Assembly: GCA_016188985.1 (NCBI GenBank)
Contig: JACPGM010000053.1
Location: 4,290 to 68,289, forward strand
Origin: Lentisphaerota bacterium
GTDB lineage: Bacteria; Verrucomicrobiota; Kiritimatiellia; JAAZAB01
DNA: 64,000 bases
Direction of reading: 5' to 3'
Shown here: piece by piece, positions 1 through 64,000 of the stretch
Position numbering within the stretch: position 1 is the stretch's first letter
How the letters are laid out: each line of letters opens with the position of its first letter
Translations under genes and position numbers: made by a program
The notes under the pieces: generated by a model
Seen by the model: the letters and a program-made list of their open reading frames with translations, nothing else
Databases searched by the model: none
What the model was told of the DNA's origin: nothing

Positions 1-1
1 G

Positions 2-592
2 GTGGTGGCGCTCAGTATCGCCTTGCTGTGCGCCTTCTGGCGGAATAGCTGGCTGGATCGCGGAATCGTAGTGATTGCCGTGGCGCTGATGAGCGTGAAT
101 TACCTGGTTTGGATAATTTTTGGCCAATACCTGCTGGGCTATCGCTGGGGCTTCTTCCCCTTGTGGGGGTTTGAGGCCTGGTCCTACCTGCTTCTGCCGG
201 TATTGATCGGTGTGGTTAGCGGCCTGGGTGCAACCGTCCGGTTTTATCGCACGGTGATGCTGGATGAAATGTATCGGGATTACGTGCGCACGGCTCTGGC
301 CAAGGGCGTCAGCCGCCCGGGCCTCCTGTTCCGGCATGTCCTCAAAAATGCCATGATCCCGATCCTGACCAATGTGGTTATCGCCATTCCCTTTCTTTAT
401 GCCGGCAGTCTGCTGCTGGAGGGCTTCTTCGGTATCCCCGGCCTGGGCAACATGGGCATCAATGCGCTCAATTATTCCGATATTGATGTGGTCCGCGCCA
501 TCGTGCTGATCGGTTCGGTCCTCTATGTCGCGGCCAACCTGATGACGGACCTGTGCTATGCGCTGGTTGACCCGCGCGTGCGCCTGGAATGA
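2..592 (+). CDS. ABC transporter permease, peptide-type (DppB/OppB-like), 5'-truncated by window edge
   Basis: ORF is open at the window start. The profile is multi-TM hydrophobic. The C-terminal tail 'NLMTDLCYALVDPRVRLE' is typical of peptide ABC permeases. The cognate second permease and two ATPases lie downstream. Confidence 0.85.
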   Translation: MVALSIALLCAFWRNSWLDRGIVVIAVALMSVNYLVWIIFGQYLLGYRWGFFPLWGFEAWSYLLLPVLIGVVSGLGATVRFYRTVMLDEMYRDYVRTALAKGVSRPGLLFRHVLKNAMIPILTNVVIAIPFLYAGSLLLEGFFGIPGLGNMGINALNYSDIDVVRAIVLIGSVLYVAANLMTDLCYALVDPRVRLE

Positions 593-650
593 ACTGTTGA
601 GGGCATGTTGCCAAAAAGGTTTTGTAAAAGAAAATTGCCGACTTTTTTCG

Positions 651-720
651 CGCTGGCGGGGCAGCGCTCCTACACGAATACTGCAACAACGGCATGTAGG
701 AGCGCCATCCCTATGGCGCG
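651..720. repeat. Stacked REP-like palindromes in the spacer between the two permease genes
   Basis: gcgctcctac (664-673) pairs with gtaggagcgc (696-705). An overlapping hairpin gcgccat/atggcgc follows at about 702-719. Confidence 0.5.
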
Positions 721-779
721 AATTATTTGGGCAACAAGCCCTTGATGTCCAACAATGCAAATTTTTTCGATAAACTCCC

Positions 780-1808
780 ATGAATCAGTCCAACGCTCAA
801 AGTAAGTCCGCCGGTCGTTCACTGTGGGCCGACGCCTGGCGCCAATTGCGCCGCAACCGGCTGGCCATGGCCTCGTTCTGGATTATTTTGCTCTACCTGG
901 CCATGGCGCTCTATGGCGAAGGCGTTTACTGGTATTTCCATTGGCAGGATACCACGCCGCCCTACCAGCAGACCAATTTGCAGGAAGAATACCTTAGGCC
1001 CAGCGTGTTCCGCCATCCGTTTGCGGCCGACCCTGGCGACGATAGCTCGCTCCTTACCGACCATCATGGCTCGCCGGCGGCGCCTGGTTTGGCCGCGCGG
1101 TTGCGGTCCGGCCTGCGCGTGCTGGCTCATCACCCGCTCGGCACCGACAACCTCGGTCGCGACGTCTTGCAGCGCACGGTCCAAGGCGCGCGGATTGCTT
1201 TCCAGGTGGGCATTATCACCTCGTGTATTGCCATTCCGATTGGCGTGTTCCTGGGGTGTTTGGCCGGTTATTTCGGGGGCAAGACCGACGATTTTATCGT
1301 CTGGTTGTATTCCACTTTCTCATCCATCCCGGGATTGCTCTTTATTTTTGCCATTGCCATGGTGGTTGGCAAGGGCCTGCTGGGGGTGTATCTGGGCATT
1401 GGCTTGACCACCTGGGTCAATCTCTGCCGGCTGATGCGCGGCGAGGTAATGAAGCATAAAACGCGTCCTTATGTCCAAGCCGCCCGCGCGCTCGGTTTGG
1501 GTCCCTTCCGCATCATGTTTCGGCACATCTTGCCCAATATATTTCACATCATCATCATAACTTTTTCCCTGCGGTTTCCCGCAGCCATCTCCACGGAGGT
1601 ATTCATGAGCTTTCTCGGCATTGGCGTGCAGGGCGAGCCTTCCTGGGGAATCATGATCAGTAACGCCCGCCTGCGCCTCTGGCAGGGCGTCTGGTGGGAA
1701 ATGACTTTTGTGACCGCGGCGATTTTTTTCGTTGTGCTGGCCTTTAACCTGCTGGGCGACGCCCTGCGCGATGCCCTGGATCCGCGCCTGCGCACTTCGG
1801 AACATTAA
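780..1808 (+). CDS. ABC transporter permease, peptide-type (DppC/OppC-like)
   Basis: Contains 'LGTDNLGRDVLQRTVQGARIAFQVG' and the C-terminal 'LGDALRDALDPRLR' signature. Has several TM segments. Confidence 0.9.
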   Translation: MNQSNAQSKSAGRSLWADAWRQLRRNRLAMASFWIILLYLAMALYGEGVYWYFHWQDTTPPYQQTNLQEEYLRPSVFRHPFAADPGDDSSLLTDHHGSPAAPGLAARLRSGLRVLAHHPLGTDNLGRDVLQRTVQGARIAFQVGIITSCIAIPIGVFLGCLAGYFGGKTDDFIVWLYSTFSSIPGLLFIFAIAMVVGKGLLGVYLGIGLTTWVNLCRLMRGEVMKHKTRPYVQAARALGLGPFRIMFRHILPNIFHIIIITFSLRFPAAISTEVFMSFLGIGVQGEPSWGIMISNARLRLWQGVWWEMTFVTAAIFFVVLAFNLLGDALRDALDPRLRTSEH

Positions 1809-1849
1809 AACCGTGAGCAATCGTGACTACTCAGCTCGTCAAGAAATGG

Positions 1850-1963
1850 AACTACGAAAAACGCGAAAGACACGAAAATGGGAATTGTAATTGCAATCAA
1901 ATTTCGCGTATTTCGCGCATTTCGTAGTTTCCACCTGAGGCGGATCCGCCAAGGGCGGAAATT
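1850..1963 (+). mobile_element. MITE-like repeat, family A (arms AACTACGAAA...TTTCGTAGTT), copy 1, with an abutting GGATCC palindromic unit
   Basis: aactacgaaaaacgcgaaag...tttcgcgtatttcgcgcatttcgtagtt forms a long inverted repeat. Homologous copies lie at 9234-9346 (inverted) and 53540-53643. Possible outer TIRs gtgactactcagc (about 1823) and gctgaatagttacg (about 1978). Confidence 0.7.
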
Positions 1964-2017
1964 GTTCTCTCCGATAGCTGAATAGTTACGAGCAATTATT
2001 ATTTGTGTTGAGCCAGG

Positions 2018-2659
2018 ATGAACACTATTCGCGCAGTTTTATTTGATTTTGACGGCACGCTGACCTTGCCGGGCAGCATTGATTTCATGGGCATCAAGCG
2101 CTCCATCCGCTGCCCGCGCGACGTGACGATCCTGGAGTTCATTGGGCGCTTGCAACCCGCCTCGGCCCGGCGCCGGGCTTGGGCCATCCTCCACCGGTTT
2201 GAAGATGAGGCCGCCCGGCGCAGTCGGCCGAACGAAGGCGCCGAGGACTTGGTCCGCTGCCTGAAACGGCGGCGCATTCGTCGCGGCATTCTCACGCGCA
2301 ACCGGCGCGTTTCGGTCGCTACAGCGCTTAAAAACTTTGCCCAGGTGCGCCTGGCTGATTTTACCGTGATTATTACCCGCGACCATGTTGAGCGGCCTAA
2401 ACCCGATCCCGAAGGAGTATTGCTGGCGGCGCGCCGCCTGAAAGTCAAGCCCAGTGAGTTGCTGGTCGTGGGGGACTACATCTATGACATCGAAGCGGGC
2501 AAAAGCGCCGGCGCGCGCACGGTTTTCCTGGAGAGCGAGTTCACTACCCGGCGGCCCGCTCCGCCCGCCGATTTTTCGATCCGGTCACTGAACGAAGTCG
2601 CCGGCCTTATTGACCGATTGAACCGTAGCCGCGGAAAGGCCCATAATGCTTCCGGATAG
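2018..2659 (+). CDS. HAD-superfamily hydrolase (phosphatase-like)
   Basis: Motif I 'VLFDFDGTLT' and the distal motif 'VVGDYIYDIEAGKSAG'. It sits between the permease and ATPase genes of the ABC system. Confidence 0.85.
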   Translation: MNTIRAVLFDFDGTLTLPGSIDFMGIKRSIRCPRDVTILEFIGRLQPASARRRAWAILHRFEDEAARRSRPNEGAEDLVRCLKRRRIRRGILTRNRRVSVATALKNFAQVRLADFTVIITRDHVERPKPDPEGVLLAARRLKVKPSELLVVGDYIYDIEAGKSAGARTVFLESEFTTRRPAPPADFSIRSLNEVAGLIDRLNRSRGKAHNASG

Positions 2660-2698
2660 AAGTTGTGTTTTTTGTGCTTCTTTGTGGCAAGATTTTTT

Positions 2699-3664
2699 AT
2701 GAATACTTCTGAAGTCCTTCTGGCCGTGGATAACTTAAGCGTCTTTTTCCGGACGCGGTCTGAGCCGATTCGGGCAGTGAATGGCGCATCGTTCAACATT
2801 GCATCGGGCGAGACCGTTGCGCTGGTCGGCGAGAGCGGCTGCGGCAAGAGCGTGACTGCCCTGGCGCTGACGCGCCTGGTGGCCGAGCCCGGCTACGTGG
2901 CCGGCGGCCGGATCCGGTTTGGCGGGCGCGACGTGCTGGCCATGGAACAGCGGCAGTTGCGCGATCTGCGCGGCGCGGAAATCGCTTATATCTTCCAGGA
3001 ACCGGCCGCCGCGCTTAATCCCGTATTCCGGGTTGGCTGGCAGATAGCGGAGTCTTTGCGTCTCCATCGCCGCGACATTGCGGTTCGCCAGGAAGTAATC
3101 CATCTGCTGAACCGGGTGGGCTTGAGCGATCCCGAGCATCGGCGCCGGGCCTATCCCCACGAGCTTAGTGGCGGCATGCAACAGCGCGTAATGATTGCCA
3201 TGGCCCTGGCTTGCCGGCCGCGCCTGCTGGTGGCCGATGAGCCTACTACCGCCCTGGATGTCACCATCCAGGCGCAAATTCTCGATCTGCTGACGCGCCT
3301 GCAGGGCGAACTGGGCATGGCGATCTTGCTGATTACCCACAATCTGGCGCTGGTGGCCGGCATTGCCCGGCGGGTCAACGTCATGTATGCCGGCCGGGTC
3401 GTGGAGTGGGGCTTGGCCGAAGACATTCTGCTGCAGCCGGCGCATCCTTATACCCGCGGACTTATGGCCGCCGTGCCGCGCTTAAGCGGGGGGACAACCC
3501 GCATGGCCGGAATTCCGGGCGCCGTGCCCAACCCCGCCCGGCTACCTTCGGGATGTCCCTTCCATCCGCGTTGCCCGAAAGCCCAGGCCCGTTGCTCCGT
3601 TGAAGATCCGTGTGATGAAAACATAACCGCGGAACATGGTGTCCGATGCCACTTCTGGAAATAG
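2699..3664 (+). CDS. Peptide ABC transporter ATP-binding protein (DppD/OppD-like)
   Basis: Walker A 'GESGCGKS', signature 'LSGGMQQRV', Walker B '[12 protein letters not shown]', and the C-terminal 'CPFHPRCP' Cys motif. ATG 2699 is preferred over the TTG at 2663. Confidence 0.9.
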
Positions 3665-4632
3665 CCGATTTACAGGTCTCCTTCAAATCAGGCCGCCGCC
3701 AGGAAGTGCGCGCGGTTGACGGTGTCTCGCTGGCGGTGGCCTCGGGCGAAAGCGTCGGCCTGGTGGGCGAGAGCGGCTGCGGCAAGAGCACGCTGGGCAA
3801 CACCATCTTGCGCCTGGTGCCGGCCTGCTCCGGCCAAATCCGGTTCGAAAACCAGGATGTCCTGGCGCTTGGCTGCGGCGATCTGTTCCGCTACCGCCGC
3901 CGCGCCCAGATGATTTTTCAAGACCCCTACGGCTCGCTCAACCCGCGCCTGACAATCGGCGCAGCAATTGAAGAATGCCTGGCGGTGCACCGGCTGGGCA
4001 ACCGGCTGGAACGCCGCGAGCGGGTGCGCCACCTGCTGGAGACCGTTGGACTCGAATCGGATTACGCCGCGCGATATCCCCACGAGTTCAGTGGCGGGCA
4101 ACGCCAGCGCGTGGGCATTGCCCGGGCCCTGGCGCTTGATCCAGTCTTCATCGTAGCCGATGAGCCGGTCTCGGCGCTGGATGTTTCGGTGCAAGCGCAA
4201 ATCCTGAACTTGCTTAAAGATCTCCAGCTCTCGCGCAACCTGGCCTATCTCTTCATTGCTCATGACCTTTCCGTGGTGCGCTATATGTGCAGCCGGGTGC
4301 TGGTCATGTATTTCGGCCGGATCGTCGAGGCGGCGGATGCCGCCGAGCTTTTTGCGCATCCGGCGCATCCTTATACCCGGACGCTGCTGGCCGCCGTGCC
4401 GGATATTGAGAGAGGATTGCGCGCCGCGCGCGCGCGCTCAGCGGTCGCGCAAGGCGAAGTACCCAGCGTCAGCACTGCGGTAGAAGGTTGTTCCTTCCAT
4501 CCCCGTTGCCCCTATGCCGAGGAGATCTGCCGAGAGCAGACGCCGAAAGACCACGAGGTCAGCCCGGGCCATACCAGCCGTTGCCATTTCGCCGGGACAA
4601 TAAGATTGCATCGGGGCATGATATCTCAGTAA
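3646..4632 (+). CDS. Peptide ABC transporter ATP-binding protein (DppF/OppF-like)
   Basis: 'GESGCGKST', 'FSGGQRQRV', 'FIVADEPVSALD' and 'CSFHPRCPYA'. It overlaps the upstream ATPase gene by 19 nt, which suggests translational coupling. Confidence 0.9.
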   Translation: MPLLEIADLQVSFKSGRRQEVRAVDGVSLAVASGESVGLVGESGCGKSTLGNTILRLVPACSGQIRFENQDVLALGCGDLFRYRRRAQMIFQDPYGSLNPRLTIGAAIEECLAVHRLGNRLERRERVRHLLETVGLESDYAARYPHEFSGGQRQRVGIARALALDPVFIVADEPVSALDVSVQAQILNLLKDLQLSRNLAYLFIAHDLSVVRYMCSRVLVMYFGRIVEAADAAELFAHPAHPYTRTLLAAVPDIERGLRAARARSAVAQGEVPSVSTAVEGCSFHPRCPYAEEICREQTPKDHEVSPGHTSRCHFAGTIRLHRGMISQ

Positions 4633-4717
4633 CAACGCTTAAAAGCAAGAAGTTGCTGCTTACCACAGAGACACAGAGATGGCATTGAATAAGAATGCGT
4701 ATTAAGGATCTGTTCGC

Positions 4718-6052
4718 ATGACGAATTCCGACAAGTATGTGCCGAGGCCGGGATGGCACGGTTGGGCGGCGCGGGTCCGGTGCTTTCCGCTCCTGCTGGC
4801 TGCGCCGTTTCTCTGCGGGTTCGCCGGACCGAGCCAAGCCCTGCACGGCGCGGATGTCGCGTTATACAACGACTCGACCGCGCCATATTACAATGGCGCA
4901 TGGCAGGACGGTTTGACGGCCATCCGCAACATGCTGGCGACCATCGGGCTATCTTATGAGGAAATTAATTACTGGGACCTGGACACGTCCTTCCAGGATT
5001 TTTCCAGCCTGTACAAGATCATCTTGATGCCCGGCGGATACGCTCCTTATTACAATTACTGGATCAACCGGACCGGCAAGGACCGCATCCGTGCGTTTGT
5101 CCAATCCGGTGGCGCGTACTTCGGGATCTGCGCCGGAGCCTATTTCGCGTGCGATACCGTGACCTGGGGCGACACGGTGTATGACGACGATGCCGGTTAT
5201 GACCTGGACCTATTCCCGGGTTCCGCCATGGGCGACATAGGCAGCATCGCCGACTACTACGCCGGCAACTGGACCATGACGACGTTAAACTTCACCGCGG
5301 CCAACAGTATTCTCCGCCGGTATAAGACGGTCCCGTACACCGAAGATCTTATTTTTCTCGGTGGGCCCAGTTTCGTTGGTTACGAGCAATACCCTGTCAC
5401 GGTTCTCGCATCGTTCGCCAGCCACGGTCGGCCAGGGATCGTCGCGTTCCCATACGGGTCCGGCCGGGTGATTCTGTCGGGGCCACACCCGGAAATCGAG
5501 GAGGACTCCGCCCGTGACGGTGTTACCCTGTCTGGGGAAGACCAACTTGACGACCGGGGTTCGGATTGGGACTTCACGCTGCACCTGGTTGTCTGGTTGG
5601 CCTACCCCCAGTCCAACCCGATCATGGATATTCCGATGGGGCAGACCACCTTCGCTTATACCCCCGTGGTTACCCCGTCCCGTAGCGCCATTCCAGCGGA
5701 TGCCCGGCCGGTCGGTCTGGGTCCGGTCGCCACCAACGGCAACGAACTGGCCATCTCCATCTCGCTCTACCAGTTCATGACGCCGGTAGACATGTATTTC
5801 GGTTATTCCGCCGCGGATGATCCGGCGACCATTCACATTCTACGGCCGGACGGCGCATTGCAACCCATGGCCGAAGGTCTGATCCCGTTTCAGGCAAGCG
5901 TTCTGGACCCGGTGGCGGTTTCGTTCGGCGGAGGAATTCCGATTGCGGCCATCCGGCCTGGCACATACACCCTGTATTTCGCGGCCGCCCCAGCGGGCCG
6001 GACCGATGCCTACTACCTCTGGACCACAACGCTAACAATCCCGGGTTCGTAA
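4718..6052 (+). CDS. Secreted protein with a class-I glutamine-amidotransferase-like / BPL_N-like domain
   Basis: N-terminal signal-like segment 'FPLLLAAPFLCGFAGPSQA'. 'IILMPGGYAPYY...GGAYFGICAGAYFA' resembles the GATase1-like nucleophile-elbow region of BPL_N domains. The C-terminal ~150 aa is unassigned. Confidence 0.6.
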   Translation: MTNSDKYVPRPGWHGWAARVRCFPLLLAAPFLCGFAGPSQALHGADVALYNDSTAPYYNGAWQDGLTAIRNMLATIGLSYEEINYWDLDTSFQDFSSLYKIILMPGGYAPYYNYWINRTGKDRIRAFVQSGGAYFGICAGAYFACDTVTWGDTVYDDDAGYDLDLFPGSAMGDIGSIADYYAGNWTMTTLNFTAANSILRRYKTVPYTEDLIFLGGPSFVGYEQYPVTVLASFASHGRPGIVAFPYGSGRVILSGPHPEIEEDSARDGVTLSGEDQLDDRGSDWDFTLHLVVWLAYPQSNPIMDIPMGQTTFAYTPVVTPSRSAIPADARPVGLGPVATNGNELAISISLYQFMTPVDMYFGYSAADDPATIHILRPDGALQPMAEGLIPFQASVLDPVAVSFGGGIPIAAIRPGTYTLYFAAAPAGRTDAYYLWTTTLTIPGS

Positions 6053-6291
6053 CTTCGGTCCGGGTCTCGGAATAAGGGGAATCAGGGACGCATCCGAATC
6101 GCGCGAAGCAGGGTTTGCGGCCGGGTTTCTTTTGAATCGCCCTTACAAAAACATCACAAAAAAACATCAAAAAAAGTGTAATCTCACTGACGCAGGTGGG
6201 TATCTGTTGTAGGCCCGCATAGCATGCGGGCAATCGCGCCACATTGTGGCGCGCTACAGTTGTCACCACCCATTGACTATAAGGGGCTACG

Positions 6292-7206
6292 TCAAAAATT
6301 CAAGGTCAGGCCGTCGTAGGCCAGAGTGATCCCCTGTTTTGCCAACCGCTCCGCGGCCACCTCGTGTTCCGGAACCATTGTGCTCGTACTCAGGTGGGAA
6401 TAAACCAGGATCGTCTCCGGTTTGATCATGTTGGCGCCGCGATACTCCGCCAGATCCTCCGCCAACATGGCGTAATTATGGTGCCCGGTGCCGGTCGGGT
6501 CCACCGCCAAGTCGCAATAGCTGGCGTCCAGGATCATGATGTCGAACCGATAGCGCGCCATAAACTCCAGCGTTTTCGGCAGCGTGTAGCTGCAATCGAG
6601 CCCGTAGAACAGCGTCTTCCCGTCGCGTTCGATAATGTAGTTCAGGGCCTGCTGTTCCAGGATCGTATATTCCTTGTCCATCTGCCGATTGATAAAGTGA
6701 GCGGCCAGGACGGGGGTCACCCGCAGGGAGCTCAGGCGGAACGGTTTTTCCAGCACAACGGTTTTGACGCGCAAGTTGGTCACGGGCCGGGAGTTCAGGA
6801 TATGGCGTTTGCGGGTGTTGTCCCAGCGATAGGTCTGGGCAAAGGCGATGGCATCCCGAATCATGGTGTTGCCGTAAACACGCAGCGGGTGATCCAACGC
6901 CGCGGCAAAGGGAAATATGGCGGCGGGAAAGAAATGGTCGTAGTGCCCGTGCGTGATCAGCAGATGGCGCACGGCCCGTTCTGGAATACCGTACTCCTGG
7001 AGTCGCGCGCGCGCGCCCTCGCCAAAATCCACGATGATGTCGGGCGCAATGAAAAGCGAGGCGGAGGAACGAATGTTTTTCCCGCCCAGGCGCAGCGCCT
7101 CCATGTATTTCGGATCGTCTTTATAGGCGGCCTCGTTAACGCTGCCCGGCGCATGGTAGTCGCCCCCGCCCGTGCCAAGGAACTGAATGTATTTTCCTTG
7201 TTTCAT
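6292..7206 (-). CDS. MBL-fold metallo-hydrolase
   Basis: 'LLITHGHYDHF' (HxHxDH motif). ORF of 304 aa. Its start abuts the stop of the upstream 7210-8895 gene. Confidence 0.8.
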   Translation of the reverse strand: MKQGKYIQFLGTGGGDYHAPGSVNEAAYKDDPKYMEALRLGGKNIRSSASLFIAPDIIVDFGEGARARLQEYGIPERAVRHLLITHGHYDHFFPAAIFPFAAALDHPLRVYGNTMIRDAIAFAQTYRWDNTRKRHILNSRPVTNLRVKTVVLEKPFRLSSLRVTPVLAAHFINRQMDKEYTILEQQALNYIIERDGKTLFYGLDCSYTLPKTLEFMARYRFDIMILDASYCDLAVDPTGTGHHNYAMLAEDLAEYRGANMIKPETILVYSHLSTSTMVPEHEVAAERLAKQGITLAYDGLTLNF

Positions 7207-7209
7207 GGA

Positions 7210-8895
7210 TTAGACCACCTCATAGTAATGATAGCGATCGCAGCGAAAGCCTTCCAGCGTCGTCAGTTTGACCCGCCGGCCACCAGGGGCCGGCGTGGGC
7301 GGTTTGATCTCCACCCGGTCTGCATACCCCACGTCAACCTTGGCAAAGTTGCTCCCATCGCCGTCTGGCGTGGAATCCCACGCGGCATACATGTCTGCTC
7401 CCCGGTCCAGGTAAGAATACACATAGTCCCGCCAGGCCTTGTAGTCGGAGGAAAACAGGTCCCACGGATACAGCAGCGGAATGAGCCGGATGTTTTTGCG
7501 GCCCTCCAGGCGATTGAAGTAATCGAAATCCAGGCTTTTGGGATCGTCCCGATGCACGTCGTTTTCACTGAAAACCTGGCCCGTCGGCAGGAGATCGTCA
7601 ATGATCCCCGCTTGCACCCACGTCGCAACGTCCAATCCCCACCGTCGGCAATCGAGTTCGTTGCCGGGAACGATGACCGATAGGCGCTGTCCCCGGTTCA
7701 AACAGGCCTTCGCTTTTTTGATGAACGGTGTCAGCACCGATGCCTGAAACGCCATCCAGCGCGCATCCGTTTCCGGCAGATCGCGCGGGTCAAGGCTGTA
7801 GCGCTTTTTGAATCCTGCCACCATGATCTTTTCATAGAGCACCAGCGGCACGCCGCGGATGAAACACAGACAGACGCCGTCCGGCTTGTAGCCGGCGATC
7901 TCCTTGATCAGCGCGAGCATATGCGCCTGGACTTCGGGGTAGGCGTAACTCAGACGCATCACCCGCTGGCCACGGCTGTCAAAACAATGAAATTCCGGAT
8001 GACGATGGAAGAAATTGGAATGCAGGCTTGTCTTGTCGAAGGGAAACGGCGCGTCAAAGGCCTCCATCCGCAGGTACGTCTGAAATTCCCACTTCCGCCG
8101 GCGCGTATAGTCCCGCATGAGTTTGAGGCTGTCCCACCCGTTCTTGCGCCAGAGCGCCATATTCCCATAAAGGGTCCGGTAGTTGGCCGCCAGGAACCGG
8201 CCCTGGGTCGGGTAGAAGTTTCCCACGCTGGTCGGATAGTTACACATGTCGCCGGTGCCGAGTCCCCAAAGCAACATGCGCATGCAGGTATGCTCGGGAA
8301 TCATTTCAAACGGCTCCAGCAAATCCTCCGGGCGGCAATGCGGACGTTCGCCGAAGATGCCGTGACCGTCGTTGGTCACCACCAGGGGGTGGCGGACTTT
8401 TCGCGGCTTGACCGGTTTGGGCGAACGAATCGGCTCCAACCGCAGAAACGCCAGCGCACACCCCCGCAGCGCACCAGCACTGAACGAGGGCTCCACAATC
8501 AGCGTTTGCCCCGTCAACTCCGCGTCGCGCCACCATGTTTCGTGGAGCGCCACGGATTCGGTGTACAGGTCCGATCGCGCGCCTGCGGGCGACGAGACGG
8601 GACGCGAACAGAGATCCCCGCTCAACCTTAAGCGCAGTGAATCCCCGTGACAGAAACTGAACAGCGCCACCCAGACCCGATACCAGCCCTTGACATTGAG
8701 CCTGACCGCGATGGGCGCCGGCTTGGGGCCTGTGCCGCAACCAAGCATGACGCCGGCGAAGCCCTCCGTCGTATAGGGAACCGCTCGCCAAAGATTCGGG
8801 TCATCCGGGTTGACCAAACGCTTGTTGGCCATTTTGGCGACATCGCTGATCAGGATGTTGCCACGACTGCGGCGCGGCCGTGAAATGGTTCTCAT
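7210..8895 (-). CDS. Hypothetical protein, possibly a TIM-barrel glycoside-hydrolase-like protein
   Basis: 561-aa ORF with non-random composition, tightly linked to the MBL gene. I recognise no firm motif. The start could instead be the internal Met at 8832. Confidence 0.6.
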   Translation of the reverse strand: MRTISRPRRSRGNILISDVAKMANKRLVNPDDPNLWRAVPYTTEGFAGVMLGCGTGPKPAPIAVRLNVKGWYRVWVALFSFCHGDSLRLRLSGDLCSRPVSSPAGARSDLYTESVALHETWWRDAELTGQTLIVEPSFSAGALRGCALAFLRLEPIRSPKPVKPRKVRHPLVVTNDGHGIFGERPHCRPEDLLEPFEMIPEHTCMRMLLWGLGTGDMCNYPTSVGNFYPTQGRFLAANYRTLYGNMALWRKNGWDSLKLMRDYTRRRKWEFQTYLRMEAFDAPFPFDKTSLHSNFFHRHPEFHCFDSRGQRVMRLSYAYPEVQAHMLALIKEIAGYKPDGVCLCFIRGVPLVLYEKIMVAGFKKRYSLDPRDLPETDARWMAFQASVLTPFIKKAKACLNRGQRLSVIVPGNELDCRRWGLDVATWVQAGIIDDLLPTGQVFSENDVHRDDPKSLDFDYFNRLEGRKNIRLIPLLYPWDLFSSDYKAWRDYVYSYLDRGADMYAAWDSTPDGDGSNFAKVDVGYADRVEIKPPTPAPGGRRVKLTTLEGFRCDRYHYYEVV

Positions 8896-8978
8896 GTTCG
8901 TTCTTTTATTGTGTGGTGTGTTCCTTAGTTGATTATTCGCGGCCGGCCGGCTGCCGTCAAGCGATCACGGGCGGCAGC

Positions 8979-9188
8979 TTAGGGCCGCTGACCTTGCTCA
9001 GTGGCGCGCGCGGAGAGCGGTTCCGATTTTTCATGGCTCAGGTGCCAGAAGCGCGCGAGCAGTCCCAGCAGCAGCAAGCCGAAAACTACGGCGAGAGCCA
9101 GCCGCTCGTTGGGTGTCAGGTAAAACCAGGCCCGCGGCAGACCGCGCCACCGGCCATTTCCTTTTTCGGATGATTCAGAGGTAGGCAT
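8979..9188 (-). CDS. Small single-TM protein (hypothetical)
   Basis: 69-aa ORF with a clear TM helix 'LALAVVFGLLLLGLLARFW'. There is no other support. Confidence 0.3.
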   Translation of the reverse strand: MPTSESSEKGNGRWRGLPRAWFYLTPNERLALAVVFGLLLLGLLARFWHLSHEKSEPLSARATEQGQRP

Positions 9189-9233
9189 GGATAGGAATAA
9201 GGAATTGTATCTACTCTACCCGTGAAAATTATT

Positions 9234-9346
9234 AACTACGAAATGCGCAAAATACGCGAAACTTTCAATATAATTTCATTTACCATTTTCGCGCCTTTTC
9301 CGCCTGAGGCGGATCTGCCTTAGGCATGACGCGTTTTTCGTAGTTT
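9234..9346 (-). mobile_element. MITE-like repeat, family A, copy 2 (inverted), carrying a nested GGATC palindromic unit
   Basis: The reverse complement matches copy 1 arm for arm. It differs by a ~32-nt insertion, ttccgcctgaggcggatctgccttaggcatga (9298-9329). Confidence 0.7.
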
Positions 9347-9388
9347 CATTTCTTGACGACCTGGGCAGTTGCGGCCTTGCCGACTAAT

Positions 9389-11920
9389 TCATGACTTTAC
9401 CACAATATTGACCAGGCGGTTCGGGACGACCACGAATTTAAGAACCTGCTCGCGCTTGACGGTCTTGGCGATCTGCGGCTGCGCCAAGGCGAGGTCTTCC
9501 AGGGCTTGGCGGTCAGAGCCGGACGGGGCCATCATCGTGCCGCGGAATTTGCCGTTCAGTTGGAGAGCGATTTCTACCTGGTCGCGCGCCAGAGCAGCGG
9601 GGTCGGCGGTTGGCCAGGCGACTTGCAGAATGCCGGGAGCATGTCCCAGCTCTACCCACAACTCTTCGGCGATATGGGGCGCCAGGGGCGAGAGCAGCAG
9701 AACAATCGTCTCCAGGGCGAAGCGCATTACGGCCTTTTCCTGGTCGCGCGCGCCGGCGGCGAGCTGGATGGCTTCCACCGCGTTCAATAGTTCCATGATG
9801 CGGGCCACGGCGGTATTAAAATGGAAGGCGCCTTCCAGGTCGCCGGTAACCGCTTGAATAGTTTCATGGGCCTTACGGTAAAGCTCACGCTCGCGGGCGT
9901 TCAGGGTAGCCAATTCCGGCCGGACCGGTTTGGCCGCCGCTAAGACGGCGTGGTGCGCGTAGATGAAACGCCAGAGGCGCTTGAGAAACCGGGCAGCGCC
10001 CTCAATGCCCTGGTCGCTCCATTCGGCGTCCTTTTCCGGCGGCCCGATAAAAAGCGTGTAGAGCCGCACGGTGTCGGCGCCGTATTTACGGATCAGTTCA
10101 TCCGGGCTGACCACGTTGCCTTTGGACTTGGACATCTTATAGAGCTGGCCGTCCTTGGCGCTGCGCTTGCAGATCATGCCTTGGGTGAAAAGGTTGGCGA
10201 AAGGCTCGTCAAAGCCCACCAGGCCCAGGTCATAGAGCGCCTTCGTGAAAAAGCGCGCATACATGAGGTGCAGGATGGCGTGTTCGATGCCGCCGATATA
10301 CTGGTCCACCGGCAGCCACCGATTGCAAAGCTCGGTCTGGATGGCCTGGCGCTCGTCGCACGCGGAAAGGTAGCGCAGGAAATACCAGCTTGAATCCACG
10401 AAGGTGTCCATGGTGTCGCTTTCGCGCCGCGCGCTCCGGCCGCAGGTTGGGCAGGAAGTGTTGATAAAGTCCGGGCAGCGCGCCAGCGGGGATTCACCCG
10501 TTGGTTTGAATTCGACATCCTCCGGCAGCAGCACGGGCAAATCCTTTTCCTTGACCGGCACGATGCCGCAGGCCTGACAGTAGACGATCGGGATTGGCGC
10601 GCCCCAATAACGCTGGCGGCTGATCAGCCAGTCGCGCAGGCGGTAAGCCACAAAGGCGCGTCCGAATCTTTTTTCCACGGCGTAGGCCGTCATCCGCGCG
10701 CGGGCCTCAGCGCTGGGCAAATCGGTGAACGCTCCGGAATCCACGGTGAGGCCGTCTTCGACGTAGGCCTGCGCCATGGTTTCCAAGCGCAGCGTCTTTT
10801 CCGGGTTTTGAATGGAGAGTCGGATGGGCAGGCCGTATTTGCGGGCGAAGGCCCAGTCGCGGGTGTCATGGGCTGGCACCGCCATGACCGCGCCGGCGCC
10901 ATAGCTCATCACCACATAATCGCCGACCCACAGGGGAATTTTTTCGCCGGTATAGGGATTGATCACCAACCGCCCGGTGAATACGCCGTTTTTCTCACCG
11001 GCATCGCCGGCGCGTTCGGCGGCGGTAATTTTGATGGCCTGGGCAATGAACTGCCGGACCGGCGTTTCCTGCGGCAGGCCGCGCACCAGTTCCGGCAAGT
11101 CCGGATACTCCGGCGCCAGAACCATGTAAGTACAGCCGTAAATTGTGTCCACGCGTGTGGTGAAACAGCCCACGCTTTTTGCGCTATCGCACCGGCCATC
11201 AGGGCGGGGTACCAGGGGGAATTCGAGCAACGCGCCTTCGCTGCGACCGATCCAGTTCTGCTGCATGAGCTTGACCCGCTCCGGCCAGCCCTTCAGCTTG
11301 GCCAGGTCGTCCAGCAGCCGCTGGGCATACGCGGTGATCTTGAAAAACCACTGCTCCAGGCGCTTTTCCTGGACAGGCGACTCGCAGCGCCAGCACCCTC
11401 CATCAATTACCTGTTCATTGGCCAGCACCGCCGCGCAGCCCGGGCACCAGTTAACCGGCGCCAAGGCCTTGTAAGCCAGGCCGCGCTTGAAAAACTGCAG
11501 AAACAGCCATTGGGTCCAGCGATAATAGTCCGGCAGGCAGGCGGTCACCTCGCAGTCCCAATCATAGCAACAGCCCCAGGCGTCCAATTGCCGCTTCATG
11601 GTGGCGATATTGGCCAAGGTGGTGAGGCGCGGGTGGGTGCCGGTCTGGATGGCCGCGTTTTCGGCGGGCAGACCGAAAGCATCCCAGCCCATGGGCGTCA
11701 GCACGTTGTAGCCGCGCATCTTTTTGTAACGGGCCACGGCGTCGCCGATGATGTAATTGCGCCCGTGGCCGACGTGCAGGGCCGCCGAAGGATAGGGGAA
11801 CATCATCAGGCAGTAAAATTTCCGGTCGGTTTTGCTCAAGTCCGCCTTGAACTGGCCCTGAGCGCGCCAATAGGCCTGCCACTTGCTCTCAATTTCAGCA
11901 AATGGATATTGCTCTTGCAT
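9389..11920 (-). CDS. leuS: Leucine--tRNA ligase
   Basis: 843 aa. Carries 'HVGHGRNY' (HIGH) and 'KMSKSKGN' (KMSKS), and has the overall LeuRS layout including the CP1 editing region. Confidence 0.97.
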
Positions 11921-12062
11921 AATTGGCCTGATAGTTAGCTCTGCTCCTTAGCCGGAGAGAATGGACGCTACTATAATTAAAGCGGCGGCGAAACGCATTA
12001 ATAAAATGACAGGGCAGGAATGATCTGGTAAGAAGAGCGATAGTAACTGCTCAGACATCTAA

Positions 12063-12225
12063 GCAAAACCGGCGGGACAAGGCTGTCCCGCCCTACCAAT
12101 GGGAAGATGTCCCGCCATAGGCGGGTCTGCCTATGGAATGAAAATCTGGCTTGCCGTCGTCCGGCAACAGCCGGACTATGGCTGAGCACGGTAGGGCCGC
12201 ACAGCCTGTGCGGCCGTTGGGACAG
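12063..12225 (+). repeat. Composite REP cluster, family B, copy 1
   Basis: Chain of palindromes: ggcgggacaaggctgtcccgcc, cccgccataggcggg and ggccgcacagcctgtgcggcc. It matches the reverse complement of 38121-38241 except for a ~44-nt extra unit at about 12147-12190. Confidence 0.75.
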
Positions 12226-12260
12226 TTGAACGAGTAATAAATGTCTCGGTGAGGTAGAGC

Positions 12261-13478
12261 ATGCGTATTCAATCCTTTAAGGCTTGGCGGCCGGTTGCTG
12301 CTGCCGCCGCCGAGGTAGCCAGCGTGCCCTATGATGTGGTGGACCGGGCCGAGGCTCTCAGGGAGGTCCAAGCCAAACCGCTCAGTTTTCTGCATGTCAC
12401 CCGCGCGGAAATAGACCTGAGCGAAGCTACCCAGCCCTATGCCGAGGCGGTCTACGCCAAAGCCCGCGCCAATTTTGAAGCATTGCGCAAACAGGGCGTG
12501 CTCGTTCGGGAAGATGAGCCGGCGTTTTTTGTCTATCGTCAGGAGTGGCAAGGCCACGTCCAGCGCGGGGTGGCTGCCTGTTGTCACATTGACGATTACA
12601 CTGGTGGCCGGATCAAGCAGCATGAAAGAACGCGGCCTGACAAGGAAGCTGACCGTTTGCGGCACATTCTGGCGCTTCGTGCGCATACTGGCCTGGTGTT
12701 CCTGGCTTATCGCGATGAGTCGGCGGTAGACGCTCTCGTTCGAACTACCGAAGAACTCGCGCCGCTTTATGATTTCACGGCCGGGGATGGCGTGCGGCAT
12801 ATTGTCTGGCGGGTAGGGGCTATGCGGGAATTAACCGAAGCGTTCAAGGGCGTGCCGTGTCTTTATATTGCCGATGGGCATCATCGCGCGGCGGCTGCCG
12901 CCCGCGTGGCCGAGCAGTTGCGCGCCCAAGAGCAAAAACCCGCGGGTTCGGAAGAATACAACTGGTTCCCGGCGGTCATGTTTCCGGCCAGTCAGCTCAA
13001 GATCCTTAGCTATAACCGCTGTATCCGCGATTTGAACGGCTTGACCGAAGCCGCTTTTCTGGAAACGGTTGGCCGGCGGTTCAAGCTGACCGCCAATGCT
13101 GACCCCACACCGCCGGGGACGGCGCAGATTGCCATGTTTCTGGGTGGGCGTTGGTTTGGACTGAGCTGGTTGCCGGAGCGCAACGCCGAAGCGCTTGCGG
13201 CTTTGGACGTCAGCGTCCTGCAAGACCGGCTGTTGTGTCCCGTCCTGGGAATTACCGACCCGCGCACGGATAAACGCATTGAGTTTATCGGCGGCATTCG
13301 CGGCGTGACGGAGTTAGAAGCGCGGGTTCAGACCGGGCGCTCGGCCGTGGCTTTTTCATTGGCGCCGGTGACCATCGCCCAACTGATGACCGTTGCCGAC
13401 CAAGGTAAATGTCTCCCGCCCAAGAGCACCTGGTTTGAGCCCAAACTGCGCGACGGCCTCCTCGTGCATACCTTTTAG
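12261..13478 (+). CDS. DUF1015 domain-containing protein
   Basis: 'VASVPYDVV', 'LYIADGHHR' and an overall length of about 405 aa are typical of DUF1015. Confidence 0.85.
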   Translation: MRIQSFKAWRPVAAAAAEVASVPYDVVDRAEALREVQAKPLSFLHVTRAEIDLSEATQPYAEAVYAKARANFEALRKQGVLVREDEPAFFVYRQEWQGHVQRGVAACCHIDDYTGGRIKQHERTRPDKEADRLRHILALRAHTGLVFLAYRDESAVDALVRTTEELAPLYDFTAGDGVRHIVWRVGAMRELTEAFKGVPCLYIADGHHRAAAAARVAEQLRAQEQKPAGSEEYNWFPAVMFPASQLKILSYNRCIRDLNGLTEAAFLETVGRRFKLTANADPTPPGTAQIAMFLGGRWFGLSWLPERNAEALAALDVSVLQDRLLCPVLGITDPRTDKRIEFIGGIRGVTELEARVQTGRSAVAFSLAPVTIAQLMTVADQGKCLPPKSTWFEPKLRDGLLVHTF

Positions 13479-13486
13479 GGTAAGAT

Positions 13487-14551
13487 ATGACATCGAAAGA
13501 GCGTGTCCGCATAACGCTCGCGCGCAACGCCGCCGACCGGGTTCCGGTGAATTACGAGGCAAACCCGGGCATTGATCGGCGTCTTAAAGAGCATTTCGGG
13601 CTGACCGCCGACGATGACGAGGGATTGCGTCGAGCGCTTGGCGTGGATTTCCGCAGTGTCGAGGCTGTGTACCGGGGACCAAGGCTGCACCAGGACATTC
13701 CCGAACGGGGCATCAAGGTGGACAATATGGGTATTCACTGCCGCTGGATCGAGCACGAGAGCGGCGGATACTGGGACTACTGCGATTTTCCGCTGAAGGA
13801 TGCCGACGAAGAGACCGTTGCCAACTGGAGCATGCCCGATGCGGATCAATATGACTTTTCGGAAGTTCGCCGCCACTGTCAACATTACCGCGAGTATGCG
13901 GTCAGCCTGCTGTGCTATGGGGATTTGATCAATGGCAACGGCATGCTGCGCGGCATGGAGCAGACCCTGATAGATCTAATTACCGATAACCCGGCCGGGC
14001 TGCTGCTGGCCGACCGCCGCTTCGGTTTCCAGATGGAAATCGCGCGGCGGACGCTCGAAGCCGCCCGGGGAGGCATTGATATTCTATGGCTCGGAGAGGA
14101 CCTGGGCTTACAGGATCGCCCCATGATTTCCATGGACATCTTCAAGAAACATGTTCGCCCGCGCTATCAGAAGCTGGTTGATCTCGGGAAAGCTTTCGGC
14201 GCTCGGGTCATGATCCACACCTGCGGCTCTTCAAGTTGGGCATACGAGGACTTTATTGAAATGGGTATTGACGCCGTGGACACTCTCCAACCGGAAGCCA
14301 AAGACATGGCGCCGGCCTACCTGAAAAACACTTTCGGCGGTCGGCTTGCCTTTCACGGGTGCATCAGCACGGCCGGAGCGGTTGCGTTCGGCACGCCCCA
14401 GGACGTGGCGGCGTATTGCCGGCAAACACTGGCGATCATGATGCCCGGGGGTGGCTATTGCTTCGCGCCGACCCACGCTTTGCAGGACAATTCGCCCACC
14501 GAGAACGTCGTGGTAATGTACGAGACCGCGCGGAAGCATGGAATCTATTAA
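13487..14551 (+). CDS. Uroporphyrinogen decarboxylase (URO-D) family protein, paralog 1
   Basis: N-terminal 'KERVRITLARNAADRVPVNYEA' and C-terminal 'GGGYCFAPTHALQDNSPTENVVVMYE' fit the UroD/MtaA-like methyltransferase-type family. It starts 8 nt after DUF1015. Confidence 0.85.
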   Translation: MTSKERVRITLARNAADRVPVNYEANPGIDRRLKEHFGLTADDDEGLRRALGVDFRSVEAVYRGPRLHQDIPERGIKVDNMGIHCRWIEHESGGYWDYCDFPLKDADEETVANWSMPDADQYDFSEVRRHCQHYREYAVSLLCYGDLINGNGMLRGMEQTLIDLITDNPAGLLLADRRFGFQMEIARRTLEAARGGIDILWLGEDLGLQDRPMISMDIFKKHVRPRYQKLVDLGKAFGARVMIHTCGSSSWAYEDFIEMGIDAVDTLQPEAKDMAPAYLKNTFGGRLAFHGCISTAGAVAFGTPQDVAAYCRQTLAIMMPGGGYCFAPTHALQDNSPTENVVVMYETARKHGIY

Positions 14552-14602
14552 GGCGGGCTTGTGCCCGCAACCCAAGTTGTTAATGCTTCCTTCCAATTGT
14601 GC

Positions 14603-14761
14603 GGTGAATTTGGTTCGAAAAAGGCGGCGGCGATCTTAGGCCGCCTGCAGGTTTTCCGCGCTTGCGCATACAAGAGTATAGCGCTGCGCGCGGCGCACCC
14701 GCATTCGGCCCGAGCTGGCCTTGCTTTTTCGAATCCGCCTTCGGCGGAAACCAAATTCACC
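14603..14761 (+). mobile_element. MITE-like repeat, family D, copy 1 (13-nt TIR GGTGAATTTGGTT)
   Basis: ggtgaatttggtt...aaccaaattcacc termini. The interior aligns along its length with the reverse complement of 26931-27092. Confidence 0.7.
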
Positions 14762-15077
14762 CCACGACTGCATCCGCCCGGCAAGCCGGGGGCTTGCCTG
14801 GCGGAAATAAAACTAGTTTTCGGCTAAAACATACACCAAAAACGTGTATCTTTACGGGAAAGCGTCTAAATAAATTTTTCGCCGGGCGAAAAATTTATGA
14901 TGCGCCTGCGGCGCACAGATGACTTTATGTTTTGGAATATTCTGCTATGTAGCTGCGCCCATGAGGGCGTGGATTTACCTGGCAGCCACGGCGTCACCGC
15001 CGCGGCTTGTTGTTAATTTTTCCGTAAGCCGCTAACCCGCGAAGGAAACCCAGGCTGGGCAACGTTAAGACTAAAAA

Positions 15078-16136
15078 ATGAACTCAAGAGAACGAATGCT
15101 GGCCGCGATCAACCGGCAACCGCTCGATCGCATTCCCACGGATATATGGGCAACCGCGGAGGTCTGGGCCAAACTGCGTAATTACTTCGGTGAGAAGACC
15201 GACATAACGACAGAACTCCACATTGACGGGTTTGCCGCGGTCGGACCGGAATACGTTGGCCCGGCGCTGCCGCCGGTGTTCAAGGATGAGTCGGTAGATT
15301 TCTGGGGCATCCGCAGAAAGCGCGTGCCCCACGAAGGCGGCGCCTATGATGAGCAATTCTTCTATCCACTGGCCAACGCGCAGACCATTGACGATCTGAA
15401 CGATTACGCCTGGCCGAGCACGGAATGGTTTGACTATTCGCTCATGCGGGCCAAAGCCGAGGAAGCTGGAAGAACCAGGGCCGTGCAGTGCGGCTATATG
15501 GCCCCATTCTATTTTCATAACCAGTTGCGAGGCTTAGAGCAATCGCTGGTTGATCCCCTGGTCAAGCCAGAATTTACGCATTTTCTTATCGGGCGGATTG
15601 CGGACTTCTTTTTTAAACATCATCGGCGGATGTTCGAGGCCTGCCAGGGGTTCATTGATGTGGCGCAAGTGACTGACGACCTCGGCAGCCAAACGGGTCC
15701 CCTTATCAGCCTGGACTTGTACCGGGAATTCTATGCCCCTCACCACAAACGCTTTATTGATCTGTGCTACGAGTTCGGGATCAAGGTCTTCCATCATGAT
15801 GATGGCAGTTGCCGCGCGTTCCTGCCTAAGTTGGTCGAGATGGGGATCAATATCCTCAATCCCGTTCAGTGGACTTGTCCGGGAATGGACATGGCCGAAC
15901 TGAAAGCGGAGTTCGGGAAGCGGATCTGCTTCCACGGCGCTGTGGAGAACCAGCGCATACTGCCTTTTGGAACTCCCGCAGAAGTTCGCGCCGAAGTGCG
16001 CCACTGCATTGATGCGCTGGCCAGCGATGGCACGGGATACATCCTGGCCCCCTGCCACAACCTGCAGGTCAACACGCCGGTCGCTAACATCATCGCCATG
16101 TACGACGAAGCCTGGCAGTACGGGAAAATGTCCTGA
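15078..16136 (+). CDS. Uroporphyrinogen decarboxylase (URO-D) family protein, paralog 2
   Basis: 'SRERMLAAINRQPLDRIPTDIWA' and 'GTGYILAPCHNLQVNTPVANIIAMYDEA'. It has the same architecture as 13487-14551. Confidence 0.85.
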   Translation: MNSRERMLAAINRQPLDRIPTDIWATAEVWAKLRNYFGEKTDITTELHIDGFAAVGPEYVGPALPPVFKDESVDFWGIRRKRVPHEGGAYDEQFFYPLANAQTIDDLNDYAWPSTEWFDYSLMRAKAEEAGRTRAVQCGYMAPFYFHNQLRGLEQSLVDPLVKPEFTHFLIGRIADFFFKHHRRMFEACQGFIDVAQVTDDLGSQTGPLISLDLYREFYAPHHKRFIDLCYEFGIKVFHHDDGSCRAFLPKLVEMGINILNPVQWTCPGMDMAELKAEFGKRICFHGAVENQRILPFGTPAEVRAEVRHCIDALASDGTGYILAPCHNLQVNTPVANIIAMYDEAWQYGKMS

Positions 16137-16228
16137 TCAGGTCGTTTCTTTTCAAGCGCGCCGCAGTTGCCCGACGGGCTTAATATCGGGTAGCGCGCCG
16201 TGTAGGTCGTTCACCGCCCGGAGGCAGG

Positions 16229-16654
16229 TTATTTGCCGAGCGCCTGTTCAAGGTCCATGGCGTGCTCCTGTTCCACCGCCAGAATGGTCCGCAGTTGCTG
16301 GGCCAGATGATACAGGTTCAGTGCCTCGGCTTGTTTTATCCTGACAATGTAACGGGCAATGGCGTCGTTCTCGCCGGCCAGGTCCTGCTTCAGCATTGCC
16401 AGGTTGTCCGCCGAAATTTTCGGAAGGGGCATATTCACGGTGGGAAAGCCGCCGAGATAATCAATCTGGCTGGCCAGGATGGTGGCATGGGCCAGTTCCT
16501 CCTGGGCATGGATAATGAGCTCCTTCTGGATGCTCTGGAACATGGCGCCTTTCAAGACGCCCTGGTGCTGCGTGTATTGCACGCAGGCGGTGTATTCCAG
16601 GCCCAAGTCCTTGTTGAGCAATTCCAGCAATTGTTTTTTCGTTGCCTTCGGCAT
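16229..16654 (-). CDS. Ferritin-like / bacterioferritin-like di-iron protein
   Basis: The four-helix ExxH pattern is present: 'QEELAHATIL' and 'AVEQEHAMDLE'. N-terminus 'LNKDLGLEYTACVQYTQH'. Confidence 0.8.
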   Translation of the reverse strand: MPKATKKQLLELLNKDLGLEYTACVQYTQHQGVLKGAMFQSIQKELIIHAQEELAHATILASQIDYLGGFPTVNMPLPKISADNLAMLKQDLAGENDAIARYIVRIKQAEALNLYHLAQQLRTILAVEQEHAMDLEQALGK

Positions 16655-16784
16655 GATTGCTTCCTCCTATTTTGAAAATTTTACACCTGCATTCAATCAG
16701 TTGTATTCTATTAATCTGGCAAAGTAAGGGAAGCTTTTTTTCTGCCGGGGTTGGGTTTGCGGCACCCGCCGGCAGCTCATCAAA

Positions 16785-17267
16785 TCACGGCAGTGCCGGG
16801 GGCTTGATCGCGCCTTGCAACTCGGTGGTACAATGGGGACAGCGCACCGCCTTTAGGGGAATCGTTGAACAGCAGAACGGGCAAGCCTTGGTTGCGGGTG
16901 TAACCGGCGCTGGGGCCGCGGCGGGGGCTGCGGAAAGCCGTTGTTTCAGCCGTTGAATGAATTGGATCATCATGAAAATTACAAAGGCCTGAATGAGGAA
17001 ATCAATGATGGTGTTAATGAACAGGCCGAACTTAATCGTGGTGGCGCCGGCGGCTTTGGCCGTCTCCAGCGCCGCAAAGCGCCGCGTATTGAGATTAAAG
17101 CAAATGTCGGCAAAATTGATCTTGCTGACCAGCAAGCCCAGGGGGGGCATGAGGACATCGTTCACCAGGGAGCTGACAATTCGGCCGAAGGCGCTGCCGA
17201 TAATCACGCCGACGGCCATGTCAATGACATTGCCGCGCAGGGCGAATTCCTTGAACTCTTTCAGCAT
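16785..17267 (-). CDS. mscL: Large-conductance mechanosensitive channel MscL with a C-terminal zinc-ribbon extension
   Basis: 'MLKEFKEFALRGNVIDMAVGVIIGSAFGRIVSSLVNDVLMPPLG' is the canonical MscL N-terminus. The tail 'CPFCCSTIPLKAVRCPHCTTEL' is CxxC...CxxC. Start 17267 was chosen because the longer ORF would overlap the upstream gene by 43 nt. Confidence 0.9.
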   Translation of the reverse strand: MLKEFKEFALRGNVIDMAVGVIIGSAFGRIVSSLVNDVLMPPLGLLVSKINFADICFNLNTRRFAALETAKAAGATTIKFGLFINTIIDFLIQAFVIFMMIQFIQRLKQRLSAAPAAAPAPVTPATKACPFCCSTIPLKAVRCPHCTTELQGAIKPPALP

Positions 17268-18406
17268 GGGCTCGGGTAAATCCGCGGGTTTTGCCGCCGG
17301 CATTCGTCAATAACCGCTATCTGCCGGCGAACCTGCTCCGGGGTGATGGCTAGGGGCGCGCCGCGCGTGAGCGTCCGGTAAAGCATCGAATAAAACGCGG
17401 CCGTCAGGTTACTGACGGGCGCGGCAGGAGTATAGCCGGTGGCCTTTGATTTTGCGCCCGCCTTCGCTGCTGGAGCGGCGGGCTTGCCCGCCATAGCTCC
17501 CTGAGCGACGGCGGGCCAGAAACCGGTATGCCAGACAAGCGCCTCGTGCGGATAGGCCGGAGTGCCATCGGGATTAAAGAGCGGCTCTTTGGTTAGTTTG
17601 TGTCGGGGAGCCTCGCTGCGTTTGTAATATTTCCATTCCATATTTGCCTGGGTAGCCTTCAGGCCGCCGCGTGTGCCGTAGATATTGTAATTAAAGCACG
17701 GGTAAGCGCAGCAACAGGAAACTTCCAGGTCAATAGTGGGGTGGCCTGCTCCGCTCAGGATTACCTTGACATGGTCTTCGGCATTGCCAAACGAGTTGTC
17801 GGTATGGTCCATGAAGCAGGCGACTTTGGGCTGACCCTCGCCGAACAGTTGCAGGGCCTGGTCCAGCGGATGCGGGCCGGTATTGGCCAGGCTGCCGCCA
17901 TTGCGGCTCTGCAGGGTCTGCCAGTCCCAGCGCCGGCTGAACCCGTTGAAGGCGATTGAAATCTGAACGATACGGCCCAGTACGCCTGACCGAATTACTT
18001 GTTGCAGTTGAACGAAGTAAGGGGCAAACCGCGACTGCTGGAAAATGGCCAACACCTTTTTGGATTTCCTGGCGGTGACAATTAACCGGTCAACTTCCTT
18101 GACGGTCGCGGCCAGCGGTTTTTCGCAAAGGACGTTATATCCGGCTTTCAGAAACGCCAGGCTGATTGGCGCGTGCAATTGGCTGTAGGTGGCGTTGACA
18201 ACGAGGTCGAGGTCGCGCCGCTTGAAAAGCTGATGATAATCGCGGTACACGTCGCAATGGTATTCCTGGGCGGCTCGTCGCTGGCGGTCTTCCAGGGGAT
18301 CCACGGCGGCCGTGATTTGGAAGCGCGGATCGGTTATTAGGTAGGCGCCGTGAATGTCGCGGCCGCTGCGGCCTTGCCCGATAATTGCCACCCGGATTTT
18401 TTTCAT
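17261..18406 (-). CDS. Gfo/Idh/MocA family oxidoreductase
   Basis: N-terminal Rossmann 'KIRVAIIGQGRSGRDIHG', the 'EKPLA' motif, and a length of 381 aa. Confidence 0.85.
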   Translation of the reverse strand: MKKIRVAIIGQGRSGRDIHGAYLITDPRFQITAAVDPLEDRQRRAAQEYHCDVYRDYHQLFKRRDLDLVVNATYSQLHAPISLAFLKAGYNVLCEKPLAATVKEVDRLIVTARKSKKVLAIFQQSRFAPYFVQLQQVIRSGVLGRIVQISIAFNGFSRRWDWQTLQSRNGGSLANTGPHPLDQALQLFGEGQPKVACFMDHTDNSFGNAEDHVKVILSGAGHPTIDLEVSCCCAYPCFNYNIYGTRGGLKATQANMEWKYYKRSEAPRHKLTKEPLFNPDGTPAYPHEALVWHTGFWPAVAQGAMAGKPAAPAAKAGAKSKATGYTPAAPVSNLTAAFYSMLYRTLTRGAPLAITPEQVRRQIAVIDECRRQNPRIYPSPC

Positions 18407-18786
18407 TTGCGCTGATGTCCCCCAACCTGCGTTATTAGCTCTGGATCATTTGCGTCAGGCGCTGAGTAATGAAGCATGAAGCGCCGCCGGCTGCAAGTGG
18501 AAAAAACCGCTGCGGGGGGGTAATTGGCTACGGCTGTGTCGCTCTACCACATGAACGCCGCGTGGCCTGTCCGCAATGCTACGCATAGCGTTGCAGACGA
18601 GCTGCCCCGGCGAGCATGACGCAGCCTTGGACAATCCCGATCCCCGCCGGTCTCCCCCCTTGCCATTTAGCCGCCGACAATCTATATTAAGTTTGGGCCT
18701 AAACGCTTTTTGCCAGGCCCTCCTGAGGCCGGCGCTGAATAGGGCCTTTGTTATCCTCGGTCTGGCCGGTGGATTGAGTACCAAAT

Positions 18787-18802
18787 TGGCACGCAAACTG
18801 CT
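18787..18802 (+). promoter_or_regulatory. Candidate sigma54 (-24/-12) promoter upstream of the pseudopilin cluster
   Basis: TGGCACGcaaaCTGCT compared with consensus TGGCACG-N4-TTGCW. The GG and GC elements have correct spacing. It lies 55 nt upstream of the ATG at 18858. Confidence 0.4.
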
Positions 18803-18857
18803 TTATGTAATACAGGATAGCGATTTTGGCTTGCCTACGTAAGGGAGAGGAGCGATT

Positions 18858-19493
18858 ATGAGTCCGATGCAAAGCATAAAAACGGGAAAGTTGAGCGCGG
18901 CAGCGTTCTCCCTCGTGGAAGTGATGGTAGCCACGGCGATATTCGGCCTGGTGACGGCCGGCACCTTCGGCGTCTATATCATGTGCCAGAAGCTGTGGCG
19001 CGCCACGACGCTGAGCACGGATACGTCGCGGCTGGCCAACCTGGCAATCGAACGCATGATCTACGGACTGGGCACCAATAGCGGCCTGCGCTCCGCCGCC
19101 ACCATTTCAATTGACACCAATGTGCACACATATATGACTTATTCAAATTATTGGGATTCGCCGAATGGCTCACCGCCGCCGGCCAACCACTGGTCTCTTA
19201 ATTTATCTCCGACCTGGACTGAGCGCGATGGCAGTTGGCGGATAATTTGTTCTAATGCTTTCGATGGGGTGACCTGGATTGATTATGTAAAGAAACAACG
19301 AAGTATCGTAATGTGGCCAACTATCTGGCAGCCAGACAGCCGGCAGTATATCGCCAATTGGGTTTTGGACGCGGAGGTGTCCACCAACTGGCAAGGGAGC
19401 GACATTGCTGTGATGGTGGTAGTGTGGAAAAAGGATGGAAACTTTGTAGTCAGCAACGAGGCCAGCGCCTTAATCAAAATGCGGAACAAATGA
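18858..19493 (+). CDS. Pseudopilin / type IV pilin-like protein with a prepilin-type N-terminal domain
   Basis: 'AAAFSLVEVMVATAIFGLV' is a class-III signal-like segment with Glu at +5, followed by a hydrophobic helix. Confidence 0.7.
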   Translation: MSPMQSIKTGKLSAAAFSLVEVMVATAIFGLVTAGTFGVYIMCQKLWRATTLSTDTSRLANLAIERMIYGLGTNSGLRSAATISIDTNVHTYMTYSNYWDSPNGSPPPANHWSLNLSPTWTERDGSWRIICSNAFDGVTWIDYVKKQRSIVMWPTIWQPDSRQYIANWVLDAEVSTNWQGSDIAVMVVVWKKDGNFVVSNEASALIKMRNK

Positions 19494-19497
19494 AAGC

Positions 19498-19953
19498 ATG
19501 GTTAGCAGAGGGTGGTTTATGAAAGCAACTGATCCGGAGAAAAGAATTGGGCGGGTGACTTGCGGCCCGTCCGGGTTAACCCTGGTTGAGGTGGTGATCG
19601 CCATCGGGATCCTGTTGATCTCCACAGGGGCTCTTCTTTGGGCCTTTGTCAGCGCCAAGCACTCGAGCACCGTCGCGCAAAATCGAGTGTTGGCCATGGA
19701 AAATGCCCGTAACGAACTGGAACTGTTGCGGATTCAACCTTATTCGAGTGTTAGCAATTTCGGGCCCGTAGCTATAACCAATGCGATCTTCACGGGCATA
19801 AGCGGCAAGAGGCAATGGACTGTCACGGACTTTACCAATAGCAGCGGTGATAGCATCTATAAGGAAGTGATTGTGACCATCTCCTGGCTCAATCCAGGAA
19901 GCGCAGAGTCAAGTTCACTGAGTAACAGCACGGTCTTTTTTAACACGAATTGA
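19498..19953 (+). CDS. Pseudopilin / type IV pilin-like protein with a prepilin-type N-terminal domain
   Basis: 'GPSGLTLVEVVIAIGILLIS' has G|LTLVE with Glu+5. The start could instead be the Met at 19519. Confidence 0.7.
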   Translation: MVSRGWFMKATDPEKRIGRVTCGPSGLTLVEVVIAIGILLISTGALLWAFVSAKHSSTVAQNRVLAMENARNELELLRIQPYSSVSNFGPVAITNAIFTGISGKRQWTVTDFTNSSGDSIYKEVIVTISWLNPGSAESSSLSNSTVFFNTN

Positions 19954-19973
19954 CCGGGGTAGGGTGAAGCATC

Positions 19974-21110
19974 ATGAAAACCGGGGAATCAGGCGTTGTA
20001 TTGGAGGCCGTCGTCATTTTTGGCGGTTTGGCCTGTATTCTGGCCGCCGGCATCTACGTGGCCGGCAGTTCCACCGTGGTCAGCTCGGCCCGGACCATCC
20101 GATTTGAAAAAGCTTTTCTGATTGCCGAAGCTGGCGCTGAACGGGCCAAGGCCGATCTGAGCACTAACGCTGATAATATCAACACTATCTTAACCGGCGC
20201 CGATGGCCTTACCAACACGTCCGACGACGGCATTTTAAGTTTTGGCGCCGCAGTGCCCTTTGGCGGCGGAGCCTTTTCCACACGGGTCTGGGACAACAAC
20301 GACAGCGATCCCAGCCTGTTCGTGGATACGGATTGGACGGTTATTATTCGCTCCACCGGTGCCTGTGAAAACGTTCAGCGGGTTTTGGAACTGGCCGTCA
20401 CGGTGTCTAACCCCCCAGCGCCGCCGGCCGATAGTGACGGGGCTTTGGCTATTTATGGGAGTAATACTACCGTGGATGTCGGCGGGAATTCGTCCATTAA
20501 TGGCAATGATTGGGGTGTGCCGGATGATTTTGATTGCACGGGGGCTGCCTGTGACGGCACGCTGACGACCAATCCGGCCGGGCCGGGCGTGTTTTCATCC
20601 ACCAACACCACGCCGACCATCGGCGGCTCGGCCGTCGTGGTGGGTGATCCGCCCGTAACCAATAATGCGACGGGCGACTATGATGCGCAGTATTGGCAAG
20701 CCCAGGTTGACTACTGGACGCCCTTGGCCTCCCTTTCAATCAGCGGCAGCGTTCCCAATGATGCTTACCTCGGGACGCGCGATAACCCGCAAGTTACGCT
20801 GGCTACAGGCGATGTCAATATTGATGGTAATGTGTCCGGGGCTGGTGTTCTTATTGTCCAGCCCGGCGTTGATATCACCATTGCCGGCACGTTTCATTAC
20901 GAAGGGCTGGTGATTCTCCTGGGCAATGTAACTTGCACGGCCCTGGGCACGGCCGACATATTTGGCGCCGTGACCGTCGTGGGTGGAGACAACAGTGTTT
21001 CTCTGAATGGGTTTCCGTCAATCAAATATAGCACCGAGGCGCTGGCCAATCTGGTTAACCTGCCCTTACCCGGCCCGCTCGCGGTGCAATACTGGCGCGA
21101 AATCAAATAA
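19974..21110 (+). CDS. PilX-N-like pilus-associated protein, tandem paralog 1
   Basis: An N-terminal hydrophobic helix is followed by 'FEKAFLIAEAGAERAKA' (PilX_N-type motif). The C-terminus is Gly/Asn/Thr-rich and repeat-like: 'GAGVLIVQPGVDITIAGTFHYEGLVILLGN'. Confidence 0.65.
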   Translation: MKTGESGVVLEAVVIFGGLACILAAGIYVAGSSTVVSSARTIRFEKAFLIAEAGAERAKADLSTNADNINTILTGADGLTNTSDDGILSFGAAVPFGGGAFSTRVWDNNDSDPSLFVDTDWTVIIRSTGACENVQRVLELAVTVSNPPAPPADSDGALAIYGSNTTVDVGGNSSINGNDWGVPDDFDCTGAACDGTLTTNPAGPGVFSSTNTTPTIGGSAVVVGDPPVTNNATGDYDAQYWQAQVDYWTPLASLSISGSVPNDAYLGTRDNPQVTLATGDVNIDGNVSGAGVLIVQPGVDITIAGTFHYEGLVILLGNVTCTALGTADIFGAVTVVGGDNSVSLNGFPSIKYSTEALANLVNLPLPGPLAVQYWREIK

Positions 21111-21200
21111 ACGTTGCGGGCTTCTTCCTTCCTACCAATCCGTTCCCAGCGGGTGCGTAGCGCCTCAGTTATTTGGGGTCGGCGATCCAAATGTCCTCAG

Positions 21201-21293
21201 CAAGCTGAGGCCCTACGTAGGGCGCGACCACGCCTCTGGCGTGGTAAACCTCGTGCCAGCCACGCGAAACGCGTGGTCGCGCCATTTTACCCC
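21201..21293 (+). repeat. ~92-nt repeat, family E, copy 1 (internal hairpin ggcgcgaccacgc...gcgtggtcgcgcc)
   Basis: Near-identical to 24482-24573 in the same orientation, with one c/t difference seen. Confidence 0.8.
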
Positions 21294-21458
21294 TAGATAA
21301 CTGAGACACGGGTCCCAACGGGTGCCAAAAACGGGCTTGACAGCAGCTTCCAATTAGATTAGTCTATTTTTGGTTAATGATTGAATTGGGTCTATTTACA
21401 TGGTTCCAAACCATATAAGTAGGGCCACAATAAGCGTTTCACGCGGGAAATGGGCCTC

Positions 21459-22595
21459 ATGAAAACCGAGCAATCCGGCTTTGCTTTAGTGATTGTCGTT
21501 ATCCAGGCCAGCCTGGCTTCAATCATGGCCGCCGGCCTGTACATGGCCAGCGGTTCTACGGTTGCCCGCGCCAACCGGACGCTTCATTTTGAAAAATCAT
21601 TTCTAATTGCCGAAGCGGGCGCTGAACGGGCCAAGGCCGTCCTGTCCACTAATGCTGATAATATCAACACTATCTTAACCGGCGCCGATGGCCTTACCAA
21701 CACCTGCGACGATGGCATTTTGAGTTTCGGCAACTCGGTGTCCTTTGCTGGCGGAGACTTTTCCGTGCTGGTCTCCGACAACGCTGACAGTAATCCCAGC
21801 CTATTCGTAGATACGGATAATACGGTCATTATCCGCACTACCGGCACCTATGAAAATGCCCGGCATGTGCTGGAATTGTCGGTCACGGTTACCAACCCGT
21901 CCGCCCCGCCGGCCGATACCGATGGCGCTCTGGCTATTTATGGAAGCAATGCTACGGTGAATGTTGGCGGCAGTGCGTCCATTGATGGCCGAGACTGGGC
22001 GGTCCCCGCTGATTTTGACTGCACGGGGGCCGGCTGCGACGGCGCGTTGACGACCAATGCGGCCGGGCCGGGCGTGTTTTCAGCTACCAACACGACAACC
22101 ATTAACGGCTCGAACAACATTGTGGGCAATCCGCCCGTGACCAATAATGCCGTCGGAGAGTATGACGAGCAATATTGGCAGGACCAGGTTGACTACTGGA
22201 CGCCCCTGGCTTCCCTTTCGATCAGCGGGAATGTGGCCAATGGCTCTTCCTTCGGGACGCGGACCAGTCCCCAGATTACCATTGTTACGGCCGACGCCAG
22301 TATTGCTGGCAATGTGGCTGGCGCTGGCGTGCTCATTGTCATGCCCGACGTTGATATCAGCATTTCGGGCACGTTCCATTATGAAGGGCTGGTGATTCTC
22401 CTGGGCGACGTGGTGTGTACGGCCCTCGGCACGGCCGACATATTTGGCGCTTTGGTGGCGCTTGGTGGGGAAAATAGTGTCACGCTGAATGGGCATCCGA
22501 ACGTCAAATACAGCACCCAGGCTCTGGCCAACCTGGCCAACATGGACGATTTACCTCCTCCGCTCTCGGTTCAATACTGGCGAGAAATTAAATAA
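21459..22595 (+). CDS. PilX-N-like pilus-associated protein, tandem paralog 2
   Basis: Collinear with 19974-21110 along its whole length, with the same N-terminus 'MKT..SG' and C-terminus 'VQYWREIK'. ATG 21459 was chosen by alignment to paralog 1. Confidence 0.65.
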   Translation: MKTEQSGFALVIVVIQASLASIMAAGLYMASGSTVARANRTLHFEKSFLIAEAGAERAKAVLSTNADNINTILTGADGLTNTCDDGILSFGNSVSFAGGDFSVLVSDNADSNPSLFVDTDNTVIIRTTGTYENARHVLELSVTVTNPSAPPADTDGALAIYGSNATVNVGGSASIDGRDWAVPADFDCTGAGCDGALTTNAAGPGVFSATNTTTINGSNNIVGNPPVTNNAVGEYDEQYWQDQVDYWTPLASLSISGNVANGSSFGTRTSPQITIVTADASIAGNVAGAGVLIVMPDVDISISGTFHYEGLVILLGDVVCTALGTADIFGALVALGGENSVTLNGHPNVKYSTQALANLANMDDLPPPLSVQYWREIK

Positions 22596-22640
22596 AAGTA
22601 GCGGGCCAATCCACCCTGACTCGTCGCCTCACCATGGAGT

Positions 22641-22735
22641 GTCATTCCGGGCTTTCCGCCTTGGGCGGATCCGCCTGTGGAGGAGACCCGGAATCCAGTT
22701 TTCCTGGTCTGGATTCCCGCCTGCGCGGGAATGAC
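22641..22735. repeat. GTCATTCC...GGAATGAC palindromic element (family S) with a nested GGATCC unit
   Basis: gtcattccggg[...]cccggaatccag...ctggattcccgcctgcgcgggaatgac. The bracketed 22654-22685 is a GGCGGATCCGCC unit. Related copies lie at 53166-53230, 55858-55989 and 59691-59774. Confidence 0.7.
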
Positions 22736-22763
22736 AAGGAGGGTCTGATCTCCATTGCGGGGA

Positions 22764-23492
22764 TCAGGAATTGAACTGCGTGTCGGCGTCTATCGGCAAC
22801 AGGGTCTGCAGGGCTTCGCGGGCCGCCGCCTGTTCGGCATCCCGCTTGCAGGCGCCCTGGCCGGTGCCCCAAACCTTGCCCGCGAGAGCGACCTCCACGG
22901 TGAAGATGCGCTCGTGCGGCGCCCCGTCCAGCTTGACAAGATGGTAAGCGGGATTTTTTTTCCAGCGCTGTTGGGCCAGCACCTGCAAGTGCCCCTTGGG
23001 ATTATCCCGCCAGTTGTCCTGCGGATGGATTTCGATCAGCGCCACGAACAGTTTTCGGAATATCCTGTCCACGGCTTTCAAGTCCCCATCCAGGTAAGCC
23101 GCGCCCAGGATTGCTTCCAGCGCATCGCCGATATTGGAAGCGCGCCGGTGGCCTCCGGAAGCCTGCTCGCCCTTGCCCAGTTTGATGGCTGCGCCCAGGT
23201 CAATCGAGGCGCCAATCCGGGCCAGGGCCTTGCCGCTGGTCAGACGGCTGCGCAGCAAGGTCAGCGGCCCTTCTTTGATCTCAGGATACATCCGGAACAG
23301 GTAATTGCTGGCTACCAGGCTTAAGGCCGCATCGCCCAGGAACTCCAAGCGCTGATTGTCGTTGCGGATCTCGGCGCTTTCATAGCGATAGGACCGGTGC
23401 AGCAGGGCGTTGGCCAGCAGTTCCCTGTTGCGGAAAGTATAGCCCAGCAATTTCTCCAGCGACCGATAAGGATTATGGAAGAATCGTCTCAT
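22764..23492 (-). CDS. rnc: Ribonuclease III
   Basis: Signature 'NQRLEFLGDAAL', a C-terminal dsRBD, and a length of 242 aa. Confidence 0.93.
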   Translation of the reverse strand: MRRFFHNPYRSLEKLLGYTFRNRELLANALLHRSYRYESAEIRNDNQRLEFLGDAALSLVASNYLFRMYPEIKEGPLTLLRSRLTSGKALARIGASIDLGAAIKLGKGEQASGGHRRASNIGDALEAILGAAYLDGDLKAVDRIFRKLFVALIEIHPQDNWRDNPKGHLQVLAQQRWKKNPAYHLVKLDGAPHERIFTVEVALAGKVWGTGQGACKRDAEQAAAREALQTLLPIDADTQFNS

Positions 23493-24376
23493 GCGCGCGG
23501 ATGGAACTTTTCGTGAATGGCTTTTAAGCGCGAGGAGTCAACGTGCGTGTAAATCTGCGTCGTGGCAATGTCGGCATGGCCCAGCATTTCCTGGATGATC
23601 CTGAGCGGCGCGCCATTGTGCAACAGGTGGCTGGCAAAGGAGTGCCGCAGGGTGTGCGGGCTGATCGGCTTGATGATCCCGGCTTTGTGAGCATATTGCT
23701 TGAAAAGTTTCCAGATGCTCTTGCGATTGAAAGCCTTTCCCGCGCGCGTGAGGAACACGAAACTCGTTCGTGGGTCGTTACTCAAGCGTGGACGCGCCTC
23801 TGCCAGGTAGCGCTTCAGCACGCGACCGGATTTTTCCGAGAAGGGCACCACCCGTTCCTTTTGGCCTTTGCCGACGCAGCGCAGATAGCCGGCGTCAAAA
23901 TGAACGTCGCCAAGCGTCAGGCCGCACAGTTCCGAGACGCGCAGGCCCGTGGCATAGGCGATTTCCAAGAGCGCCCGGTCGCGCAGGGCCTGCGGTTTGT
24001 CGCCCGCGGGAGCCTCCAGCAGGCGCTCGACTTCTTTGAGCGAGAGGGTCTCGGGCAGGACCTTCCAGAGACGCGGCGATTCCATCACGTCGGTAATGTT
24101 GCGGCTTAAAAGACCTTCCTGATGCAGATACCGGAAAAAAACCTTGATGGCCACAAAAAGGCGCGAAATGGAGTTGAGACTGAGTCTGTGCTCCTTGGCC
24201 TCCATCAGAAAGTCGAGGATGTGCTGGCGGGATACGGCGTTAACCGTGGTCAGCTTGCGGCGTTCCAGGAAGCGAATGAATTTGACGAGGTCGGCGCGAT
24301 AGGCCGCCTGGGTATTGGGGCTTAATCTCCGCTCTAAAGCCAGGTAATCAATAAACTGGTCAATGAGGGCGTTCAT
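23489..24376 (-). CDS. xerD: Tyrosine site-specific recombinase, XerD/XerC family
   Basis: 'LALERRLSPNTQAAYRADL', 'ATGLRVSELCGLTLGDV', 'GKGQKERVVP', 'HTLRHSFASHLL' and 'LGHADIATTQIYTHV...HPRA'. Start 24376 (MNALIDQF) gives a canonical ~295 aa. It overlaps rnc by 4 nt. Confidence 0.88.
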   Translation of the reverse strand: MNALIDQFIDYLALERRLSPNTQAAYRADLVKFIRFLERRKLTTVNAVSRQHILDFLMEAKEHRLSLNSISRLFVAIKVFFRYLHQEGLLSRNITDVMESPRLWKVLPETLSLKEVERLLEAPAGDKPQALRDRALLEIAYATGLRVSELCGLTLGDVHFDAGYLRCVGKGQKERVVPFSEKSGRVLKRYLAEARPRLSNDPRTSFVFLTRAGKAFNRKSIWKLFKQYAHKAGIIKPISPHTLRHSFASHLLHNGAPLRIIQEMLGHADIATTQIYTHVDSSRLKAIHEKFHPRA

Positions 24377-24481
24377 GGAGCAAGCACAAAAGAAAACGTC
24401 CAGTAATGGGTCGGTTACGCGGGGAATCGATCCCAATGGCCTCAGCCCGCCTGCAACGCTATGCGTAGCATTGCGGGCAGG

Positions 24482-24573
24482 CAAGCTGAGGCCCTACGTA
24501 GGGCGCGACCACGCCTCTGGCGTGGTAAACCTCGTGTCAGCCACGCGAAACGCGTGGTCGCGCCATTTTACCC
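24482..24573 (+). repeat. ~92-nt repeat, family E, copy 2
   Basis: See 21201-21293. It is immediately preceded by the 31-nt imperfect palindrome at 24450-24481. Confidence 0.8.
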
Positions 24574-24578
24574 TTTGC

Positions 24579-24890
24579 TTACGGCTTTGCCGCAACGGCG
24601 TTCGACGAGGCCGGGATGTCATTGGCGTCAAAACCGGCCCCGGCAATGGTGTACTCGATATTCTTGCGGGCAATAACCATGGAGTCATAAACGACCGTCA
24701 GGGTGCGCGCCTGGAAATCCGGCCGGATGGTTTTAATGCCCGGCTGACGCATAAAGGCTTCCTGGATAATCTGCGCGCAGGCCGGGTCTTTCAGGCCCGG
24801 CACGGCGATAGTCGCCTCACGAATATCATGTTGGCGGCAGCCAATCAGACTGATGATCAGCAGCACGACCGGCATAACTATTTTCCACAT
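24579..24890 (-). CDS. Lipoprotein with a degenerate heavy-metal-associated (HMA)-like domain
   Basis: Lipobox 'LLIISLIGC'. The beta-alpha-beta-beta-alpha-beta-like 'ATIAVPGLKDPACAQIIQEAFMRQPGIKTI...LTVVYD' has a single Cys rather than CxxC. Start 24890 was chosen because the longer ORF runs through a repeat. Confidence 0.5.
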   Translation of the reverse strand: MWKIVMPVVLLIISLIGCRQHDIREATIAVPGLKDPACAQIIQEAFMRQPGIKTIRPDFQARTLTVVYDSMVIARKNIEYTIAGAGFDANDIPASSNAVAAKP

Positions 24891-25001
24891 GCGAATCCCC
24901 TTTTTTTGATAGCGCGTTTTTTCTGTTAATGAATCACATTTCTTATACACTAAACGACCGCTGGAAATCAATAGAAAGGAATGGTAACCCCTTAGCCTAA
25001 T

Positions 25002-25081
25002 GTGGGCAAGAGGTAGGGCGCTTTCGCCGAAAGCGCCGCGGACGGCTCGGCGAGCCGTCCCTACCATCATGCGACCACCTC
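25002..25081 (+). repeat. REP-like repeat, family C, copy 1
   Basis: gtgggcaagaggtagggcgc..gcgccgcggacggctcggcgagccgtccctacc...gcgaccacctc matches the reverse complement of 60962-61043. Confidence 0.75.
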
Positions 25082-25111
25082 GTAAGTAACTCAATAGAAA
25101 GGAATCTTACC

Positions 25112-26779
25112 ATGTATAGCGATCAGATTAAACAAGGCCTGGAGCGCGCTCCGCACCGAAGCCTGTTGCGCGCTCTGGGGGTTAAAGCCGAAGACCTGAA
25201 TAAACCTTTTATCGGCGTCTGCAACTCGTTTACCGAGATCATTCCCGGCCATATGCACCTGAATGCGGTTGGGCGGCGCATCTGCCGGCAAATCCGTAAA
25301 GCCGGCGGTGTTCCGTTTGAATTCAACACCATCGGTATTTGCGACGGGCTGGCGATGGGCCACCGGGGCATGAAGTATTCGCTGCCAAGCCGGGAATTGA
25401 TTGCCGACAGCGTAGAGGCGATGGTGCGCGCCCATTGTTTTGACGCGCTCCTCTGCCTTACTAACTGCGACAAGATCGTGCCCGGCATGCTGATGGGCGC
25501 CTTGCGGGTCAACGTGCCCACCATCATGGTCAGCGGCGGCCCGATGGCCGCCGGCCGATCGCCGGATGGCAAAACCCTCGACCTGATCAGCGTCTTTGAG
25601 GGCGTGGCCTCCTGCCGCAGCGGCACAATGACTGAGGCCGAATTGGAAACCGTTACCGCCCATGCCTGCCCGGACTGCGGGTCCTGTTCCGGCCTGTTCA
25701 CGGCCAATTCGATGAACTGCCTGTGCGAGGCTTTGGGCGTGGCCCTGCCGGGTAATGGCACCATCCTGGCGACCGATCCCAAGCGCAAGGCGCTTTATAC
25801 CAAGGCGGCGAAGCGTATTGTGGAAATGGCCAAGGCCGGCGCCCCAAAACCGCGGGACTTGGTTTCGCTGGAATCGTTGGATAACGCCTTTGCCCTCGAT
25901 ATGGCCATGGGCGGCAGCACCAATACCGTCTTGCACGCGCTGGCCATTGCCCACGAAGCGGGTGTGCGCTATGATCTTAACCGGATTAACGACCTGTCCA
26001 AACGTTGTCCCAACATCTGCCGCGTTGCGCCCTCCAGCTCATATCACATGGAGGATGTGGACCGCGCCGGCGGCGTCAGTGCGATTATTAAAACGATCCA
26101 GGCGGTTCCCGGCCTGATCCATGCGCAGGCGCTGACCGTGACCGGCCGGTCGCTCGGGCGCAGTGTAAGCCGGGCCAAGGTCGCGGATTCGGCCGTTATC
26201 CGGCCATTGGATAATCCTTATTCCCCGCAGGGAGGCTTGACTATTCTCTGGGGCAACCTGGCGCCGGAAGGCGCCGTGGTCAAGAGCGCCGGTGTGGCGC
26301 CTTCCATGTTGTCCTTTGAAGGCGCCGCGGTGATCTTTAATTCCCAGGAAGAAGCTTGCGCCGGCATTCTGGCCGGCAGAGTCAAGGCGGGCCAGGTCGT
26401 GGTCATCCGCTACGAAGGCCCGAAAGGCGGACCGGGCATGCAGGAAATGCTCGCGCCCACTTCCTACATCATGGGCCGCGGGTTGGGCGAACAGGTGGCT
26501 TTAATTACCGATGGCCGGTTTTCGGGTGGGACCCGCGGGGCCTGCGTTGGGCATGTTTCTCCGGAAGCCGCCGCCGGCGGCCCGCTGGCGCTCCTTCAGG
26601 AAGGCGATATGATTCGCATTGATATTCCCGGCCATTGCTTGGAAGTCAAACTGACCGAAGCCGAACTCCAACGTCGCCGCACTGAGCTTAAGCCCTATGC
26701 TCCGCCAGCCTTGTCCGGCTACCTGAAACGCTACGCCGAAAGAGTCGGCGGCGCGGGTAGCGGCGCGGTGTTAACTTAA
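25112..26779 (+). CDS. ilvD: Dihydroxy-acid dehydratase
   Basis: 555 aa. Contains 'RSLLRALG', '[12 protein letters not shown]', '[18 protein letters not shown]' and '[12 protein letters not shown]'. Confidence 0.97.
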
Positions 26780-26781
26780 GA

Positions 26782-26816
26782 AATGCAGAATGCAGAATGC
26801 AGAATGCAGAATGCAG
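26782..26816. repeat. Heptamer satellite (AATGCAG)x5 directly after the ilvD stop
   Basis: Five perfect tandem units. A 3-unit variant follows the comF-like stop at 47782-47802. Confidence 0.85.
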
Positions 26817-26930
26817 AAACATCGAATATCGAATGACGGAGTAAGAACAAAGAAGAACCAGGAACCGTTGTGTGCCGCGGTAGCAGTTTATCCGCCGTAG
26901 CTTCTTAGCGAAGGCGGATGGCCACTGTGG

Positions 26931-27092
26931 CTCGAATTCGGTTTCCCGCGCGAGCGGGATTCGGGAAAGCAAGGCAAGCTTGGGATGAATGCCGGTGCGC
27001 CGCGTGAAGTCATAGGACTTCTGTCCATGCGAGCGCGGAAAAACCGGCAGGCGGCCCAAGATCGCCGCCGCATTTCCCGAACCGAATTCGAG
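26931..27092 (-). mobile_element. MITE-like repeat, family D, copy 2 (TIR CTCGAATTCGGTT)
   Basis: ctcgaattcggtt...aaccgaattcgag termini. The interior is homologous to 14603-14761 in inverted orientation. Confidence 0.7.
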
Positions 27093-27144
27093 ACGCATTG
27101 ACCCAGAACAGGCAGTCTTGGGTTGCGGGCACAGCCCGCATTGG

Positions 27145-27543
27145 TCACTGGAAATGCGTTAGGATGTACTGGATTGCCGCCGGCAGAGAGGGCAGGATCT
27201 TGGTGCAGTAGCGCACCATCCAGGGACTGCTGTCCTTGAAGCTGAACGGTGAAAAGGCCACCACGAATTTGCCCAGGTCATGCGCGGCGTAAAACACTTC
27301 CATGGCCGTGCCGATGGAGGGTTTGTTGTAATTGACCAGCAGCACCTCCGCGTTGCGAATGTCAGACAAGTCAAATTCCACGATTTCGTTGGCGCTATCC
27401 ACCTCGCGGTCCTTGAAGTTCCGGCGCATGGGATCCAGAATGATGAAGGCGCCGCCGAGTTCCTGGTTGGCCGTCTTGCGCCAGTCGTGGGCCGCGCCGC
27501 CGGCTTCGTCCATGATCGGACCACAGAGGTAAATGGTTTTCAC
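27145..27543 (-). CDS. Nucleoside 2-deoxyribosyltransferase-like protein
   Basis: 'MKTIYLCGPI...', '...VLLVNYNKPSIGTAMEVFYA' (the conserved Glu context of the NDT-like fold), and a length of 132 aa. Confidence 0.65.
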   Translation of the reverse strand: MKTIYLCGPIMDEAGGAAHDWRKTANQELGGAFIILDPMRRNFKDREVDSANEIVEFDLSDIRNAEVLLVNYNKPSIGTAMEVFYAAHDLGKFVVAFSPFSFKDSSPWMVRYCTKILPSLPAAIQYILTHFQ

Positions 27544-27592
27544 GACCTCAGGTTAGCAGGCTATCCCATGGGAAACAATTCTTTCTTTTCGC

Positions 27593-27621
27593 TTGACCAC
27601 GGACAGGGCGCAACCTATTGT
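27593..27621 (+). promoter_or_regulatory. Candidate sigma70-type promoter for the HU/IHF-hisS operon
   Basis: TTGACC-17 nt-TATTGT lies about 60 nt upstream of the ATG at 27684. The RBS gggagg is present. Confidence 0.3.
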
Positions 27622-27683
27622 CGCTTTGTGAATTAGGTCACAAACGCAAGTAAGCATAATCACGTTCGGGAGGTAATCAAACA

Positions 27684-27971
27684 ATGACCAAACGAGATCT
27701 GGTTGTCCGTATTGCCAGGGAAACCGGGCTGATCCAGCTTGATGTGTTGGCCGTTCTTGAAAAAACGCTTAATTATATCATGGAAAGCCTGGCTAAGGGC
27801 GAAAACGTGGAGTTTCGCAACTTCGGCGTTTTTCAAGTGCGCTTGCGCAAATCCCGCATTGGCCGCAACCCCAATCAGCCCACCCACGTGGTAACCATCC
27901 CTGCCCGTAAAGTGGTCAAATTCAAGATGGGCCGGATCATGAAGGCCCGGGTGATGAAACCCGTCAAGTAA
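27684..27971 (+). CDS. HU/IHF family DNA-binding protein
   Basis: 'MTKRDLVVRIA...', 'VEFRNFGVFQVRLRKSRIGRNPNQP', and a length of 95 aa. Confidence 0.9.
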   Translation: MTKRDLVVRIARETGLIQLDVLAVLEKTLNYIMESLAKGENVEFRNFGVFQVRLRKSRIGRNPNQPTHVVTIPARKVVKFKMGRIMKARVMKPVK

Positions 27972-27973
27972 TA

Positions 27974-29251
27974 ATGGGGAACAACGCCCATTTTGAGCCG
28001 CCGCGCGGCATGCGGGATTTTTACCCCGAAGCTGTTGCCGCGCGCAACGCGCTGTTTGATGCCTGGACCCAATCGTCCCGCCTTTTCGGTTTCAGCCAGT
28101 ATGACGCCTGCGTAGTCGAATCGCTGGAGCTGCTTAAACGCAAGCGCGGCGACGAAATTGTCGAGCAAATCTACGCCTTCAAAGACAAGAGCAACCGGGA
28201 CCTGGCGCTGCGTCCCGAGATGACGCCCACCCTGGCCCGCCTGATTGCCGCACGGCAGGGCCAACTGGCCTTTCCCTTGAAATGGTTTGCCATTGCCCAA
28301 TGTTTCCGCTACGAGCGCATGAGCCGCGGGCGCAAGCGGGAACATTATCAATGGAATCTGGATGTGGTCGGCGAAACGGCCTTGGCTGCCGAGGTGGAAG
28401 TGCTGGCCTGCGCCGCGCACGCCCTGCGCGAGCTCGGCTTAGGCAGCGGCGATTACAAAATCCATATCAATAGTCGGGCTTTGCTGGCCGACCTGTTGAC
28501 GCATTCCGGCGTGGCCCCGGCCTTTCATCCCGCCACTTTTCTGGCCTTGGATAAACGCGGCAAACAGGAAGATGCCGATACCCTCCGGGCCCTCAAAGCA
28601 GCCGCTCTGGATGACAATGCCATCGCCGCCGTGTTCCGGATCATGGGCTTGCAATCGCTGGAGGAGGTCCGCCAATTGTTCGGTGGCGAGCAGCCCGCGC
28701 TCACCGCGCTGCAGACGCTTTTCCAGCTTTTGGCCGAGTATGGCCTGGGTGACATAGCCTGGTTTGATATTGGCATAGTGCGCGGACTGGACTACTACAC
28801 CGGCATAGTCTTCGAAGCGTTTGATGCCGAGCGGCAATTCCGGGCTATTTTTGGCGGCGGCCGGTATGACAATCTGCTCTCCGATCTCGGCGGCGCGCCC
28901 ATGACCGCCGTTGGGCTGGGATTTGGCGACGTGGTGATCGCCGAGCTGCTGGCCGAGAAGGGACGCCTGGTGGCGCAACAGACAAAGCTGGATTATGCCA
29001 TTGGCTATATGGATGATTCTCAGCGCTCCGCCGCGCTGCGCCTGGCTCAGGCTATACGCCGAACCGGACAGAGCGTGGATGTGGCTTTGCACGCGGAAAA
29101 ACCCAAGCAGTTCTTCGCGCGGGCGGGCAAGGGCGCCTTTCAGAAAGCGATCTATGTGGGCCCGGACGACGTAGCCCGCGGCACCGTCCGAATCAAAAAT
29201 CTTGATGAGCGCACGGAGGAGGAAAGGTCTTTGACCGAACTGCTGGGATGA
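27974..29251 (+). CDS. hisS: Histidine--tRNA ligase
   Basis: 'PRGMRDFYPE', 'LRPEMTP', 'FRYERMSRGRKREHYQ' and 'GGGRYDNL'. Length 425 aa. Confidence 0.95.
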   Translation: MGNNAHFEPPRGMRDFYPEAVAARNALFDAWTQSSRLFGFSQYDACVVESLELLKRKRGDEIVEQIYAFKDKSNRDLALRPEMTPTLARLIAARQGQLAFPLKWFAIAQCFRYERMSRGRKREHYQWNLDVVGETALAAEVEVLACAAHALRELGLGSGDYKIHINSRALLADLLTHSGVAPAFHPATFLALDKRGKQEDADTLRALKAAALDDNAIAAVFRIMGLQSLEEVRQLFGGEQPALTALQTLFQLLAEYGLGDIAWFDIGIVRGLDYYTGIVFEAFDAERQFRAIFGGGRYDNLLSDLGGAPMTAVGLGFGDVVIAELLAEKGRLVAQQTKLDYAIGYMDDSQRSAALRLAQAIRRTGQSVDVALHAEKPKQFFARAGKGAFQKAIYVGPDDVARGTVRIKNLDERTEEERSLTELLG

Positions 29252-29335
29252 AATTGGGGGAACAAAGGACGGAAGGGACAATCAGGACAGCAATGACTTC
29301 AAGGATGGCAAGAGATCAGACTTCTGCTGGTCGCC

Positions 29336-29372
29336 GTCTTTGGTGTCCTTGTTGTCCCTTGAGTCCTTTCCC
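29336..29372 (+). repeat. Left copy of a ~37-nt direct repeat flanking the four-helix-bundle cassette
   Basis: gtctttggtgtccttgttgtcccttgagtcctttcc compared with 30009-30045 gtctttggtgtctttgttgtccctttggtcttttgcc. Confidence 0.75.
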
Positions 29373-29387
29373 CACCCGGAGCAAGCC

Positions 29388-29948
29388 ATGAACGCGGGTT
29401 TCATCCCGAAACACGGCGGTTACAAAAAGTTGCTCTCCTACCAGAAGTCCGAGATTGTCTACGATGCCACGGTCTATTTCTGCGATCGTTTCATTGATAA
29501 GCGCAGTCGCACCCATGATCAGATGGTGCAGGCAGCGCGCTCCGGCAAGCAGAACATCATCGAAGGCAGTATGGCCTCCGCGACCTCCAAGGAGACCGAA
29601 ATCACGCTGACCAATGTGGCGCGCGCCAGCCTGGAGGAATTGCTGGGCGATTACCGCGATTTCCTGCGCGGGCGCGGCGTGCAGGAATGGCCGAAAGACC
29701 ACGTCTATGCGCGCCGATTGCGCGCGCTCAACAAGATACCGGATGCTACTTATGCCACCTTTAAAAAAGGCATCGAGAACCCCGACCCGGTAATTTCCGC
29801 CAATGTGATCATCGGCCTGATCCGTGTGGCCAGCTACCTGCTGGATCGGCAGATCCGGCATTTGGAGCGCGCCTTCGTCAAAGAAGGCGGCCTGCGCGAG
29901 CGCATGACCCGCGCCCGTCTCGAAGAACGAAGAAAGTCCGGATCATAA
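29388..29948 (+). CDS. Four-helix-bundle protein (23S-rRNA-IVS-protein family) with a C-terminal suffix domain
   Basis: 'YQKSEIVYDATVYFCDRF', 'QMVQAARSGKQNIIEG' and 'ARASLEELLGDYRDFL' fit the four-helix-bundle family pattern. ATG 29388 was chosen. Confidence 0.8.
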   Translation: MNAGFIPKHGGYKKLLSYQKSEIVYDATVYFCDRFIDKRSRTHDQMVQAARSGKQNIIEGSMASATSKETEITLTNVARASLEELLGDYRDFLRGRGVQEWPKDHVYARRLRALNKIPDATYATFKKGIENPDPVISANVIIGLIRVASYLLDRQIRHLERAFVKEGGLRERMTRARLEERRKSGS

Positions 29949-30008
29949 GCCGCTTTAGATGCCTCAAAGGTCGGCAAATACTGCCAAGGCTCTCATGATT
30001 GCGGGGCT

Positions 30009-30045
30009 GTCTTTGGTGTCTTTGTTGTCCCTTTGGTCTTTTGCC
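30009..30045 (+). repeat. Right copy of the ~37-nt direct repeat flanking the four-helix-bundle cassette
   Basis: See 29336-29372. Confidence 0.75.
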
Positions 30046-30190
30046 GCTCAGGGTAATCGGATGGGAGTGTTAAATGGAACAATCCGGTTCGGTCTCAGGC
30101 TGACCAGGTCCCGGCACAGGTATAGATAACGCATGAAAATCTTACAAATTATTGTTGACTTACTTATTGATATATGTTTAACTTTGGGCC

Positions 30191-30484
30191 ATGAAAAGAA
30201 CCGGACCTAACGATTCGGTGCAGTTTTCCGTCAAAGGCCAGGTGGTCATTCCCCGCCGGCTGCGCCGGGAGTACCATATCGAGGAGGGCACGCGCGCCGT
30301 TGTCCAGGCGACTTCCGAGGGTATTCTGATCAAACCGGTGACCAGGGGTCGCATTCAGCGGTTCCGCGGCATCCTCAAGCGGAAACCGGGCGGGAAACCG
30401 TTTGCCCAGGAGTGGGCCGATCATAAGGCCGAAGAAAAAGCATTGGAGGAGGCCAAGTATGCCCGCCTCGCCGGTTCTCGATAG
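30191..30484 (+). CDS. vapB: AbrB/SpoVT-type antitoxin (VapB-like)
   Basis: 'VKGQVVIPRRLRREYHIEEGTRAVVQATSEGILIKP' is the swapped-hairpin AbrB fold signature. It overlaps the PIN gene. Confidence 0.8.
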   Translation: MKRTGPNDSVQFSVKGQVVIPRRLRREYHIEEGTRAVVQATSEGILIKPVTRGRIQRFRGILKRKPGGKPFAQEWADHKAEEKALEEAKYARLAGSR

Positions 30485-30863
30485 TTTTGCCCTGCTGAGT
30501 TTTCTCCGCGATGAACCTGGGGCGGAGATGGTGGCAACGCTCCTGGAAAAGGCAGAGGAGCGCAGGCACCCCCTTCAGATGACCGAGGTCAATTACGCCG
30601 AGGTCCAATATATCGTTCGCCGCAAGGATGGGGAGGCTGCCTGGCGCATTGTCGCGGACGAACTGGCGACCATGCCCATCGAATTTCGGCCGGCCGACCG
30701 TCCGCTGGCCGATCAGGCCGCCGATTTCAAGACGCGTTTCCAGCTCAGCCTGGCCGCCGCCTTTGCCGCCGCCCTGGCGAAGCTCCGCAAGGCCGTACTT
30801 GTTACCGGCGATCCCGATTTTAAACAGGTTGAGGGTGAAATCGGGATCGGCTGGCTGAAATGA
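30459..30863 (+). CDS. vapC: PIN-domain toxin (VapC-like)
   Basis: 'PVLDSFALLSFLRDEPG', 'VNYAEV' and 'LVTGDPDF'. The expected third acidic residue appears replaced ('LSLAAAF'). ATG 30459 overlaps the antitoxin by 26 nt. Confidence 0.8.
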   Translation: MPASPVLDSFALLSFLRDEPGAEMVATLLEKAEERRHPLQMTEVNYAEVQYIVRRKDGEAAWRIVADELATMPIEFRPADRPLADQAADFKTRFQLSLAAAFAAALAKLRKAVLVTGDPDFKQVEGEIGIGWLK

Positions 30864-31008
30864 CCGCCATGCATTTATACGTCGGTCATGGATAATCGCA
30901 TTGCAATTATACGATAATGATGCAGATTGTCATTGTGAGGAAGCGTGTATTGGCTGAAGTGTTTTTCCCAGCCAGTGTTTACCGTGAGGATGCCGCAGAG
31001 AATTAGCC

Positions 31009-32304
31009 GTGAAAGAATGTGAAACCATAGAATTCAAGAAGAGTCTGTCAGAACTCAAGGAGGGCTTGGTCTCCATTGTGGCCATCCTGAACAAGCATGG
31101 CTCCGGTGAACTGTGGTTTGGCGTCCGCAACGACGGTGTCAGCGTTGGCCTGGATGCCACAACAAAGACCCTTCGTGATGTTTCGCAAGCGATTAGTGCG
31201 CACATTGAACCGAGGATTTTCCCGCACGTCACACTGGAATCCTGCGCCAGGGAGCTGGAGAATCTTATCCTTTCCAGGAATAGCGAGCGACTTCGCTGGG
31301 ACAACAAAGTGTGTGCTGTTTCTATCGGTGACCTGGATAAAGCCGGAATCAGGCGGTTTATCGCGCGTGCCGGACTCGTATGGGATACCCCGACAAATGC
31401 GCTGGAGAAACTCGGACTTCTTCATGCCGGAAAGCTGGTGAATGCGGCCCCGCTGTTCTTTGCGCGAAAGGCTCCGCTGCAACTGCGTTGCGCCGTTTTT
31501 CTGACGACCGAGAGTTCAACAATTATTGACCGGCATGATTTTGACGGCAACATCCTCGAACTGATAGAAGAGGCTCAACGCTACATTCTCAAAAACATCC
31601 ATATCGGCATGCGTGTCAAGGGGCTTTACCGCGAAGACGTGCCGGAAATCTCGGTTGATGCCCTGCGTGAGGCCATTATCAACGCCTTCTGCCATCGTGA
31701 TTACCGCGATCCGGATTATGTGCACGTTGCGATTTTCAAAGACCGCGTCGAAATCCGAAATCCTGGCAGGTTGTTCGGATCACTGACCTTGGACGATTTG
31801 CGCAAAGGATATGTGTCGCAACGGCGCAATCCATTGATCGCCGATCTGTTCCGCCGCATCGAGATGGTGGAAGCCTGGGGTCGCGGCATGCCGTTGATCA
31901 TCAAGAATGCTCCCGACGTCGTGTTTCGCGAAATCGGCAATCTTTTCATCGTTTCCTTCAACCGGCCATCTTATGCGGATGAATCTGGCAGGGGTGATGC
32001 GTCAAGTTCGGGAAAGGAAGTTCCGGTAAGAGGGTTCCTGAAAGAAAGTTCCGGCAAGAAGGTATCTGAAGAAGGTTCGGGAAAGAAGGTTCGGGAAAGA
32101 AGGTTCGGGAAAGATTCTGGAAAAACCGGACATCAAATACTCGATTTCCTTTCACAGCAACCCGAGATGACGGTTCCTGAACTTGCCGGGCGGCTGGGAC
32201 TAACGACTCGCGCGATTGAGAAGCAAATCGCCAAATTGCGGGATGCGAAATTACTGCTTCGCACAGGCGGACGTAAAATAGGGCGTTGGGAGGTGCAGAA
32301 ATGA
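31009..32304 (+). CDS. AlbA_2 (Schlafen-core-like) + HATPase_c_4-like + C-terminal wHTH protein
   Basis: N-terminus 'ECETIEFKKSLSELKEG...GELWFGVRNDG', centre 'EAIINAFCHRDYRDPDYVHVAIFKDRVEIRNPG', C-terminus 'MTVPELAGRLGLTTRAIEKQIAKLRDAKLL'. GTG start. Confidence 0.8.
   Translation: MKECETIEFKKSLSELKEGLVSIVAILNKHGSGELWFGVRNDGVSVGLDATTKTLRDVSQAISAHIEPRIFPHVTLESCARELENLILSRNSERLRWDNKVCAVSIGDLDKAGIRRFIARAGLVWDTPTNALEKLGLLHAGKLVNAAPLFFARKAPLQLRCAVFLTTESSTIIDRHDFDGNILELIEEAQRYILKNIHIGMRVKGLYREDVPEISVDALREAIINAFCHRDYRDPDYVHVAIFKDRVEIRNPGRLFGSLTLDDLRKGYVSQRRNPLIADLFRRIEMVEAWGRGMPLIIKNAPDVVFREIGNLFIVSFNRPSYADESGRGDASSSGKEVPVRGFLKESSGKKVSEEGSGKKVRERRFGKDSGKTGHQILDFLSQQPEMTVPELAGRLGLTTRAIEKQIAKLRDAKLLLRTGGRKIGRWEVQK
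32071..32112 (+). repeat. Perfect 14-nt tandem repeat (GAAGGTTCGGGAAA)x3 inside the AlbA_2-family CDS
   Basis: Three exact head-to-tail units sit inside a longer tract of degenerate 13-14-nt units (about 32003-32125). Confidence 0.9.
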
Positions 32305-32702
32305 CTTCCGCCGTGAAATGTGGGACAACGCGACGACGGACGGCCCGGGGGTGTCAGTTCCACGCGCTTGCGGACATCGAAAAATAAGCAGGAAACCGCT
32401 CCTGGCATTTTGACGGAGTGGATGTTCTGCCGGTGAGCGAGTTTCTGCGCCAGTTGCATCAGGGAAAGGTTTTTTGAAAAACACTAACCGAATATGTTTT
32501 GCCGCCGGAAATAAATATCCCCTTATTAAGGGCCACTGGGACAACAAAAAGCTAACTTCGCGTGAATGCACCCGGCTCCAGAGATACGAAGATTATTGGT
32601 CCAGATTCCGGCTGCGCTATATGTAAAAGTACCACAATCGCAATTCGCACTGGCAGACAGCCAGCCGTCAGAAAAACCAGTTAAAAATATGATATACATG
32701 TG

Positions 32703-34703
32703 ATGAAAACGACTTCAACCCCTCGTCTGACGCGCTCTTGGTTCGTCCGAACCATAGCTGAATTTGAGAGTGCATCTGACGATCAAGTACTTGCCGAACT
32801 GGTCAGGGGCAGTTTGTTTCCCATTCTGCAATCTCAGAGGGATGCTTGGCTCGCAGAACTGCCATTTTTGCGGAGGGCCCTGACCGGCCATACGGGAATG
32901 GTGTACCTTGAGTTCGCAATCCCGAGGATGGGGCATCGCGTTGATGCGGTCGTGTTGATAAACGGGATTGTTTTGGCAATAGAATTCAAGATCGATGCGA
33001 GGGAATACTTTCTGAGCGATGTTGACCAGGTATACGACTACGCGATCGATCTCAAATACTTCCACGAGGCCAGCCATAACCTATCGGTAGTGCCAATTCT
33101 CGTGGCATCACGGGCAAAGACCAGGTTCTTCCTGCTTGCACCACACGCGAGAGTATCTGGACTTTGTCAACCAATCTGCACGAATGCTGAGGATTTGGCA
33201 GCGACCATCAACTGTGTGATAAGCAAGTTGCCTGCGGAATGCGTTGACCCGGCCACATGGGAGGCTTCTCGTTATTGCCCAACCCCCACAATCGTTGAGG
33301 CCGCCCGCGCTCTCTACGCCGGTCATGGCGTCGCCGACATCTCGCGCAACGATGCAGGAGCCATCAATCTGAGCGAGACATCAGAACAGTTAGTGCGAAT
33401 CATTGAAACCTCGAAGTCCTTGGGCCAAAAGGCCATTTGTTTCGTCACCGGAGTGCCGGGTGCCGGGAAGACACTTGTGGGGCTTAACATTGCGACGAAG
33501 TATAACGACCCCAAGAGTGAACTTCATAGTGTGTTTCTTTCGGGGAACGGCCCTCTTGTAGCAATTCTCCGCGAAGCTCTGGCGCGAGACACCATTCAAC
33601 GCGAACGTGTTAAAGGAAACCGACTCAGGAAAGGCGACGCCATGGCACGGGTGAAGGCGTTTATCCAAAACGTACACCATTTTCGGGATGAATGTCTCCT
33701 TGATCAGTCTCGTCCGCCTGTCGATCATGTCGCGTTGTTTGATGAGGCGCAACGCGCCTGGGATCAGGAGCAGACGGCCTTGTTTATGCGCCGCAAGAAG
33801 GGGGTCACAGGCTTCAACGTATCGGAGCCAGAGTTCCTGATTTCGTGCATGGATCGGCGCAACGATTGGGCGGTGATTGTTTGCCTTGTCGGCGGAGGGC
33901 AAGAGATCAACACTGGGGAGGCCGGCATTGGGGAATGGATTGAGGCCGTGCAACGCGCATTTGGCGAGTGGCACCTGTACATCTCTCCTGCGTTAACGGA
34001 TAGCGAATATGGCGCGGGAAAACTTCTCGAAGCAATCAGGAACCGCGCTAATGTGCACTACCTGCAGGAACTTCATCTTGGCGTCTCAATGCGCTCATTT
34101 CGAGCCGAAAAGGTTTCGGCCTTCGTCAAGATGGTTTTGGATTTCGAAATTACCCGAGCGCGGGATCTATTGCAGGAGTTTGAGGGTCGCTATCCCATCG
34201 TGTTGACCCGCAATTTGGACCTCGCAAGACAATGGTTGCGCGATCAAGCCAGTGGAAACGAGCGGTTTGGGATTGTTGTATCATCGCAGGCAGAGCGATT
34301 GAAACCATATGCCATTGATGTTCGAACGCCTGTGAATCCTGTGAAGTGGTTTCTCGATGGAAAAGACGATGTGCGGTCATCGTACTACCTTGAAGATGTT
34401 GCGACCGAATTTCATGTACAAGGGCTTGAGCTCGACTGGGTGTGCGTATCGTGGGACGGCGATTTTCGCTACAACGAACACGGCTGGCAGCACCTCTCAT
34501 TTCGCGGCACCAAGTGGCAGCGCATCAACAAGGCTTCCAGAAAAAACTACCTCAAGAATGCCTATCGTGTCCTACTCACACGGGCGCGTCAGGGAATGGT
34601 GATATTCATTCCTGAAGGAAGTTCAACTGATCCAACAAGGCATCCGAGTTACTATGACTCGACTTTTGCCTACTTGCGGTCAATTGGGCTGCGCGAGTTG
34701 TAG
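32703..34703 (+). CDS. DUF2075-type P-loop NTPase/helicase-like protein with an N-terminal PD-(D/E)XK-like nuclease core
   Basis: 'RVDAVVLINGIVLAIEFK' (D...ExK), Walker A 'GVPGAGKT', Walker B 'ALFDEAQRAW' and C-terminus 'YRVLLTRARQGMVIF'. Length 666 aa. Confidence 0.85.
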   Translation: MKTTSTPRLTRSWFVRTIAEFESASDDQVLAELVRGSLFPILQSQRDAWLAELPFLRRALTGHTGMVYLEFAIPRMGHRVDAVVLINGIVLAIEFKIDAREYFLSDVDQVYDYAIDLKYFHEASHNLSVVPILVASRAKTRFFLLAPHARVSGLCQPICTNAEDLAATINCVISKLPAECVDPATWEASRYCPTPTIVEAARALYAGHGVADISRNDAGAINLSETSEQLVRIIETSKSLGQKAICFVTGVPGAGKTLVGLNIATKYNDPKSELHSVFLSGNGPLVAILREALARDTIQRERVKGNRLRKGDAMARVKAFIQNVHHFRDECLLDQSRPPVDHVALFDEAQRAWDQEQTALFMRRKKGVTGFNVSEPEFLISCMDRRNDWAVIVCLVGGGQEINTGEAGIGEWIEAVQRAFGEWHLYISPALTDSEYGAGKLLEAIRNRANVHYLQELHLGVSMRSFRAEKVSAFVKMVLDFEITRARDLLQEFEGRYPIVLTRNLDLARQWLRDQASGNERFGIVVSSQAERLKPYAIDVRTPVNPVKWFLDGKDDVRSSYYLEDVATEFHVQGLELDWVCVSWDGDFRYNEHGWQHLSFRGTKWQRINKASRKNYLKNAYRVLLTRARQGMVIFIPEGSSTDPTRHPSYYDSTFAYLRSIGLREL

Positions 34704-34714
34704 ACCGCTAATGC

Positions 34715-35080
34715 TTGCATCCATCTGACGTAACCGCTTCCCGACGCGGAGACATTCTTGCCGTCGGCGAAGGACAGGTTTTCCACATCGAGAGTTCCTT
34801 CGATTCCCTTAGCCGTATCGGATCCATCATGCAGATACAGGAGACGCAGAAAGAGGGGGATATGCCTATGGAGTTTTCCCCGGAAGGCGACAAGATTGTC
34901 ATCTTTCTGTCCAAGAGCGATTTTGCGGAATCATGCCCGGCAGGTTATTTCGATGTAAAACAAAACGGAACCCCATGCGGTGAAGCAGGGCACGCACCAG
35001 CCTTTCGGGTTTTGTGTCTTTACACCGAATGCGGCTCATGTTCCAACTGCGTTGCTGTGGCGTTAAAATATCAATCATAG
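34715..35080 (+). CDS. Hypothetical small Cys-rich protein (weak call)
   Basis: ORF only, with no recognisable motif. An internal Met (MQIQETQ...) is the more plausible start. Confidence 0.2.
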   Translation: MHPSDVTASRRGDILAVGEGQVFHIESSFDSLSRIGSIMQIQETQKEGDMPMEFSPEGDKIVIFLSKSDFAESCPAGYFDVKQNGTPCGEAGHAPAFRVLCLYTECGSCSNCVAVALKYQS

Positions 35081-35463
35081 CGTCATTGCCTCTATTTGCT
35101 CTCCACTGTTGAGTAGACGATTTATCAAGGGAGGCTTGCGATCATCATTAAAGCCGGGACGTCAAGAGGCTCGAAGCGGACAAGTCTATTTCTGTTCTGT
35201 GCCTGCGCCGCTTGCATGTTCACAGCGGTTTTGAATGTATCAGGGCATATCCGGAAAAGCCAGTTGAAATCCACATAAATCCTCCTACGCCCAACGTCAG
35301 GCTATGAAGGACGGGACGGAGGGCGGAATGACGTACGCCGGACGCCGGCCGGAGTGTCCTCATCCGTCGCTCCAAGAGCTATGGATGGCAGGCAGGGAAC
35401 TTTTCATTGTTTTAATATGTAGATAGTTGTTGACAAGTCCCTACATTATGAAACACTGCCGTC

Positions 35464-36069
35464 ATGAGCACTAAGGCAAAATCTATTCTGGAACTCGCTC
35501 GGTATAAAGGGTTCATCAGGGCGCGCGACCTTATTCAGCACGCGATTCCAACTGTGTATCTTGGACGACTGACCCACTTGGGTCTGCTGGAGCGCGTTAG
35601 CCGCGGGCTGTATCGCCTGCCGGATTCTGAAGTGACGGAGCACTATTCACTGGCAGAGGTGGCCGCCAAGGTGCCGGGCGGGGTGGTTTGTCTGCTTTCG
35701 GCGCTCAACTTCCATATTATTGGCACACAACAGCCGCACGAGGTATGGCTGGCAATCCCGGAGAAGGCGCGCCAACCACGACTGAAAAGTCCGCGCCTGC
35801 GCCTATTCCGCTTCTCCAAGTCGGCCTTCACGGAGGGCGTAGAGACTCACGTTATCCAAGGGATACCGGTGAAGGTGTATAGCCCGGCCAAGACTGTAGC
35901 CGACTGCTTCAAGTATCGAAATAAAATCGGACTGGATGTAGCCATGGAAGCGCTCCGGGAAAGTCTGCGGTCCCGTAAGTGCACGCGGGAGGACATTCAT
36001 CGTTATGCCCGGATATGCCGGGTGTGGAATGTCATGCGGCCCTACCTGGAAATGGAGGCTTCGTCGTGA
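35464..36069 (+). CDS. AbiEi-family type IV TA antitoxin (wHTH, AbiEi_4-like N-terminus)
   Basis: 'ILELARYKGFIRARDLIQHAIPTVYLGRLTHLGLLERVSRGLYRL' is the characteristic AbiEi N-terminal wHTH. Length 201 aa. Confidence 0.8.
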   Translation: MSTKAKSILELARYKGFIRARDLIQHAIPTVYLGRLTHLGLLERVSRGLYRLPDSEVTEHYSLAEVAAKVPGGVVCLLSALNFHIIGTQQPHEVWLAIPEKARQPRLKSPRLRLFRFSKSAFTEGVETHVIQGIPVKVYSPAKTVADCFKYRNKIGLDVAMEALRESLRSRKCTREDIHRYARICRVWNVMRPYLEMEASS

Positions 36070-36245
36070 CTCGCGCACAACCCGTGAATGATTCAACGAT
36101 AGAGCCCAGGAGGCGCAAATAACGAACAAGCCTATTTCTGGGCCTGCGCGCCCGGAATGGTGTCCCACCTTCGTCTAAAGGGCTTCCACCGTCGCCCCTT
36201 CGACTTCGCTCAGGGCTTCGCAGGGCAGGCTGGTGTCTCCCTTCC

Positions 36246-38066
36246 TTATTCTCCGGGCTGTCGTCTGGTGTCTGTCGTCAGTCGTCGGTCTTCGGGCTTG
36301 GGCGGCAGGGCGAGCTTCAGGTGCAATTCGCGGAGTTGTTTTTCGGTGACGCCGGCGGGCGCGCCCATCATCAGGTCCTGTGCCTTCTGATTCATGGGGA
36401 AGGCAATGACTTCGCGAATGTTAGCTTCATTGGCCAACAGCATCAGAATGCGGTCAATGCCGGGGGCAATGCCGCCGTGCGGCGGCGCGCCCAGCCGGAA
36501 GGCGTTGATCAATCCACCAAAGCGCTCATCCACGGCTTGTTGATCATAGCCGGCCAGGGCGAAAGCCCGATACATGATTTCGGGATCGTGGTTCCGGATC
36601 GCGCCGCTGGAAAGCTCCACGCCGTTGCAGATAATGTCATATTGATAGGCCCGGATCGCGAGCGGGTCTTGTTCCTCCAGGGCTTGCATGCCGCCCTGCG
36701 GCATCGAAAATGGATTGTGCGAGAAAATGATCTGGCCGGTTTCCTCGTCCCGTTCAAACATCGGGAAATCAGTGACCCAGCAAAACCGGAAAATCCCCTC
36801 ATCAATCAGCTTCAGGTCCTGAGCCAGTTTCACGCGCAGGTCGGCGGTGATGCGGTTGACCTCGCGCGGCCGGTCGCAGACGAAGAACACCACGTCGCTG
36901 GCGTGAACTTCGCACTGCATGGCAATCGCTTCAAGCTGCGCGGGAGTCAGGAATTTGACAATTGGTCCCTTAACCCCCGCATCGGTCCAGACCAGGTACG
37001 CCAGGCCTTTAGCGCCCAGCCCCTTGGCATAATCCGTGAGCTTGTCAAAGAAACTCCGCGGCTGGGCGGCAATTTTCCCGACGGGGATCGCCCGCACAAT
37101 TCCGCCCTGCTCGATGACCGAGCGGAAAGCGTTGAAGCCGGATTCCTTGAAAAGGGCGGTCAGGTCGCGCATTTCGATCGGAATCCGCAAATCCGGCTTA
37201 TCGGTCCCGTATTTCAACATGGCTTCCGCATAAGGGATGCGCGGGAAAGGCGGAGCGTTAAATGGTTTCCGGGAGAATGTCCGGAATACGCTGGCCAGCA
37301 CATCCTCGACGACGACGAAGACATCGTCCTGGGTGGCGAACGCCATTTCGAGATCCAACTGGTAAAATTCGCCGGGGGAGCGGTCGGCGCGGGCATCCTC
37401 GTCGCGGAAGCAGGGCGCGATCTGGAAATAGCGGTCAAACCCGGCGACCATCAGCAACTGCTTGAACTGCTGGGGGGCCTGGGGCAAGGCATAAAACTTT
37501 CCGGGATGCACGCGGCTGGGCACGAGGTAGTCGCGGGCGCCCTCCGGGGAACTGCTGGTCAGGATCGGGGTCTGGAATTCCTGGAACCCCAGGGAGAGCA
37601 TACGCTCGCGGATAAAAGCGATTACACGGGCGCGTTGAACAATGTTGCCGTGCAGCCGCTCCCGGCGCAGGTCCAGGTAGCGGTAGCGCAGGCGCAGATC
37701 TTCCGGGCCGTCTTCCATCGCGTCCACCGGAAAGGGCAAGCTGCCGCAGGGTGAAAGCACCTGGATGGCTTCCGCCACCAGCTCGATTTCGCCCGTTGCC
37801 AGATTGGGGTTAACCGTTTCCGGCGAGCGCGCCACCACGGCGCCGGTGACGGTAATGACGCTTTCCAGGTGCAGGCGCTTGCTCAGGTTGAAAAATTCGC
37901 GGTCGGGCTGAATTACCACCTGGGTCAATCCGTAATGATCGCGCAGGTCAATAAACAGCAGTTGACCATGGTCGCGTTTGCGATAAACCCAGCCGGCCAG
38001 GCGCGCGCTCCTGGAAATATCGGTTGCTCGTAATTCACCGCAGGTGCGCGTACGATAAGGATGCAT
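36246..38066 (-). CDS. aspS: Aspartate--tRNA ligase
   Basis: 'RTRTCGELR', 'FIDLRDHYG', '[17 protein letters not shown]', 'QLDLEMAF' and '[12 protein letters not shown]'. Start 38066 (MHPYRTRT) was chosen. Confidence 0.96.
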
Positions 38067-38120
38067 GGGGAATTTTCGATTTATGATTGGTGATTTTTGG
38101 TGACTACTCAGGTCATTCAA

Positions 38121-38241
38121 CTGTTCCAGCGGCCGCACAGGCTGTGCGGCCCTACCATATTTTCATGCCATAGGCAGACCCGCCTATGGCGGGACATCTT
38201 CCCATTGGTAGGGCGGGACAGTCTTGTCCCGCCGGCTTTGC
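38121..38241 (-). repeat. Composite REP cluster, family B, copy 2 (inverted)
   Basis: See 12063-12225. Confidence 0.75.
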
Positions 38242-38291
38242 GATAGATGACTTAAGCAGATACGATTTTTGTTTATTTTCTTCAGTTGTGG

Positions 38292-39284
38292 TTATGCCGG
38301 AGGTGCGGACTGTTGATTGTCAGCCGATTCCGTGTTGAAAACGCCCATCGTCCGGAATTTTTTATAGCGCTGCTCGATGAGCTCGGCGGGCGCTACTCTT
38401 TTCAGGTCGCGCAAATGGTGCAACCAGCGCTGTTTCAGCGTTGCGGCCATGGTCTTGGGATCCGTATGCGCGCCTCCTAACGGTTCGGGCACGATCTCGT
38501 CCACCAGGCCGGCTTGCAACAGGTCCGGGGCGGTCAGTTTGAGCGCGGCGGCCGCCTGGCCGGTGAAGGCCCGGTCTTTCCACAGGATCGCCGCGCAGCC
38601 TTCGGGCGAAATCACCGAATAATAGGCGTGTTCCAGGATCAGGATGCGATCGCCCACGCCGATGCCCAGCGCCCCGCCGCTGCCGCCCTCGCCGATCACG
38701 GTGACAATGATGGGAACCTTGAGGAGAAATAATTCGCGTAGATTCGTGGCAATGGCCTCGGCCACGTGACGCTCCTCGCTGCCTACGCCGGGATACGCGC
38801 CGGGCGTGTCAATCAGGGTCAGAATCGGGCAGGCGAATTTGGCCGCCAGTTTCATCAGACGCAGCGCCTTGCGGTAGCCTTCGGGATGGGCCATGCCGAA
38901 ATTATGGGTCACGTTGCTTTTAACGTCGCGCCCCTTCTGCGTGCCCAGAATCATGACCGGTTCGTTATCCAGGCGCGCCCAGCCGCCGATCATGGCCTGG
39001 TCGTCGGCATAATGCCGGTCGCCATGCAGCTCGATAAAATCCGTGCAGATCGCTTCAATATAGTCCCGCGTATAAGGGCGCTGGGGATGGCGCGCCAGTT
39101 GCACTTTGTCCCAGGCGCTCAGGTTCTGAAAAATGGCGCGCTTGGTCTCGGCGATTTGTTTTTGCAGTTCGGCCAGTTCGGCCGAGACATCAATGTTTTG
39201 CGCGGCGCTGAAGGCGCGCAGCTCCTGGAGCTTGTTTTCCAGCTCCAGAATGGGCGCTTCGAACGGTAACGAATAGGTTGCCAT
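38292..39284 (-). CDS. accA: Acetyl-CoA carboxylase carboxyltransferase subunit alpha
   Basis: 'ARHPQRPYTRDYI', 'GHPEGYRKALRLMKLAAKF', 'TPGAYPGVGSEERHVAEAIA' and 'GEGGSGGALGIG'. Confidence 0.95.
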   Translation of the reverse strand: MATYSLPFEAPILELENKLQELRAFSAAQNIDVSAELAELQKQIAETKRAIFQNLSAWDKVQLARHPQRPYTRDYIEAICTDFIELHGDRHYADDQAMIGGWARLDNEPVMILGTQKGRDVKSNVTHNFGMAHPEGYRKALRLMKLAAKFACPILTLIDTPGAYPGVGSEERHVAEAIATNLRELFLLKVPIIVTVIGEGGSGGALGIGVGDRILILEHAYYSVISPEGCAAILWKDRAFTGQAAAALKLTAPDLLQAGLVDEIVPEPLGGAHTDPKTMAATLKQRWLHHLRDLKRVAPAELIEQRYKKFRTMGVFNTESADNQQSAPPA

Positions 39285-39320
39285 GGAATGAATCCCGCCT
39301 GAAAACGGAGCTGGCCGCTG

Positions 39321-40235
39321 CTATTCAGCGATGGCCACTGGCGTTCCGAGGGGCAGAAGCAAAAACAGTTCTTCGGCGTTGTTGTTGGCCAGGCGCACGC
39401 AGCCGGCGCTGGCTTGCTGGCCGATGGTTTCCGGTTGCCAGGTGCCGTGCAAACCGTAGCCGCGCACCGCCGGAGTCTCGCCGGTGGCGGTCAAGCTCAT
39501 CCAGCGCGTCCCCAGGATGTTTTCCTTGTCGCCATAAGGAACCATCTTGCCGTCCGGCCGCCACCAGTCCGGCTGCTCGATCTTGTCGGTAATCACGAAA
39601 GTGCCGACGGGCGTTGAGCCGTATTTGCCGGTGCCAACGCGGTAGCGCTTGAAAAAACGGTTGTTGACCGAAAGCACCAGATCGTTGCGGCTCTTGCTGA
39701 TGGCCAGTTGACAGGCGCCTTTGAAGACCAGCAAGCGGTCGCCCGGATGCAGCATGGGCCGGTCAAGCGCATTGCTTTTTTTGATCAGTTCGGCGGTAGT
39801 CTTGAATTTCCTGGCAATGCGCTCCAGGTTATCGCCGGACTGAACGAGGTACTCCTCTTTTTCGGGCATGGCCGCCGGCGATAAAAGCAACTCGAAGTTG
39901 ATTTGTCCCAGCAAGGTCTCCAACGATTGCCTTAGCTCCTGGTCTAAACTCTGCGCCAGCAGCTCGTAGCCCTTGGCGCGGGCCTCGGCGAGCGACTTGT
40001 TGGCATAGAGCGCGCGAATTGTCTGCCAAGCCCGCTGCTGGGGCTTGACGGTCGGCTGCGCGCTGACTGGCCGGGAAAGCGCTTGCGCACTACGCCTGGT
40101 TGAAGCCCGGCACGAACGGATCAGAACGACGGTGGCGATGCCGGCAGTGACGAGTAAAATAACCAGCAAGAATACAGCTAACCGGGAACGACGTTCCGGG
40201 CCTTGAATCATCAGGTTATCCAGGTCATCAGCCAT
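39321..40235 (-). CDS. LysM domain-containing L,D-transpeptidase (YkuD family)
   Basis: N-terminal TM segment. LysM 'YLVQSGDNLERIARKFKTTAELIKKSN'. YkuD catalytic 'GLHGT...SAGCVRL'. Confidence 0.85.
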   Translation of the reverse strand: MADDLDNLMIQGPERRSRLAVFLLVILLVTAGIATVVLIRSCRASTRRSAQALSRPVSAQPTVKPQQRAWQTIRALYANKSLAEARAKGYELLAQSLDQELRQSLETLLGQINFELLLSPAAMPEKEEYLVQSGDNLERIARKFKTTAELIKKSNALDRPMLHPGDRLLVFKGACQLAISKSRNDLVLSVNNRFFKRYRVGTGKYGSTPVGTFVITDKIEQPDWWRPDGKMVPYGDKENILGTRWMSLTATGETPAVRGYGLHGTWQPETIGQQASAGCVRLANNNAEELFLLLPLGTPVAIAE

Positions 40236-40364
40236 AATTTAAATCCTCTGATAAAAGACTAAAGTATCCAACATGGCTTGCCTTAAAGTGCCGCTACGAT
40301 AAACCAGCGCACTTCCCTTGGCAAGCGCATTTCCTGTCAGAAAGTAACCCCTGGTTGCCCAGCA

Positions 40365-41717
40365 TCATTTCGCAACAAGGAGGTTGGCGAGGCCGACTGT
40401 GTGGCGAGGCATGTGAAGGGAGATGCGATTGCCTTGCACAGAGATGGCGTCGCAAACGGTTTGAAGGTCGTGCTCCGGATCAATGCAAAGGATCTGCGCC
40501 TCCTCCATGGATCGGGGGGCCCGGTCGAGGTCAATGGTCCAGCGGTCGCGGTCAGAGCCATGATTGGCAAGGAACATTGATATTCGGCTTCCGTCTGCTG
40601 CGAGGCCCGCCAGCACCGCAAGCCCATGGTCCGGGTCGCTGCCCGATACGGCGAGGCGCTCCGGAGAAGCATCCATTAGTGTGGTCAGGGCGCGAAAGGC
40701 GTAGTAGGGTTTATGCGGCAGTCCTTGGAAGCTGAACATCCCGTAGTTGAAGTTCATGGAGGAGTAGTAGTTCGTCATGTCGAGCGGTAGATCCTGCATG
40801 GCGATGAGGCAGGTGGCGGCCAGCGAGGCGCCGGCGGATGAGTTCTTGTATGCGAAAAAGTCCCGTTCGGTCTGCGGAGTTGCGCGCATACCCTTGAACC
40901 CGCCGGGGAACGGCGCCATGTTCCATTCGTTCAAGTGGTTTTCGGTCTTGGTGAAGCCATAATGGTCGAGGATGGCGCGAACCTCGCGGGAGGCGACCGC
41001 GATTTCTCCAGCGGAGTCAGGATAGGTGTGCCAGGAAAGAAAGTCGAGCGGACACCCCGTGTCACGCAGTTTCGGCAGGAAACTGTGTAATTTGTCACGG
41101 CTGTTGCGTATGCTGCCGTTGAACGCCGGCCCGCCGATGCTGATATCGGGACAGACGGCCTTGATGCGTTTGGCCGCCGTGATAAAGAAGGCGATGAACG
41201 ATTCGTAGGTCCCATTCCACTGCGTTGCGCCGTTATCGGCCTCGTTCCATATCTCCCAATACCGGATGTTGTGGTGGAAACCGCCGGCCCAGCCTTCGTT
41301 GTAATGGCGGATTATTTGGATGCAGATATCGGCCCATTTCTTGAAATCCGCCGGGGGATCGGTCAGGCCGCTGAATTCCGGTCGTCTTCGCAAGCTGACG
41401 CCCAGTCGGTAGACGATGCCGCAGTCACAGTCCAGAATACTCTGGATGTAGCTGTCCGTAGCTCGGAATACGTAATTGGCAGGGTCGGCCGGGTCGAGGT
41501 GAAACAATGGAAAGATGCAGGGGACGTCTACGACGTCGAAACATGCATGTGGGCAGTCGTGCAGACGAACCGTTGGAAATCGGACCTGTTTGAAGAACTC
41601 GCACGCGTTGTACGCGCCCTGTCTGTAGATAGGGCCCACATTTGTGCCGTGGATGCGTCGGAACGATCCCGCCGGCTTGCTGCAATCAATCGTGATGTCG
41701 GCCTGGCATTGCTGCAT
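40365..41717 (-). CDS. Clan GH-A glycoside hydrolase (GH39-like)
   Basis: 'IRYWEIWNEADN' (the acid/base NE motif of clan A). Start 41717 has a GGAGGA RBS. Confidence 0.7.
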   Translation of the reverse strand: MQQCQADITIDCSKPAGSFRRIHGTNVGPIYRQGAYNACEFFKQVRFPTVRLHDCPHACFDVVDVPCIFPLFHLDPADPANYVFRATDSYIQSILDCDCGIVYRLGVSLRRRPEFSGLTDPPADFKKWADICIQIIRHYNEGWAGGFHHNIRYWEIWNEADNGATQWNGTYESFIAFFITAAKRIKAVCPDISIGGPAFNGSIRNSRDKLHSFLPKLRDTGCPLDFLSWHTYPDSAGEIAVASREVRAILDHYGFTKTENHLNEWNMAPFPGGFKGMRATPQTERDFFAYKNSSAGASLAATCLIAMQDLPLDMTNYYSSMNFNYGMFSFQGLPHKPYYAFRALTTLMDASPERLAVSGSDPDHGLAVLAGLAADGSRISMFLANHGSDRDRWTIDLDRAPRSMEEAQILCIDPEHDLQTVCDAISVQGNRISLHMPRHTVGLANLLVAK

Positions 41718-41924
41718 ATTGCCTTCCTCCTTGTTTCGTTCCAACTTTGCTATTACCTGAATATTGCGCCGAAGGCGCAAAAAAATGACTGAAAAACCAC
41801 TGGGAACCTCCTGGTGGATTGGGTTAAACCAATAACCAACCCACTGAAACCGATCGCCAGCCATCATGCACAGATCCGGCGGATCGATGGGGCGGAATTC
41901 ACGGCTGGATCGGGATTTTTCATA

Positions 41925-43529
41925 TCACCCCGCAAACGCAAAGGTGAACAGCCGGGCCGAGCGCATAAAGAACTCCAAACGGACAGGCGTTCCGGCCAGG
42001 AAGCTCAAATCGCTTCTTCCCTTCCATGTGACGGTATGCCGCAGGTGATTCAGATCCACCGGATCGCAATCCTCCCGCGTAAAACCGCCGACCGGGCGGC
42101 CCTCGGCGTCCCTGATTTGCACGAAAGCCTCGCCCAACCCCTGGCAGTCAATGTTCAGTTCAAGCTGCTTGCCATCGTGCCACAAAAGAGGCGTCAGAAA
42201 CCGTCCGCCGCGCGGACCGGCGGTTGCGGCGATGAAACGATCTTTTTGTTGCACAAGCCGGAAGACCGTTCCGCCCTCTTGAACGCCGTCCGGATCGAAT
42301 ACGCCGTGCGTTGTGCGACACCCCAGGTAATATTGAAAAACCTCGTCTCCGCGCCGGATCATGCCGGGCACGACCATGATCAAGCCGCCGTCGGGTTCCC
42401 CATACAGACCGTTCCCGACGTAGGGCCGCCGATCGGGCCGGCTCCACGTGCGCCCGTCGCGGCTCACCGCGAGCTGCGTTTCGAAGACTCCGTCATTGCC
42501 GCGCGCAAAATACCGGTGGGTCTCGCGCCCGCGGCGGTCAACAGAACCGGGATACTTGCGGAAAAGACCGGGAAAACCCAGCCATACCCCGTCGGCATAG
42601 CGGGTGGCGCTGAGATGGTTGATGTCAAGACTGGGCAGCGGCATATCTCCGGCGTCAATGTCCAGTGCGGTCTCCAGTTCGTCCGTGACATAGATGCAGC
42701 CCGTATGATCCAGCTTCCGTTCGCGAGCCGCGAAAGGCCAGGGCGTCTGATCCAGACTCTCCACTTCGCACCGCACAATGGTGCGGCGATTTGGAAATCC
42801 GCGCAGCAGCGCCACATACCGGCGCGTGGCGGGGTCGTAGAGGATCTGGTTGTTGGTGTCGGCGGTGAACGGCAACACCGGCTGGGGTTTCATCGTCCAC
42901 CGTATGCCGTCGGGCGATACGCTTAGGTAGAGCTTGCCTCCCTTCGAAGAGATCGCCATGAAGCGTTCCGCTGGGGAGCCCGCGGGATTGATCGCCGCCA
43001 CGCAATTCGCGCCGGTGAAAGGGAAAAAATTGTTCGCGCGGCTGCCGTGATAGTCCATGAGACCGAGTTCAGGACGCTCCCAACGAATGCCGTCCGCGCT
43101 CGTGAAAAAACCTTTGTGATAGAGTTCGCGACAGACCCATTCGATTCCCGGAAGGGGCCAGCCGCAGGAGCGGCAAAGAAGCTGCCGGCCTTCGTTTCCC
43201 TTGTTGCAGCAGGGACAGGCAACCTTTCCCGGCACGCCCTCGTAGCGCGCGATGCCGAGTGTCCACATTTTGTATATCCCATCGTCCTCGAGCACGGCCG
43301 ATGGCTCGATCCGGTAAGCCTCCCACGCATGCTCTGGTTTGAGAACCGGCCCCGCCTTTAGGGCCGGGTTCATTTCAAGCGTCATGCCGTCGCATTCCAG
43401 GAAGAACAAGTCATCCAGAAAGAATTGCGTTGTCGTGCCGATAGTCATGGGCTTCATGCGCAGATTCGGCGGATTCAAGGGACCGTAATTAGCAACTGGA
43501 TCGGAATTTCCCATACCTATGGATTTCAT
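41925..43529 (-). CDS. Hypothetical protein, beta-propeller-like (possible glycoside hydrolase) with an inserted zinc ribbon
   Basis: Long ORF next to the GH39-like gene. 'CPCCNKGNEGRQLLCRSCGWPL' is CxxC...CxxC. Start 43529 has a GAGGAA RBS. Confidence 0.6.
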   Translation of the reverse strand: MKSIGMGNSDPVANYGPLNPPNLRMKPMTIGTTTQFFLDDLFFLECDGMTLEMNPALKAGPVLKPEHAWEAYRIEPSAVLEDDGIYKMWTLGIARYEGVPGKVACPCCNKGNEGRQLLCRSCGWPLPGIEWVCRELYHKGFFTSADGIRWERPELGLMDYHGSRANNFFPFTGANCVAAINPAGSPAERFMAISSKGGKLYLSVSPDGIRWTMKPQPVLPFTADTNNQILYDPATRRYVALLRGFPNRRTIVRCEVESLDQTPWPFAARERKLDHTGCIYVTDELETALDIDAGDMPLPSLDINHLSATRYADGVWLGFPGLFRKYPGSVDRRGRETHRYFARGNDGVFETQLAVSRDGRTWSRPDRRPYVGNGLYGEPDGGLIMVVPGMIRRGDEVFQYYLGCRTTHGVFDPDGVQEGGTVFRLVQQKDRFIAATAGPRGGRFLTPLLWHDGKQLELNIDCQGLGEAFVQIRDAEGRPVGGFTREDCDPVDLNHLRHTVTWKGRSDLSFLAGTPVRLEFFMRSARLFTFAFAG

Positions 43530-43675
43530 TGCCGTTTCCTCTTGGTCAGGTCCGGGCGATGCGCGCGGCGGCTCAAACACTTAATGGATAGCGAATTCCC
43601 GGCGCAGAAGCAAAGAGAATTGCCGCGTTTCTATCATTGACAGGCGGGCATAAACGGGCATGGTTAATGCTGCTC

Positions 43676-44974
43676 ATGAAATCCACGCAACCACACGTCT
43701 TGTTTGTATGCACCGGCAACGCGGGGCGAAGCCAGATGGCGGAGGCCCTCTTCAAGCGTCTGGCCGGCGGAAAGACGGCGGTTTCCAGCGCCGGTGTGGC
43801 ACCGTGGGATCATCTGCATCCCATGGCCGTGCGCCTGATGCGGGAACGGGGCATTGACATGGCCCAGGACGGCCAGCGCCCGAAGGATGTTCGAGCCTTC
43901 TCCGAGGCGCTGTTCGATGTCGTAGTCACGCTGGGCGGCCGGGCGCTGGCCTTGACGCCTGAACTGCGCGGCAATCCGCGGCGCATGCACCTGGAAATTA
44001 AGGATCCTGCCGACGCCGATCAGGAGGGTGCGGAACGCCAGGAGGCCGCCTTCCGGTTCGCCTTGACGGAGATCGAAAGGCGCTTGCCGGATGTGCTGGC
44101 GTGCGCCACAGAAGGCGCCCGCGCCGGCGCGCTGCACCTGGCCGGGGGCATTTCAACGTGTTTTTCGCGTCTAGATTTCTCGCATCCCAATGCGTTCGAA
44201 CCATCGCGACATCTGCCCCTGCTGGCCCAGACCGGGTTCAAGTGCATCGAGCTGAATTTGTACCTGGGTGGTTTGGACTTTGCCTGGGATCGCCCGGAAC
44301 GGTTGCGGGAACTGGCGGCCGCCGCCTCCGACAACGGCATCCGCATATATTCGGTCCACGCTGTGGGCGACTGGGTGACCCAGGTCGAGCCCCAGCGCCG
44401 CCGGCTCATGATCGATCTGGCCAAGGCGAGCGCCGATGTCGCCGCCATGCTGGGGGCTTCTGTGATCCCTTTCCATGCCGGGCTTCCGCAAGGTTTGGAG
44501 CGCGCCGAGGGAGAAGCCGTGCTCCGGGATGTTCTCGCGGAGCTGGAAGCGCACGTTTTGTCGTGCTCCTGCGCATTCGGCTGGGAAAACGAGGCCATGG
44601 GGCTGACCGCCGAGGAGCACCTCGCCTGGATTCGCCGGTATCGCCCGGGCGCCATGGGGCTTGTCCTGGATACGGGCCACTCCAATCTTGTCGGTGACAC
44701 CGACCGCTATCTGGCCGTCGCGGGACTGCGTTTGAGCGGCCTGCATCTGAACGACAATCACGGCTCGTCAGACGATCATATGCTGCCGGGCCTCGGCACA
44801 GCCGCGTGGGAAGGCTTTACAGGGAAACTGTTGCGAACCGGCTATATCGGACCGCTGATGTTGGAAATTCACGATTTCGCGCGGCAACACGAGCTGCCTG
44901 CCGTACTGAGAGATGCGGCGGCGTCCCTGGACCGGCTCCGCAGCCAGATCCCGCCGGAGGCGGGCACCCTGTAA
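43676..44974 (+). CDS. Fusion protein: LMW protein-tyrosine-phosphatase/ArsC-like domain + xylose-isomerase-like TIM-barrel domain
   Basis: N-terminus 'VLFVCTGNAGRSQMAEA' (CX5R-S P-loop). The C-terminal half carries 'HLNDNHGSSDDHMLPGLG', typical of sugar-phosphate isomerase/epimerase (AP-endonuclease-2) TIM barrels. The start could be 43667 or 43676. Confidence 0.75.
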   Translation: MKSTQPHVLFVCTGNAGRSQMAEALFKRLAGGKTAVSSAGVAPWDHLHPMAVRLMRERGIDMAQDGQRPKDVRAFSEALFDVVVTLGGRALALTPELRGNPRRMHLEIKDPADADQEGAERQEAAFRFALTEIERRLPDVLACATEGARAGALHLAGGISTCFSRLDFSHPNAFEPSRHLPLLAQTGFKCIELNLYLGGLDFAWDRPERLRELAAAASDNGIRIYSVHAVGDWVTQVEPQRRRLMIDLAKASADVAAMLGASVIPFHAGLPQGLERAEGEAVLRDVLAELEAHVLSCSCAFGWENEAMGLTAEEHLAWIRRYRPGAMGLVLDTGHSNLVGDTDRYLAVAGLRLSGLHLNDNHGSSDDHMLPGLGTAAWEGFTGKLLRTGYIGPLMLEIHDFARQHELPAVLRDAAASLDRLRSQIPPEAGTL

Positions 44975-45273
44975 AATTTAAAGTTCAAGGGTTCAGTGCT
45001 CAGGAGAGATGGCATGTTTTAGAGTGCCGATTTCCGATTTTGCGGCAATCCAAAATCTAAAATCTAAAATCCATCTTTAGGAACTTCGGGTCAAACCATA
45101 AAATAACACTTAACGACTTCAGAGTCCTAAATAAAAGGGGGATACTTTTTCGGGCGCGAAGGTCGGCCGGGGATGAACGGATCCCCGCAGGTGGTGGGAT
45201 GCGGCTCACGGTCGTGAGTCGCAATGAGCCGCAACGGGTTGCCTCCTGCGGCTACTATCCACATTAGGGGTTA

Positions 45274-45421
45274 CCCAACCCGCTGGGGCGCAACCTCTTT
45301 GGTCGTTGCGCGGCGTTCCACGCGAAGGACAATACCTTCCAGGTATTCCACCTTCGCGTGCGCCTTGCGCAATCGGCAATATAGGTTGCGACATTGTCAT
45401 AATATTTACGAAACAGAGCAC
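45274..45421 (+). repeat. Partial (right-half) copy of the 58663-58939 TIR element, upstream of a sulfatase gene
   Basis: About 148 nt collinear with 58791-58939. Three hairpins are conserved, for example cacgcgaagg..aatacct-tcc-aggtatt..ccttcgcgtg. Confidence 0.75.
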
Positions 45422-45546
45422 TTAGACTTTTTGCTTGTCGGCAGGGAGCCGGAAAACATATATTATCCGCCTAGCGGAGATGAAGCTACCCTGACAGAGC
45501 CGCCGGCTATGTGCTTGACGTGCGGATACTAACACCGGGATTTGGC

Positions 45547-47022
45547 ATGCGCCCTAACATTCTCGTTTTCTATACCGATCAGCAGCGTCAGGACAGCCTG
45601 GGTTGCTATGGCAACGTGATTGCGCAAACTCCGCATCTGGACGCCTTGGCCCAACGCGGACTTCTCTTTCACAACCACTACGTCAGCAACCCGGTCTGCA
45701 TGCCCAGCCGGGCTTCGTTTTTCACAGGGCGCCATTTACAGGCGCATCGCTTGATTGACAATGGCATTCCCCTACCGGAAACGGAAAAAACCCTGCCGGC
45801 AGTCCTGGCCGAACACGGCTATCAGACCCACTCCGTCGGCAAGATTCATCTGACGCCCTATCTGGCGCCGCTGGAAAGCGGCTGCAAGGAATCATGGGCC
45901 GTGTGGCGCAGCGGCGCCCTTGACCAATGGAATGGTCCTTATTATGGATTCGAGCGGGTGCGCCTGACGCTGGGTCATGGCGACGTGCCCTTCACGGCCG
46001 GCGGCCATTATGCGCGCTGGATCCGGGAGCGGGTGAAGGAACCCGAACGTCTGGCCGCAGCGGCGTGTGAGGCGCACAAGAAGCAGCCTTATCGCTCCAT
46101 CGTGCCCGTGGAACTCTATCCTTCCACCTATGTCGCTGAGGAGGCGATTCGTTTTCTGCGCGAGCGCGACCGGAAACGCCCGTTTTTCCTGTATGCGTCA
46201 TTCCCCGATCCGCACGCTCCCTTTACGCCGCCGACGGCCTATGCCGAGCGCTTCGCCGCGGCTAATTTTCCCAAACCGCATCGGCGCGAAGGCGAACACG
46301 ATAACCGGCCGTTTCATTACCGGAAAGCAATGACCGAGCGACTGTTTCCGGAAGACGGCGGCGCGCATTGTCCGCGCAATCTTTCGGCCGATAATTGGCG
46401 GCAGATTTATGCCGCCACTTATGGCATGGTGAGCCTGATTGACGAATGCGTGGGCCGGGTGCTGGCCTGCCTGGAAGCGGAAGGGTTGGCCGCAAACACT
46501 TTTGTCGTTTTCACGTCCGACCACGGCGATTTTCTGGGCGATCACTTCTTTCTCTATAAAGGTCCTCTGCCTTGTCGTTCGCTGCTGAATGTGCCTTTCA
46601 TCCTGGCGGGTCCCGGCTGCCGCGCCGGTGCGACTCAGACTGTCATGAGCAACGTGGATGTCATGCCGACTCTGTTGGATTTAGTCGGCCTTGCCCAGCC
46701 CGCGACGGTGCAAGGGCGTTCTTTCAAACCGGTAACGGCCGGGACGGCTGAACTGGATGAAGCTCCCGCGCTCTGTTGCGGGTGGAGCAAGGATTCGCCG
46801 CAGTATTACCATCAGAGCCTGTATTTCAGCCACTGGCGCATTACTTATTTTCCATTTCAGGATGATGGCGAGCTCTATGATTTGGAACGTGACCCGCACG
46901 AGCTTTGCAATCTATACCATGCGCCCGAGCAGCGCGCGGTGCGCGTTGAATTGCTTGAGCGGCTGTTGAAGGAGCTTGGCCGCGCCGAGCCTTGCCGGCC
47001 GCCGGTTATTTCCCCGTGGTGA
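45547..47022 (+). CDS. Sulfatase (formylglycine-dependent)
   Basis: 'NILVFYTDQQRQDSLGCYG' and 'CMPSRASFFTGR' (the CxPxR FGly motif). ATG 45547 is preferred to the upstream GTG at 45511. Confidence 0.9.
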   Translation: MRPNILVFYTDQQRQDSLGCYGNVIAQTPHLDALAQRGLLFHNHYVSNPVCMPSRASFFTGRHLQAHRLIDNGIPLPETEKTLPAVLAEHGYQTHSVGKIHLTPYLAPLESGCKESWAVWRSGALDQWNGPYYGFERVRLTLGHGDVPFTAGGHYARWIRERVKEPERLAAAACEAHKKQPYRSIVPVELYPSTYVAEEAIRFLRERDRKRPFFLYASFPDPHAPFTPPTAYAERFAAANFPKPHRREGEHDNRPFHYRKAMTERLFPEDGGAHCPRNLSADNWRQIYAATYGMVSLIDECVGRVLACLEAEGLAANTFVVFTSDHGDFLGDHFFLYKGPLPCRSLLNVPFILAGPGCRAGATQTVMSNVDVMPTLLDLVGLAQPATVQGRSFKPVTAGTAELDEAPALCCGWSKDSPQYYHQSLYFSHWRITYFPFQDDGELYDLERDPHELCNLYHAPEQRAVRVELLERLLKELGRAEPCRPPVISPW

Positions 47023-47055
47023 TAGTTCCAGGATTTTTCTGGCAATGTTTCCGGC

Positions 47056-47772
47056 ATGAAACCCATGCTGCATGCCTTGATGGATATTGTCTTTCCGCGC
47101 TTCTGCGCCGGCTGCGGCCATGAAATCGGCGGGGTCTCCGGATATTTGTGCTGGGATTGCCAAACGCGCTTCGAGTGGATTCATCCGCCCTTTTGCGAGA
47201 TTTGCGGCGATCCGCTGGAAGGCGACGTGCCAATGCCGGTGGTTTGCGCGGGGTGCCGGCAAGGGCTTCCCGCCTTTGAGCGGGCCCGCTCGGTAGCGCG
47301 GTTCCGCGGCGTCTTGCGCGAGCTCTTGCATGATTTCAAGTATCGGGGGGCTACCTGGCTCAGCGGCGACCTGGTGGGACTGCTGCGGACTTGCTACGAA
47401 ATCTACTTTGCCCGGGCCGGTTTTGACACCGTGACCTACGTACCCTTGTATCCCGCGCGCGAGCGGGAACGCTCCTATAACCAGGCGCTGCTGCTGGCCC
47501 AGGGCCTGGCCGGCACCTGCCCGGGCCTGGCGCTGCGCGCGTGTTTACGGCGCATTCGGCCAACCCGCTCGCAAACCAATTTGACAGCCGCAGAGCGACT
47601 TGCTAACGTTAAAGACATGTTCGCGATCCGTTCGTCCCGGGACACGCAGGGCAAACGTATCCTGTTGATTGATGATGTCATGACCACCGGCGCGACGGTC
47701 AATGAATGCGCGCTCACCCTCAAAGAGGCCGGGGCCTCTCTGATCGGCGTGCTGACCGTAGGGCGCGGGTAG
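47056..47772 (+). CDS. ComF family protein (phosphoribosyltransferase-domain)
   Basis: N-terminal double CxxC zinc finger 'CAGCGHE...CWDC...CEICG...CAGC'. PRT motif 'ILLIDDVMTTGATV'. Confidence 0.85.
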   Translation: MKPMLHALMDIVFPRFCAGCGHEIGGVSGYLCWDCQTRFEWIHPPFCEICGDPLEGDVPMPVVCAGCRQGLPAFERARSVARFRGVLRELLHDFKYRGATWLSGDLVGLLRTCYEIYFARAGFDTVTYVPLYPARERERSYNQALLLAQGLAGTCPGLALRACLRRIRPTRSQTNLTAAERLANVKDMFAIRSSRDTQGKRILLIDDVMTTGATVNECALTLKEAGASLIGVLTVGRG

Positions 47773-47781
47773 TTGGAAGAC

Positions 47782-47802
47782 AATGCAGAATGAAGAATGC
47801 AG
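47782..47802. repeat. Heptamer satellite variant (AATGCAG AATGAAG AATGCAG) directly after the comF-like stop
   Basis: Same unit as 26782-26816. It is followed at about 47860-47915 by AATCC(G/A)AAATC-type low-complexity repeats, which also occur at about 45028-45072. Confidence 0.75.
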
Positions 47803-47921
47803 AAACAGGCCGACGGACGCCAGAGGCCAGGCGCCAGATGTCGGAACTGATGTCGGAAATCAGCAATCCGTAATCCAAAATCCAAAATTAGAATAATCCG
47901 CAATCCGAAATCGAAACAATT

Positions 47922-48824
47922 ATGCGCTTATTCGTCCGCAAGAAATATACGGCCATCAAGGTCCAGAAAAAGGATTTGCCCAGCGGCTTGTGGGTAAAAT
48001 GCCAGGACTGCAACGAAATTGCCTATAAGCATGAAATAGATGCGCTCCAGGGTGTTTGCCCGAAATGCGGGTTTCATTTTCAGATTTTGCCTCAGGAGCG
48101 GCTCGCGCAGATGGTTGAAACAGGCTCATTCCAGGAATGGGATGCCGACCTGGTAAGCGCGGACCCGTTGGAATTCAACGGCCAGGTTTCTTATGTAGCC
48201 AAGTTGGCGGAGAACCGCCGGAAAGGCCCGCTCAAGGAGGCGGTCCTCTGCGGCCAGGGGCGCATGGGGCCGTTCACGGTGGCGCTGGGCATCATGGATT
48301 TCAATTTTCTGGGCGGCAGTATGGGCTCGGTGGTTGGCGAAAAAATCACCCGGCTGTTTGAGCGCGCCACCCGGCAACGTCTGGGGATCATCGTGGTCTG
48401 CGCCACGGGCGGCGCTCGGATGTACGAGGGGCTCTTCAGTCTGATGCAGATGGCCAAAACCAGCGCCGCCGTGGCGGCCCACGCCCAGGCCGCGCTGCCC
48501 TTCATTTCGGTATTGACCCATCCCTCCATGGCCGGGGTTATGGCCAGTTTTGCCACGCTGGGCGATGTCATCATTGCCGAGCCGAAGGCCCTCATCGGCT
48601 TTGCCGGCCCGCGGGTGATCAAGGAAACAACCCGCGAAGATATCCCCAAAGGATTTCAACGGTCGGAGTTTGTCCTCAAACATGGTCTTATTGATATGAT
48701 TGTTCCGCGCAAGGACTTGACCAGCACCCTGATCCGTCTGCTGGGTTACATGCTGCCCTTGGTAGAAGAAAAAGCAAACATTCAACATCCAACTCCGAAC
48801 AGCACAAGTCCAAACCAAGGATAG
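47922..48824 (+). CDS. accD: Acetyl-CoA carboxylase carboxyltransferase subunit beta
   Basis: N-terminal zinc ribbon 'CQDCNE...CPKCGFH', plus 'MDFNFLGGSMGSVVGEK' and 'GGARMYEG'. Confidence 0.95.
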   Translation: MRLFVRKKYTAIKVQKKDLPSGLWVKCQDCNEIAYKHEIDALQGVCPKCGFHFQILPQERLAQMVETGSFQEWDADLVSADPLEFNGQVSYVAKLAENRRKGPLKEAVLCGQGRMGPFTVALGIMDFNFLGGSMGSVVGEKITRLFERATRQRLGIIVVCATGGARMYEGLFSLMQMAKTSAAVAAHAQAALPFISVLTHPSMAGVMASFATLGDVIIAEPKALIGFAGPRVIKETTREDIPKGFQRSEFVLKHGLIDMIVPRKDLTSTLIRLLGYMLPLVEEKANIQHPTPNSTSPNQG

Positions 48825-49006
48825 AGTTCAGTGCTGGTCGCGGCGCGCCAGCTGTCGTCAAGCGATTATGTCCGGTACAACAGTCGACACCCTTTCCACA
48901 ATACAAACTATTTTTCGAGTTTTTCTTATTGTTTGCTACACGGCAGTATCACATCCTGCCGTTTGAAGTGTTGATTAATATCATGTTGGACAGCAGGAAG
49001 TAACCG

Positions 49007-49561
49007 ATGGTTTGGAGTAATCAACAGAATATTCGCTCGCGATCGTTCACTTGCGGCTACTGTGGCAACGTTGTCGCGTCCGGTGTTGGCTTTCTTCACC
49101 ACAATGACCTGGACAAACGCGTACACATCTGCCCACATTGTGATGAGCCGTCGTACATCACAAGCAAGAAGCAGGTTCCGGGTGTTGCGCCTGGCAATGA
49201 GATAGCGGCCCTTCCCGACGACATCGAGGCCCTTTACAAGGAGGCGCGCAACAGCGTCGCTGCGTCCGCCCACACAGGCGCCGTGCTGTTGTGCCGCAAG
49301 ATACTGATGAACACTGCGGTCTCGCAAGGTGCGCCTCAGAATCAGTCATTCCTCGACTATGTTCAGTACCTGGCCGATAACGGATATGTCCCACCAAAGG
49401 GCAAGGGCTGGGTAGACCATATCCGGAAGAAGGGAAACGAGGCTACACACGAGATCAAAGCCATGGGCAAGACCGACTCAGAGGAGCTCATTCTCTTTGT
49501 TGAGATGCTGTTGAAGTTCATTTATGAGTTTCCGAGTAAGATTCCTGCGAACAAGCCATGA
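49007..49561 (+). CDS. Zinc-ribbon + DUF4145 domain protein
   Basis: N-terminal 'CGYCGN...CPHCDE'. The C-terminal 'LDYVQYLADNGYVPPKGKGWVDHIRKKGNEATHE' fits the DUF4145 pattern. Confidence 0.8.
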   Translation: MVWSNQQNIRSRSFTCGYCGNVVASGVGFLHHNDLDKRVHICPHCDEPSYITSKKQVPGVAPGNEIAALPDDIEALYKEARNSVAASAHTGAVLLCRKILMNTAVSQGAPQNQSFLDYVQYLADNGYVPPKGKGWVDHIRKKGNEATHEIKAMGKTDSEELILFVEMLLKFIYEFPSKIPANKP

Positions 49562-49630
49562 CCTGCTGCCTAACAACGGCTTGCAGCGGAGGCCGCCGCG
49601 GCAGAAACCGTGTCGAGTAAGGCCGGAGGA

Positions 49631-50527
49631 TCAATATGTGAGGAGGAGGCGATCATGGACGACCTCATCCTCAAGCGATTCGCCCTCTCTCTGAAAACGC
49701 CGCAGCATGCTTCTGCCGCAATCCAAGAACACTTCTCGCTCAAATAGACCGTCCGGGATTCCCAGTTTACAGTCCACGCGACCGGATTTCTTTTTGCCGT
49801 CAATACTTAGGGCAACCCGAACACCGCGTGTCTTGCAGTAGGCAATGGCGCGCATCAACCGCTGCAAAGAGAAGTCTTGCCCCCGGTACAAGATTGCCTG
49901 ACTACAGACATAGGGCGGGTCGCAGTACACAAGATCTCTCTCCTTGGCCAGAGACATAGCCTCTTCAAAGTCCATCTGCCGGAAGTCCGCCCCTGCCGTC
50001 CGCCGCAGCCATATGTCAACACGCTGCGCGAATGATCCCGGCGCGATAGGGTCGTGAATGCCGCATGGCGTCGAAATGTACCCATCGCTCTTGCGAAACC
50101 GGACAACCCCTCCGTAGCAACTCCGGCAAATGAACAAGAGATCAGGGCCATTCGGCTTGGCGTTGTAGTTTGCCTTTATCTGCTCGTATCCAGCCGGTTT
50201 GCCTAATTCTCGGAATTCGGTGTACCGACTTCTGTACCACTCCGCGAGTTGGTTGGGGGAATCGTGAAGACACCGCCAAATCTCCATGAGCGGGCCGCAG
50301 ATATCGGAACCCACGGCAGCCGGAGGCTGAAGTGCTGCAAGAACGGCCCCACTTCCCAGGAACGGCTCCCGATATGTGTGAATGTCTGTCGGGAAAAACG
50401 ACGCTATCTTGTGAGCAAACCGTTGCTTGTTCCCTATCCACTTTAGAAGCTGGGTCTTGAACGGAGCCACGTGCTGGAACTCAGTTCCGTAGAACAGATC
50501 GAGAGTATCTTCTTCTTTGACTTTCAT
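49631..50527 (-). CDS. N6-adenine DNA methyltransferase, Dam/D12 class (RM-associated)
   Basis: 'LKWIGNKQR', motif I 'EPFLGSGAV' and motif IV 'YCDPPYV'. The start at 50527 leaves a 59-nt divergent control region. The longer ORF to 50569 is possible. Confidence 0.85.
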   Translation of the reverse strand: MKVKEEDTLDLFYGTEFQHVAPFKTQLLKWIGNKQRFAHKIASFFPTDIHTYREPFLGSGAVLAALQPPAAVGSDICGPLMEIWRCLHDSPNQLAEWYRSRYTEFRELGKPAGYEQIKANYNAKPNGPDLLFICRSCYGGVVRFRKSDGYISTPCGIHDPIAPGSFAQRVDIWLRRTAGADFRQMDFEEAMSLAKERDLVYCDPPYVCSQAILYRGQDFSLQRLMRAIAYCKTRGVRVALSIDGKKKSGRVDCKLGIPDGLFEREVFLDCGRSMLRRFQREGESLEDEVVHDRLLLTY

Positions 50528-50537
50528 GACGTGCCTA

Positions 50538-50561
50538 CAATATCCCGATTTGGGATTATTG
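50538..50561. promoter_or_regulatory. Candidate C-box/operator palindrome between the divergent methylase and controller genes
   Basis: caatatccc-gattt-gggattattg has imperfect 9-10-nt arms. A TATACT -10-like box (50574-50579) lies 7 nt before the GTG at 50587. Confidence 0.3.
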
Positions 50562-50586
50562 TCAACCATATTATATACTCCCTCAC

Positions 50587-50832
50587 GTGAAACACAACAG
50601 GTATGCGGCTAACGAGGAACATCTGCGGAGCTTGCTCCGGCAGAAACGAATACAGTGTGGCTTGACACAGGCCGCACTGGCGATTGTTCTTCGGAAACCC
50701 CAGTCCTTCGTAAGCAAGTACGAATCAGGGGAACGGCTTCTGTCGTTTGTCGAAACCATCGACGTCTGCCGAGCGCTGAACATCGACCCACGAACACTTC
50801 TCAAGGAGTATCTGCCACATCATGATGCCTGA
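50587..50832 (+). CDS. XRE-family HTH controller (C) protein of the RM system
   Basis: 'LRQKRIQCGLTQAALAIVLRKPQSFVSKYESGERLLSFVE' is a Cro/C1-type HTH. Length 81 aa. It overlaps the downstream endonuclease candidate by 11 nt. Confidence 0.75.
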   Translation: MKHNRYAANEEHLRSLLRQKRIQCGLTQAALAIVLRKPQSFVSKYESGERLLSFVETIDVCRALNIDPRTLLKEYLPHHDA

Positions 50833-51655
50833 CAAGAGATTTGTTGGCCTGCCGAAGCGGTTTTGGGCACTTGTCCGCCTGAGCGGACAGGAGTGCGGTT
50901 ATGCGAGTCAAGGCCAGATTACCATCCCAACGCGAGAAGCCGTGGCAGATGCCCTCACAACATTGGGACTGGTGCCCTCTGCCCTGGACACGCCTTTGCG
51001 GGGTGGTGGCACATGGAAGACACTCCTCGATTACTTCACGTTTCGGCGGGACCTGCTCCACCAGCATGTGGAACCCAACCTCATGGACGCTCCGCAGGCC
51101 AAGAAGGAGTTCGCCCGCCTCAAGCGCGAGTTGAAGCCGAGATGCCCGCTTCCTATGAACAAGCAGAAGGGGACAAAGAGGGCTCCCGCGTACCTGACTG
51201 GTATCGTAAACATGCTGATCGAGGCGAACGCTGCAGGCAAGCCGTGCGACTACGATCCGCGTGCGCTTACCACGGTTGCGGTCAACAGCGCGCCATTGCG
51301 CACTTTTGCACGCCGCATGGATGGCGCTTTTCCTTCTGTCATCAACCCAATCGCCGTGTGGGAAGTGAAAGAGTACTACTACACCACGACCTTCGGCAGC
51401 CGCGTAGCAGACGGTGTCTACGAGACGCTGCTCGACGGAATGGAGATCGAAGAACTCGTAGTGTCTGAGAAAGTTAACGTCCTTCACTACCTCATGATCG
51501 ACGCACGGTACACATGGTGGGACTGCGGGAAGTCGTACCTCTGCCGGGTGATCGACATGCTCCACATGGGCTACGTCGATGAAGTCCTTGTCGGCCGGGA
51601 AGTCCTCGCGCGTCTGCCAGTTCTTGTGAAGAAATGGACACGGAAGATGGCCTAA
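50822..51655 (+). CDS. Putative type II restriction endonuclease (assigned by context)
   Basis: It is coupled to the C gene and divergent from the methylase. 'RRMDGAFPSVINPIAVWEVKEYY' gives a D-X13-ExK arrangement compatible with PD-(D/E)XK. I recognise no family. Confidence 0.55.
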   Translation: MMPDKRFVGLPKRFWALVRLSGQECGYASQGQITIPTREAVADALTTLGLVPSALDTPLRGGGTWKTLLDYFTFRRDLLHQHVEPNLMDAPQAKKEFARLKRELKPRCPLPMNKQKGTKRAPAYLTGIVNMLIEANAAGKPCDYDPRALTTVAVNSAPLRTFARRMDGAFPSVINPIAVWEVKEYYYTTTFGSRVADGVYETLLDGMEIEELVVSEKVNVLHYLMIDARYTWWDCGKSYLCRVIDMLHMGYVDEVLVGREVLARLPVLVKKWTRKMA

Positions 51656-51746
51656 CCAGCGCCTCAACCTTACGTTTTTACCTGGGCGGCAAAAACGACA
51701 GTGAGGCGTAACGATTAGCTGTTTACTTCTCCCCGTCTTTAAGAGC

Positions 51747-53063
51747 ATGACCAGCTTATCAGACTCGCTTTCCCGCCTGTATCGGCTGCATGCCGCCGGC
51801 ATCAAGTTGGGCCTGGATACCGAACGGGCACTGCTGGAGCTGTTGGGCCATCCGGAGCAAGGGCTGCGCTTTGTCCATGTGGCGGGCACTAACGGCAAGG
51901 GCTCGGTCTGCAGCATGCTGGAAGCGGTGCTGCGTTGTTCCGGGCTGAAAACCGGCCTCTATACCTCGCCGCATCTGGTGCGGTTCAATGAGCGCATCCG
52001 GATCAATGGGCAATGCATCGCGGACGAGGCGCTGGATAGACTCATCACGGAGGTTGAGCAACAGGCCCGGGCGCTGACCGCTCGGCCGGGAAGCACGGAA
52101 ATCACCTTCTTCGAGTTCACTACCGCTCTGGCCTTTGAGTGTTTCCGGCGGGAAAATGTTGAGATCGTTGTCCTGGAGACGGGCATGGGCGGGCGGCTTG
52201 ATGCCACCAACGTCATCACCCCGCTGGTTTCTGTTATCACCGGAGTTAGTCTTGAGCATACCGACTATCTCGGCAAAGACCTGAGCGCCATTGCCCTGGA
52301 AAAGGCGGGCATTATCAAGCCGGGCGTGCCGGTTGTCATTGGCGCGCTGACGGAAGAAATTCTGCCGGTTATCCAAAGCCTGGCCCGCGAGCGGCACGCC
52401 CGCCTGGTTCAGGCTGGTGAAGTCGTTTCGGTCCGGCGCAAATCGCAAAACCTCGATGGCCAACGCTGCCGGGTGGAATCGGCCGGCGCTTCGTATGGCG
52501 AGCTCTTTTGCCCGTTGCTCGGCCGGCATCAGCTTGAAAACCTGGGCGTGGCCGTGGCCGTCTTGGAAATCCTGAGGGATGAGTACGGACTGCCGGTGAC
52601 GGAACGAGCAGTGAAGGAGGGCATAAAGCGTGTGCGCTGGCCGGGCCGCTGCCAGGTGCTGGCGAATGAGCCCTTGACGGTCCTGGATGGCGCCCATAAT
52701 CCCGAAGGCGCGCGGATTCTGAACCAGGCATTGCGCGAATTGGCCGGGAATAAGCCTTGGGGACTGGTGCTGGGCATGTGCGCGGACAAGGACGTGAATG
52801 GTTTTTTGCGCGCTTTCAAGGGCAGAATCAAGCGCGTATGGACTGTGCCGCTTAATACTGAGCGCAACTTGTCGCCTGCCGCTATCGCCAAGCGGGCAGG
52901 CATATTGGGGTGCCCGGTCAAAACCGCTGCCGTTTCAGAGGCATTACGCGAGGCTGCGGCCTGGGCCAAAGACAATGGTGGCGTAGTCTGTATTACCGGC
53001 TCGCTCTACCTGGTGGGCGAAGTTCTAGAAAAGCGCGGCGCGATTGATCACCTCTTTGAATAA
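51747..53063 (+). CDS. folC: Bifunctional folylpolyglutamate synthase / dihydrofolate synthase
   Basis: 'VHVAGTNGKGS' P-loop, 'YTSPHLVRFNERI' and 'LETGMGGRLDATNV'. Confidence 0.93.
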   Translation: MTSLSDSLSRLYRLHAAGIKLGLDTERALLELLGHPEQGLRFVHVAGTNGKGSVCSMLEAVLRCSGLKTGLYTSPHLVRFNERIRINGQCIADEALDRLITEVEQQARALTARPGSTEITFFEFTTALAFECFRRENVEIVVLETGMGGRLDATNVITPLVSVITGVSLEHTDYLGKDLSAIALEKAGIIKPGVPVVIGALTEEILPVIQSLARERHARLVQAGEVVSVRRKSQNLDGQRCRVESAGASYGELFCPLLGRHQLENLGVAVAVLEILRDEYGLPVTERAVKEGIKRVRWPGRCQVLANEPLTVLDGAHNPEGARILNQALRELAGNKPWGLVLGMCADKDVNGFLRAFKGRIKRVWTVPLNTERNLSPAAIAKRAGILGCPVKTAAVSEALREAAAWAKDNGGVVCITGSLYLVGEVLEKRGAIDHLFE

Positions 53064-53165
53064 AACTTGGTTTTTCGTAACTGTTCAGGCACCATATCGG
53101 AAGTTGCCTGTCCTGTTCAGGCCAGGGACATTTTTACCACGGATATCCTGGGGGCACTGATTTCT

Positions 53166-53230
53166 GTCATTCCCATGAAAATGGGAATCCAGTTTCGCAT
53201 TTTCTGGATTCCCGCTTCCGTGGGAATGAC
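53166..53230. repeat. GTCATTCC...GGAATGAC palindromic element (family S)
   Basis: gtcattcccatgaaaatgggaatccag...ctggattcccgcttccgtgggaatgac. Confidence 0.7.
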
Positions 53231-53293
53231 AATCACGCTTCTTATCCGTGCCATCCGTGTAATCAGTGGTGAGTAGTTGCTTTTCTTTAATGC

Positions 53294-53376
53294 GCCGGGG
53301 TGGCGAAATGGCAGACGCGCCGGACTCAAAATCCGGTGGTGGCAACACCATGAGGGTTCAAGTCCCTCCTCCGGCA
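53294..53376 (+). tRNA. tRNA-Leu (anticodon CAA)
   Basis: Hand-folded. Acceptor GCCGGGG/CTCCGGC (one G-U pair), D-arm GTGGCGAAATGGCAGACGC, anticodon stem ccgga/tccgg with loop cuCAAaa, long variable arm tggtggcaacaccat, and T-arm gaggg-ttcaagt-ccctc. CCA is not encoded. Confidence 0.9.
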
Positions 53377-53390
53377 CTATTTATTATTGC

Positions 53391-53463
53391 GTGGTGGCAA
53401 CACCATGAGGGTTCCCCGCCGGAGGCTGGTCCGCCTAAGGCGGAAAGTCCCTCCTCCGGCACT
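53391..53463 (+). pseudogene. Duplicated 3' half of tRNA-Leu, interrupted by a ~30-nt palindromic unit
   Basis: gtggtggcaacaccatgagggtt + [ccccgccggaggctggtccgcctaaggcgga] + aagtccctcctccggcact repeats tRNA positions about 53337-53379. There is no 5' half. Confidence 0.7.
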
Positions 53464-53539
53464 CAGTCTCTGATGGGTTCTTGCTCTTACGGTAAGTCCG
53501 ATCTAAGGCGGGCTAAAGCCCTCAACCCAATTCATTGAC

Positions 53540-53643
53540 AACTACGAAATGCGCGAATGGACGCGAAACAATTTTTAATGGGCTTATTTCGTGTTTTTAG
53601 CGTGTTTCGTAGTTTCCGCCTGTGCGGATCCGCCGGGGCGGAA
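53540..53643 (+). mobile_element. MITE-like repeat, family A, copy 3, with an abutting GGATCC unit
   Basis: aactacgaaatgcgcgaatggacgcgaaa...tttcgtgtttttagcgtgtttcgtagtt, followed by ttccgcctgtgcggatccgccggggcggaa. Confidence 0.7.
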
Positions 53644-53680
53644 ATTTTCTTGTTTTTTGTGACGGTTTTGCGTGTATCAG

Positions 53681-54766
53681 CTAACCGAGGGTCTTGGTCA
53701 CTTTGGCCAACTGCTTCATAATCGGCAGATTGTTCGGGCATTTCGGTTCGCACTTGCCGCACTGTATGCATGCGTCAGCACGCTTGCCAGCTTCCTTCGC
53801 CGCATACTGTGCCCGGGCCCAGTCCGTCATGCCGTAGACCTTGCCCAGGTTGTAGAGATGGAAGTTGCCGGGGATATCCACTCCCTGCGGGCACTCCTTG
53901 CAATAGCCGCACATAGTGCAGAACCTCTCGCCCAGCGAGTGGAGCTCGTCCAGTATCGCGTCCATTCGCCGGAAGTCTTCGGCATTGGCGCCGTGGAAGT
54001 TGTTCGCCGTCTCCAAGTTCTCGCGCAGCATCTCCAGCGTATTCATGCCGGAGCAGGCGGTGCTGATATCCGGGTTCGTCAGCACGAATCTCAGTGCCGC
54101 GTCGGCGGTGGTCTTCGCGCCGCCGGAGATGAATTGCTGCAACTGAGGCGAAGGACTGGCAAGCATCCCGCCCGCCACCGGGCACATGGCAATCACACCC
54201 ACGCCCAGTGCGCCCGCGCGTTTGATGGTCGGCGCGTAGGCGCGGTTCAGCATGTTGTAGGGCACAGTAAAGCTGTCGAATATGCCCGTCTCGATGCACT
54301 TGGTGAAGTTTTCCGGCAAATCATGCCCGGTGAACCCGATGTGGCCGATGAGGCCCTCGCTTCGGGCCTTATCCAACGCCTCCAGCGCGCCACCCTTCTT
54401 CGTCAGAAACTCCATCATTGCCAGGCTGAACCATCCGACCTGGTAGAACTCCAGATAGTCCACGCCCAGAATCTGCATCTGCAGGTCTATCTCCGCGCGG
54501 TAGCTGTCGGCAGTGGTCTCAGCGTTGATTCCCGTCTTGCCGGAGACTATCAGACCACGGCTGCGGCCCTTCAGCCCGGGCGCAGTCAGGTGCTGGCACT
54601 TGCCGGCAATGTACCCCCGGGTGGTCTCGAAATAGTTGACTCCGGCGGCAATCGCCGTGTCCACGATCTGCTCCGCCAATTCCGGGTTGTTCGGATCAAA
54701 GCGCATGCATCCCAGCGCGAGCGCCGAAACCTTCAGTCCTGTCTTTCCCAAATTACGATACTGCAT
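53681..54766 (-). CDS. Aldo/keto reductase with a C-terminal 4Fe-4S ferredoxin-type domain
   Basis: 'MQYRNLGKTGLKVSALALGCMRF', plus the C-terminal 'CTMCGYCKECP' and 'CIQCGKCEPKCP' clusters. Start 54766 was chosen. Confidence 0.85.
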   Translation of the reverse strand: MQYRNLGKTGLKVSALALGCMRFDPNNPELAEQIVDTAIAAGVNYFETTRGYIAGKCQHLTAPGLKGRSRGLIVSGKTGINAETTADSYRAEIDLQMQILGVDYLEFYQVGWFSLAMMEFLTKKGGALEALDKARSEGLIGHIGFTGHDLPENFTKCIETGIFDSFTVPYNMLNRAYAPTIKRAGALGVGVIAMCPVAGGMLASPSPQLQQFISGGAKTTADAALRFVLTNPDISTACSGMNTLEMLRENLETANNFHGANAEDFRRMDAILDELHSLGERFCTMCGYCKECPQGVDIPGNFHLYNLGKVYGMTDWARAQYAAKEAGKRADACIQCGKCEPKCPNNLPIMKQLAKVTKTLG

Positions 54767-54844
54767 TTGTGTTGCCTTGCTGTTTCGTCGCGAGTGTGCC
54801 GCACCCGGTTGTCTGGACACTGGTTTGCATTATGCCGCTACGGG

Positions 54845-55405
54845 TCAGCCTGATCTTGGTTCTGCCGCGAGCCATTGTCCGGCGAGTTCAAGGATCTGCA
54901 ATTTTGTCTGAAGATTTTGACGTCGAACGGGAATCATGTCCACAACATCGAGCCCACAAGTGGTCATCACTTTTTCCAGACTAACACAGCATGCCGGCGC
55001 GCCCCCGCCGCCGCCGCCGGCTACACACACGCCAATCGCGGGTTTCCCCTTTATAGACACACGGCCGGCCGCGTGTGTGCATATTCGGCGCAAGCGATCA
55101 GCGAATGCGCGCAGACTCTCGCTCAGGTCTGAATAATAAACCGGCGTAGCAAAAACTATAGCGTCGGCCTGTCTTATCTTTTCGACCAGGCCGCTCAGGT
55201 CGTCATCAATGACACAACGTCCCTCTTTCCGGCATAAACCCCAGCCATTATCGTCACATTGACGACAACGCTCGACCTTAAGCGTGGGTAGAAATACCTG
55301 TTCTGCCGAGGCCCCGGCCTTCGCCAAACCTTTCCGCACGGCATCAGCAGCCAGGGCCGTCTGACCATTCGGATTTCTGCTCCCGCATATCAATATAGTT
55401 TGCAT
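54845..55405 (-). CDS. Flavodoxin-like / NADPH-dependent FMN reductase family protein
   Basis: 'ILICGSRNPNGQT' and 'ADAIVFATPVYYSDLSESL' are typical of iron-sulfur-flavoprotein/FMN-reductase-like folds. Confidence 0.75.
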   Translation of the reverse strand: MQTILICGSRNPNGQTALAADAVRKGLAKAGASAEQVFLPTLKVERCRQCDDNGWGLCRKEGRCVIDDDLSGLVEKIRQADAIVFATPVYYSDLSESLRAFADRLRRICTHAAGRVSIKGKPAIGVCVAGGGGGGAPACCVSLEKVMTTCGLDVVDMIPVRRQNLQTKLQILELAGQWLAAEPRSG

Positions 55406-55834
55406 TCGTGCCTCCAGGTCTGTTCGCATCCCAACGAATAGACGTTTTATTCCTCAGTGCGGCGAATATAGCACGGTAGGATTGGGCGACAAGCCGATGA
55501 TATATATATTATCCTTACGGCCAACTAATGGGGTTTTAATTTATAGCTTTTTATCAAGTGTGCCGCGAGCATACAAGGACGGCCGAGATGGGACAGGCGC
55601 AAATTGAGCGGCATCCAAATCCTGATCATTACACCTGAAATACCTGCGCTGTCGTGATGCGAAAATGTATGTTGACGTTTACAGACACTTCATATTAGGT
55701 ATCCCTATATGCAACAAATAGGGATAGTCAGATATGATTACTTGTGATGATCTGCTGGAGCAGTCTGTCGCCTGGCCGACCGGGAGATAGCCTCCTCTTC
55801 ATGACCCACGCATATCACTCTGCGCTGTTCGTAG

Positions 55835-56029
55835 CCCCTCAGTCTTGTGGGCTTATTGTCATTCCCGACCTGATGCTACTCTGCGAAGTTCCGCCATAGC
55901 GGATCCGCCTTCTGGCGGAAAGCCTCCCTGCTCTGCGAAGCCGCTACGCAGGGCGTAGAAGAGTCGCTACGAAGCACGAGGGGAATGACAGTGTTGATGT
56001 TCACGACCTACCCACAAGACTGAGGCCTT
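55835..56029. repeat. Nested palindromic element (outer arms ccctcagtcttgtggg/cccacaagactgagg; inner GTCATTCCC...GGGAATGAC; central GGATCC unit)
   Basis: The outer arm cccacaagactgaggcc recurs at about 61037-61056. The inner S-type arms are at 55858 and 55989. The central unit is at 55889-55920. Confidence 0.7.
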
Positions 56030-56115
56030 ACCGCTGTTCAACGAAAGATATTGACGCAGGCAAAGAGACGGTGGTAATCTAAAAATCAAATGCGGGGAAA
56101 TACGGAGGATATGAC

Positions 56116-56334
56116 ATGACAGCACTATTGGAGCAAGTCTTTAAAAAGGCGTCTGCTCTTCCCGCGGACATTCAGGACATCTTGGCAGCCGAATTTCTCC
56201 AAGAAATCGAATGGGAATCACAGTGGGACGCCACTCTGAAAAAAACGCAGGATGCGTTAGGCAAACTGACGATGGCCGCAATGGCAGAACACAAAAATGG
56301 CAAGACCGAGGAAATGGGATTTGACGAATTGTGA
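56116..56334 (+). CDS. Putative antitoxin of the RelE/ParE-type TA pair
   Basis: 72-aa acidic ORF whose stop overlaps the toxin GTG (GTGA overlap). I recognise no independent motif. Confidence 0.55.
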   Translation: MTALLEQVFKKASALPADIQDILAAEFLQEIEWESQWDATLKKTQDALGKLTMAAMAEHKNGKTEEMGFDEL

Positions 56335-56600
56335 AGTCTTGTCTTACCAAGGACTTCCGCATCTGTTTTGCTGAACTTCCGGATCGCGTCCAGCGCCTTG
56401 CGCGAGAGAACTACAGGCTATGGAAATGCAATCCCTATCATCCGAGTCTTTCTTTCAAACGGGTCGGCAGGCGATATCCGACATACTCCGTTAGAATCGG
56501 TCTTGGCTGGCGGGCACTTGGTTTCCGAGAGAATGACACACTCGTTTGGTTTTGGATCGGCTCTCATGCCGATTACGAGCGACGGATTCAAAAACTCTGA
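56331..56600 (+). CDS. RelE/ParE-superfamily toxin
   Basis: 'YRLWKCNPYHPSLSFKRV...YSVRIGLGWRALGFRENDTLVWFWIGSHADYERRI' is the characteristic ending of small RelE/ParE-like toxins. Length 89 aa. Confidence 0.7.
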   Translation: MKSCLTKDFRICFAELPDRVQRLARENYRLWKCNPYHPSLSFKRVGRRYPTYSVRIGLGWRALGFRENDTLVWFWIGSHADYERRIQKL

Positions 56601-56924
56601 GAATCATCGAACAAAGCGGCGGAAGCTATCGCCCCGCAAGGCGGGGCTCAGCCTCAACGCTGACGTCGGTTAACGATGTGCTGATGAAAAAGTTAAGGCA
56701 GTTGTAAAATTCAGGCATGGTTCAAAACCCCGTGGTTTCAGGTTCCGCCGGAGGCGGATCTGCCTCAGGCATGAAACAATTCTCGCATGGAGATGGAGGG
56801 CGGACCTCCGTGTCCGCCGCGGCGATGACGGAGCATCGCCCTCCATGACGCATGCAGTCCGATACCTTGAATTGAACCAAGCTAAAATTCATAACGGAAC
56901 AACCGATAGGCAAGGAGGTGTGAT

Positions 56925-57815
56925 ATGCCGATTACTGTGTTGATCGTGGTAGCTATATTCGTATTTCTGTTCGGGATCAGAATCGTCCGGCCGACGCATC
57001 GCGGACTGATTGAACGCTTGGGCCGCTACCGCAGATTTGCGAATCCGGGATTCCACTGGATTATTCCGGTAATAGACCGGATGTACCAGGTGAATATTAC
57101 CGAGCAGATGTTCGACGCGGAGCCGCAGGAGATCATCACCAATGACAACCTGAACGCCAAGGTTGACGCGCAAGTCTATTTCAAAGTCAGGGATGACGAG
57201 GAAAGCGTCAAGAGTTCGCAGTATAACGTGAACAATTACGCTTACCAGATTGTGAACCTGGCGCGGACCACGCTCAGGAACATCATTGGCACGCTCACCT
57301 TGAAATCGGCCAATAGCGAACGGGGTAGAATTAATGTTGAACTGCACAAGACGCTGAGCGAGGAAAGCGGACATTGGGGCATAGAGATCGTGAGGACCGA
57401 ACTGAAGGAGATTGATCCCCCGCGCGACGTGCAGGAGACAATGAATAAAGTTGTCAAAGCGGAGAATGAAAAGGTGGCGGCAATTGATTTTGCCACAGCC
57501 GCAGAGACGGTGGCTGACGGCGAAAGACGGGCGCAGATCAAGAAAGCGGAGGGCTTCAAGCAATCCAAGATTCTCGCCGCGCAAGGCGAGGCCGAGGCGA
57601 TCCGGCTCGTGAACGAAGCTGCCGAAAAATATTTTGTCGGCAACGCCCAGCTTCTCAGAAAACTGCAGGCGGTAGAAAATGCCCTGGAAGACAACGCCAA
57701 GATCGTAATTCCAGCAGGCACCGAGCTGGTCAATGTGATTGGGGAAATGGCCGGGGTGTTGCCGCTTAGTCGGGAAAAGGCAAAGCAAGCTTTAAGCAGC
57801 GGTTCACATGAATAA
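56925..57815 (+). CDS. SPFH/band-7 (stomatin/HflK/C-like) protein
   Basis: N-terminal TM, then 'VRPTHRGLIERLGRY', 'DAQVYFKV' and 'TLRNIIGTLTL', with a coiled-coil Ala/Glu-rich tail. Confidence 0.9.
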   Translation: MPITVLIVVAIFVFLFGIRIVRPTHRGLIERLGRYRRFANPGFHWIIPVIDRMYQVNITEQMFDAEPQEIITNDNLNAKVDAQVYFKVRDDEESVKSSQYNVNNYAYQIVNLARTTLRNIIGTLTLKSANSERGRINVELHKTLSEESGHWGIEIVRTELKEIDPPRDVQETMNKVVKAENEKVAAIDFATAAETVADGERRAQIKKAEGFKQSKILAAQGEAEAIRLVNEAAEKYFVGNAQLLRKLQAVENALEDNAKIVIPAGTELVNVIGEMAGVLPLSREKAKQALSSGSHE

Positions 57816-58662
57816 TCCCTACCAGCAATTTGTGGCCGGCTATGCGCGCTTGGTGAGCGAACAGTACCCGATGGGTAAAGCCGGTCCCGGCCGGCGCGTG
57901 ATCATTGCGCGCGATGCTCCGCAAGTCCTGCTGTTTTCGCCGCATCCGGATGATGAATGCATTACCGGGGCCTTGCCCCTGCGGCTTGAGCGCGAACGCA
58001 AGATGAATGTGATTAATGTGGTCGTGACCCAGGGTAGCCGCCACGACCGGCAGGCCGAACGCCTGGCGGAATTGCGCCAGGCCTGTGATTACCTGGGCTT
58101 TGGCGTGCTGCCGACGGCCAAACATGGCCTGGAAAAAATCAACCCGGCCAACCGGGAGCAGAACCCCGCCGCCTGGGCCGAGGCCGTGGCCGTAATCGCC
58201 GGGATTTTACGGCAGAGGCAGCCGCGCCTGATTTTTGTGCCCCATGAAAAGGATTGGAACACCACGCACATCGGCACGCATTACCTGGTCAACGACGCGC
58301 TCAAAATCATGCCGATCAGTTTCTGTTGCGGCGTGGTCGAAACCGAATTCTGGGCGCCCATGCTCAATCCCAACCTCATGATCGAATCCAGCGTGGCCGA
58401 TGTGACCGACCTGGTCACGGCCCTCTCGTTCCATGTGGGCGAAGTCAGCCGTAACCCGTATCATTTGCGCCTGCCGGCCTGGCTGCAGGATAATGTCCGC
58501 CGGGGCGGCGAGCTGGTTGGCGGGCAGGGGACCGTGGCGCCAACCTTTGTCTTTGCCACGCTCTACCGCTTCCGAGTCTGGGCCCGCGGCAAATACAAGA
58601 AGGCGGCCGCACCGGGCAAATTCATTTCATGCAACGATAGGCTGGGGGATATCTTCGGCTAA
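57808..58662 (+). CDS. PIG-L/LmbE family deacetylase
   Basis: 'VLLFSPHPDDECITG' and 'FVPHEKDWNTTHIG'. It overlaps the SPFH gene by 8 nt. Confidence 0.85.
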   Translation: MNNPYQQFVAGYARLVSEQYPMGKAGPGRRVIIARDAPQVLLFSPHPDDECITGALPLRLERERKMNVINVVVTQGSRHDRQAERLAELRQACDYLGFGVLPTAKHGLEKINPANREQNPAAWAEAVAVIAGILRQRQPRLIFVPHEKDWNTTHIGTHYLVNDALKIMPISFCCGVVETEFWAPMLNPNLMIESSVADVTDLVTALSFHVGEVSRNPYHLRLPAWLQDNVRRGGELVGGQGTVAPTFVFATLYRFRVWARGKYKKAAAPGKFISCNDRLGDIFG

Positions 58663-58939
58663 GTGCTCAGATTCGTAAATATTATGACGAATGATTGTGT
58701 CCATTTTTGCGCAGGGCCAGGCGGCGAAAGCGGAGGCGTACCTGAAAGGTCCGTGCGGCTTTCGCCAACGCCGCCCGGCCCAAAAATGGGCCCAACCCGC
58801 TTGGGCGCAACCTCTTTTGCCGTTGCGCCGTGTTCCACGCGAAGGGAAAATACCTTCCAGGTATTCCACCTTCGCGTGCGCCTTGCGCAATCGGCAAAAT
58901 AGGTTGCGTCATTGTCATAATATTTATGAAACTGAGCAC
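58663..58939 (+). mobile_element. 277-nt MITE-like element with ~30-nt terminal inverted repeats, filling the spacer between convergent genes
   Basis: Left end gtgctcagattcgtaaatattatgacgaatg. Right end cattgtcataatatttatgaaactgagcac. The right half is collinear with 45274-45421. Confidence 0.75.
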
Positions 58940-58949
58940 CAAGCAACGC

Positions 58950-59564
58950 TCACGGCTCGTCGGCCAGCGTCAAAGGACGATACAGCCGGTCGTTGATTTC
59001 TTCCAGATCGCTGAAACTGTCCCCATCCGAATCTTTCCGCAGCGGATTGGTCTTCCAGGTGGCAAGCTCCTGGTAATCGCCTACGCCATCGCCATCCGCA
59101 TCCGGCATCACGTTCACCAGCACCTTCAGTTCGCCGCTCACGCCCAGCGGCAGCGAAAAATTGTTGCGGAACTTCAGCTCGCCGGATCGGCCGGCCACCA
59201 CGTTGGTAGCCTGGCCAATGAAATAGACCATATTGGTTTGGTCGCCCAGCCGCATCAGGAGCCCGTAGGCCGGCGCGGCGACCCCCAAGTGGGTTTTGAG
59301 TATGTCCGGGTTGCCGTCAGCGGTGAATTTGGCAAAGGCGTCGCTCCAGTTGCCGGCGGCGTCACAGTGAATAACGTCGCCCTGCCGGGCAAAAATCCCG
59401 CTGGCTTGCCAGAGCTCATTGGCCTGGATGGTGAGCAGGTGGTCTGGCGGTCGGTCCGGATTTGCTTGCGGCGTAGCGCACCCGGCGATGGCCAGCGCCA
59501 GCAGGAGGCAGAAGCAGATTTCCTCTCCCTGGGGAGCAATTTTGTTTTTTAATTCTGGACGCAT
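58950..59564 (-). CDS. Lipoprotein with thrombospondin-type-3-like Ca-binding Asp repeats
   Basis: Lipobox 'LALAIAGC'. C-terminal 'DADGDGVGDYQE...DSDGDSFSD'. Confidence 0.65.
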   Translation of the reverse strand: MRPELKNKIAPQGEEICFCLLLALAIAGCATPQANPDRPPDHLLTIQANELWQASGIFARQGDVIHCDAAGNWSDAFAKFTADGNPDILKTHLGVAAPAYGLLMRLGDQTNMVYFIGQATNVVAGRSGELKFRNNFSLPLGVSGELKVLVNVMPDADGDGVGDYQELATWKTNPLRKDSDGDSFSDLEEINDRLYRPLTLADEP

Positions 59565-59690
59565 GTTTATCCAGCAGGAGGTATAAACAGATTCCCTCTC
59601 CTTGGGGAGAGGGCAGGGTGATGGGAATTATCCATTCAGGGGTATCTCCTTGACTGGACTACACCCCATATGTTGTGGTGCACGGCCGCT

Positions 59691-59774
59691 GTCATTCCGA
59701 GCGGAGCGAAGCGGAGTCGAGGAATCTCAAGGGTTGTTAATGCGCATGAGATCCCTCGACAAGCTCGGGATGAC
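59691..59774. repeat. GTCATTCCGAGCG...CTCGGGATGAC palindromic element (family S variant)
   Basis: gtcattccgagcggagcgaagcggagtcgaggaatctc...gagatccctcgacaagctcgggatgac. Confidence 0.7.
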
Positions 59775-59787
59775 GCCTTATTATCCA

Positions 59788-60864
59788 TTACCCGTTCTTC
59801 CGCTCAAATTCCTTCATAAAGGCTGCCAGCGTTTGCACGCCTTCCAGGGGGAAGGCGTTGTAAATTGAAGCCCGAATGCCGCTTACCGAGCGGTGCCCTT
59901 TCAGGCCTTTCAGGCCTGCTTTGGACGCTTCCTTGACGAAGGTTTCTTCGAGAGCTTCACTGGGCAACCGGAAGGTGATGTTCATATCGGAGCGGCATTC
60001 CGGCCGGGCGGTCCCCTTGTAAAAGCCGCCGCCATCCAGCAGCGCATAGATCAGCGCCGCCTTTTCCCGGTTCTGGCGATGCAGAGTGCTCAGACCTTTT
60101 TTAAGGATCCAACGCGAGACCAGCATCATGAGGTAAATGCTGAAACAAGGCGGCGTGTTGTAAAGCGAATTTTCCTCAATAAAGGTTTGGTAGCGCAGGA
60201 TGGCCGGCAGAGAGGCCGGCGCGCGTTCCGCCAAATCCTTACGAATAACGACCAGGGCAATGCCCGAGGGCCCCAGGTTCTTTTGCGCGCCGGCATAGAT
60301 CAGGCCGAATTGGTTGAGGTCGAAAGGGCGCGAGAGAATATCCGATGACATGTCCGCCACCAGCGGGGCGTCGGTCAAGGGAAATGTCTTCCACTGCGCG
60401 CCGGAAATCGTTTCGTTCGAGGTAAGATGCACGTAGGCCGCGCCCGGAGTCAGCTTGAGTTCGTTCAAGGCCGGGACGCGTGTGGGGATTTCCTGGCTGC
60501 AATCAGCGGCCACATGCACTTTGCCGATATGAGCGGCTTCCTTGAGCGCTTTGCTGGCCCAGGCGCCGGAATTGATGTAGTCGGCTACCTGGCCGGGGCC
60601 CAGCAAATTCAACGGCGCCATGGCGAACTGCATACTGGCCCCGCCGGCCACGAAGAGGACGGCATAGTCGTCAGAACAACCCAGCAACTGCCGGTAGTTA
60701 GCCACGGCCTCGGTATGGACCTGGTCGTATTCCTTCCCGCGGTGCGAGCTTTCCAGGATGGACATGCCGGAGCCTTTAAAATCCAGCAATTCGCTTTGGG
60801 CTTCCTGCAACACTTCCAGGGGCAATACCGCCGGCCCCGCATTGAAATTATATACGCGCGCCAT
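59788..60864 (-). CDS. serC: Phosphoserine aminotransferase
   Basis: 'YNFNAGPAVLP', 'SHRGKEY', 'YAGAQKNLGPSG' (PLP Lys) and a length of 358 aa. Confidence 0.95.
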   Translation of the reverse strand: MARVYNFNAGPAVLPLEVLQEAQSELLDFKGSGMSILESSHRGKEYDQVHTEAVANYRQLLGCSDDYAVLFVAGGASMQFAMAPLNLLGPGQVADYINSGAWASKALKEAAHIGKVHVAADCSQEIPTRVPALNELKLTPGAAYVHLTSNETISGAQWKTFPLTDAPLVADMSSDILSRPFDLNQFGLIYAGAQKNLGPSGIALVVIRKDLAERAPASLPAILRYQTFIEENSLYNTPPCFSIYLMMLVSRWILKKGLSTLHRQNREKAALIYALLDGGGFYKGTARPECRSDMNITFRLPSEALEETFVKEASKAGLKGLKGHRSVSGIRASIYNAFPLEGVQTLAAFMKEFERKNG

Positions 60865-60961
60865 GGTATCTCCTTTCGTTGGAATTGGTGAGGCAAGAAT
60901 ATATCGGGTTGCCGCGCCGCCATCCAGTTTTTTGTGGCCTAAAGAGTAATGGGTCAGTTAT

Positions 60962-61043
60962 GAGGTGGTCGCGCAAAGGTAGGGACGGCTCGCCGAGCCG
61001 TCCGCGGCGCGTTCGGCGAACGCGCCCTACCTCTTGCCCCCAC
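60962..61043 (-). repeat. REP-like repeat, family C, copy 2 (inverted)
   Basis: See 25002-25081. Confidence 0.75.
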
Positions 61044-61074
61044 AAGACTGAGGCCATACCCTAAAGATATTTGC

Positions 61075-62439
61075 TCAACCCGGCCGCACACACGGTTGCG
61101 GAGAGGCAACCCAACCGGCCGGCCTCTGATTTGCCCCGTCACGACCCAAATCACCCAGGTCCGCTCGGGCACGCCCGGCAAGCGCCAGCAATCTTGCGAC
61201 AACCTCAGGATATTGGGCGGATACTTCGCGCGTTTCCGAAATATCGTCCCGCAAGTTATACAGTTCGGCGGCGGCGCCGGAGCAGCCTTTTGTCTCGGCT
61301 TGCAGATTGCGCAGCTTCCGATCGAGCGCAAGATAGAGCTTCCATGGACCGGAGCGCACGGCCTGCAACTGGTGCATGTAATAATAAAAAAAACCGCAAT
61401 CGTCATACGGCGATGCCACAACCGTGTTTCCCTGGAGAATCGGTCTGATATCGTGGCCGTCAATAATACGGTCCGCGGGAGTATCCGCTCCGGCCAGGCG
61501 GGCAACCGTCGGCAATACATCCATCATGGTTACGATTCGGTCGTCAATGACGTTGGCGGGAACACGGCCGGGCCAACGCGCAATGCACGGCACGCGCTGG
61601 CCGCCTTCGGACGTGTCATAGCCCCACCCGCGCAAAGGCGCGTTGCTGCCTTGCGGGGGATCCCAGCGGACGGCGCCGTTATCCGAGGTCCACAAGACGA
61701 GCGTTTTTTCGTCGAGATCGAGTTCCGCCAGAGTTTGCATGATCTGGCCGCACGACCAGTCAAGTTCCTCCACGGCGTCGCCGTAGGGGCCGTTGGCGGA
61801 CCGCCCCTGAAAAGCGGGAGAGGCGAAAGGCCGCTCCGTGCTGCCCGGCATGGCCTGCGCCAAATAAAGGAAGAAGGGACGGTCGGCGTTCTCCCGTATG
61901 AAGCTGATGGCTTCCTCAGTGTAGCGCCTGGTAAGCGTGTCGCGCTCGGCCGGCGCCTCGACCACCTTTTCGCCGCGCATCAGGGGCAGCGGCGGCCGGT
62001 CCGGTGCAAACGCGGTGGGAACCATGTCCTCGCTGTAGGGACAACCGAAAAACCGATCGAAACCATGGCGCGTCGGCAGAAACGGAAGTTGGTCGCCGAG
62101 ATGCCACTTGCCGATGCACGCCGTGGCGTAACCCTTGGCCTTCAACAGCCGCGCCAGGGTAATCTCGCCTGGATTCAGGCCCTTCGGATCAATGGGCATG
62201 AGCACGGCCTGGCCGCGCCCGGCAACGTGCATATTGATGCGCCGCGGGTAACATCCGGTCATCAGACTCGCGCGGGAGGGCGTGCACACGCCGCTCGTGC
62301 TGTAAAAACTGGTGAAGCGCAGGCCTTGCCGGGCCAGGCCATCAACCTGCGGCGTGCGGTGCTGCCGCGATCCATAGCATCCCAGGTCTCCATAACCCAG
62401 GTTGTCCATCAACATTATAATGACATTGGGTTGATTCAT
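61075..62439 (-). CDS. Sulfatase (formylglycine-dependent)
   Basis: 'NVIIMLMDNLGYGDLGCYGS', 'CTPSRASLMTG' (CxPxR) and 'GKWHLG'. Confidence 0.9.
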   Translation of the reverse strand: MNQPNVIIMLMDNLGYGDLGCYGSRQHRTPQVDGLARQGLRFTSFYSTSGVCTPSRASLMTGCYPRRINMHVAGRGQAVLMPIDPKGLNPGEITLARLLKAKGYATACIGKWHLGDQLPFLPTRHGFDRFFGCPYSEDMVPTAFAPDRPPLPLMRGEKVVEAPAERDTLTRRYTEEAISFIRENADRPFFLYLAQAMPGSTERPFASPAFQGRSANGPYGDAVEELDWSCGQIMQTLAELDLDEKTLVLWTSDNGAVRWDPPQGSNAPLRGWGYDTSEGGQRVPCIARWPGRVPANVIDDRIVTMMDVLPTVARLAGADTPADRIIDGHDIRPILQGNTVVASPYDDCGFFYYYMHQLQAVRSGPWKLYLALDRKLRNLQAETKGCSGAAAELYNLRDDISETREVSAQYPEVVARLLALAGRARADLGDLGRDGANQRPAGWVASPQPCVRPG

Positions 62440-62966
62440 GTTCTCCTGACGGCAGGTTCGTGCGTCTTTTTTAGCATTTCGTTTTTTTCCCAGGGGAAGA
62501 CCAGCCAGATATTGGCGGCGGCCGCGCGGGCGTAAAAGTCTGGCGGGCCGCCGCGGCCACGTTTGTAATAGAGCGTGGCGGTCTTCAGGGTGCGTGGTTT
62601 CCGGCGCTTGAGCCGCCGGACTATTTCTTGCAAAGTCTGGCCGGAGTCGTGGACGTCGTCAACCAGCAACACGTTCTTGTGGTTTAGGGAATACCGGAAA
62701 GGTTCGATCTGCACGCGGGCAAGTTGGCGAACGCCCTCTTGCCGGGGCGTAGCGCTTCCGCCTTCGCGGAGCCTGGCATAGGCCTTGGCGCGCAGGGGAT
62801 AGATGTTAATTGCGCCGAAAAAATCGGCGAGCAGCCGCGCCGGCACCAACCCGCCCTGTAGGACCGCCACGACACAATCCGGTTGGAACCGCGCGGCGCG
62901 AACCGCCCGAGCTACCTTGGCCACACAGGCTTCAATTTCGCGCCAGGAGATGTTCCGGTATTTCAT
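62436..62966 (-). CDS. Phosphoribosyltransferase family protein
   Basis: 'VLLVDDVHDSGQTL' PRPP-binding loop. There is a 4-nt overlap with the downstream sulfatase gene. Confidence 0.8.
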   Translation of the reverse strand: MKYRNISWREIEACVAKVARAVRAARFQPDCVVAVLQGGLVPARLLADFFGAINIYPLRAKAYARLREGGSATPRQEGVRQLARVQIEPFRYSLNHKNVLLVDDVHDSGQTLQEIVRRLKRRKPRTLKTATLYYKRGRGGPPDFYARAAAANIWLVFPWEKNEMLKKTHEPAVRRT

Positions 62967-63029
62967 AGCGGGTTTTTATCCAACGTGGGCTCCGCCCGCA
63001 ACCCAAATAAAACAATAAAACAAACCTTA

Positions 63030-63198
63030 CCACGGAGACACGGAGAGAAAAATTCTCCTCCCAGGTTCTCTTCCAACCAATCGGTGCGCGCATCCCGAGG
63101 CGCGCTTACGCGCGCTCGGGATGCGCGCACCGCTCCTGTGGGGAGCCGGAAGAGATTAAGAAGACGGAGTCATTCTCCGTCCCTCCGTGCCTCCGTGG
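63030..63198. repeat. Nested palindromic element between divergent genes (outer arms ccacggagacacggagag/ctccgtgcctccgtgg; inner ~22-bp-stem hairpin 63083-63131)
   Basis: The inner hairpin is ggtgcgcgcatcccgaggcgcgc-tta-gcgcgctcgggatgcgcgcacc. The outer arms are imperfect inverted repeats. Confidence 0.7.
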
Positions 63199-63438
63199 TG
63201 AATCCTCTCTTGCTTTACATCTTCTTGTTTTTTACCGCGGTTCCTGATGTATCAGGCTCTAAAGTAGTGCGATGTCCGCAACCGAAAAATTTTCGCCATG
63301 CGCGGATCCGCACAGGCGGACCCCCGCGCAGCGCGGGATGACAGGGATGACCTGGGATACGAATGGTCAAGGCATTGACAATTGTCCGGCGACCGTCAAC
63401 AATCAGTGCTATCAGTGCCATCCGTGGCAGGTAATTAC

Positions 63439-64000
63439 ATGATTTTAATGATCAGCATGCTGAACCGTAAGAGCTACGACCAGCGGGATGGCCCCGCCAA
63501 GCTTAAATGCCGGCTGGAACGCCTGAGCGGTCGGCCGGTTCGGATAATGCATTATGCCGCGGCCAACCCTGCCTCGGTCAAGGCCGCGGAACCTAAAGCC
63601 ATCTTTATCACCGGCTCGCCGGATCCTTGGCCGAGCGTGCGCGTGAAAGATTTATATGGGCTGGACGACCTGTTGCATTCCACCACTATACCAGTCCTGG
63701 CCGTTTGCCAGGGCCACCAGTTGATCGGCCACTGTTTCAATCGGGATTTAAGAAAAGCGCGCCTCTTGCCGGATGAGCCCATGCGCCGCCTGCGGCCGGG
63801 TGAGCCGGATACCGGCGCGGTTTATGGGCATCAGGGCTATTACTATGCCGAGACCTTCGTCGAGGTAAAGATTTTGCGCCGGGACCCGATCCTGGCGGGA
63901 TTACCGCGGCGCACTGTGGTCCGCGCCGATCATTGGTGTGAGATCAAGAAGCTGCCGCCGGGCTTTATCCATCTGGCCCGGAGCGCCGAGTGCAAGTGTG
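63439..64000 (+). CDS. Class-I glutamine amidotransferase-like protein, 3'-truncated by window edge
   Basis: This ORF is not in the supplied track and runs open to the window end. My own translation from ATG 63439 gives '...AIFITGSPDPW...IPVLAVCQGHQLIGH...', where G-x-C-x-G-H-Q is the GATase1 nucleophile elbow. Confidence 0.7.
   Translation, partial: MILMISMLNRKSYDQRDGPAKLKCRLERLSGRPVRIMHYAAANPASVKAAEPKAIFITGSPDPWPSVRVKDLYGLDDLLHSTTIPVLAVCQGHQLIGHCFNRDLRKARLLPDEPMRRLRPGEPDTGAVYGHQGYYYAETFVEVKILRRDPILAGLPRRTVVRADHWCEIKKLPPGFIHLARSAECKC

Follow-up and report, generated by a model that had tools for sequence, protein, structure and literature searches.

A probable ultra-small mobile double-hairpin element in uncultured bacteria of many phyla

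Background

Several described systems of short palindromic DNA invite comparison with the repeat unit analysed here. REPIN/RAYT systems are lineage-specific, at the level of a species or genus, and are vertically inherited; in a REPtron the RAYT gene is flanked by REPs of its own family. Their REP and BIME elements are short, GC-rich palindromes with many intergenic copies and no target duplication, and recognition is presumed to occur on the folded single strand. Most REP families carry a conserved GTAG (or CGTC) at one hairpin end (PMC3733652). Occasional in-frame copies within genes have been described (PMC3733652; PMC3116915), and the genes on record include those for aminoacyl-tRNA synthetases and some from Opitutus terrae, a member of the PVC group (PMC3733652).

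IS200/IS605 elements have subterminal hairpins, with cleavage sites and guide tetranucleotides outside them, and insert 3' of a fixed tetra- or pentanucleotide on one strand. MITEs are non-autonomous, have inverted-repeat symmetry and are mobilised in trans; they measure 50-400 bp, carry the terminal inverted repeats of a parent IS and make a target-site duplication. The Rickettsia palindromic elements (RPEs), of about 100-150 bp, are confined to Rickettsia and its relatives. One summary places RPEs in frame in functional protein genes, including those of tRNA-related enzymes, where the peptide is tolerated (PMC3733652).

Two further groups combine small size with hairpin structure. The small dispersed repeats (SDRs) of heterocyst-forming cyanobacteria (Elhai et al. 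2008) are reportedly hairpin-forming units of ~20-30 nt, apparently mobile, and are said to be nested in other repeats and in one another. Mitochondrial GC clusters, the double-hairpin elements of Allomyces and the yeast 'byp' elements are tiny, GC-rich double hairpins that have entered AT-rich genomes, where protein-coding genes and rRNA genes are among their targets; they are not known to encode an enzyme.

Anatomy of the unit and its copies in the window

The unit recurs throughout a 64-kb stretch of a Lentisphaerota genome (64,000 nucleotides, here called the window), the source being an uncultured, Kiritimatiellia-like bacterium. It reads TCCGCC-N3-GGCGGA-TCCGCC-N3-GGCGGA, that is, two tandem 6-bp stems with 3-nt loops, and not a GCGGATCYGCC core set between N4 spacers, as the preliminary description of this DNA had it. 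It is an imperfect palindrome of REP size (20-40 bp), multi-copy and extragenic in the window, often intragenic elsewhere. Pattern search and a covariance model built from 42 units recovered all eight copies first listed, at the places given, seven of them at E<=4e-8; two full copies, at 12111-12141 and 38163-38193, had been missed. The half unit reported at about 14733-14750 is present, and another at 14773-14805 had been overlooked. The window holds ten full copies, 30-31 bp long, and two half copies, listed here with other features of the window:

1930..1959, unstranded: unit of symmetric (S) type, 46.8 bits, one stem mismatch (TCCACC); adjoins the right end (GTAGTT) of the family A element at 1850-1929
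9299..9329, plus strand: unit of asymmetric (A) type, 50.3 bits, stems intact, TCCGCC-TGA-GGCGGA-TCTGCC-TTA-GGCATGA; within the right arm of the family A element at 9234-9345
12111..12141, plus strand: newly listed unit, 33.7 bits, E 2e-9, CCCGCC-ATA-GGCGGG-TCTGCC-TAT-GGAATGA; belongs to a composite repeat of ~87 nt
14734..14748, unstranded: half unit, the single hairpin TCCGCC-TTC-GGCGGA
14773..14805, unstranded: second half unit, TCCGCC...GGCGGA, its loop holding a nested 21-nt palindrome (CGGCAAGCC-GGGG-GCTTGCC-T)
22655..22684, unstranded: unit of S type, 45.3 bits, one stem mismatch (GGAGGA); in the first-hairpin loop of the family S element at 22641-22735
38163..38193, minus strand: newly listed unit, 37.4 bits, E 1e-10, CCCGCC-ATA-GGCGGG-TCTGCC-TAT-GGCATGA on that strand; same composite repeat as at 12111, directly upstream of aspS
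49631-50569: D12-class (Dam-like) methyltransferase gene
53294..53377, plus strand: intact tRNA-Leu(CAA), whose T-loop GGGTTC^AAGTCC is an empty site
53391..53463, plus strand: duplicate of the tRNA-Leu 3' half, its T-loop split by a unit
53415..53444, unstranded: that unit, CCCGCCGGAGGCTGGTCCGCCTAAGGCGGA, inserted as exactly 30 nt without duplicating its target
53615..53642, unstranded: unit with two 1-nt deletions, about 31 bits; adjoins the right end of the family A element at 53540-53614
55890..55919, unstranded: unit with one deletion and one insertion, 31.3 bits; enclosed by a larger palindromic element, GTCATTCCC...GGGAATGAC, at about 55866-55995
56744..56774, plus strand: unit of A type, stems intact, 48.8 bits; matches the 9299 copy save for the loops, with unrelated flanks
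63292..63320, unstranded: diverged unit, 11.4 bits, E~0.05, TTCGCC-ATGC-GCGGATCCGC-ACA-GGCGGA

Allowing three mismatches, the full pattern occurs four times in the window against 0.00 expected from shuffles, and the single hairpin TCCGCC-N3-GGCGGA, allowing one, occurs eight times against 0.53 expected. On the ORF map all of the window copies lie between genes, mostly 3' of them. Stems are intact in only two of the ten full copies, the others having about 1 to 5 changes or indels, and because most are decayed the window copies look like older insertions; the suggestion that the element is active or recently active in this host genome is not borne out. The ten copies form at least two sub-families, which recur in other phyla. 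The A type, with its bulged T, is found twice in the window with unrelated flanks and also in six MAGs labelled as other groups, a recurrence showing that variant lineages are copied.

Covariation bears on the proposed fold. Positions 18 and 28 pair as C-G in 52 sequences and as T-A in 12, with breaks in 5. At 12111, 38163 and 53415 and in an unrelated MAG (L065) the pair T1-A15 has become C1-G15, which is a second compensatory change. These variants, which rest on two pairs and perhaps on very few mutational events, support the predicted hairpin pairing. A fold into a single long hairpin leaves the 18-28 pair broken in 12 sequences, whereas the tandem-hairpin model keeps it. As single-stranded DNA the consensus hairpins have a folding energy of -13.1 kcal/mol (z = -4). 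In the 42-unit alignment the unit starts with (T)TCCGCC and ends with GGCGGA(A) or GGCATGA(C), and a GTAG or CGTC tag is absent from either end. GTAG is present in family A of the same window (TTTCGTAGTT). When the whole window was compared with Rfam 15 at the gathering score, tRNA-Leu was the only match and the unit had none.

Insertion of the unit at occupied and empty sites

Units occupy spacers, protein-coding genes and tRNA fragments; they also lie inside other palindromic repeats and inside one another. Several of these sites can be compared with an empty counterpart. The duplicated tRNA-Leu fragment differs from the intact gene by an exact 30-nt insert between 24 and 19 identical bases. 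The family S element at 22641 has about 31 extra nt within its first-hairpin loop, and the right arm of the family A element at 9234-9345 is longer by about 31 nt than in the other two copies. All three cases had been cited as examples of nesting, and all three survive alignment. Both remaining family A copies have a unit directly against this one end (GTAGTT|TCCGCC); they may represent one duplicated composite and not two separate insertions.

Further pairs come from outside the window. In L065 a tRNA-Ser(UGA) fragment carries 30+30 nt at CTTG^AAAA, one unit being nested in loop 2 of another, and an intact tRNA-Ser 370 nt away provides the empty site. One ValRS gene (P0163) reads GTT|30 nt|GAG, with nothing at that site in 14 orthologues, and a LeuRS gene (P0019) has a unit within its coding sequence, where the window LeuRS and three other orthologues have none. 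Five of 120 ValRS homologues contain a unit, at four different sites. The insertions are exact 30-bp blocks with unambiguous junctions and no duplicated base. Movement is inferred through comparison of paralogous and orthologous sites, not from polymorphism within one population. On that footing, the filled and empty pairs of the window, together with the tRNA-Ser, ValRS and LeuRS pairs, support the original proposal that the units represent insertion events and not shared ancestry of their flanks.

Units inside protein-coding genes

The consensus amounts to ten codons and is free of stop codons in all six frames. Copies lie in frame within essential genes, namely those for ValRS, PheT, AspRS, ribosomal protein S5 and UvrC, where they encode the peptide S-A-x-G-G-S-A-x-G-G; orthologues lack exactly ten codons. 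All 18 units deep within long open frames are in this phase (phase 0), and the LeuRS copy is read in a different frame. The inserts fall exactly between codons of conserved genes, at non-homologous positions. The small size and flexibility of this peptide would explain why phase-0 insertions persist within coding sequences. Two ValRS genes, P0121 and P0207, share an insert; their units are identical at 29 of 30 positions and their flanks at 17 of 42 third-codon positions.

Target preference

Insertion is preferred at TTN^NAA, a T-rich followed by an A-rich trinucleotide. T at -2 and A at +2 occur jointly at 32 of 47 units, and one unit has neither (the loci are 53% A+T). Empty orthologue sites read F|N, that is, TTY^AAY. 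The two flanks are constrained together and symmetrically, the flank logo showing T enriched 5' of the hairpins and A enriched 3' of them, whichever strand is read. An intrinsic (Rho-independent) terminator was rejected on the same evidence, there being no T run after the hairpin.

Distribution

A scan with one genome per species found at least 47 perfect-stem units, whose stem conservation is owed in part to the exact pattern used in the search. MAGs that carry the unit are labelled, according to their bins, as at least 12 phyla; their titles name CPR/Patescibacteria lineages, Omnitrophota, Kiritimatiellia, Verrucomicrobiota, Lentisphaeria, Planctomycetota, Elusimicrobia, Ignavibacteriota, Bacteroidota, Gammaproteobacteria, Bacillota, Firestonebacteria and Zixibacteria. 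The GC content of unit-bearing loci runs from 33 to 63%. All bona fide copies found so far are in MAGs or SAGs; no full unit was present in GenBank phages, in plasmids of cultured bacteria or among the hits to isolate genomes. The spread across phyla and the in-frame invasion of genes had both been overlooked in the preliminary description.

Proposed mobilization and alternative explanations

The unit is probably an ultra-small, non-autonomous, horizontally spread mobile double-hairpin element of 30 bp, (TCCGCC-N3-GGCGGA)x2. A trans-acting enzyme would move it by recognising the folded hairpins on single-stranded DNA, the leading candidate being an HUH/Y1 transposase (IS200/IS605 or RAYT-like), and the element would have spread horizontally among uncultured bacteria of many phyla. 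That copies in different phyla have the same ends and prefer the same target points to an activity that is sequence-specific. Its two similar hairpins, the lack of a duplication and the bulged T of the A type would fit an IS200/IS605-derived palindrome. Its hairpins reach both ends, however, leaving no room for guides; neither this absence of guide sequence outside the hairpins nor the symmetry of the TT^AA flanks agrees with the mechanism known for IS200/IS605.

As first reported, the window contains no mobilising enzyme. A Pfam scan of its 57 ORFs gave no transposase, the sole recombinase is a XerC/D-like integrase, and there is no RAYT or Y1_Tnp in these 64 kb of the host genome. No recurrent protein family stands beside the units across 122 loci. 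About 0.8 Mb of unit-bearing loci contained a single Y1 transposase, on a CPR contig (L009); it is flanked by a different repeat, and no RAYT flanked by the unit was found in any of the DNA analysed.

The unit could instead belong to an ordinary REP/REPIN (BIME-type) family, each host genome encoding at some other locus the RAYT that mobilises it in trans, as was first proposed; we regard this as unlikely, though worth weighing. The unit is short, GC-rich, palindromic and multi-copy, lies between genes in the window and mostly downstream of them, leaves no target duplication and has conserved hairpin pairing, and the recorded REPs inside genes, such as those for aminoacyl-tRNA synthetases or those of Opitutus terrae (PMC3733652), offer a precedent for its coding copies. 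L009, itself unit-bearing, encodes its Y1_Tnp protein between hairpin repeats, and the A-type end GGCATGAC is GTCATGCC on the opposite strand, resembling the GTCATTCC with which both the RAYT-flanking repeats of L009 and family S start. Yet the unit is identical in a dozen phyla, whereas REPIN/RAYT systems are lineage-specific, and its two hairpins abut, with no spacer or tail, at a symmetric TT^AA target whose two sides are constrained together. The GTAG/CGTC tag that most REP families have (PMC3733652) is missing from both ends, the flanks of the L009 RAYT differ in sequence from the unit, and the window has no RAYT.

Spread by host processes with no dedicated transposase, such as template switching, hairpin-driven replication errors, gene conversion between copies or recombination with horizontally acquired gene fragments, seems improbable. 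No enzyme has been found, the two ValRS genes that share an insert agree much more closely in it than in the flanks, as conversion or homogenisation would have it, and larger composites have clearly been duplicated as blocks (12111/38163, and at the locus L012). But conversion requires homology on both sides, and the exact 30-nt blocks stand at unrelated sites with no flanking homology; the common target and ends again argue for a sequence-specific activity.

That the unit is not mobile DNA but a functional cis-element kept or re-created by selection (a protein-binding site, terminator, mRNA stabiliser, or methylation- or restriction-related site at GGATCC/GATC) is very doubtful. The mostly 3' intergenic window copies, the stable single-stranded hairpins of the consensus and the Dam-like methyltransferase gene would suit such a role. 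It is hard to reconcile with in-frame copies in many unrelated essential genes, with identical DNA across genomes of 33-63% GC, with T runs before and A runs after the hairpins (the reverse of an intrinsic terminator), with sub-families that swap GGATCC for GGGTCT or GGATCT while keeping the pairing, or with the lack of an Rfam match. An assembly, adapter or linker artefact, or contamination common to metagenome assemblies, is scarcely credible: the core resembles a BamHI linker and bona fide copies are so far from MAGs or SAGs only, but loops vary among copies, sub-families exist, the window copies show decay and sit within repeats of the host, inserts fall exactly between codons, and the assemblies were made in many laboratories on many platforms, some of them being closed long-read chromosomes such as L089.

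Relation to other small elements

No description of the unit was found in the searchable literature. As a probable mobile double-hairpin element it shares with MITEs its non-autonomous nature and inverted-repeat symmetry; a MITE was rejected, the unit being 30 bp and its indels exactly 30 nt without a duplicated base. The coding copies recall RPEs, since the unit appears from sequence to be in frame in ValRS, PheT, AspRS, S5 and UvrC and is also found in LeuRS; unlike RPEs it is 30 bp, unrelated in sequence, stop-free in six frames of its consensus and present across phyla. SDRs differ in sequence and are restricted to one cyanobacterial group. The mitochondrial double-hairpin elements are organellar, unrelated in sequence and not common to distant lineages, and some of them need translational bypassing, whereas the unit would simply be translated in frame.

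Anatomy and copies of the unit

All eight copies of the palindromic unit named in the preliminary description lie where it placed them, and all are recovered by a covariance model built from 42 units (alignment A4) and run unfiltered over the window, the copy at 63292-63320 with 11 bits only. The anatomy given there, with N4 spacers around GCGGATCYGCC, had to be redrawn. Side-by-side copies show two tandem hairpins instead, TCCGCC-N3-GGCGGA abutting a second TCCGCC-N3-GGCGGA, for a total of 30 nt. Allowing up to three mismatches, the full pattern is found four times in the window against 0.00 expected by chance; the single hairpin, allowing up to one mismatch, is found eight times against 0.53 expected.

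Further full and half units in the window
12111-12141, + strand, full unit, absent from the earlier list (covariance model)
38163-38193, - strand, full unit, absent from the earlier list (covariance model)
14734-14748, half unit, a single hairpin TCCGCC-N3-GGCGGA
14773-14805, second half unit, with a further small palindrome nested in its loop (covariance model)

Every unit copy in the window is intergenic on a codon-bias ORF map. Most are decayed, and the earlier suggestion of recent activity is not demonstrated here. Copies 9299 and 56744 have a derived second hairpin in common, TCTGCC-N3-GGCATGA, with identical stems and unrelated flanks; the pair fits a variant that was itself copied. This asymmetric form, with its bulged T, is called the A type below, and the symmetric form the S type.

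Filled and empty sites

The window's spacers hold at least two palindromic families besides the unit. Family A, AACTACGAAA...TTTCGTAGTT, is an inverted doublet carrying a GTAG tag, which is typical of REP/REPIN elements (PMC3733652), and family S reads GTCATTCCC...GGGAATCCAG...GGGAATGAC.

Elements of families A and S
1850-1929, window, family A
9234-9345, window, family A
53540-53614, window, family A
22641-22735, window, family S
53160-53228, window, family S
about 55866-55995, window, family S
2130-2330 of L119, a locus from another genome, family S
4640-4660 of L012, a locus from another genome, family S

One comparison of a filled with an empty site comes from the duplicated 3' half of a tRNA-Leu gene, which matches the intact gene over 24 + 19 nt around an exact 30-nt block, the unit, between GGGTTC and AAGTCC. 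The block can be placed in one way only, and there is therefore no target duplication. Compared with copy 53160, family S copy 22641 is about 31 nt longer, the added length lying in its first hairpin's loop, and the right arm of family A copy 9234 is longer by about 31 nt than in the other two copies. In both of the latter the unit abuts the same end, and these two could be one duplicated composite.

The tRNA-Leu(CAA) gene is followed, after 13 nt, by the duplicate of its 3' 43 nt (window 53294-53463), which resembles a scar left by an element formerly integrated at the tRNA. In L123, a locus from a relative, the tRNA-Leu is present without the duplicate. A metagenome scan with FolC gave one near relative (75% amino-acid identity) that has folC and tRNA-Leu(CAA) and lacks both the duplicated tRNA half and the unit, its spacer being unalignable and the comparison weak. 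In L120, the closest contig by leucyl-tRNA synthetase (LeuRS), synteny is lost past the adjacent DUF1015 gene and the unit is absent. Exact-protein look-ups with five window proteins, aimed at same-species contigs, gave a contig for one protein, and this is 1.5 kb long and ends before the unit.

Target site and folding

Flank logos of perfect units from many genomes define the target. T occupies positions -3, -2 and -1 in 31, 41 and 31 of 46 perfect units, and A occupies +1, +2 and +3 in 28, 36 and 29 of 47. T(-2) and A(+2) occur together in 32 of 47, singly in 14 and not at all in one, in loci that are 53% A+T. Both flanks are constrained jointly, and they belong to the target, not to the element: at the site of P0121, a valyl-tRNA synthetase (ValRS) homologue, the empty orthologues have F|N, and the intact tRNAs have TTC^AAG and TTG^AAA.

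Another tRNA site is found in L065, a locus from another genome, where a tRNA-Ser fragment holds two units at its anticodon loop, the inner one inserted into loop 2 of the outer (TTG^GG). No unit interrupts the intact tRNA-Ser, which lies 370 nt downstream. At two other loci the units are themselves invaded, by a palindrome of about 20 nt in loop 2 (L009, 897-951) and by an insertion of about 30 nt in loop 2 (L091, 6302-6365), so nesting runs both ways. A general preference for hairpin loops, an idea prompted by the tRNA T-loop and the family S hairpin of the window, was rejected, the flanks of 61 units being no more complementary than shuffled pairs (3.23 against 3.06 +/- 0.14).

Two folds are open to the consensus, a single long hairpin or a pair of short ones, and ViennaRNA favours the long hairpin. 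The sub-families decide the matter the other way. The pair C18-G28 is kept in 52 units, 12 have T18-A28 in its place, and only 5 break the pairing (Fisher's test 3e-11, the copies not being independent events). In alignment A4 the tandem model keeps this pair in 11 of the 12 variant sequences, whereas the long-hairpin model incurs 12 mismatches plus G-U pairs; the single long hairpin, broken by these substitutions, was set aside. A second double change, T1-A15 to C1-G15, is seen in 12111, 38163, 53415 and L065. Since tandem pairing is kept across sub-families, the selecting agent would read two folded hairpins, that is, single-stranded nucleic acid. The GGATCC at the centre is dispensable.

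Units inside protein genes

Outside the window, many units are also found within long open reading frames. Where a unit lies at least 30 codons from both ends of a frame of at least 200 codons, it is always in phase 0 (18 of 18), read as TCC GCC nnn GGC GGA twice over and translated S-A-x-G-G-S-A-x-G-G; the peptide is the same in both orientations, as the unit is a palindrome. All six frames of the consensus itself are free of stop codons, a stop arising only through particular loop triplets such as the TGA of two window copies. Conserved motifs identify ValRS, PheT (two units), AspRS, UvrC, ribosomal protein S5 and an S-adenosylhomocysteine hydrolase-like protein among the proteins that carry units.

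ValRS carries the unit in 5 of 120 homologues, at four positions. In homologue P0163 the block is exactly ten codons, set in the conserved EGRNRF-x-IPRE stretch, the DNA reading AGG GTT, 30 nt, GAG ATT against CGC TTC, CAT ATC in an orthologue. Homologues P0121 and P0207 have the insert at the same site; their flanks are identical at 17 of 42 third codon positions, and the units at 29 of 30 positions, the sole difference being a loop base. This conservation would have come about in one of three ways: by recent parallel insertion at a hot spot, by conversion from other copies, or by selection on DNA or RNA structure. The units of P0163 and P0207 were located through the peptide, not the DNA pattern, and their stems are perfect in both.

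In Kiritimatiellia LeuRS the site after SIQNxExTL is empty in the window protein and three other orthologues. Six other orthologues have in-frame blocks there, of which four read as family S (VIPDLIGNP...DSHFRGND). One of these orthologues, P0019, also contains the unit in another phase, read FPPRADPPVAE, and in its DNA the unit is located in the loop of a further hairpin. Further in-frame blocks of 10 or 30 residues occur in P0008 (columns 274-283 of the LeuRS alignment A3), P0001 (819-828) and P0029 (about 835-864), with DPPVAKAMGG and RPASAEAMAG among their readings; by appearance, these too are translated small GC-rich palindromes. Genes in the Kiritimatiellia lineage may be invaded by several element families of this kind.

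Distribution among bacteria

A scan of one genome per species with TCCGCC-N{3,4}-GCGGATCYGCC, which covers the left two thirds of the unit only, gave at least 117 loci. Among the loci listed, at least 47 are complete units with perfect stems, and at least 23 more have one mismatch in the right arm. For comparison, a 24-base specified palindrome would be expected by chance about 0.004 times in 596 Gb, by estimate. Matches in isolate genomes (Streptomyces and Cupriavidus, for example) mostly have no recognisable right arm and look like chance. The bona fide matches come, by record title, from many CPR/Patescibacteria lineages, Omnitrophota, Kiritimatiellia, Verrucomicrobiota, Lentisphaeria, Planctomycetota and Elusimicrobia, and also from Ignavibacteriota, Bacteroidota, Gammaproteobacteria, Bacillota, Firestonebacteria and Zixibacteria, and the unit-bearing loci range from 33 to 63% GC. 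Two variants seen in the window are also present in other genomes. The A type with its bulged T recurs in MAGs labelled Uhrbacteria, Firestonebacteria, Verrucomicrobiota, Planctomycetota and Patescibacteria and in the closed chromosome of an unclassified bacterium, and a CCCGCC...GGCGGG form is found in a Eubacteriales MAG.

Carriage by phages or plasmids was rejected as the vehicle on the unit's scarcity there: a perfect unit occurs in two IMG/VR contigs only, GenBank phages have no match, and plasmids of cultured bacteria give partial, marginal matches only (E >= 0.3). In the IMG/VR contig L122 (384-1820), the unit supplies the C-terminus, ...SALGGSASGGK, of a group II intron reverse-transcriptase-like ORF.

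The search for a mobilising enzyme

The preliminary description saw no mobilising enzyme in the window, and Pfam scans of its 57 ORFs agree, with no transposase and a single recombinase, a XerC/D-like integrase at 23489-24484. An enzyme encoded beside the unit was rejected: in an all-against-all BLAST of 2,998 ORFs from 122 loci, no family recurs next to units save for ribosomal-operon synteny.

Two individual candidates were discarded. L065 has a GIY-YIG ORF (83 aa) between a 46-nt 5' tRNA-Ser(UGA) fragment and the intact tRNA-Ser, a stretch (7380-7835) that looks like a small cassette integrated in a tRNA gene; this ORF, beside the nested units, has no homologue in any other locus. A tblastn search with three approximate Y1 or RAYT query sequences gave a single match, in the Parcubacteria contig L009 (Y1_Tnp by Pfam, 28.5 bits). 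It is flanked at 3740-3925 and 4475-4545 by GTAACGCACT...GTGCGTCATTCC...GGAACGAC repeats, whose GTCATTCC motif recalls family S and not the unit, and the link to the unit was dropped for this locus on that difference. Family S and other GTCATTCC-tagged hairpins may, on this sequence likeness, be a RAYT-linked family.

Relation to known elements

We rate the unit as a tiny non-autonomous palindromic mobile element of a known general kind. The likening to REP elements moved by RAYT transposases holds in part: the behaviour is that of REP- or RPE-type palindromes, whereas two features that help to define REP, a tag and restriction to a lineage, are both lacking. Compared with IS200/IS605 and RAYT chemistry, the unit is alike in leaving no target duplication, in depending on its hairpins and in the T bulge of its A type, but differs in its symmetric target, the lack of a guide sequence and its identity across phyla. 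Its closest likeness is presumably to the small dispersed repeats of cyanobacteria and to mitochondrial double-hairpin or GC-cluster elements. In sequence the unit is unrelated to any of these. No description of it, whether as GGCGGATCCGCC or as the peptides GGSASGG and RLRGND, was found in the searchable full-text literature.

A bolder reading, which we think rather unlikely, makes the unit a selfish 30-bp element with a new enzyme or mechanism, currently active across much of uncultured bacterial diversity. The double hairpin would insert at TTN^NAA as a blunt, duplication-free event without flanking guide sequence, and a consensus open in all six frames would let it colonise essential genes, which would gain a Gly/Ser/Ala loop. 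If this selfish-element reading were true, the unit would be the smallest and most widely shared bacterial mobile DNA known, and its insertions would map, by nature's own experiment, where core proteins tolerate added sequence.

Small size, design and breadth of distribution make the unit genuinely interesting. A 30-bp element common, nearly unchanged, to bacteria of a dozen phyla would, if confirmed, be at odds with the picture of REP-like repeats as private to a lineage with its domesticated transposase; the cross-phylum distribution points to a trans-acting activity. For annotation, the unit and its companion families generate spurious small ORFs, and ten-residue blocks in core proteins of CPR and PVC MAGs could pass as lineage-specific insertions. 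For protein science, in-frame units flag sites in aminoacyl-tRNA synthetases, ribosomal proteins and repair enzymes where a flexible loop of ten residues is tolerated, and for ecology the common sub-families could mark DNA exchange in groundwater and sediment communities.

Other repeats and genes in the window

The window otherwise encodes ordinary housekeeping genes, sulfatases and a small defence/toxin-antitoxin island. Its LeuRS is at most 82% identical to MAG proteins labelled Verrucomicrobiota or Kiritimatiellia, the top cultured match being Tichowtungia aerotolerans at 66%, which places the host among the uncultured PVC bacteria, probably in Kiritimatiellia. An Rfam search of the window matched tRNA-Leu and nothing else, the unit included.

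The two full units at 12111 and 38163 are part of a composite repeat of about 87 nt, ordered as a GGCGGGACA..TGTCCCGCC hairpin, CTACCAATGGGAAGAT and the unit.

Copies of the composite repeat (93% identical)
12063-12150, + strand, about 87 nt
38154-38241, - strand, about 87 nt

The copies lie sense-upstream of a DUF1015 gene (12261) and of aspS (start 38138), and might be a shared 5' leader.

A stretch of lower GC (0.525) at 29300-36100 holds defence or toxin-antitoxin-type genes, namely a PIN domain, Schlafen AlbA_2 with HATPase_c_4, a Schlafen group 3-like helicase and an AbiEi antitoxin. A 14-nt tandem unit (GTTCGGGAAAGAAG-like) is repeated about eight times at 32006-32128, at the 3' end of ORF 31009-32304. 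A D12-class (Dam-like) N6-adenine methyltransferase (49631-50569, - strand) lies between DUF4145 and DUF7690/DUF7687 proteins, and this group (49007-51655) may serve as a module for restriction-modification or defence. GATC is present in the S-type unit.

Several longer repeats were also seen. Two N_methyl (pilin-like) genes lie upstream of a pair of paralogous genes at 19974-21110 and 21450-22595 (378 and 381 aa, about 77% DNA identity, no Pfam match). A 102-nt repeat at 21200-21301 is 95% identical to 24481-24582, and one of about 150 nt (91-95% identical) occurs at 45274-45421 and 58791-58939, one copy immediately upstream of a sulfatase gene. Short arrays of the heptamer AATGCAG stand at 26782-26821 and 47782-47807, each directly 3' of an unrelated gene.

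What the first reader, a model, noticed from the sequence alone, without database searches (positions are those of the whole stretch)
19974..22595. Tandem PilX-like paralogs with long perfectly identical DNA tracts, suggesting gene conversion or variation at a surface-filament locus
Seen: two ~378-aa genes are collinear end to end. By eye they are roughly two-thirds to three-quarters identical at the protein level (not computed). Despite many scattered substitutions they share a 50-nt perfectly identical run, 20169-20218 = 21654-21703 (gctgataatatcaacactatcttaaccggcgccgatggccttaccaacac). A further 24-nt identical run, gaagggctggtgattctcctgggc, lies near the 3' ends. They follow two pseudopilin genes. 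No ATPase, secretin, platform or prepilin-peptidase gene is in the window. Inference: this is a duplicated tip/minor-pilin-like adhesin pair. The mosaic identity is compatible with ongoing gene conversion (antigenic or receptor-specificity variation).
Basis: partly seen in the sequence, partly recalled or inferred. Interest (0 to 1): 0.5.

Follow-up and report, generated by a model that had tools for sequence, protein, structure and literature searches.

The report
Duplicated pilus-tip pilin genes, one conversion patch
Two neighbouring genes in an uncultured Lentisphaerae bacterium encode sister versions of a known kind of pilus-tip protein (a pilin stalk carrying a beta-solenoid head), and one short stretch has been copied from one gene into the other; this is a clean but ordinary case of gene duplication with occasional gene conversion, not a variation machine.

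Summary
Genes 19974-21110 (A) and 21450/21459-22595 (B) are collinear paralogs, 72.7% identical in protein and 77.1% in DNA. They share an exact 50-nt run at 20169-20218 = 21654-21703.

A sister genome carries the same A/B pair, and a more distant relative has a single copy in the same neighbourhood. The duplication is therefore older than the split of the two genomes.

Inside the 50-nt run the orthologs differ at 10-11 sites, and one has a 6-nt indel. Constraint therefore cannot explain the identity. Permutation tests support a short ectopic gene conversion in this lineage (P<2e-4). The 24-nt run is only a conserved motif.

The proteins are PilX/GspK/ComZ-class capping minor pilins:
- a long N-terminal helix without Glu5;
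- a GspK-like pilin sheet;
- an ice-binding-protein-like beta-solenoid.

They follow one PilW/GspJ-like and one PilV/GspI-like gene. No pilus machinery is in the window.

Orthology signal dominates (87 sites against 18) and dN/dS is 0.14-0.28. Conversion is therefore sporadic and confined to the 5' part, and nothing indicates programmed antigenic variation.

Verdict: a new member of a known kind, of modest interest.

The parts
18858..19493 (+). PilW/GspJ-like minor (pseudo)pilin, 211 aa, with prepilin motif AAFSLVEVMVA
   Evidence: Pfam N_methyl 22.7 bits, above its cutoff. Weak NCBIfam gspJ hit. Motif scan. Orthologs precede the family gene in L001, L002 and L003.
19498..19953 (+). PilV/GspI-like minor (pseudo)pilin, 151 aa, with motif GLTLVEVVIA
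   Evidence: NCBIfam gspI E 1.3e-4 and PilV E 9e-4, both below their cutoffs. Motif scan. Conserved position in related loci.
19974..21110 (+). Paralog A (HYV35_04500, 378 aa): PilX/GspK/ComZ-class capping minor pilin. Alpha1 helix is residues 6-64, pilin sheet 94-144, beta-solenoid 158-352 and last strand 369-377.
20169..20218 (+). Gene-conversion tract, copy in A (codons 66-82, ADNINTILTGADGLTNT). It lies just after the long alpha1 helix. The statistical footprint may extend back to about 20123.
   Evidence: 0/50 differences to B35. There are 11/44 differences plus a 6-nt indel to A36. Sawyer-type P<2e-4. Max-chi-square segment 20123-20216: 16 of 17 informative sites match B35, P<2e-4.
20901..20924 (+). 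24-nt identical run (copy in A) encoding the conserved EGLVILLG motif. This is conservation, not conversion.
   Evidence: Identical in B36, and A36 differs at 2 positions. E310 and G311 are invariant in 36 family members. The run is shorter than the mean longest run in shuffles.
21200..21292 (+). 93-nt hairpin-forming repeat element in the A-B spacer. A second copy lies at 24481-24573.
   Evidence: 99% identical copy found by blastn; fold energy -44 kcal/mol. Absent from the A36-B36 spacer.
21337..21365 (+). Promoter-like block upstream of B (TTGACA, 17 nt, TAGTCT). It sits in the only spacer segment that aligns clearly with the sister genome, where the block reads TTGACA-17-TATAAA.
   Evidence: Alignment. 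The consensus scanner did not call it. Function is inferred.
21450..22595 (+). Paralog B (HYV35_04505; 381 aa from 21450, or 378 aa from the ATG at 21459 as in the NCBI record)
   Evidence: Weak NCBIfam T2SS_GspK N-terminal hit, E 0.002.
21654..21703 (+). Gene-conversion tract, copy in B
   Evidence: 10/50 differences to the ortholog B36.
22386..22409 (+). 24-nt identical run, copy in B (conserved EGLVILLG motif)

Best explanation
Positions 18858-22595 are a four-gene minor-pilin operon of an uncultured Lentisphaerae/Kiritimatiellia-type bacterium. It encodes one PilW/GspJ-like protein, one PilV/GspI-like protein and two paralogous PilX/GspK/ComZ-class capping pilins, A and B.

Each capping pilin has:
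- a class-III-type N-terminus (SG followed by a hydrophobic helix) without the Glu5 needed to add a further subunit;
- a GspK-like pilin sheet;
- a triangular, ice-binding-protein-like beta-solenoid that, by order of secondary-structure elements, sits before the last strand, as in ComZ.

By analogy with GspI-J-K, PilV-W-X and ComZ-PilA2, the small pilins and one large pilin form the priming complex. That complex starts filament assembly and ends up at the tip, with the solenoid pointing outward as plug or ligand-binding head (inferred). Two cap genes beside a single I/J pair would give two alternative tips on the same base. B probably has its own promoter (inferred).

History (shown): the cap gene was duplicated before the split of the two sampled genomes. 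The copies then diverged under purifying selection. Fixed A/B differences lie in the extreme N-terminal helix and in the solenoid, and none lies in residues 31-93. In this genome's lineage a short RecA-type ectopic gene conversion overwrote 50 nt or more (perhaps about 95 nt) of one copy with the other. The tract covers the segment just after alpha1. Weaker traces of older exchange lie in the 5' half. Conversion is sporadic, not a programmed variation mechanism.
For: Identity of the genes:
- Exact matches to NCBI MAG proteins HYV35_04500 and HYV35_04505.

Fold:
- AF2 mean pLDDT 87, with helix 6-64, four strands at 94-144, solenoid 158-352 and a final strand 369-377.
- Foldseek top hit is ComZ 6qvi, E 8e-7.
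- The ComZ and cyanobacterial PilX architecture is described in PMC6561018 and bioRxiv 10.64898/2026.02.12.705559.

Family:
- 8 of 36 aligned homologs hit Pfam PilX_N, best E 6e-13.
- A 37%-identical full-length homolog passes the PilX_N cutoff next to a GspH/PilV/PilW/PilX set.
- An Ectothiorhodospira homolog sits in a pilV-pilW-pilX position.
- No member has Glu at +5.

Context:
- J-I-K cassettes recur in related loci.

Duplication age:
- The A/B pair is in the sister MAG, and a single copy is in the syntenic outgroup.
- 87 orthology-type sites against 18 concerted and 10 of the third type.

Conversion:
- In the tract there are 0/50 differences A35-B35, against 11/44 plus an indel (A35-A36) and 10/50 (B35-B36). 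Outside it A35-B35 differ at 23.9%.
- Sawyer-type run of 15 polymorphic sites, P<2e-4.
- Max-chi-square P<2e-4 and P=6e-4.
- Synonymous-shuffle P=0.005.

Selection:
- dN/dS 0.14-0.28.
- No fixed A/B residues in 31-93, against 36 elsewhere.
Against: - A and B themselves do not reach any Pfam threshold. The NCBIfam GspK hit is far below its cutoff. Family assignment therefore rests on structure prediction and on homologs.
- TM-scores to ComZ are low (0.24), because the long helix and the domain orientation differ.
- No assembly ATPase, platform, secretin or peptidase is in the window. The filament type (T4P or T2SS-like) and even expression are unknown.
- The idea of alternative tips and the promoter of B are inferences. 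The promoter scanner did not call the site.
- Donor and recipient of the conversion cannot be resolved.
- Evidence for older exchanges is only borderline: scan P 0.02-0.15, and P 0.05-0.21 for the HYV36 pair.
- The sequence is a metagenome-assembled consensus, and I could not inspect reads.
Confidence: 0.7

Rival explanations
1. There was no recombination. The 50-nt identity would reflect strong constraint on this segment (amino-acid plus codon or RNA-level), acting on two old paralogs.
For: The tract lies in the most similar part of the genes: 88-95% identity in 60-nt windows around 20120-20240. Part of the encoded motif (TGADG.TNT.DDG) is conserved family-wide. With only the two paralogs, the synonymous-shuffle P is a modest 0.005.
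Against: The same 50 nt are not conserved between orthologs. A36 differs at 11 of 44 sites plus a 6-nt deletion, and B36 differs at 10 of 50. Both figures exceed the gene-wide ortholog divergence of 14-16.5%. The encoded peptide also differs (LVTNS--INTVLTGADGATNT and LSTNANNMNTILTGADNTTNT).
Confidence: 0.04
2. This is a programmed or high-frequency variation system. Frequent conversion between the two copies would shuffle the surface-exposed head, to vary antigenicity or receptor specificity as in Neisseria pilE/pilS.
For: One clear conversion tract. Concerted-type sites are enriched in the 5' half. The pilin genes evolve faster than the neighbouring rnc: dN 0.085-0.21 against 0.059. An independent tandem pair in a Planctomycetota MAG also has a 50-nt identical run.
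Against: Both copies are complete genes, and there are no promoterless cassettes. A/B identity is preserved across two genomes that differ by dS of about 0.5. The converted segment is in the stalk-proximal part, not in the solenoid head. The head holds 24 of the 36 fixed A/B differences. dN/dS is well below 1. No variant alleles were found in public data.
Confidence: 0.06
3. The tract is an artefact of metagenome assembly or consensus polishing, for example reads of one paralog recruited to the other.
For: The window is a MAG contig. Paralogs at 77% identity with 20-25-nt shared words could attract mis-mapped reads during polishing.
Against: The tract is a clean 50-nt block bounded by normal divergence on both sides. 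It differs from both orthologs, and it keeps the reading frame and the motif. Fifty nt is shorter than typical final assembly k-mers, so no graph collapse is expected (this last point is inference). The reads were not available.
Confidence: 0.05
4. The proteins have the same fold but belong to a different machine. They would be GspK-type tips of a short periplasmic type II secretion pseudopilus, where the solenoid contacts cargo or the secretin. They would not be tips of an extended surface pilus or adhesin. The gene-conversion history is unchanged under this reading.
Against: Homologs carry Pfam PilX_N and sit in pilV-pilW-pilX or GspH-PilV-PilW-PilX type IV pilus minor-pilin sets. The closest solved full-length match is the competence-pilus tip pilin ComZ. 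Solenoid-bearing PilX proteins are reported to prime surface pili in cyanobacteria. No T2SS genes are nearby.
Confidence: 0.2

Closest known systems
ComZ, competence-pilus tip pilin of Thermus thermophilus (PDB 6QVI; PMC6561018)
   Same: It is the best solved-structure match (Foldseek E 8e-7). Both have a GspK-like pilin domain with a triangular, IBP-like beta-solenoid placed before the last beta-strand. Both are encoded next to small minor pilins and are proposed to cap the filament.
   Different: Sequence identity is only 10-12% and TM-score is low. The ComZ solenoid is about 380 residues and irregular. Here it is about 195 residues with an IBP-style flanking helix at 238-251. DNA binding was not tested. 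Here the gene is duplicated.
Cyanobacterial PilX homologs with beta-solenoid (PilX-Com and PilX-EPS; bioRxiv 10.64898/2026.02.12.705559)
   Same: [quoted passage not shown] There are several PilX paralogs per genome. They are proposed to form distinct priming complexes and to replace the PilY1 plug.
   Different: The phylum is different. In cyanobacteria each PilX subfamily pairs with its own PilV subfamily. Here two PilX-like genes share a single PilV-like and a single PilW-like gene in one operon. No direct sequence comparison was made.
GspK/XcpX, tip pseudopilin of the type II secretion system (PDB 3CI0, 5VTM)
   Different: GspK carries an alpha-helical insertion between strands 3 and 4, not a solenoid before the last strand. 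The NCBIfam GspK model is matched only at the N-terminus, at 17.6 bits against a cutoff of 130.
Ectopic gene conversion between tandem bacterial paralogs (for example the duplicated tuf genes of enterobacteria, from my own knowledge)
   Same: A short identical patch lies within otherwise diverged tandem paralogs, and phylogenetic incongruence is limited to that patch.
   Different: Here conversion has not homogenised the genes. Orthology signal dominates at 87 to 18 sites. Only one clear tract exists.
Neisseria pilE/pilS antigenic variation (from my own knowledge)
   Same: Pilin genes and non-reciprocal transfer of short tracts.
   Different: That system uses promoterless silent cassettes and acts on the major pilin's exposed region at high frequency. 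None of these features is seen here.

Membership tests
Type IV pilin-like (class III signal peptide) proteins | Short leader ending in Gly, followed by a roughly 20-residue hydrophobic segment that begins a long N-terminal alpha-helix | tested here: met
   The motif SG followed by VVLEAVVIF or FALVIVVIQ is conserved as SG|MVLVxVV in the family. The AF2 model has a helix at 6-64. Cleavage by a prepilin peptidase was not tested.
PilX/GspK-type capping minor pilin | Absence of the conserved Glu at position +5 of the mature protein | tested here: met
   Position +5 is hydrophobic in all 36 aligned members where the motif could be placed. The A-type copies have Glu at +4 instead.
PilX/GspK-type capping minor pilin | Match to the Pfam PilX_N (PF14341) or NCBIfam T2SS_GspK models above their cutoffs | tested here: not met
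   A and B have no Pfam hit at E<=1. GspK scores 17.6 bits against a cutoff of 130. Eight of 36 aligned homologs do hit PilX_N, and a 37%-identical homolog passes its cutoff. Membership is therefore by homology chain and by fold, not by direct model match.
PilX/GspK-type capping minor pilin | Pilin-domain fold similar to GspK | tested here: met
PilX/GspK-type capping minor pilin | Encoded with PilV/GspI-like and PilW/GspJ-like partners | tested here: met
   Genes 18858-19493 and 19498-19953. The same arrangement is in L001, L002, L003, L008 and L022.
PilX/GspK-type capping minor pilin | Forms a ternary tip complex and primes filament assembly | not testable with these tools
   This needs multimer modelling or biochemistry. 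No machinery genes are in the window.
ComZ-like solenoid pilins | IBP-like triangular beta-solenoid inserted between the penultimate and last strands of the pilin sheet | tested here: met
ComZ-like solenoid pilins | DNA binding or a role in competence | not testable with these tools
   The only hint is a ComF-like gene about 25 kb away, at 47056-47772. That is not evidence of linkage.
Ice-binding proteins (DUF3494) | Sequence match to the DUF3494 family and an ice-binding face | tested here: not met
   No Pfam hit. The similarity is of fold only, at 10-18% identity.
Gene-conversion tract between paralogs | Paralogs are identical where orthologs have diverged, with a fragment longer than permutation expectation | tested here: met
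Programmed pilin antigenic variation (pilE/pilS type) | Silent partial cassettes serve as donors, and variation targets exposed regions at high frequency | tested here: not met
   Both copies are complete ORFs. There is a single tract, in the stalk-proximal segment. A/B identity is stable across two genomes. Frequency could not be measured because no population data were found.

The most novel reading that the evidence does not exclude
Two alternative tip pilins must dock onto the same PilV-like/PilW-like base. Localized gene conversion may keep their docking segment interchangeable. That segment is residues about 31-93, the C-terminal half of alpha1 plus the following loop. It has no fixed A/B difference, although a third of its sites vary, and it contains the conversion tract. 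Meanwhile the membrane-proximal N-terminus and the solenoid head are free to specialise. This would be a 'homogenise the interface, diversify the head' mode of paralog evolution in type IV filament priming complexes. The independent tandem pairs in this protein family (Planctomycetota L021, Verrucomicrobiota L006) would allow it to be tested.
Probability: 0.2. Interest if true: 0.5.

Novelty: new member of a known kind. Interest (0 to 1): 0.3.

Why it matters
The finding gives a structural and functional label to two 'hypothetical proteins' of an uncultured PVC-group bacterium: a solenoid-bearing PilX/ComZ-type cap pilin. The family behind them is large, with about 10,000 clusters at 50% identity at E<=1e-3. 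Its solenoid part has no Pfam model.

It is also a tidy natural example, with a four-gene comparison and a single-copy outgroup, of a short gene-conversion patch between tandem paralogs. If the interface-homogenisation idea held, it would say something general about how bacteria diversify filament tips while reusing one priming base. As it stands, neither the fold nor the evolutionary process is new.

Tried and rejected
- **Sequence search of solved structures.** A profile of the 36-member alignment against all PDB sequences gave no hit at E<=10. Only fold comparison worked.
- **AFDB50 fold search.** The library was not available.
- **Exact-protein look-up of gene A.** It was not on record, so I could not get precomputed neighbour annotation.
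- **Population data.**
  - An exact search for the 50-mer in JGI metagenome contigs gave 0 hits.
  - A protein-guided scan of the same collection gave no relatives.
  - The 5.8-billion-protein search found nothing closer than the sister MAG at 86%, followed by 54%.
  - Allelic mosaicism therefore could not be tested.
- **My 'global P'.** It compared raw run lengths across pairs with different identity, which is not a fair correction. I rely instead on the pairwise P with a Bonferroni factor of 6, and on the triplet test.
- **A second conversion tract around 20500-20610 in the sister genome.** It is only borderline, P 0.05-0.21, and I do not claim it.
- **Clustering of concerted-type sites around 20100-20218.** It depends on window size, scan P 0.02-0.15, so it is suggestive only.
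- **Promoter and terminator scan.** Counts were no higher than in shuffles, and the scan did not call the conserved TTGACA block upstream of B.
- **Rfam.** Nothing lies in or near the locus.
- **Donor and recipient of the conversion.** The outgroup is too diverged in the tract to polarise it.
- **Literature.** A search for Kiritimatiellae together with pseudopilin found no paper.
Full report
**1. What is at the coordinates**

ORF listing shows four co-oriented genes:
- 18858-19493 (211 aa);
- 19498-19953 (151 aa);
- 19974-21110 (378 aa, 'A35');
- 21450-22595 (381 aa, 'B35'; 378 aa if started at the ATG at 21459).

A35 and B35 align end to end with three small indels. They are 72.7% identical in protein and 77.1% in DNA. 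The longest exact run is 50 nt, at 20169-20218 = 21654-21703. The factual part of the finding is therefore correct.

**2. Is the 50-nt run more than chance?**

I first used only the two paralogs. Keeping the protein alignment and permuting, within each amino-acid class, which identical residues carry synonymous differences, the longest run has mean 27.7 nt and 95th percentile 39. A run of 50 nt or more occurs in 0.5% of permutations. That is suggestive, but the run was picked post hoc. The 24-nt run is unremarkable on this scale.

**3. The decisive comparison**

The protein search identified the window as a Lentisphaerae MAG (locus tags HYV35_04500 and HYV35_04505). It also found the same tandem pair in a sister MAG, HYV36.
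- The HYV36 contig (L001) has A36 and B36 in the same place, between a GFO/IDH/MocA oxidoreductase gene and rnc-xerD.
- A more distant relative (L002, 54% identity) has the same neighbourhood but a single copy.
- A35/A36 are 86% identical in protein and B35/B36 are 84%. All A-B comparisons are 72-75%.

The duplication therefore predates the split of the two genomes. Among four-taxon informative sites, 87 support orthology, 18 group by genome ('concerted') and 10 support the third topology.

Inside the 50-nt tract:
- A35 and B35 have 0 differences;
- A36 differs from A35 at 11 of 44 sites and lacks 6 nt;
- B36 differs from B35 at 10 of 50 sites.

Both values are above the gene-wide ortholog divergence of 16.5% and 14.0%. 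The encoded peptides differ too.

The formal tests agree:
- A Sawyer-type test finds 15 consecutive polymorphic sites agreeing between A35 and B35, where the per-site agreement is 0.33. None of 5000 permutations reached this.
- A max-chi-square triplet test places a segment at 20123-20216 in which 16 of 17 informative sites of A35 match B35 rather than A36 (P<2e-4).
- The reciprocal triplet test for B35 gives P=6e-4.

I conclude that a short ectopic gene conversion occurred in the HYV35 lineage. The outgroup is too diverged to say which copy was the donor.

**4. How much conversion?**

Not much.
- The 24-nt run encodes the family-invariant EGLVILLG motif. It is identical in B36, and A36 differs at only 2 positions. 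This is conservation.
- Concerted-type sites are enriched around 20100-20218 (5 of 7 informative sites, against 13 of 108 elsewhere; Fisher P about 0.001). Window-corrected scan P is only 0.02-0.15.
- Sixteen of the 18 concerted sites lie before 20600.
- The HYV36 pair shows only a borderline segment near 20510-20609.

Synonymous divergence also bears on timing. dS is 0.57-0.81 between paralogs, 0.62 (A) and 0.40 (B) between orthologs, and 0.51 for the neighbouring rnc gene. The duplication is thus only moderately older than the genome split, or it has been partly eroded by old exchanges. dN/dS is 0.14-0.28 throughout. From those distances I estimate about 0.5 on the post-duplication branch; this is my own rough arithmetic.

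Fixed A/B amino-acid differences number 36, distributed as follows:

| Region (residues) | Fixed A/B differences |
|---|---|
| 1-30 | 6 |
| 31-93 | 0 |
| 94-150 | 4 |
| 151-352 (solenoid) | 24 |
| 353-378 | 2 |

**5. What the proteins are**

Pfam gives nothing for A or B. NCBIfam gives only a sub-threshold N-terminal match of B to T2SS_GspK.

A 36-sequence family alignment gave an AlphaFold2 model with mean pLDDT 87. Its elements are:
- a long helix at 6-64, then a short helix at 66-74;
- four strands at 94-144;
- a beta-solenoid at 158-352, with a flanking helix at 238-251;
- a helix at 354-362 and a final strand at 369-377.

Structure comparisons gave:
- Foldseek against the PDB: top hit ComZ of Thermus thermophilus (6qvi, E 8e-7), followed by ice-binding proteins.

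This is the architecture described for ComZ: a GspK-like pilin domain with an IBP-like solenoid inserted before the last strand, argued to sit at the pilus tip (PMC6561018). It is also described for cyanobacterial PilX homologs, which are proposed to prime distinct pili and to replace the PilY1 plug (bioRxiv 10.64898/2026.02.12.705559).

At family level:
- 8 of 36 aligned homologs hit Pfam PilX_N.
- A 37%-identical homolog in a deltaproteobacterial MAG passes the PilX_N cutoff beside a GspH/PilV/PilW/PilX set.
- A homolog in Ectothiorhodospira magna occupies the pilX position after pilV and pilW.
- All members have the SG|hydrophobic N-terminus and none has Glu at +5, the hallmark of the capping subunit.

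The two upstream genes carry prepilin motifs and weakly resemble GspJ/PilW and GspI/PilV. The family is large, with 10,141 representatives of 50%-identity clusters at E<=1e-3 and 195 at E<=1e-30. It occurs in Verrucomicrobiota/Kiritimatiellia, Planctomycetota, Desulfobacterota-type MAGs, Gammaproteobacteria and Gemmatimonadota.

**6. Context**

The J-I-K cassette is modular and is often repeated:
- The sister MAG and several relatives have a second, DUF4900-type cassette upstream. The window has lost it; about 3.6 kb is missing relative to L001.
- L003 has two cassettes.
- Independent tandem K-K pairs exist in L006 (35% identity) and in a Planctomycetota MAG, L021 (81%).

In the window, only these two prepilin motifs are found. 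None of the 30 window ORFs of 235 aa or more that I scanned against Pfam (not every ORF in that size range) is a T4P/T2SS ATPase, platform, secretin or peptidase.

The A-B spacer is 339 nt. It contains a 93-nt hairpin repeat that recurs at 24481-24573. Near its 3' end is the only block that aligns clearly with the sister genome's spacer, TTGACA-17-TAGTCT against TTGACA-17-TATAAA. I read this as a likely promoter for B, although the consensus scanner did not call it.

**7. Mechanism proposed**

*Shown:*
- the fold class;
- the gene neighbourhood;
- the duplication history;
- purifying selection;
- one conversion tract.

*Inferred from established knowledge of GspI-J-K, PilV-W-X and ComZ-PilA2:*
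- The J-like and I-like pilins and one of the two large pilins assemble into the priming complex of a type IV filament.
- The large pilin, which lacks Glu5, caps the filament.
- Its solenoid points outward as plug or ligand-binding head.

With two cap genes and one I/J pair, the cell could make two kinds of tip on the same base. The conversion tract and the absence of fixed differences in residues 31-93 are compatible with both caps needing the same docking surface. That is a hypothesis (probability about 0.2), not a result.

**8. Rivals**

- *Constraint without recombination.* Contradicted by the ortholog comparison.
- *Assembly artefact.* It cannot be formally excluded without reads, but it fits poorly with a clean, in-frame 50-nt block that differs from both orthologs.
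- *pilE/pilS-like programmed variation.* It lacks every defining feature that could be tested.
- *T2SS-like pseudopilus rather than surface pilus.* This remains open at about 0.2.

**9. Verdict**

This is a new member of a known kind, with interest about 0.3.

Noticed in passing
window 21200-21292 and 24481-24573; partial copy at L001 687-723: A 93-nt intergenic repeat, 99% identical between its two copies, folds into a long hairpin (-44 kcal/mol). One copy lies between the two pilin paralogs and the other between xerD and the HMA-domain gene. It looks like a REP- or MITE-like element. It is absent from the sister genome's A-B spacer.
   Followed up: partly
window 18407-18857, against L001 866-4451: The window lacks a cassette of about 3.6 kb and four genes. 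The cassette encodes a PilV-like protein, a PilW-like protein, a 418-aa DUF4900-type PilX-like protein and a 138-aa protein. The sister MAG has it upstream of the same operon. Upstream hits limited to the N-terminal part of the query in L007, L009, L010 and L013, and a DUF4900 gene in L008, suggest that relatives have it too. This genome probably deleted it.
   Followed up: partly
window 19992-20015 (A35 residues 7-14); same in A36: The A-type paralogs have a Glu at +4 after the SG motif (G|VVLEAVV). All other family members examined, including B and the single-copy outgroups, are hydrophobic there. If cleavage were one residue earlier this Glu would be at +5. That would change the 'cap' logic for copy A.
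   Followed up: no
A35 residues 31-93 (window 20064-20252): There are no fixed A-versus-B amino-acid differences in this 61-residue stretch, although about a third of its sites vary. The rest of the protein has 36 fixed differences. The stretch contains the conversion tract.
   Followed up: partly
L021 1049-2197 and 2377-3516 (Planctomycetota MAG OFTM94): This is an independent tandem duplication of the same protein family (81% aa and nt identity). It has its own exact 50-nt identical run near the 3' end. No sister genome was available to test for conversion.
   Followed up: partly
window 47056-47772 (+): A ComF-like gene (double zinc ribbon plus phosphoribosyltransferase domains). This family is associated with DNA uptake. 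It is of passing interest because the closest solved structure, ComZ, is a competence pilin. There is no linkage evidence.
   Followed up: no
window 31009-34703 (+) and 49631-50569 (-): Adjacent Schlafen/AlbA_2 + HATPase_c_4 + HTH gene and Schlafen group-3 helicase gene, which may form a defence-type pair. A D12-class adenine methyltransferase gene lies further on.
   Followed up: no
window 7210-8895 (-), 41925-43580 (-), 53672-54853 (+), 50801-51916 (-): Large ORFs (371-561 aa) with no Pfam match at the E-value limits used (1e-5, or 1e-4 for 50801-51916). I did not check whether they are real genes.
   Followed up: no
window 53294-53376 (+): A single tRNA gene, the only Rfam match in the window.
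   Followed up: no
A35 residues about 75-92 (window about 20196-20249): A conserved acidic loop follows alpha1 (family consensus LxGxDxxxxTxDDGxLxFG). It is reminiscent of Ca-binding DxDxDG-type loops of other pilins. This is unverified and rests on my own recollection.
   Followed up: no

What the first reader, a model, noticed from the sequence alone, without database searches (positions are those of the whole stretch)
29252..36245. ~7 kb lower-GC accessory island wedged between hisS and aspS
Seen: two core aminoacyl-tRNA synthetase genes bracket a stretch whose composition is visibly more AT-rich than the flanks, especially 31.0-35.5 kb. All of its genes are accessory types. In order they are a four-helix-bundle cassette, an AbrB/PIN TA pair, the AlbA_2-family gene, the DUF2075 gene, a weak small ORF, and AbiEi. 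Long ORF-poor spacers lie at 32305-32702 and 35081-35463. No integrase or transposase is present. Inference: this is an old horizontally acquired defence/TA island that has lost its mobility genes.
Basis: partly seen in the sequence, partly recalled or inferred. Interest (0 to 1): 0.55.

Follow-up and report, generated by a model that had tools for sequence, protein, structure and literature searches.

The report
Patchwork defence islet between hisS and aspS
A 7-kb stretch wedged between two essential tRNA-synthetase genes of a Lentisphaerota bacterium is a real foreign insert: a patchwork of toxin-antitoxin and anti-phage genes, built up and partly decayed in several steps rather than arriving as one old island, which is an ordinary kind of bacterial defence hotspot.

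Summary
Window 29252-36245 is the lowest-GC 7-kb stretch (0.537 vs 0.579) and has the strongest tetranucleotide deviation. It carries only accessory genes and no integrase or transposase. In 24 of 27 related loci with convergent hisS and aspS, the two genes lie -10 to 463 bp apart, so this is an insertion.

The "one old island that lost its mobility genes" reading is only partly right. A relative (L090, hisS 76% identical) shares a backbone: 4HB cassette, AbrB-PIN pair and AbiEi. That backbone has host-like GC3 (0.65-0.73).

The low-GC core is specific to this lineage:
- A 1.47-kb AlbA_2 gene insertion.
- A 2.65-kb patch that replaces an HNH nuclease gene. It holds a C5-methylase remnant, an intact DUF2075 nuclease-helicase (PADLOC candidate PDC-S41), a PDC-M33B fragment and a vsr fragment.

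DUF2075 is 88-92% nucleotide-identical to copies in unrelated genomes, so it is a comparatively recent transfer. AbiEii was truncated and then deleted, which leaves an AbiEi that is still under selection.

Verdict: an ordinary core-gene-flanked defence hotspot. The one unusual piece is a phylum-spanning 4HB gene bracketed by 9-nt-unit hairpin arrays.

The parts
27974..29251 (+). hisS, left core flank
   Evidence: TIGR00442, 322.6 bits. In 24 of 27 related convergent loci it lies within -10 to 463 bp of aspS.
29257..29373 (.). Long hairpin made of inverted arrays of 9-nt units (AAGGACNNN / NNNGTCCTT), directly upstream of the 4HB ORF
   Evidence: Arms 29264-29297 / 29336-29369. RNA fold -63.7 kcal/mol, z = -5.2. 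The same arrays, in the same register to the ATG (-52, -43, -34, -25), occur in 5 independent cassettes.
29388..29948 (+). Four-helix-bundle protein with suffix domain (23S rRNA IVS protein / Avd superfamily)
   Evidence: TIGR04258 76.8 bits, TIGR02436 24.2 bits, PF05635 22.5 bits (below cut-off). 100% identical to NCBI MBI2440623.1. More than 8000 homologs, and the top 120 are all at least 79% identical.
30006..30045 (.). Extra copy of the GTCCTT arm downstream of the 4HB ORF
   Evidence: 85% direct repeat of 29333-29372. Duplex with 29258-29300 is -47.4 kcal/mol, against -26 +/- 4 for shuffles.
30191..30484 (+). AbrB/MazE-fold antitoxin of a VapBC-like pair
   Evidence: PF04014 26.7 bits, TIGR01439 29.6 bits. 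85% aa identity to L090. dN/dS 0.40.
30459..30863 (+). PIN-domain toxin (VapC-like); overlaps the antitoxin gene by 26 nt
   Evidence: PF01850 64 bits. 93% aa identity to L090; dN/dS 0.13.
30935..32400 (.). Insertion 1, absent from L090 (lies between L090 positions 12561 and 12573)
   Evidence: blastn map of window against L090; junction sequences.
31009..32304 (+). AlbA_2 (Schlafen-like) + HATPase_c_4 + winged-HTH protein
   Evidence: PF04326 43 bits, PF13749 70 bits, HTH_11/HTH_24. GC3 0.57. Nearest other homologs are 79%, 73% and 71% identical. Nucleotide homology to L088/L089 is limited to 30994-32305.
32401..32502 (+). Backbone fragment ending ...WHFDGVDVLPVSEFLRQLHQGKVF*; family not assigned
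   Evidence: 87.5% identical to L090 12573-12676, where it directly follows the TA pair. No Pfam, PADLOC or plasmid hit.
32503..35151 (.). Insertion/replacement 2. Occupies the place of L090 12677-13646, which holds a PIN 3' remnant and an HNH_2 nuclease gene
32525..32699 (+). Decayed 3' end of a C5 cytosine DNA-methyltransferase gene, co-transferred with DUF2075
   Evidence: 75% nucleotide identity to L084 595-783, where a 42-aa ORF carries a weak PF00145 hit. The peptide KKLTSRECTRLQRYEDYW matches L084's RKLTPRECARLQGYEDSW. Weak PADLOC MTase_II hit, E = 0.006.
32700..34703 (+). Intact DUF2075 protein: PD-(D/E)xK-like N-terminal domain + SF1B (Schlafen group 3-type) helicase; PADLOC candidate single-gene system PDC-S41
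34742..34928 (+). Internal fragment of a PDC-M33B-like gene (profile positions 129-190 of 289)
   Evidence: PADLOC PDLC04583, E = 3.1e-10, 37.9 bits.
34935..35078 (-). First ~48 codons of a vsr (very-short-patch repair endonuclease) gene, truncated
   Evidence: PF03852 47.6 bits, residues 3-48 against profile 2-47 of 74; TIGR00632 positions 1-48 of 119.
35162..35208 (.). Left copy of an imperfect ~45-nt direct repeat that brackets the AbiE module
   Evidence: Both copies are also present in L090 (13678-13701 and 15173-15196).
35405..35458 (.). Inverted repeat with 26-nt arms just upstream of abiEi; candidate AbiEi operator
   Evidence: Conserved in window and L090. AbiEi autoregulates through inverted repeats (PMC3985639, PMC7319586).
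35464..36069 (+). abiEi, a type IV antitoxin / transcriptional regulator, now without its toxin
   Evidence: PADLOC AbiEi 281 bits; PF13338 41.9 bits. 96% aa identity to L090, dS 0.15, dN/dS 0.15.
36066..36122 (+). Scar of abiEii: 8 N-terminal codons (the GTG start codon plus 7) joined to a 10-codon tail (566-bp internal deletion relative to L090)
   Evidence: L090 abiEii itself covers only profile positions 4-198 of 299.
36106..36149 (.). Right copy of the direct repeat; contains the terminator-like hairpin of aspS (36126-36147, minus strand)
36246..38138 (-). aspS, right core flank
   Evidence: NF001750, 810.9 bits.

Best explanation
The stretch is a composite defence/toxin-antitoxin islet. 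It built up piece by piece in the short terminator spacer between two convergent essential genes, hisS and aspS, where an insertion breaks no promoter or operon.

Older backbone, shared with a related lineage:
- a hairpin-bracketed four-helix-bundle gene
- an AbrB-PIN (VapBC-like) toxin-antitoxin pair
- remnants of further TA genes
- an AbiE module flanked by a duplicated copy of the aspS terminator region

Later events in this lineage:
1. An AlbA_2/HATPase_c_4/HTH gene was inserted.
2. An HNH nuclease gene was replaced by a patch made of a methylase remnant, an intact DUF2075 nuclease-helicase and fragments of two other genes.
3. The already truncated toxin gene abiEii was deleted through a short microhomology.

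What is probably still working (inferred from intact reading frames, conserved catalytic residues and low dN/dS):
- The PIN RNase held in check by its AbrB antitoxin.
- The DUF2075 protein as a single-gene Nhi-like nuclease-helicase against phage DNA.
- AbiEi as a self-regulating DNA-binding protein without a toxin.
- The AlbA_2 protein, of unknown role.

The islet has no means of moving itself. Pieces enter and leave by recombination of incoming DNA and by deletion. That route is inferred, not shown.
For: Insertion: 24 of 27 convergent hisS/aspS loci have gaps of -10 to 463 bp, against 6994 bp here.

Foreign composition.

Shared backbone and lineage-specific core: the blastn map against L090 shows shared blocks 27607-29942, 30136-30934, 32401-32502 and 35152-36146, and window-only blocks 30935-32400 and 32503-35151.

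Layers of different age:
- GC3 is 0.70-0.73 for 4HB, AbrB and PIN, 0.65 for AbiEi, 0.57-0.58 for AlbA_2 and DUF2075, and 0.71-0.74 for core genes.
- DUF2075 is 88-92% nucleotide-identical to copies in loci of GC 0.48, 0.60 and 0.64 with unrelated neighbours. The homology stops 4-5 nt after the stop codon.
- Its dS of 0.21-0.40 is lower than the core-gene dS of 0.59-0.86 against L090.

Decay:
- C5-methylase remnant.
- vsr and PDC-M33B fragments.
- abiEii truncated in L090 and deleted here.
- Homologous abiEi genes are normally followed by an abiEii of about 300 aa.

Function retained:
- dN/dS is 0.13-0.21 for PIN, AbiEi and 4HB.
- DUF2075 matches PDC-S41 over its full length and has invariant nuclease and Walker motifs.
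- The inverted repeat upstream of abiEi is conserved.

No mobility gene.
Against: - Only one relative (L090) carries the backbone, so the order of events rests on a two-genome comparison. AlbA_2 and DUF2075 could in principle have been lost from L090 rather than gained here, although their GC3 and their close homologs elsewhere argue for gain.
- Island genes are less diverged between the two genomes (dS 0.15-0.40) than the flanking core genes (0.59-0.86). The backbone may therefore have been exchanged between lineages after they split rather than simply inherited. No recombination tract reaching into hisS or aspS was seen.
- All functions are inferred from sequence. PDC-S41 is only a candidate defence gene, and no paper in the library mentions it.
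- The data come from metagenome assemblies.
Confidence: 0.8

Rival explanations
1. One reading: one old, horizontally acquired island that arrived as a unit on a mobile element and later lost its integrase or transposase.
For: - The backbone is shared, with identical junctions, with a relative whose hisS is only 76% identical.
- There are many decayed fragments.
- A ~45-nt direct repeat brackets the AbiE module, which could be an old att duplication.
Against: - The low-GC core is missing from L090 and consists of two separate blocks.
- GC3 and dS show at least two age layers.
- DUF2075 is nearly identical to copies in unrelated genomes.
- No integrase or transposase remnant was found in any frame.
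- No repeat spans the whole island.
Confidence: 0.1
2. AlbA_2 and DUF2075 are the two halves of a split Schlafen-like defence system and work together. Eukaryotic group 3 Schlafens fuse an AlbA_2-type core to a DUF2075 helicase.
For: - The two genes are adjacent and co-oriented.
- Pfam names both domains after Schlafen.
- The model of the DUF2075 protein is closest to SLFN11 and SLFN14.
Against: - None of six DUF2075 contexts at 80-93% identity has an AlbA_2 neighbour.
- The AlbA_2 homolog context examined (L088/L089) has no DUF2075.
- The two genes lie in separate insertion blocks, divided by 102 bp of old backbone and a methylase remnant.
- DUF2075 already carries its own nuclease-like N-domain.
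Confidence: 0.05
3. The region is ancestral to the clade and was deleted in the relatives, or it is an assembly artefact. Either way it would not be an acquired island.
For: - hisS and aspS are neighbours throughout the group, so the site is ancient.
- The data are metagenome assemblies.
Against: - 24 of 27 loci spread across the clade have under 0.5 kb between the genes.
- Composition is atypical.
- The closest homologs of DUF2075, AlbA_2 and 4HB are in other phyla and in other contexts.
- Independent contigs confirm the hisS-4HB junction (L001) and the backbone (L090).
Confidence: 0.03

Closest known systems
Core-gene-flanked defence hotspots without identifiable mobilisation (P. aeruginosa core defence hotspots, PMC10250203; some E. 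coli hotspots, PMC10121019)
   Same: A fixed chromosomal site between conserved core genes. It is usually empty or short in relatives. It is occupied by varying sets of defence and TA genes, with no integrase or transposase.
   Different: The site here is the spacer between convergent hisS and aspS in Lentisphaerota. Occupancy is rare: defence content was seen in this lineage and L090 only. Two other large inserts at the same junction hold other content: the L098 genes look metabolic on N-terminal sequence alone, and the L111 genes were not run against any family library. 'Hotspot' is therefore only weakly supported.
Nhi (S. epidermidis SERP2475; bioRxiv 10.1101/776245) and Nhi-like (bioRxiv 10.1101/2022.05.11.491447)
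   Same: A single polypeptide with an N-terminal PD-(D/E)xK-type nuclease domain and a DUF2075 SF1B helicase domain.
   Different: There is no meaningful sequence similarity to Nhi: the PADLOC Nhi model touches only the P-loop, E = 7e-5. The protein belongs to the untested candidate family PDC-S41.
AbiE type IV toxin-antitoxin / abortive infection system (PMC3985639)
   Same: AbiEi has both of its domains, and an inverted repeat lies upstream of the gene.
   Different: The toxin AbiEii is reduced to an 18-codon scar, so the system as such is gone.
VapBC-type type II toxin-antitoxin pairs
   Same: A small AbrB/MazE-fold antitoxin gene overlaps a downstream PIN-domain toxin gene.
   Different: Nothing notable. 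Activity was not tested.
23S rRNA intervening-sequence proteins and DGR Avd (PF05635 superfamily)
   Same: Four-helix-bundle protein. As in rRNA intervening sequences, the ORF is associated with long complementary arms.
   Different: The gene is not in an rRNA gene and no reverse transcriptase is nearby. It carries the TIGR04258 suffix domain. The arms are arrays of 9-nt AAGGACNNN units in a fixed register to the start codon, which I found described nowhere in the paper library.

Membership tests
Genomic / defence island | Absent from the same site in related genomes | tested here: met
   24 of 27 convergent hisS/aspS loci have a gap of -10 to 463 bp. Only L090 shares part of the content.
Genomic / defence island | Composition differs from the host genome | tested here: met
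   Lowest-GC 7-kb window and largest tetranucleotide deviation. GC3 is 0.57-0.58 for AlbA_2 and DUF2075, against 0.71-0.74 for core genes. The backbone genes are host-like.
Genomic / defence island | Enriched in defence or TA genes | tested here: met
   PIN/AbrB, AbiEi, PDC-S41, a PDC-M33B fragment, vsr and methylase remnants.
Genomic / defence island | Integrase or transposase, tRNA target, and flanking att repeats (classical mobile island) | tested here: not met
   No such domain was found. The only tRNA in the window is at 53294. No island-wide repeat was found; only a module-level repeat around AbiE.
PDC-S41 (PADLOC candidate single-gene defence) | Full-length match to the family model | tested here: met
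   919.9 bits, profile positions 2-653 of 657.
PDC-S41 (PADLOC candidate single-gene defence) | Occurs as a stand-alone gene | tested here: met
   Six contexts with unrelated neighbours.
Nhi / Nhi-like nuclease-helicase | DUF2075 SF1B helicase domain with ATPase motifs | tested here: met
   PF09848 277.7 bits. Invariant G251-T258 and D348-E349. Fold is closest to SLFN11, RecD, Dna2 and Upf1.
Nhi / Nhi-like nuclease-helicase | N-terminal PD-(D/E)xK nuclease domain | tested here: inconclusive
Nhi / Nhi-like nuclease-helicase | Sequence membership in the Nhi family | tested here: not met
   PADLOC Nhi model: E = 7.3e-5, 19.6 bits, P-loop region only.
Nhi / Nhi-like nuclease-helicase | Protects against phage | not testable with these tools
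   Needs an experiment.
AbiE system | AbiEi antitoxin | tested here: met
   PADLOC 281 bits; PF13338 and PF09407.
AbiE system | AbiEii nucleotidyltransferase toxin in a bicistronic operon | tested here: not met
   Only an 18-codon scar remains at 36066-36122. Homologous modules have an AbiEii of about 300 aa.
VapBC-like type II TA | PIN toxin and an overlapping upstream antitoxin gene | tested here: met
   PF01850 64 bits; PF04014 26.7 bits; 26-nt overlap.
Split Schlafen-like two-gene system (AlbA_2 + DUF2075) | Conserved adjacency of the two genes | tested here: not met
Integron cassette (considered for the 4HB gene) | attC site at the 3' end of the ORF and an IntI integrase nearby | tested here: not met
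   In most copies the hairpin lies upstream of the ORF. No integrase is present in the window region. The core-site consensus was not seen.

The most novel reading that the evidence does not exclude
The module nearest hisS may be an instance of an undescribed, phylum-spanning cassette of about 0.7-0.8 kb.

What was seen:
- The four-helix-bundle 'suffix' gene is extremely conserved: at least 79% aa identity across Lentisphaerota, Acidobacteriota and Deltaproteobacteria, even though synonymous sites are saturated.
- In all six independent copies examined, the gene is bracketed by inverted arrays of 9-nt AAGGACNNN units.
- In five of the six, the arrays keep the same register to the start codon.

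What it could be:
- a relative of 23S rRNA intervening sequences, that is, an RNase III-processed, self-insulating selfish cassette; or
- a protein plus structured-RNA or operator pair.

It may also be the first settler that opened this junction to further insertions.
Probability: 0.2. Interest if true: 0.6.

Novelty: new member of a known kind. Interest (0 to 1): 0.35.

Why it matters
The main result is ordinary. It adds one more example, from a little-studied phylum, of defence and TA genes piling up between core genes without any mobility machinery.

Its use is as a worked case. Comparison with one relative dates the layers, shows gene-sized pieces being swapped in and out, and catches an antitoxin outliving its toxin.

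It also gives an intact, recently spreading PDC-S41 nuclease-helicase as a candidate for testing.

It flags the hairpin-bracketed 4HB cassette, about which the paper library held nothing.

Tried and rejected
- **Split Schlafen system (AlbA_2 + DUF2075).** Rejected: the two genes are never adjacent in the other contexts examined, and they lie in separate insertion blocks.
- **Island-wide att repeats.** None found.
- **Integrase or transposase remnants in the spacers.** Six-frame segments gave nothing in Pfam or PADLOC apart from a weak methylase hit.
- **Fragment ...HFDGVDVLPVSEFLRQLHQGKVF*.** No hit in Pfam, PADLOC or plasmid tblastn. It reminds me of a VapC C-terminus, but that is memory only and was not tested.
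- **PDC-M33B fragment as a remnant of L090's HNH gene.** No similarity.
- **Phage carriage.** DUF2075 and 4HB have no relatives in the viral contigs. AbiEi has only 43-60% identical relatives there.
- **Site-specific 3' boundary of the DUF2075 gene.** Homology ends at stop+4 against the window. However, other copies share 15-45 nt more with each other, so this is flank trimming, not a fixed recombination site.
- **Rfam.** No family matches the hairpin.
- **Covariation on the hairpin.** The alignment is unreliable because the 9-nt units slip in register.
- **Motif hit in L083.** It lies inside a coding region with no hairpin, so it is a chance match.
- **Source-contig look-up.** The AlbA_2 protein was not on record.
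- **Other low-GC patches of the window (19-20 kb, 55-57 kb).** No sign of islands.
Full report
**1. Source and observation**

The window comes from a Lentisphaerota metagenome-assembled genome. The AlbA_2, 4HB and AbiEi proteins are identical to NCBI MBI2440626.1, MBI2440623.1 and MBI2440629.1, on an 83,999-bp contig. The best aspS matches among species representatives are Lentisphaerota/Victivallales MAGs at 62-69%.

hisS (27974-29251, +) and aspS (36246-38138, -) are convergent and bracket 6,994 bp. That stretch is the lowest-GC 7-kb window: 0.537, against 0.579 for the rest. Other 7-kb windows have mean 0.576, sd 0.014 and minimum 0.552. It also has the largest tetranucleotide deviation: z-score correlation 0.40-0.42 and L1 distance 0.25-0.26 at 30-36 kb.

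There is no tRNA or Rfam family in the stretch, and no integrase or transposase domain in any ORF or spacer reading frame.

**2. It is an insertion**

I scanned genomes with aspS and metagenomes with hisS.
- 27 loci carry the same convergent hisS/aspS pair, usually with HU upstream of hisS and a LysM/YkuD gene beyond aspS.
- In 24 of them the two stop codons are -10 to 463 bp apart.
- The three exceptions are L098 (3.5 kb), L111 (9.8 kb) and L090 (4.2 kb). L098's two genes look like a flavin reductase-like protein and a 923-aa protein, judged from N-terminal sequence alone. L111 carries other genes. The genes of L098 and L111 were not run against any family library.
- In 30 further loci aspS is not within 2.5-10 kb of hisS, so synteny is not universal.
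- In Kiritimatiellales, HU, hisS and aspS are adjacent but co-directional.

**3. Comparison with L090 resolves the history**

L090 (Ga0247842_10005242) is the closest relative found: ilvD 83%, hisS 76% and aspS 85% aa identity. Its order is hisS - 4HB (81%) - AbrB (85%) - PIN (93%) - ... - AbiEi (96%) - aspS.

The nucleotide map gives these shared blocks:
- 27607-29942
- 30136-30934
- 32401-32502
- 35152-36088
- 36085-36146

Two blocks exist only in the window:
- 30935-32400, the AlbA_2 gene with short flanks. It lies between L090 positions 12561 and 12573.
- 32503-35151. In L090 this place is taken by a second PIN 3' remnant and an HNH_2 nuclease gene (PADLOC HNH 315 bits).

L090's island has a much shallower GC dip (0.543 against 0.566).

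**4. Ages of the layers**

| Genes | GC3 |
|---|---|
| Core genes | 0.71-0.74 |
| 4HB, AbrB, PIN | 0.70-0.73 |
| AbiEi | 0.65 |
| AlbA_2, DUF2075 | 0.57-0.58 |

The DUF2075 protein has homologs at 94% identity and downward. Copies at 88-93% identity sit among unrelated neighbours, in loci whose remaining sequence has GC 0.64, 0.48 and 0.60. Nucleotide identity of 88-92% is confined to the gene; window homology runs from 32525, 32676 or 32698 to 34707. dS to those copies is 0.21-0.40. That is less than the 0.59-0.86 between the core genes of the window and L090. This gene has therefore spread between distant hosts more recently than these two lineages split. Named homologs at 64-69% are from Chlorobiaceae, Hydrogenedentota and Falkowbacteria.

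AlbA_2 is less recent. Its nearest other homologs are 79%, 73% and 71% identical, and dS to L088 is 0.9.

The backbone genes are also less diverged between the window and L090 (dS 0.15-0.40) than the flanking core genes. Identity rises inside the island genes and falls again in hisS and aspS. This suggests that the backbone or its genes were exchanged between the lineages after they diverged. That is an inference; no recombination tract was traced.

**5. The spacers are scars**

- *Spacer 1, backbone piece.* 32401-32502 ends ...WHFDGVDVLPVSEFLRQLHQGKVF*. It is conserved in L090, and its family is unassigned.
- *Spacer 1, methylase remnant.* From 32525 on there is the decayed 3' end of a C5 cytosine methyltransferase gene. 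It came in together with DUF2075. The same remnant precedes the 93%-identical copy in L084 (KKLTSRECTRLQRYEDYW against RKLTPRECARLQGYEDSW), with a weak PF00145 hit there and a weak MTase_II hit here.
- *Weak ORF 34715-35080.* This is not a gene. Residues 10-71 match positions 129-190 of the 289-position PADLOC model PDC-M33B (E = 3e-10). The opposite strand encodes the first ~48 residues of Vsr. The two fragments abut near 34930.
- *AbiE direct repeat.* The AbiE module is bracketed by an imperfect ~45-nt direct repeat (35162-35208 and 36106-36149). The right copy contains the terminator-like hairpin downstream of aspS. Both copies are conserved in L090. This fits duplication of the target on insertion, but it does not prove it.
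- *abiEii.* In L090, abiEii covers only model positions 4-198 of 299. In the window a further 566 bp are missing, leaving an 18-codon scar at a TGAA-type microhomology. Related modules in viral contigs have an AbiEii of about 300 aa directly after AbiEi.

**6. What probably still works (inferred)**

- *AbrB-PIN.* An ordinary VapBC-like pair, with PIN dN/dS 0.13.
- *DUF2075.* The protein is full length against PDC-S41.
  - 31 homologs keep E71, D82, E95, K97, the Walker A motif G251-T258 and D348-E349 invariant.
  - The predicted structure (pLDDT 78) is closest to the SLFN11 and SLFN14 helicase modules, RecD, Dna2 and Upf1.
  - This is the architecture of Nhi and Nhi-like defence proteins (bioRxiv 10.1101/776245; 10.1101/2022.05.11.491447), but without sequence membership in Nhi. 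No paper in the library mentions PDC-S41.
- *AbiEi.* The gene is intact, with dN/dS 0.15, and keeps a conserved 26-nt-arm inverted repeat just upstream. This fits its known self-repression (PMC3985639, PMC7319586). It may persist as a regulator or as protection against incoming AbiEii toxins.
- *AlbA_2/HATPase_c_4/wHTH.* Its role is unknown.

**7. Split Schlafen rejected**

DUF2075 never has an AlbA_2 neighbour in six other contexts. The AlbA_2 homolog context examined has no DUF2075. In the window, old backbone and a methylase remnant separate the two genes.

**8. The 4HB cassette**

This is the least ordinary part.
- *Conservation.* The ORF has more than 8000 homologs, and the top 120 are all at least 79% identical although they come from different phyla. 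Cross-phylum dS is saturated (about 1.2), dN/dS is about 0.09, and gene GC follows the host. This indicates strong constraint rather than recent spread.
- *Arrays.* All six independent copies fetched have arrays of 9-nt units, AAGGACNNN and its complement, next to the ORF. In five copies they form a ~100-120-nt hairpin whose 3' units sit exactly at -52, -43, -34 and -25 from the ATG. In L202 one array precedes the ATG and a full hairpin straddles the stop codon. L090 has hairpins on both sides. The window has an extra downstream arm.
- *Specificity.* Paired arrays occur nowhere else in the 2.57 Mb of sequence held.
- *Prior knowledge.* No Rfam family matches, and no paper mentions TIGR04258 or TIGR02436.
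- *Limit.* A covariation test was not informative, because the units slip in register.

I could not decide between an rRNA-intervening-sequence-like processed cassette, a transposition-related bookend and a protein-binding site.

**9. Verdict**

This is a real but ordinary defence/TA islet at a core-gene junction. It was assembled and eroded stepwise and has no mobility machinery, comparable to the defence hotspots described in E. coli and P. aeruginosa (PMC10121019, PMC10250203).

Noticed in passing
window 29257-30048; also L090 10942-11750, L192 3899-4561, L197 3854-4561, L199 3899-4558, L202 1455-2175: The four-helix-bundle 'suffix' gene is always bracketed by inverted arrays of 9-nt AAGGACNNN units that form a long hairpin. 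In five of six copies the arrays hold a fixed register to the start codon. The protein is at least 79% identical across phyla. No Rfam family or paper describes this.
   Followed up: partly
window 32006-32128: Six overlapping copies of a repeat with 14-nt spacing (GTTCGGGAAAGAAG-like) lie inside the AlbA_2 gene, in the linker before the HTH domain. The period is not a multiple of three. Homologs are 435-470 aa against 431 aa here, so the linker length may vary by slippage.
   Followed up: no
L090 12679-12787: The relative carries a second, orphan copy of the last 109 nt of the PIN gene (84% to window 30755-30863), right after the conserved unassigned fragment. This looks like a trace of a further decayed TA module.
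   Followed up: partly
L098 11322-14659; L111 11263-21047: Two other Lentisphaerota-like contigs have large inserts at the same hisS/aspS junction, with different content. In L098 the two genes look like a flavin reductase-like protein and a 923-aa protein, judged from N-terminal sequence only. In L111 the genes are several large ORFs. None of these genes was run against a family library. The junction accepts insertions of more than one kind.
   Followed up: partly
window 27684-40235; L039, L043, L062: HU-hisS-aspS is a conserved neighbourhood across Lentisphaerota (convergent hisS and aspS) and Kiritimatiellales (all co-directional). accA sits between aspS and the LysM/YkuD gene only in the window and the L098/L105 group.
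   Followed up: partly
window 35464-36069 versus L090 13941-14546: Island genes are much less diverged between the two genomes (AbiEi dS 0.15, AbrB 0.20, PIN 0.30, 4HB 0.40) than the flanking core genes (0.59-0.86). The spacers inside the island align poorly (51-71%). This suggests exchange of the genes between lineages after the split. The cause was not resolved.
   Followed up: partly
window 49631-50569 (-): A D12-class N6-adenine DNA methyltransferase gene (PF02086, 82.8 bits). It may be part of a restriction-modification system elsewhere in the window.
   Followed up: no
window 27145-27543 (-): A nucleoside 2-deoxyribosyltransferase-like gene lies between ilvD and HU. It is conserved at the same place in L090-L093 (75-83% aa identity).
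   Followed up: no
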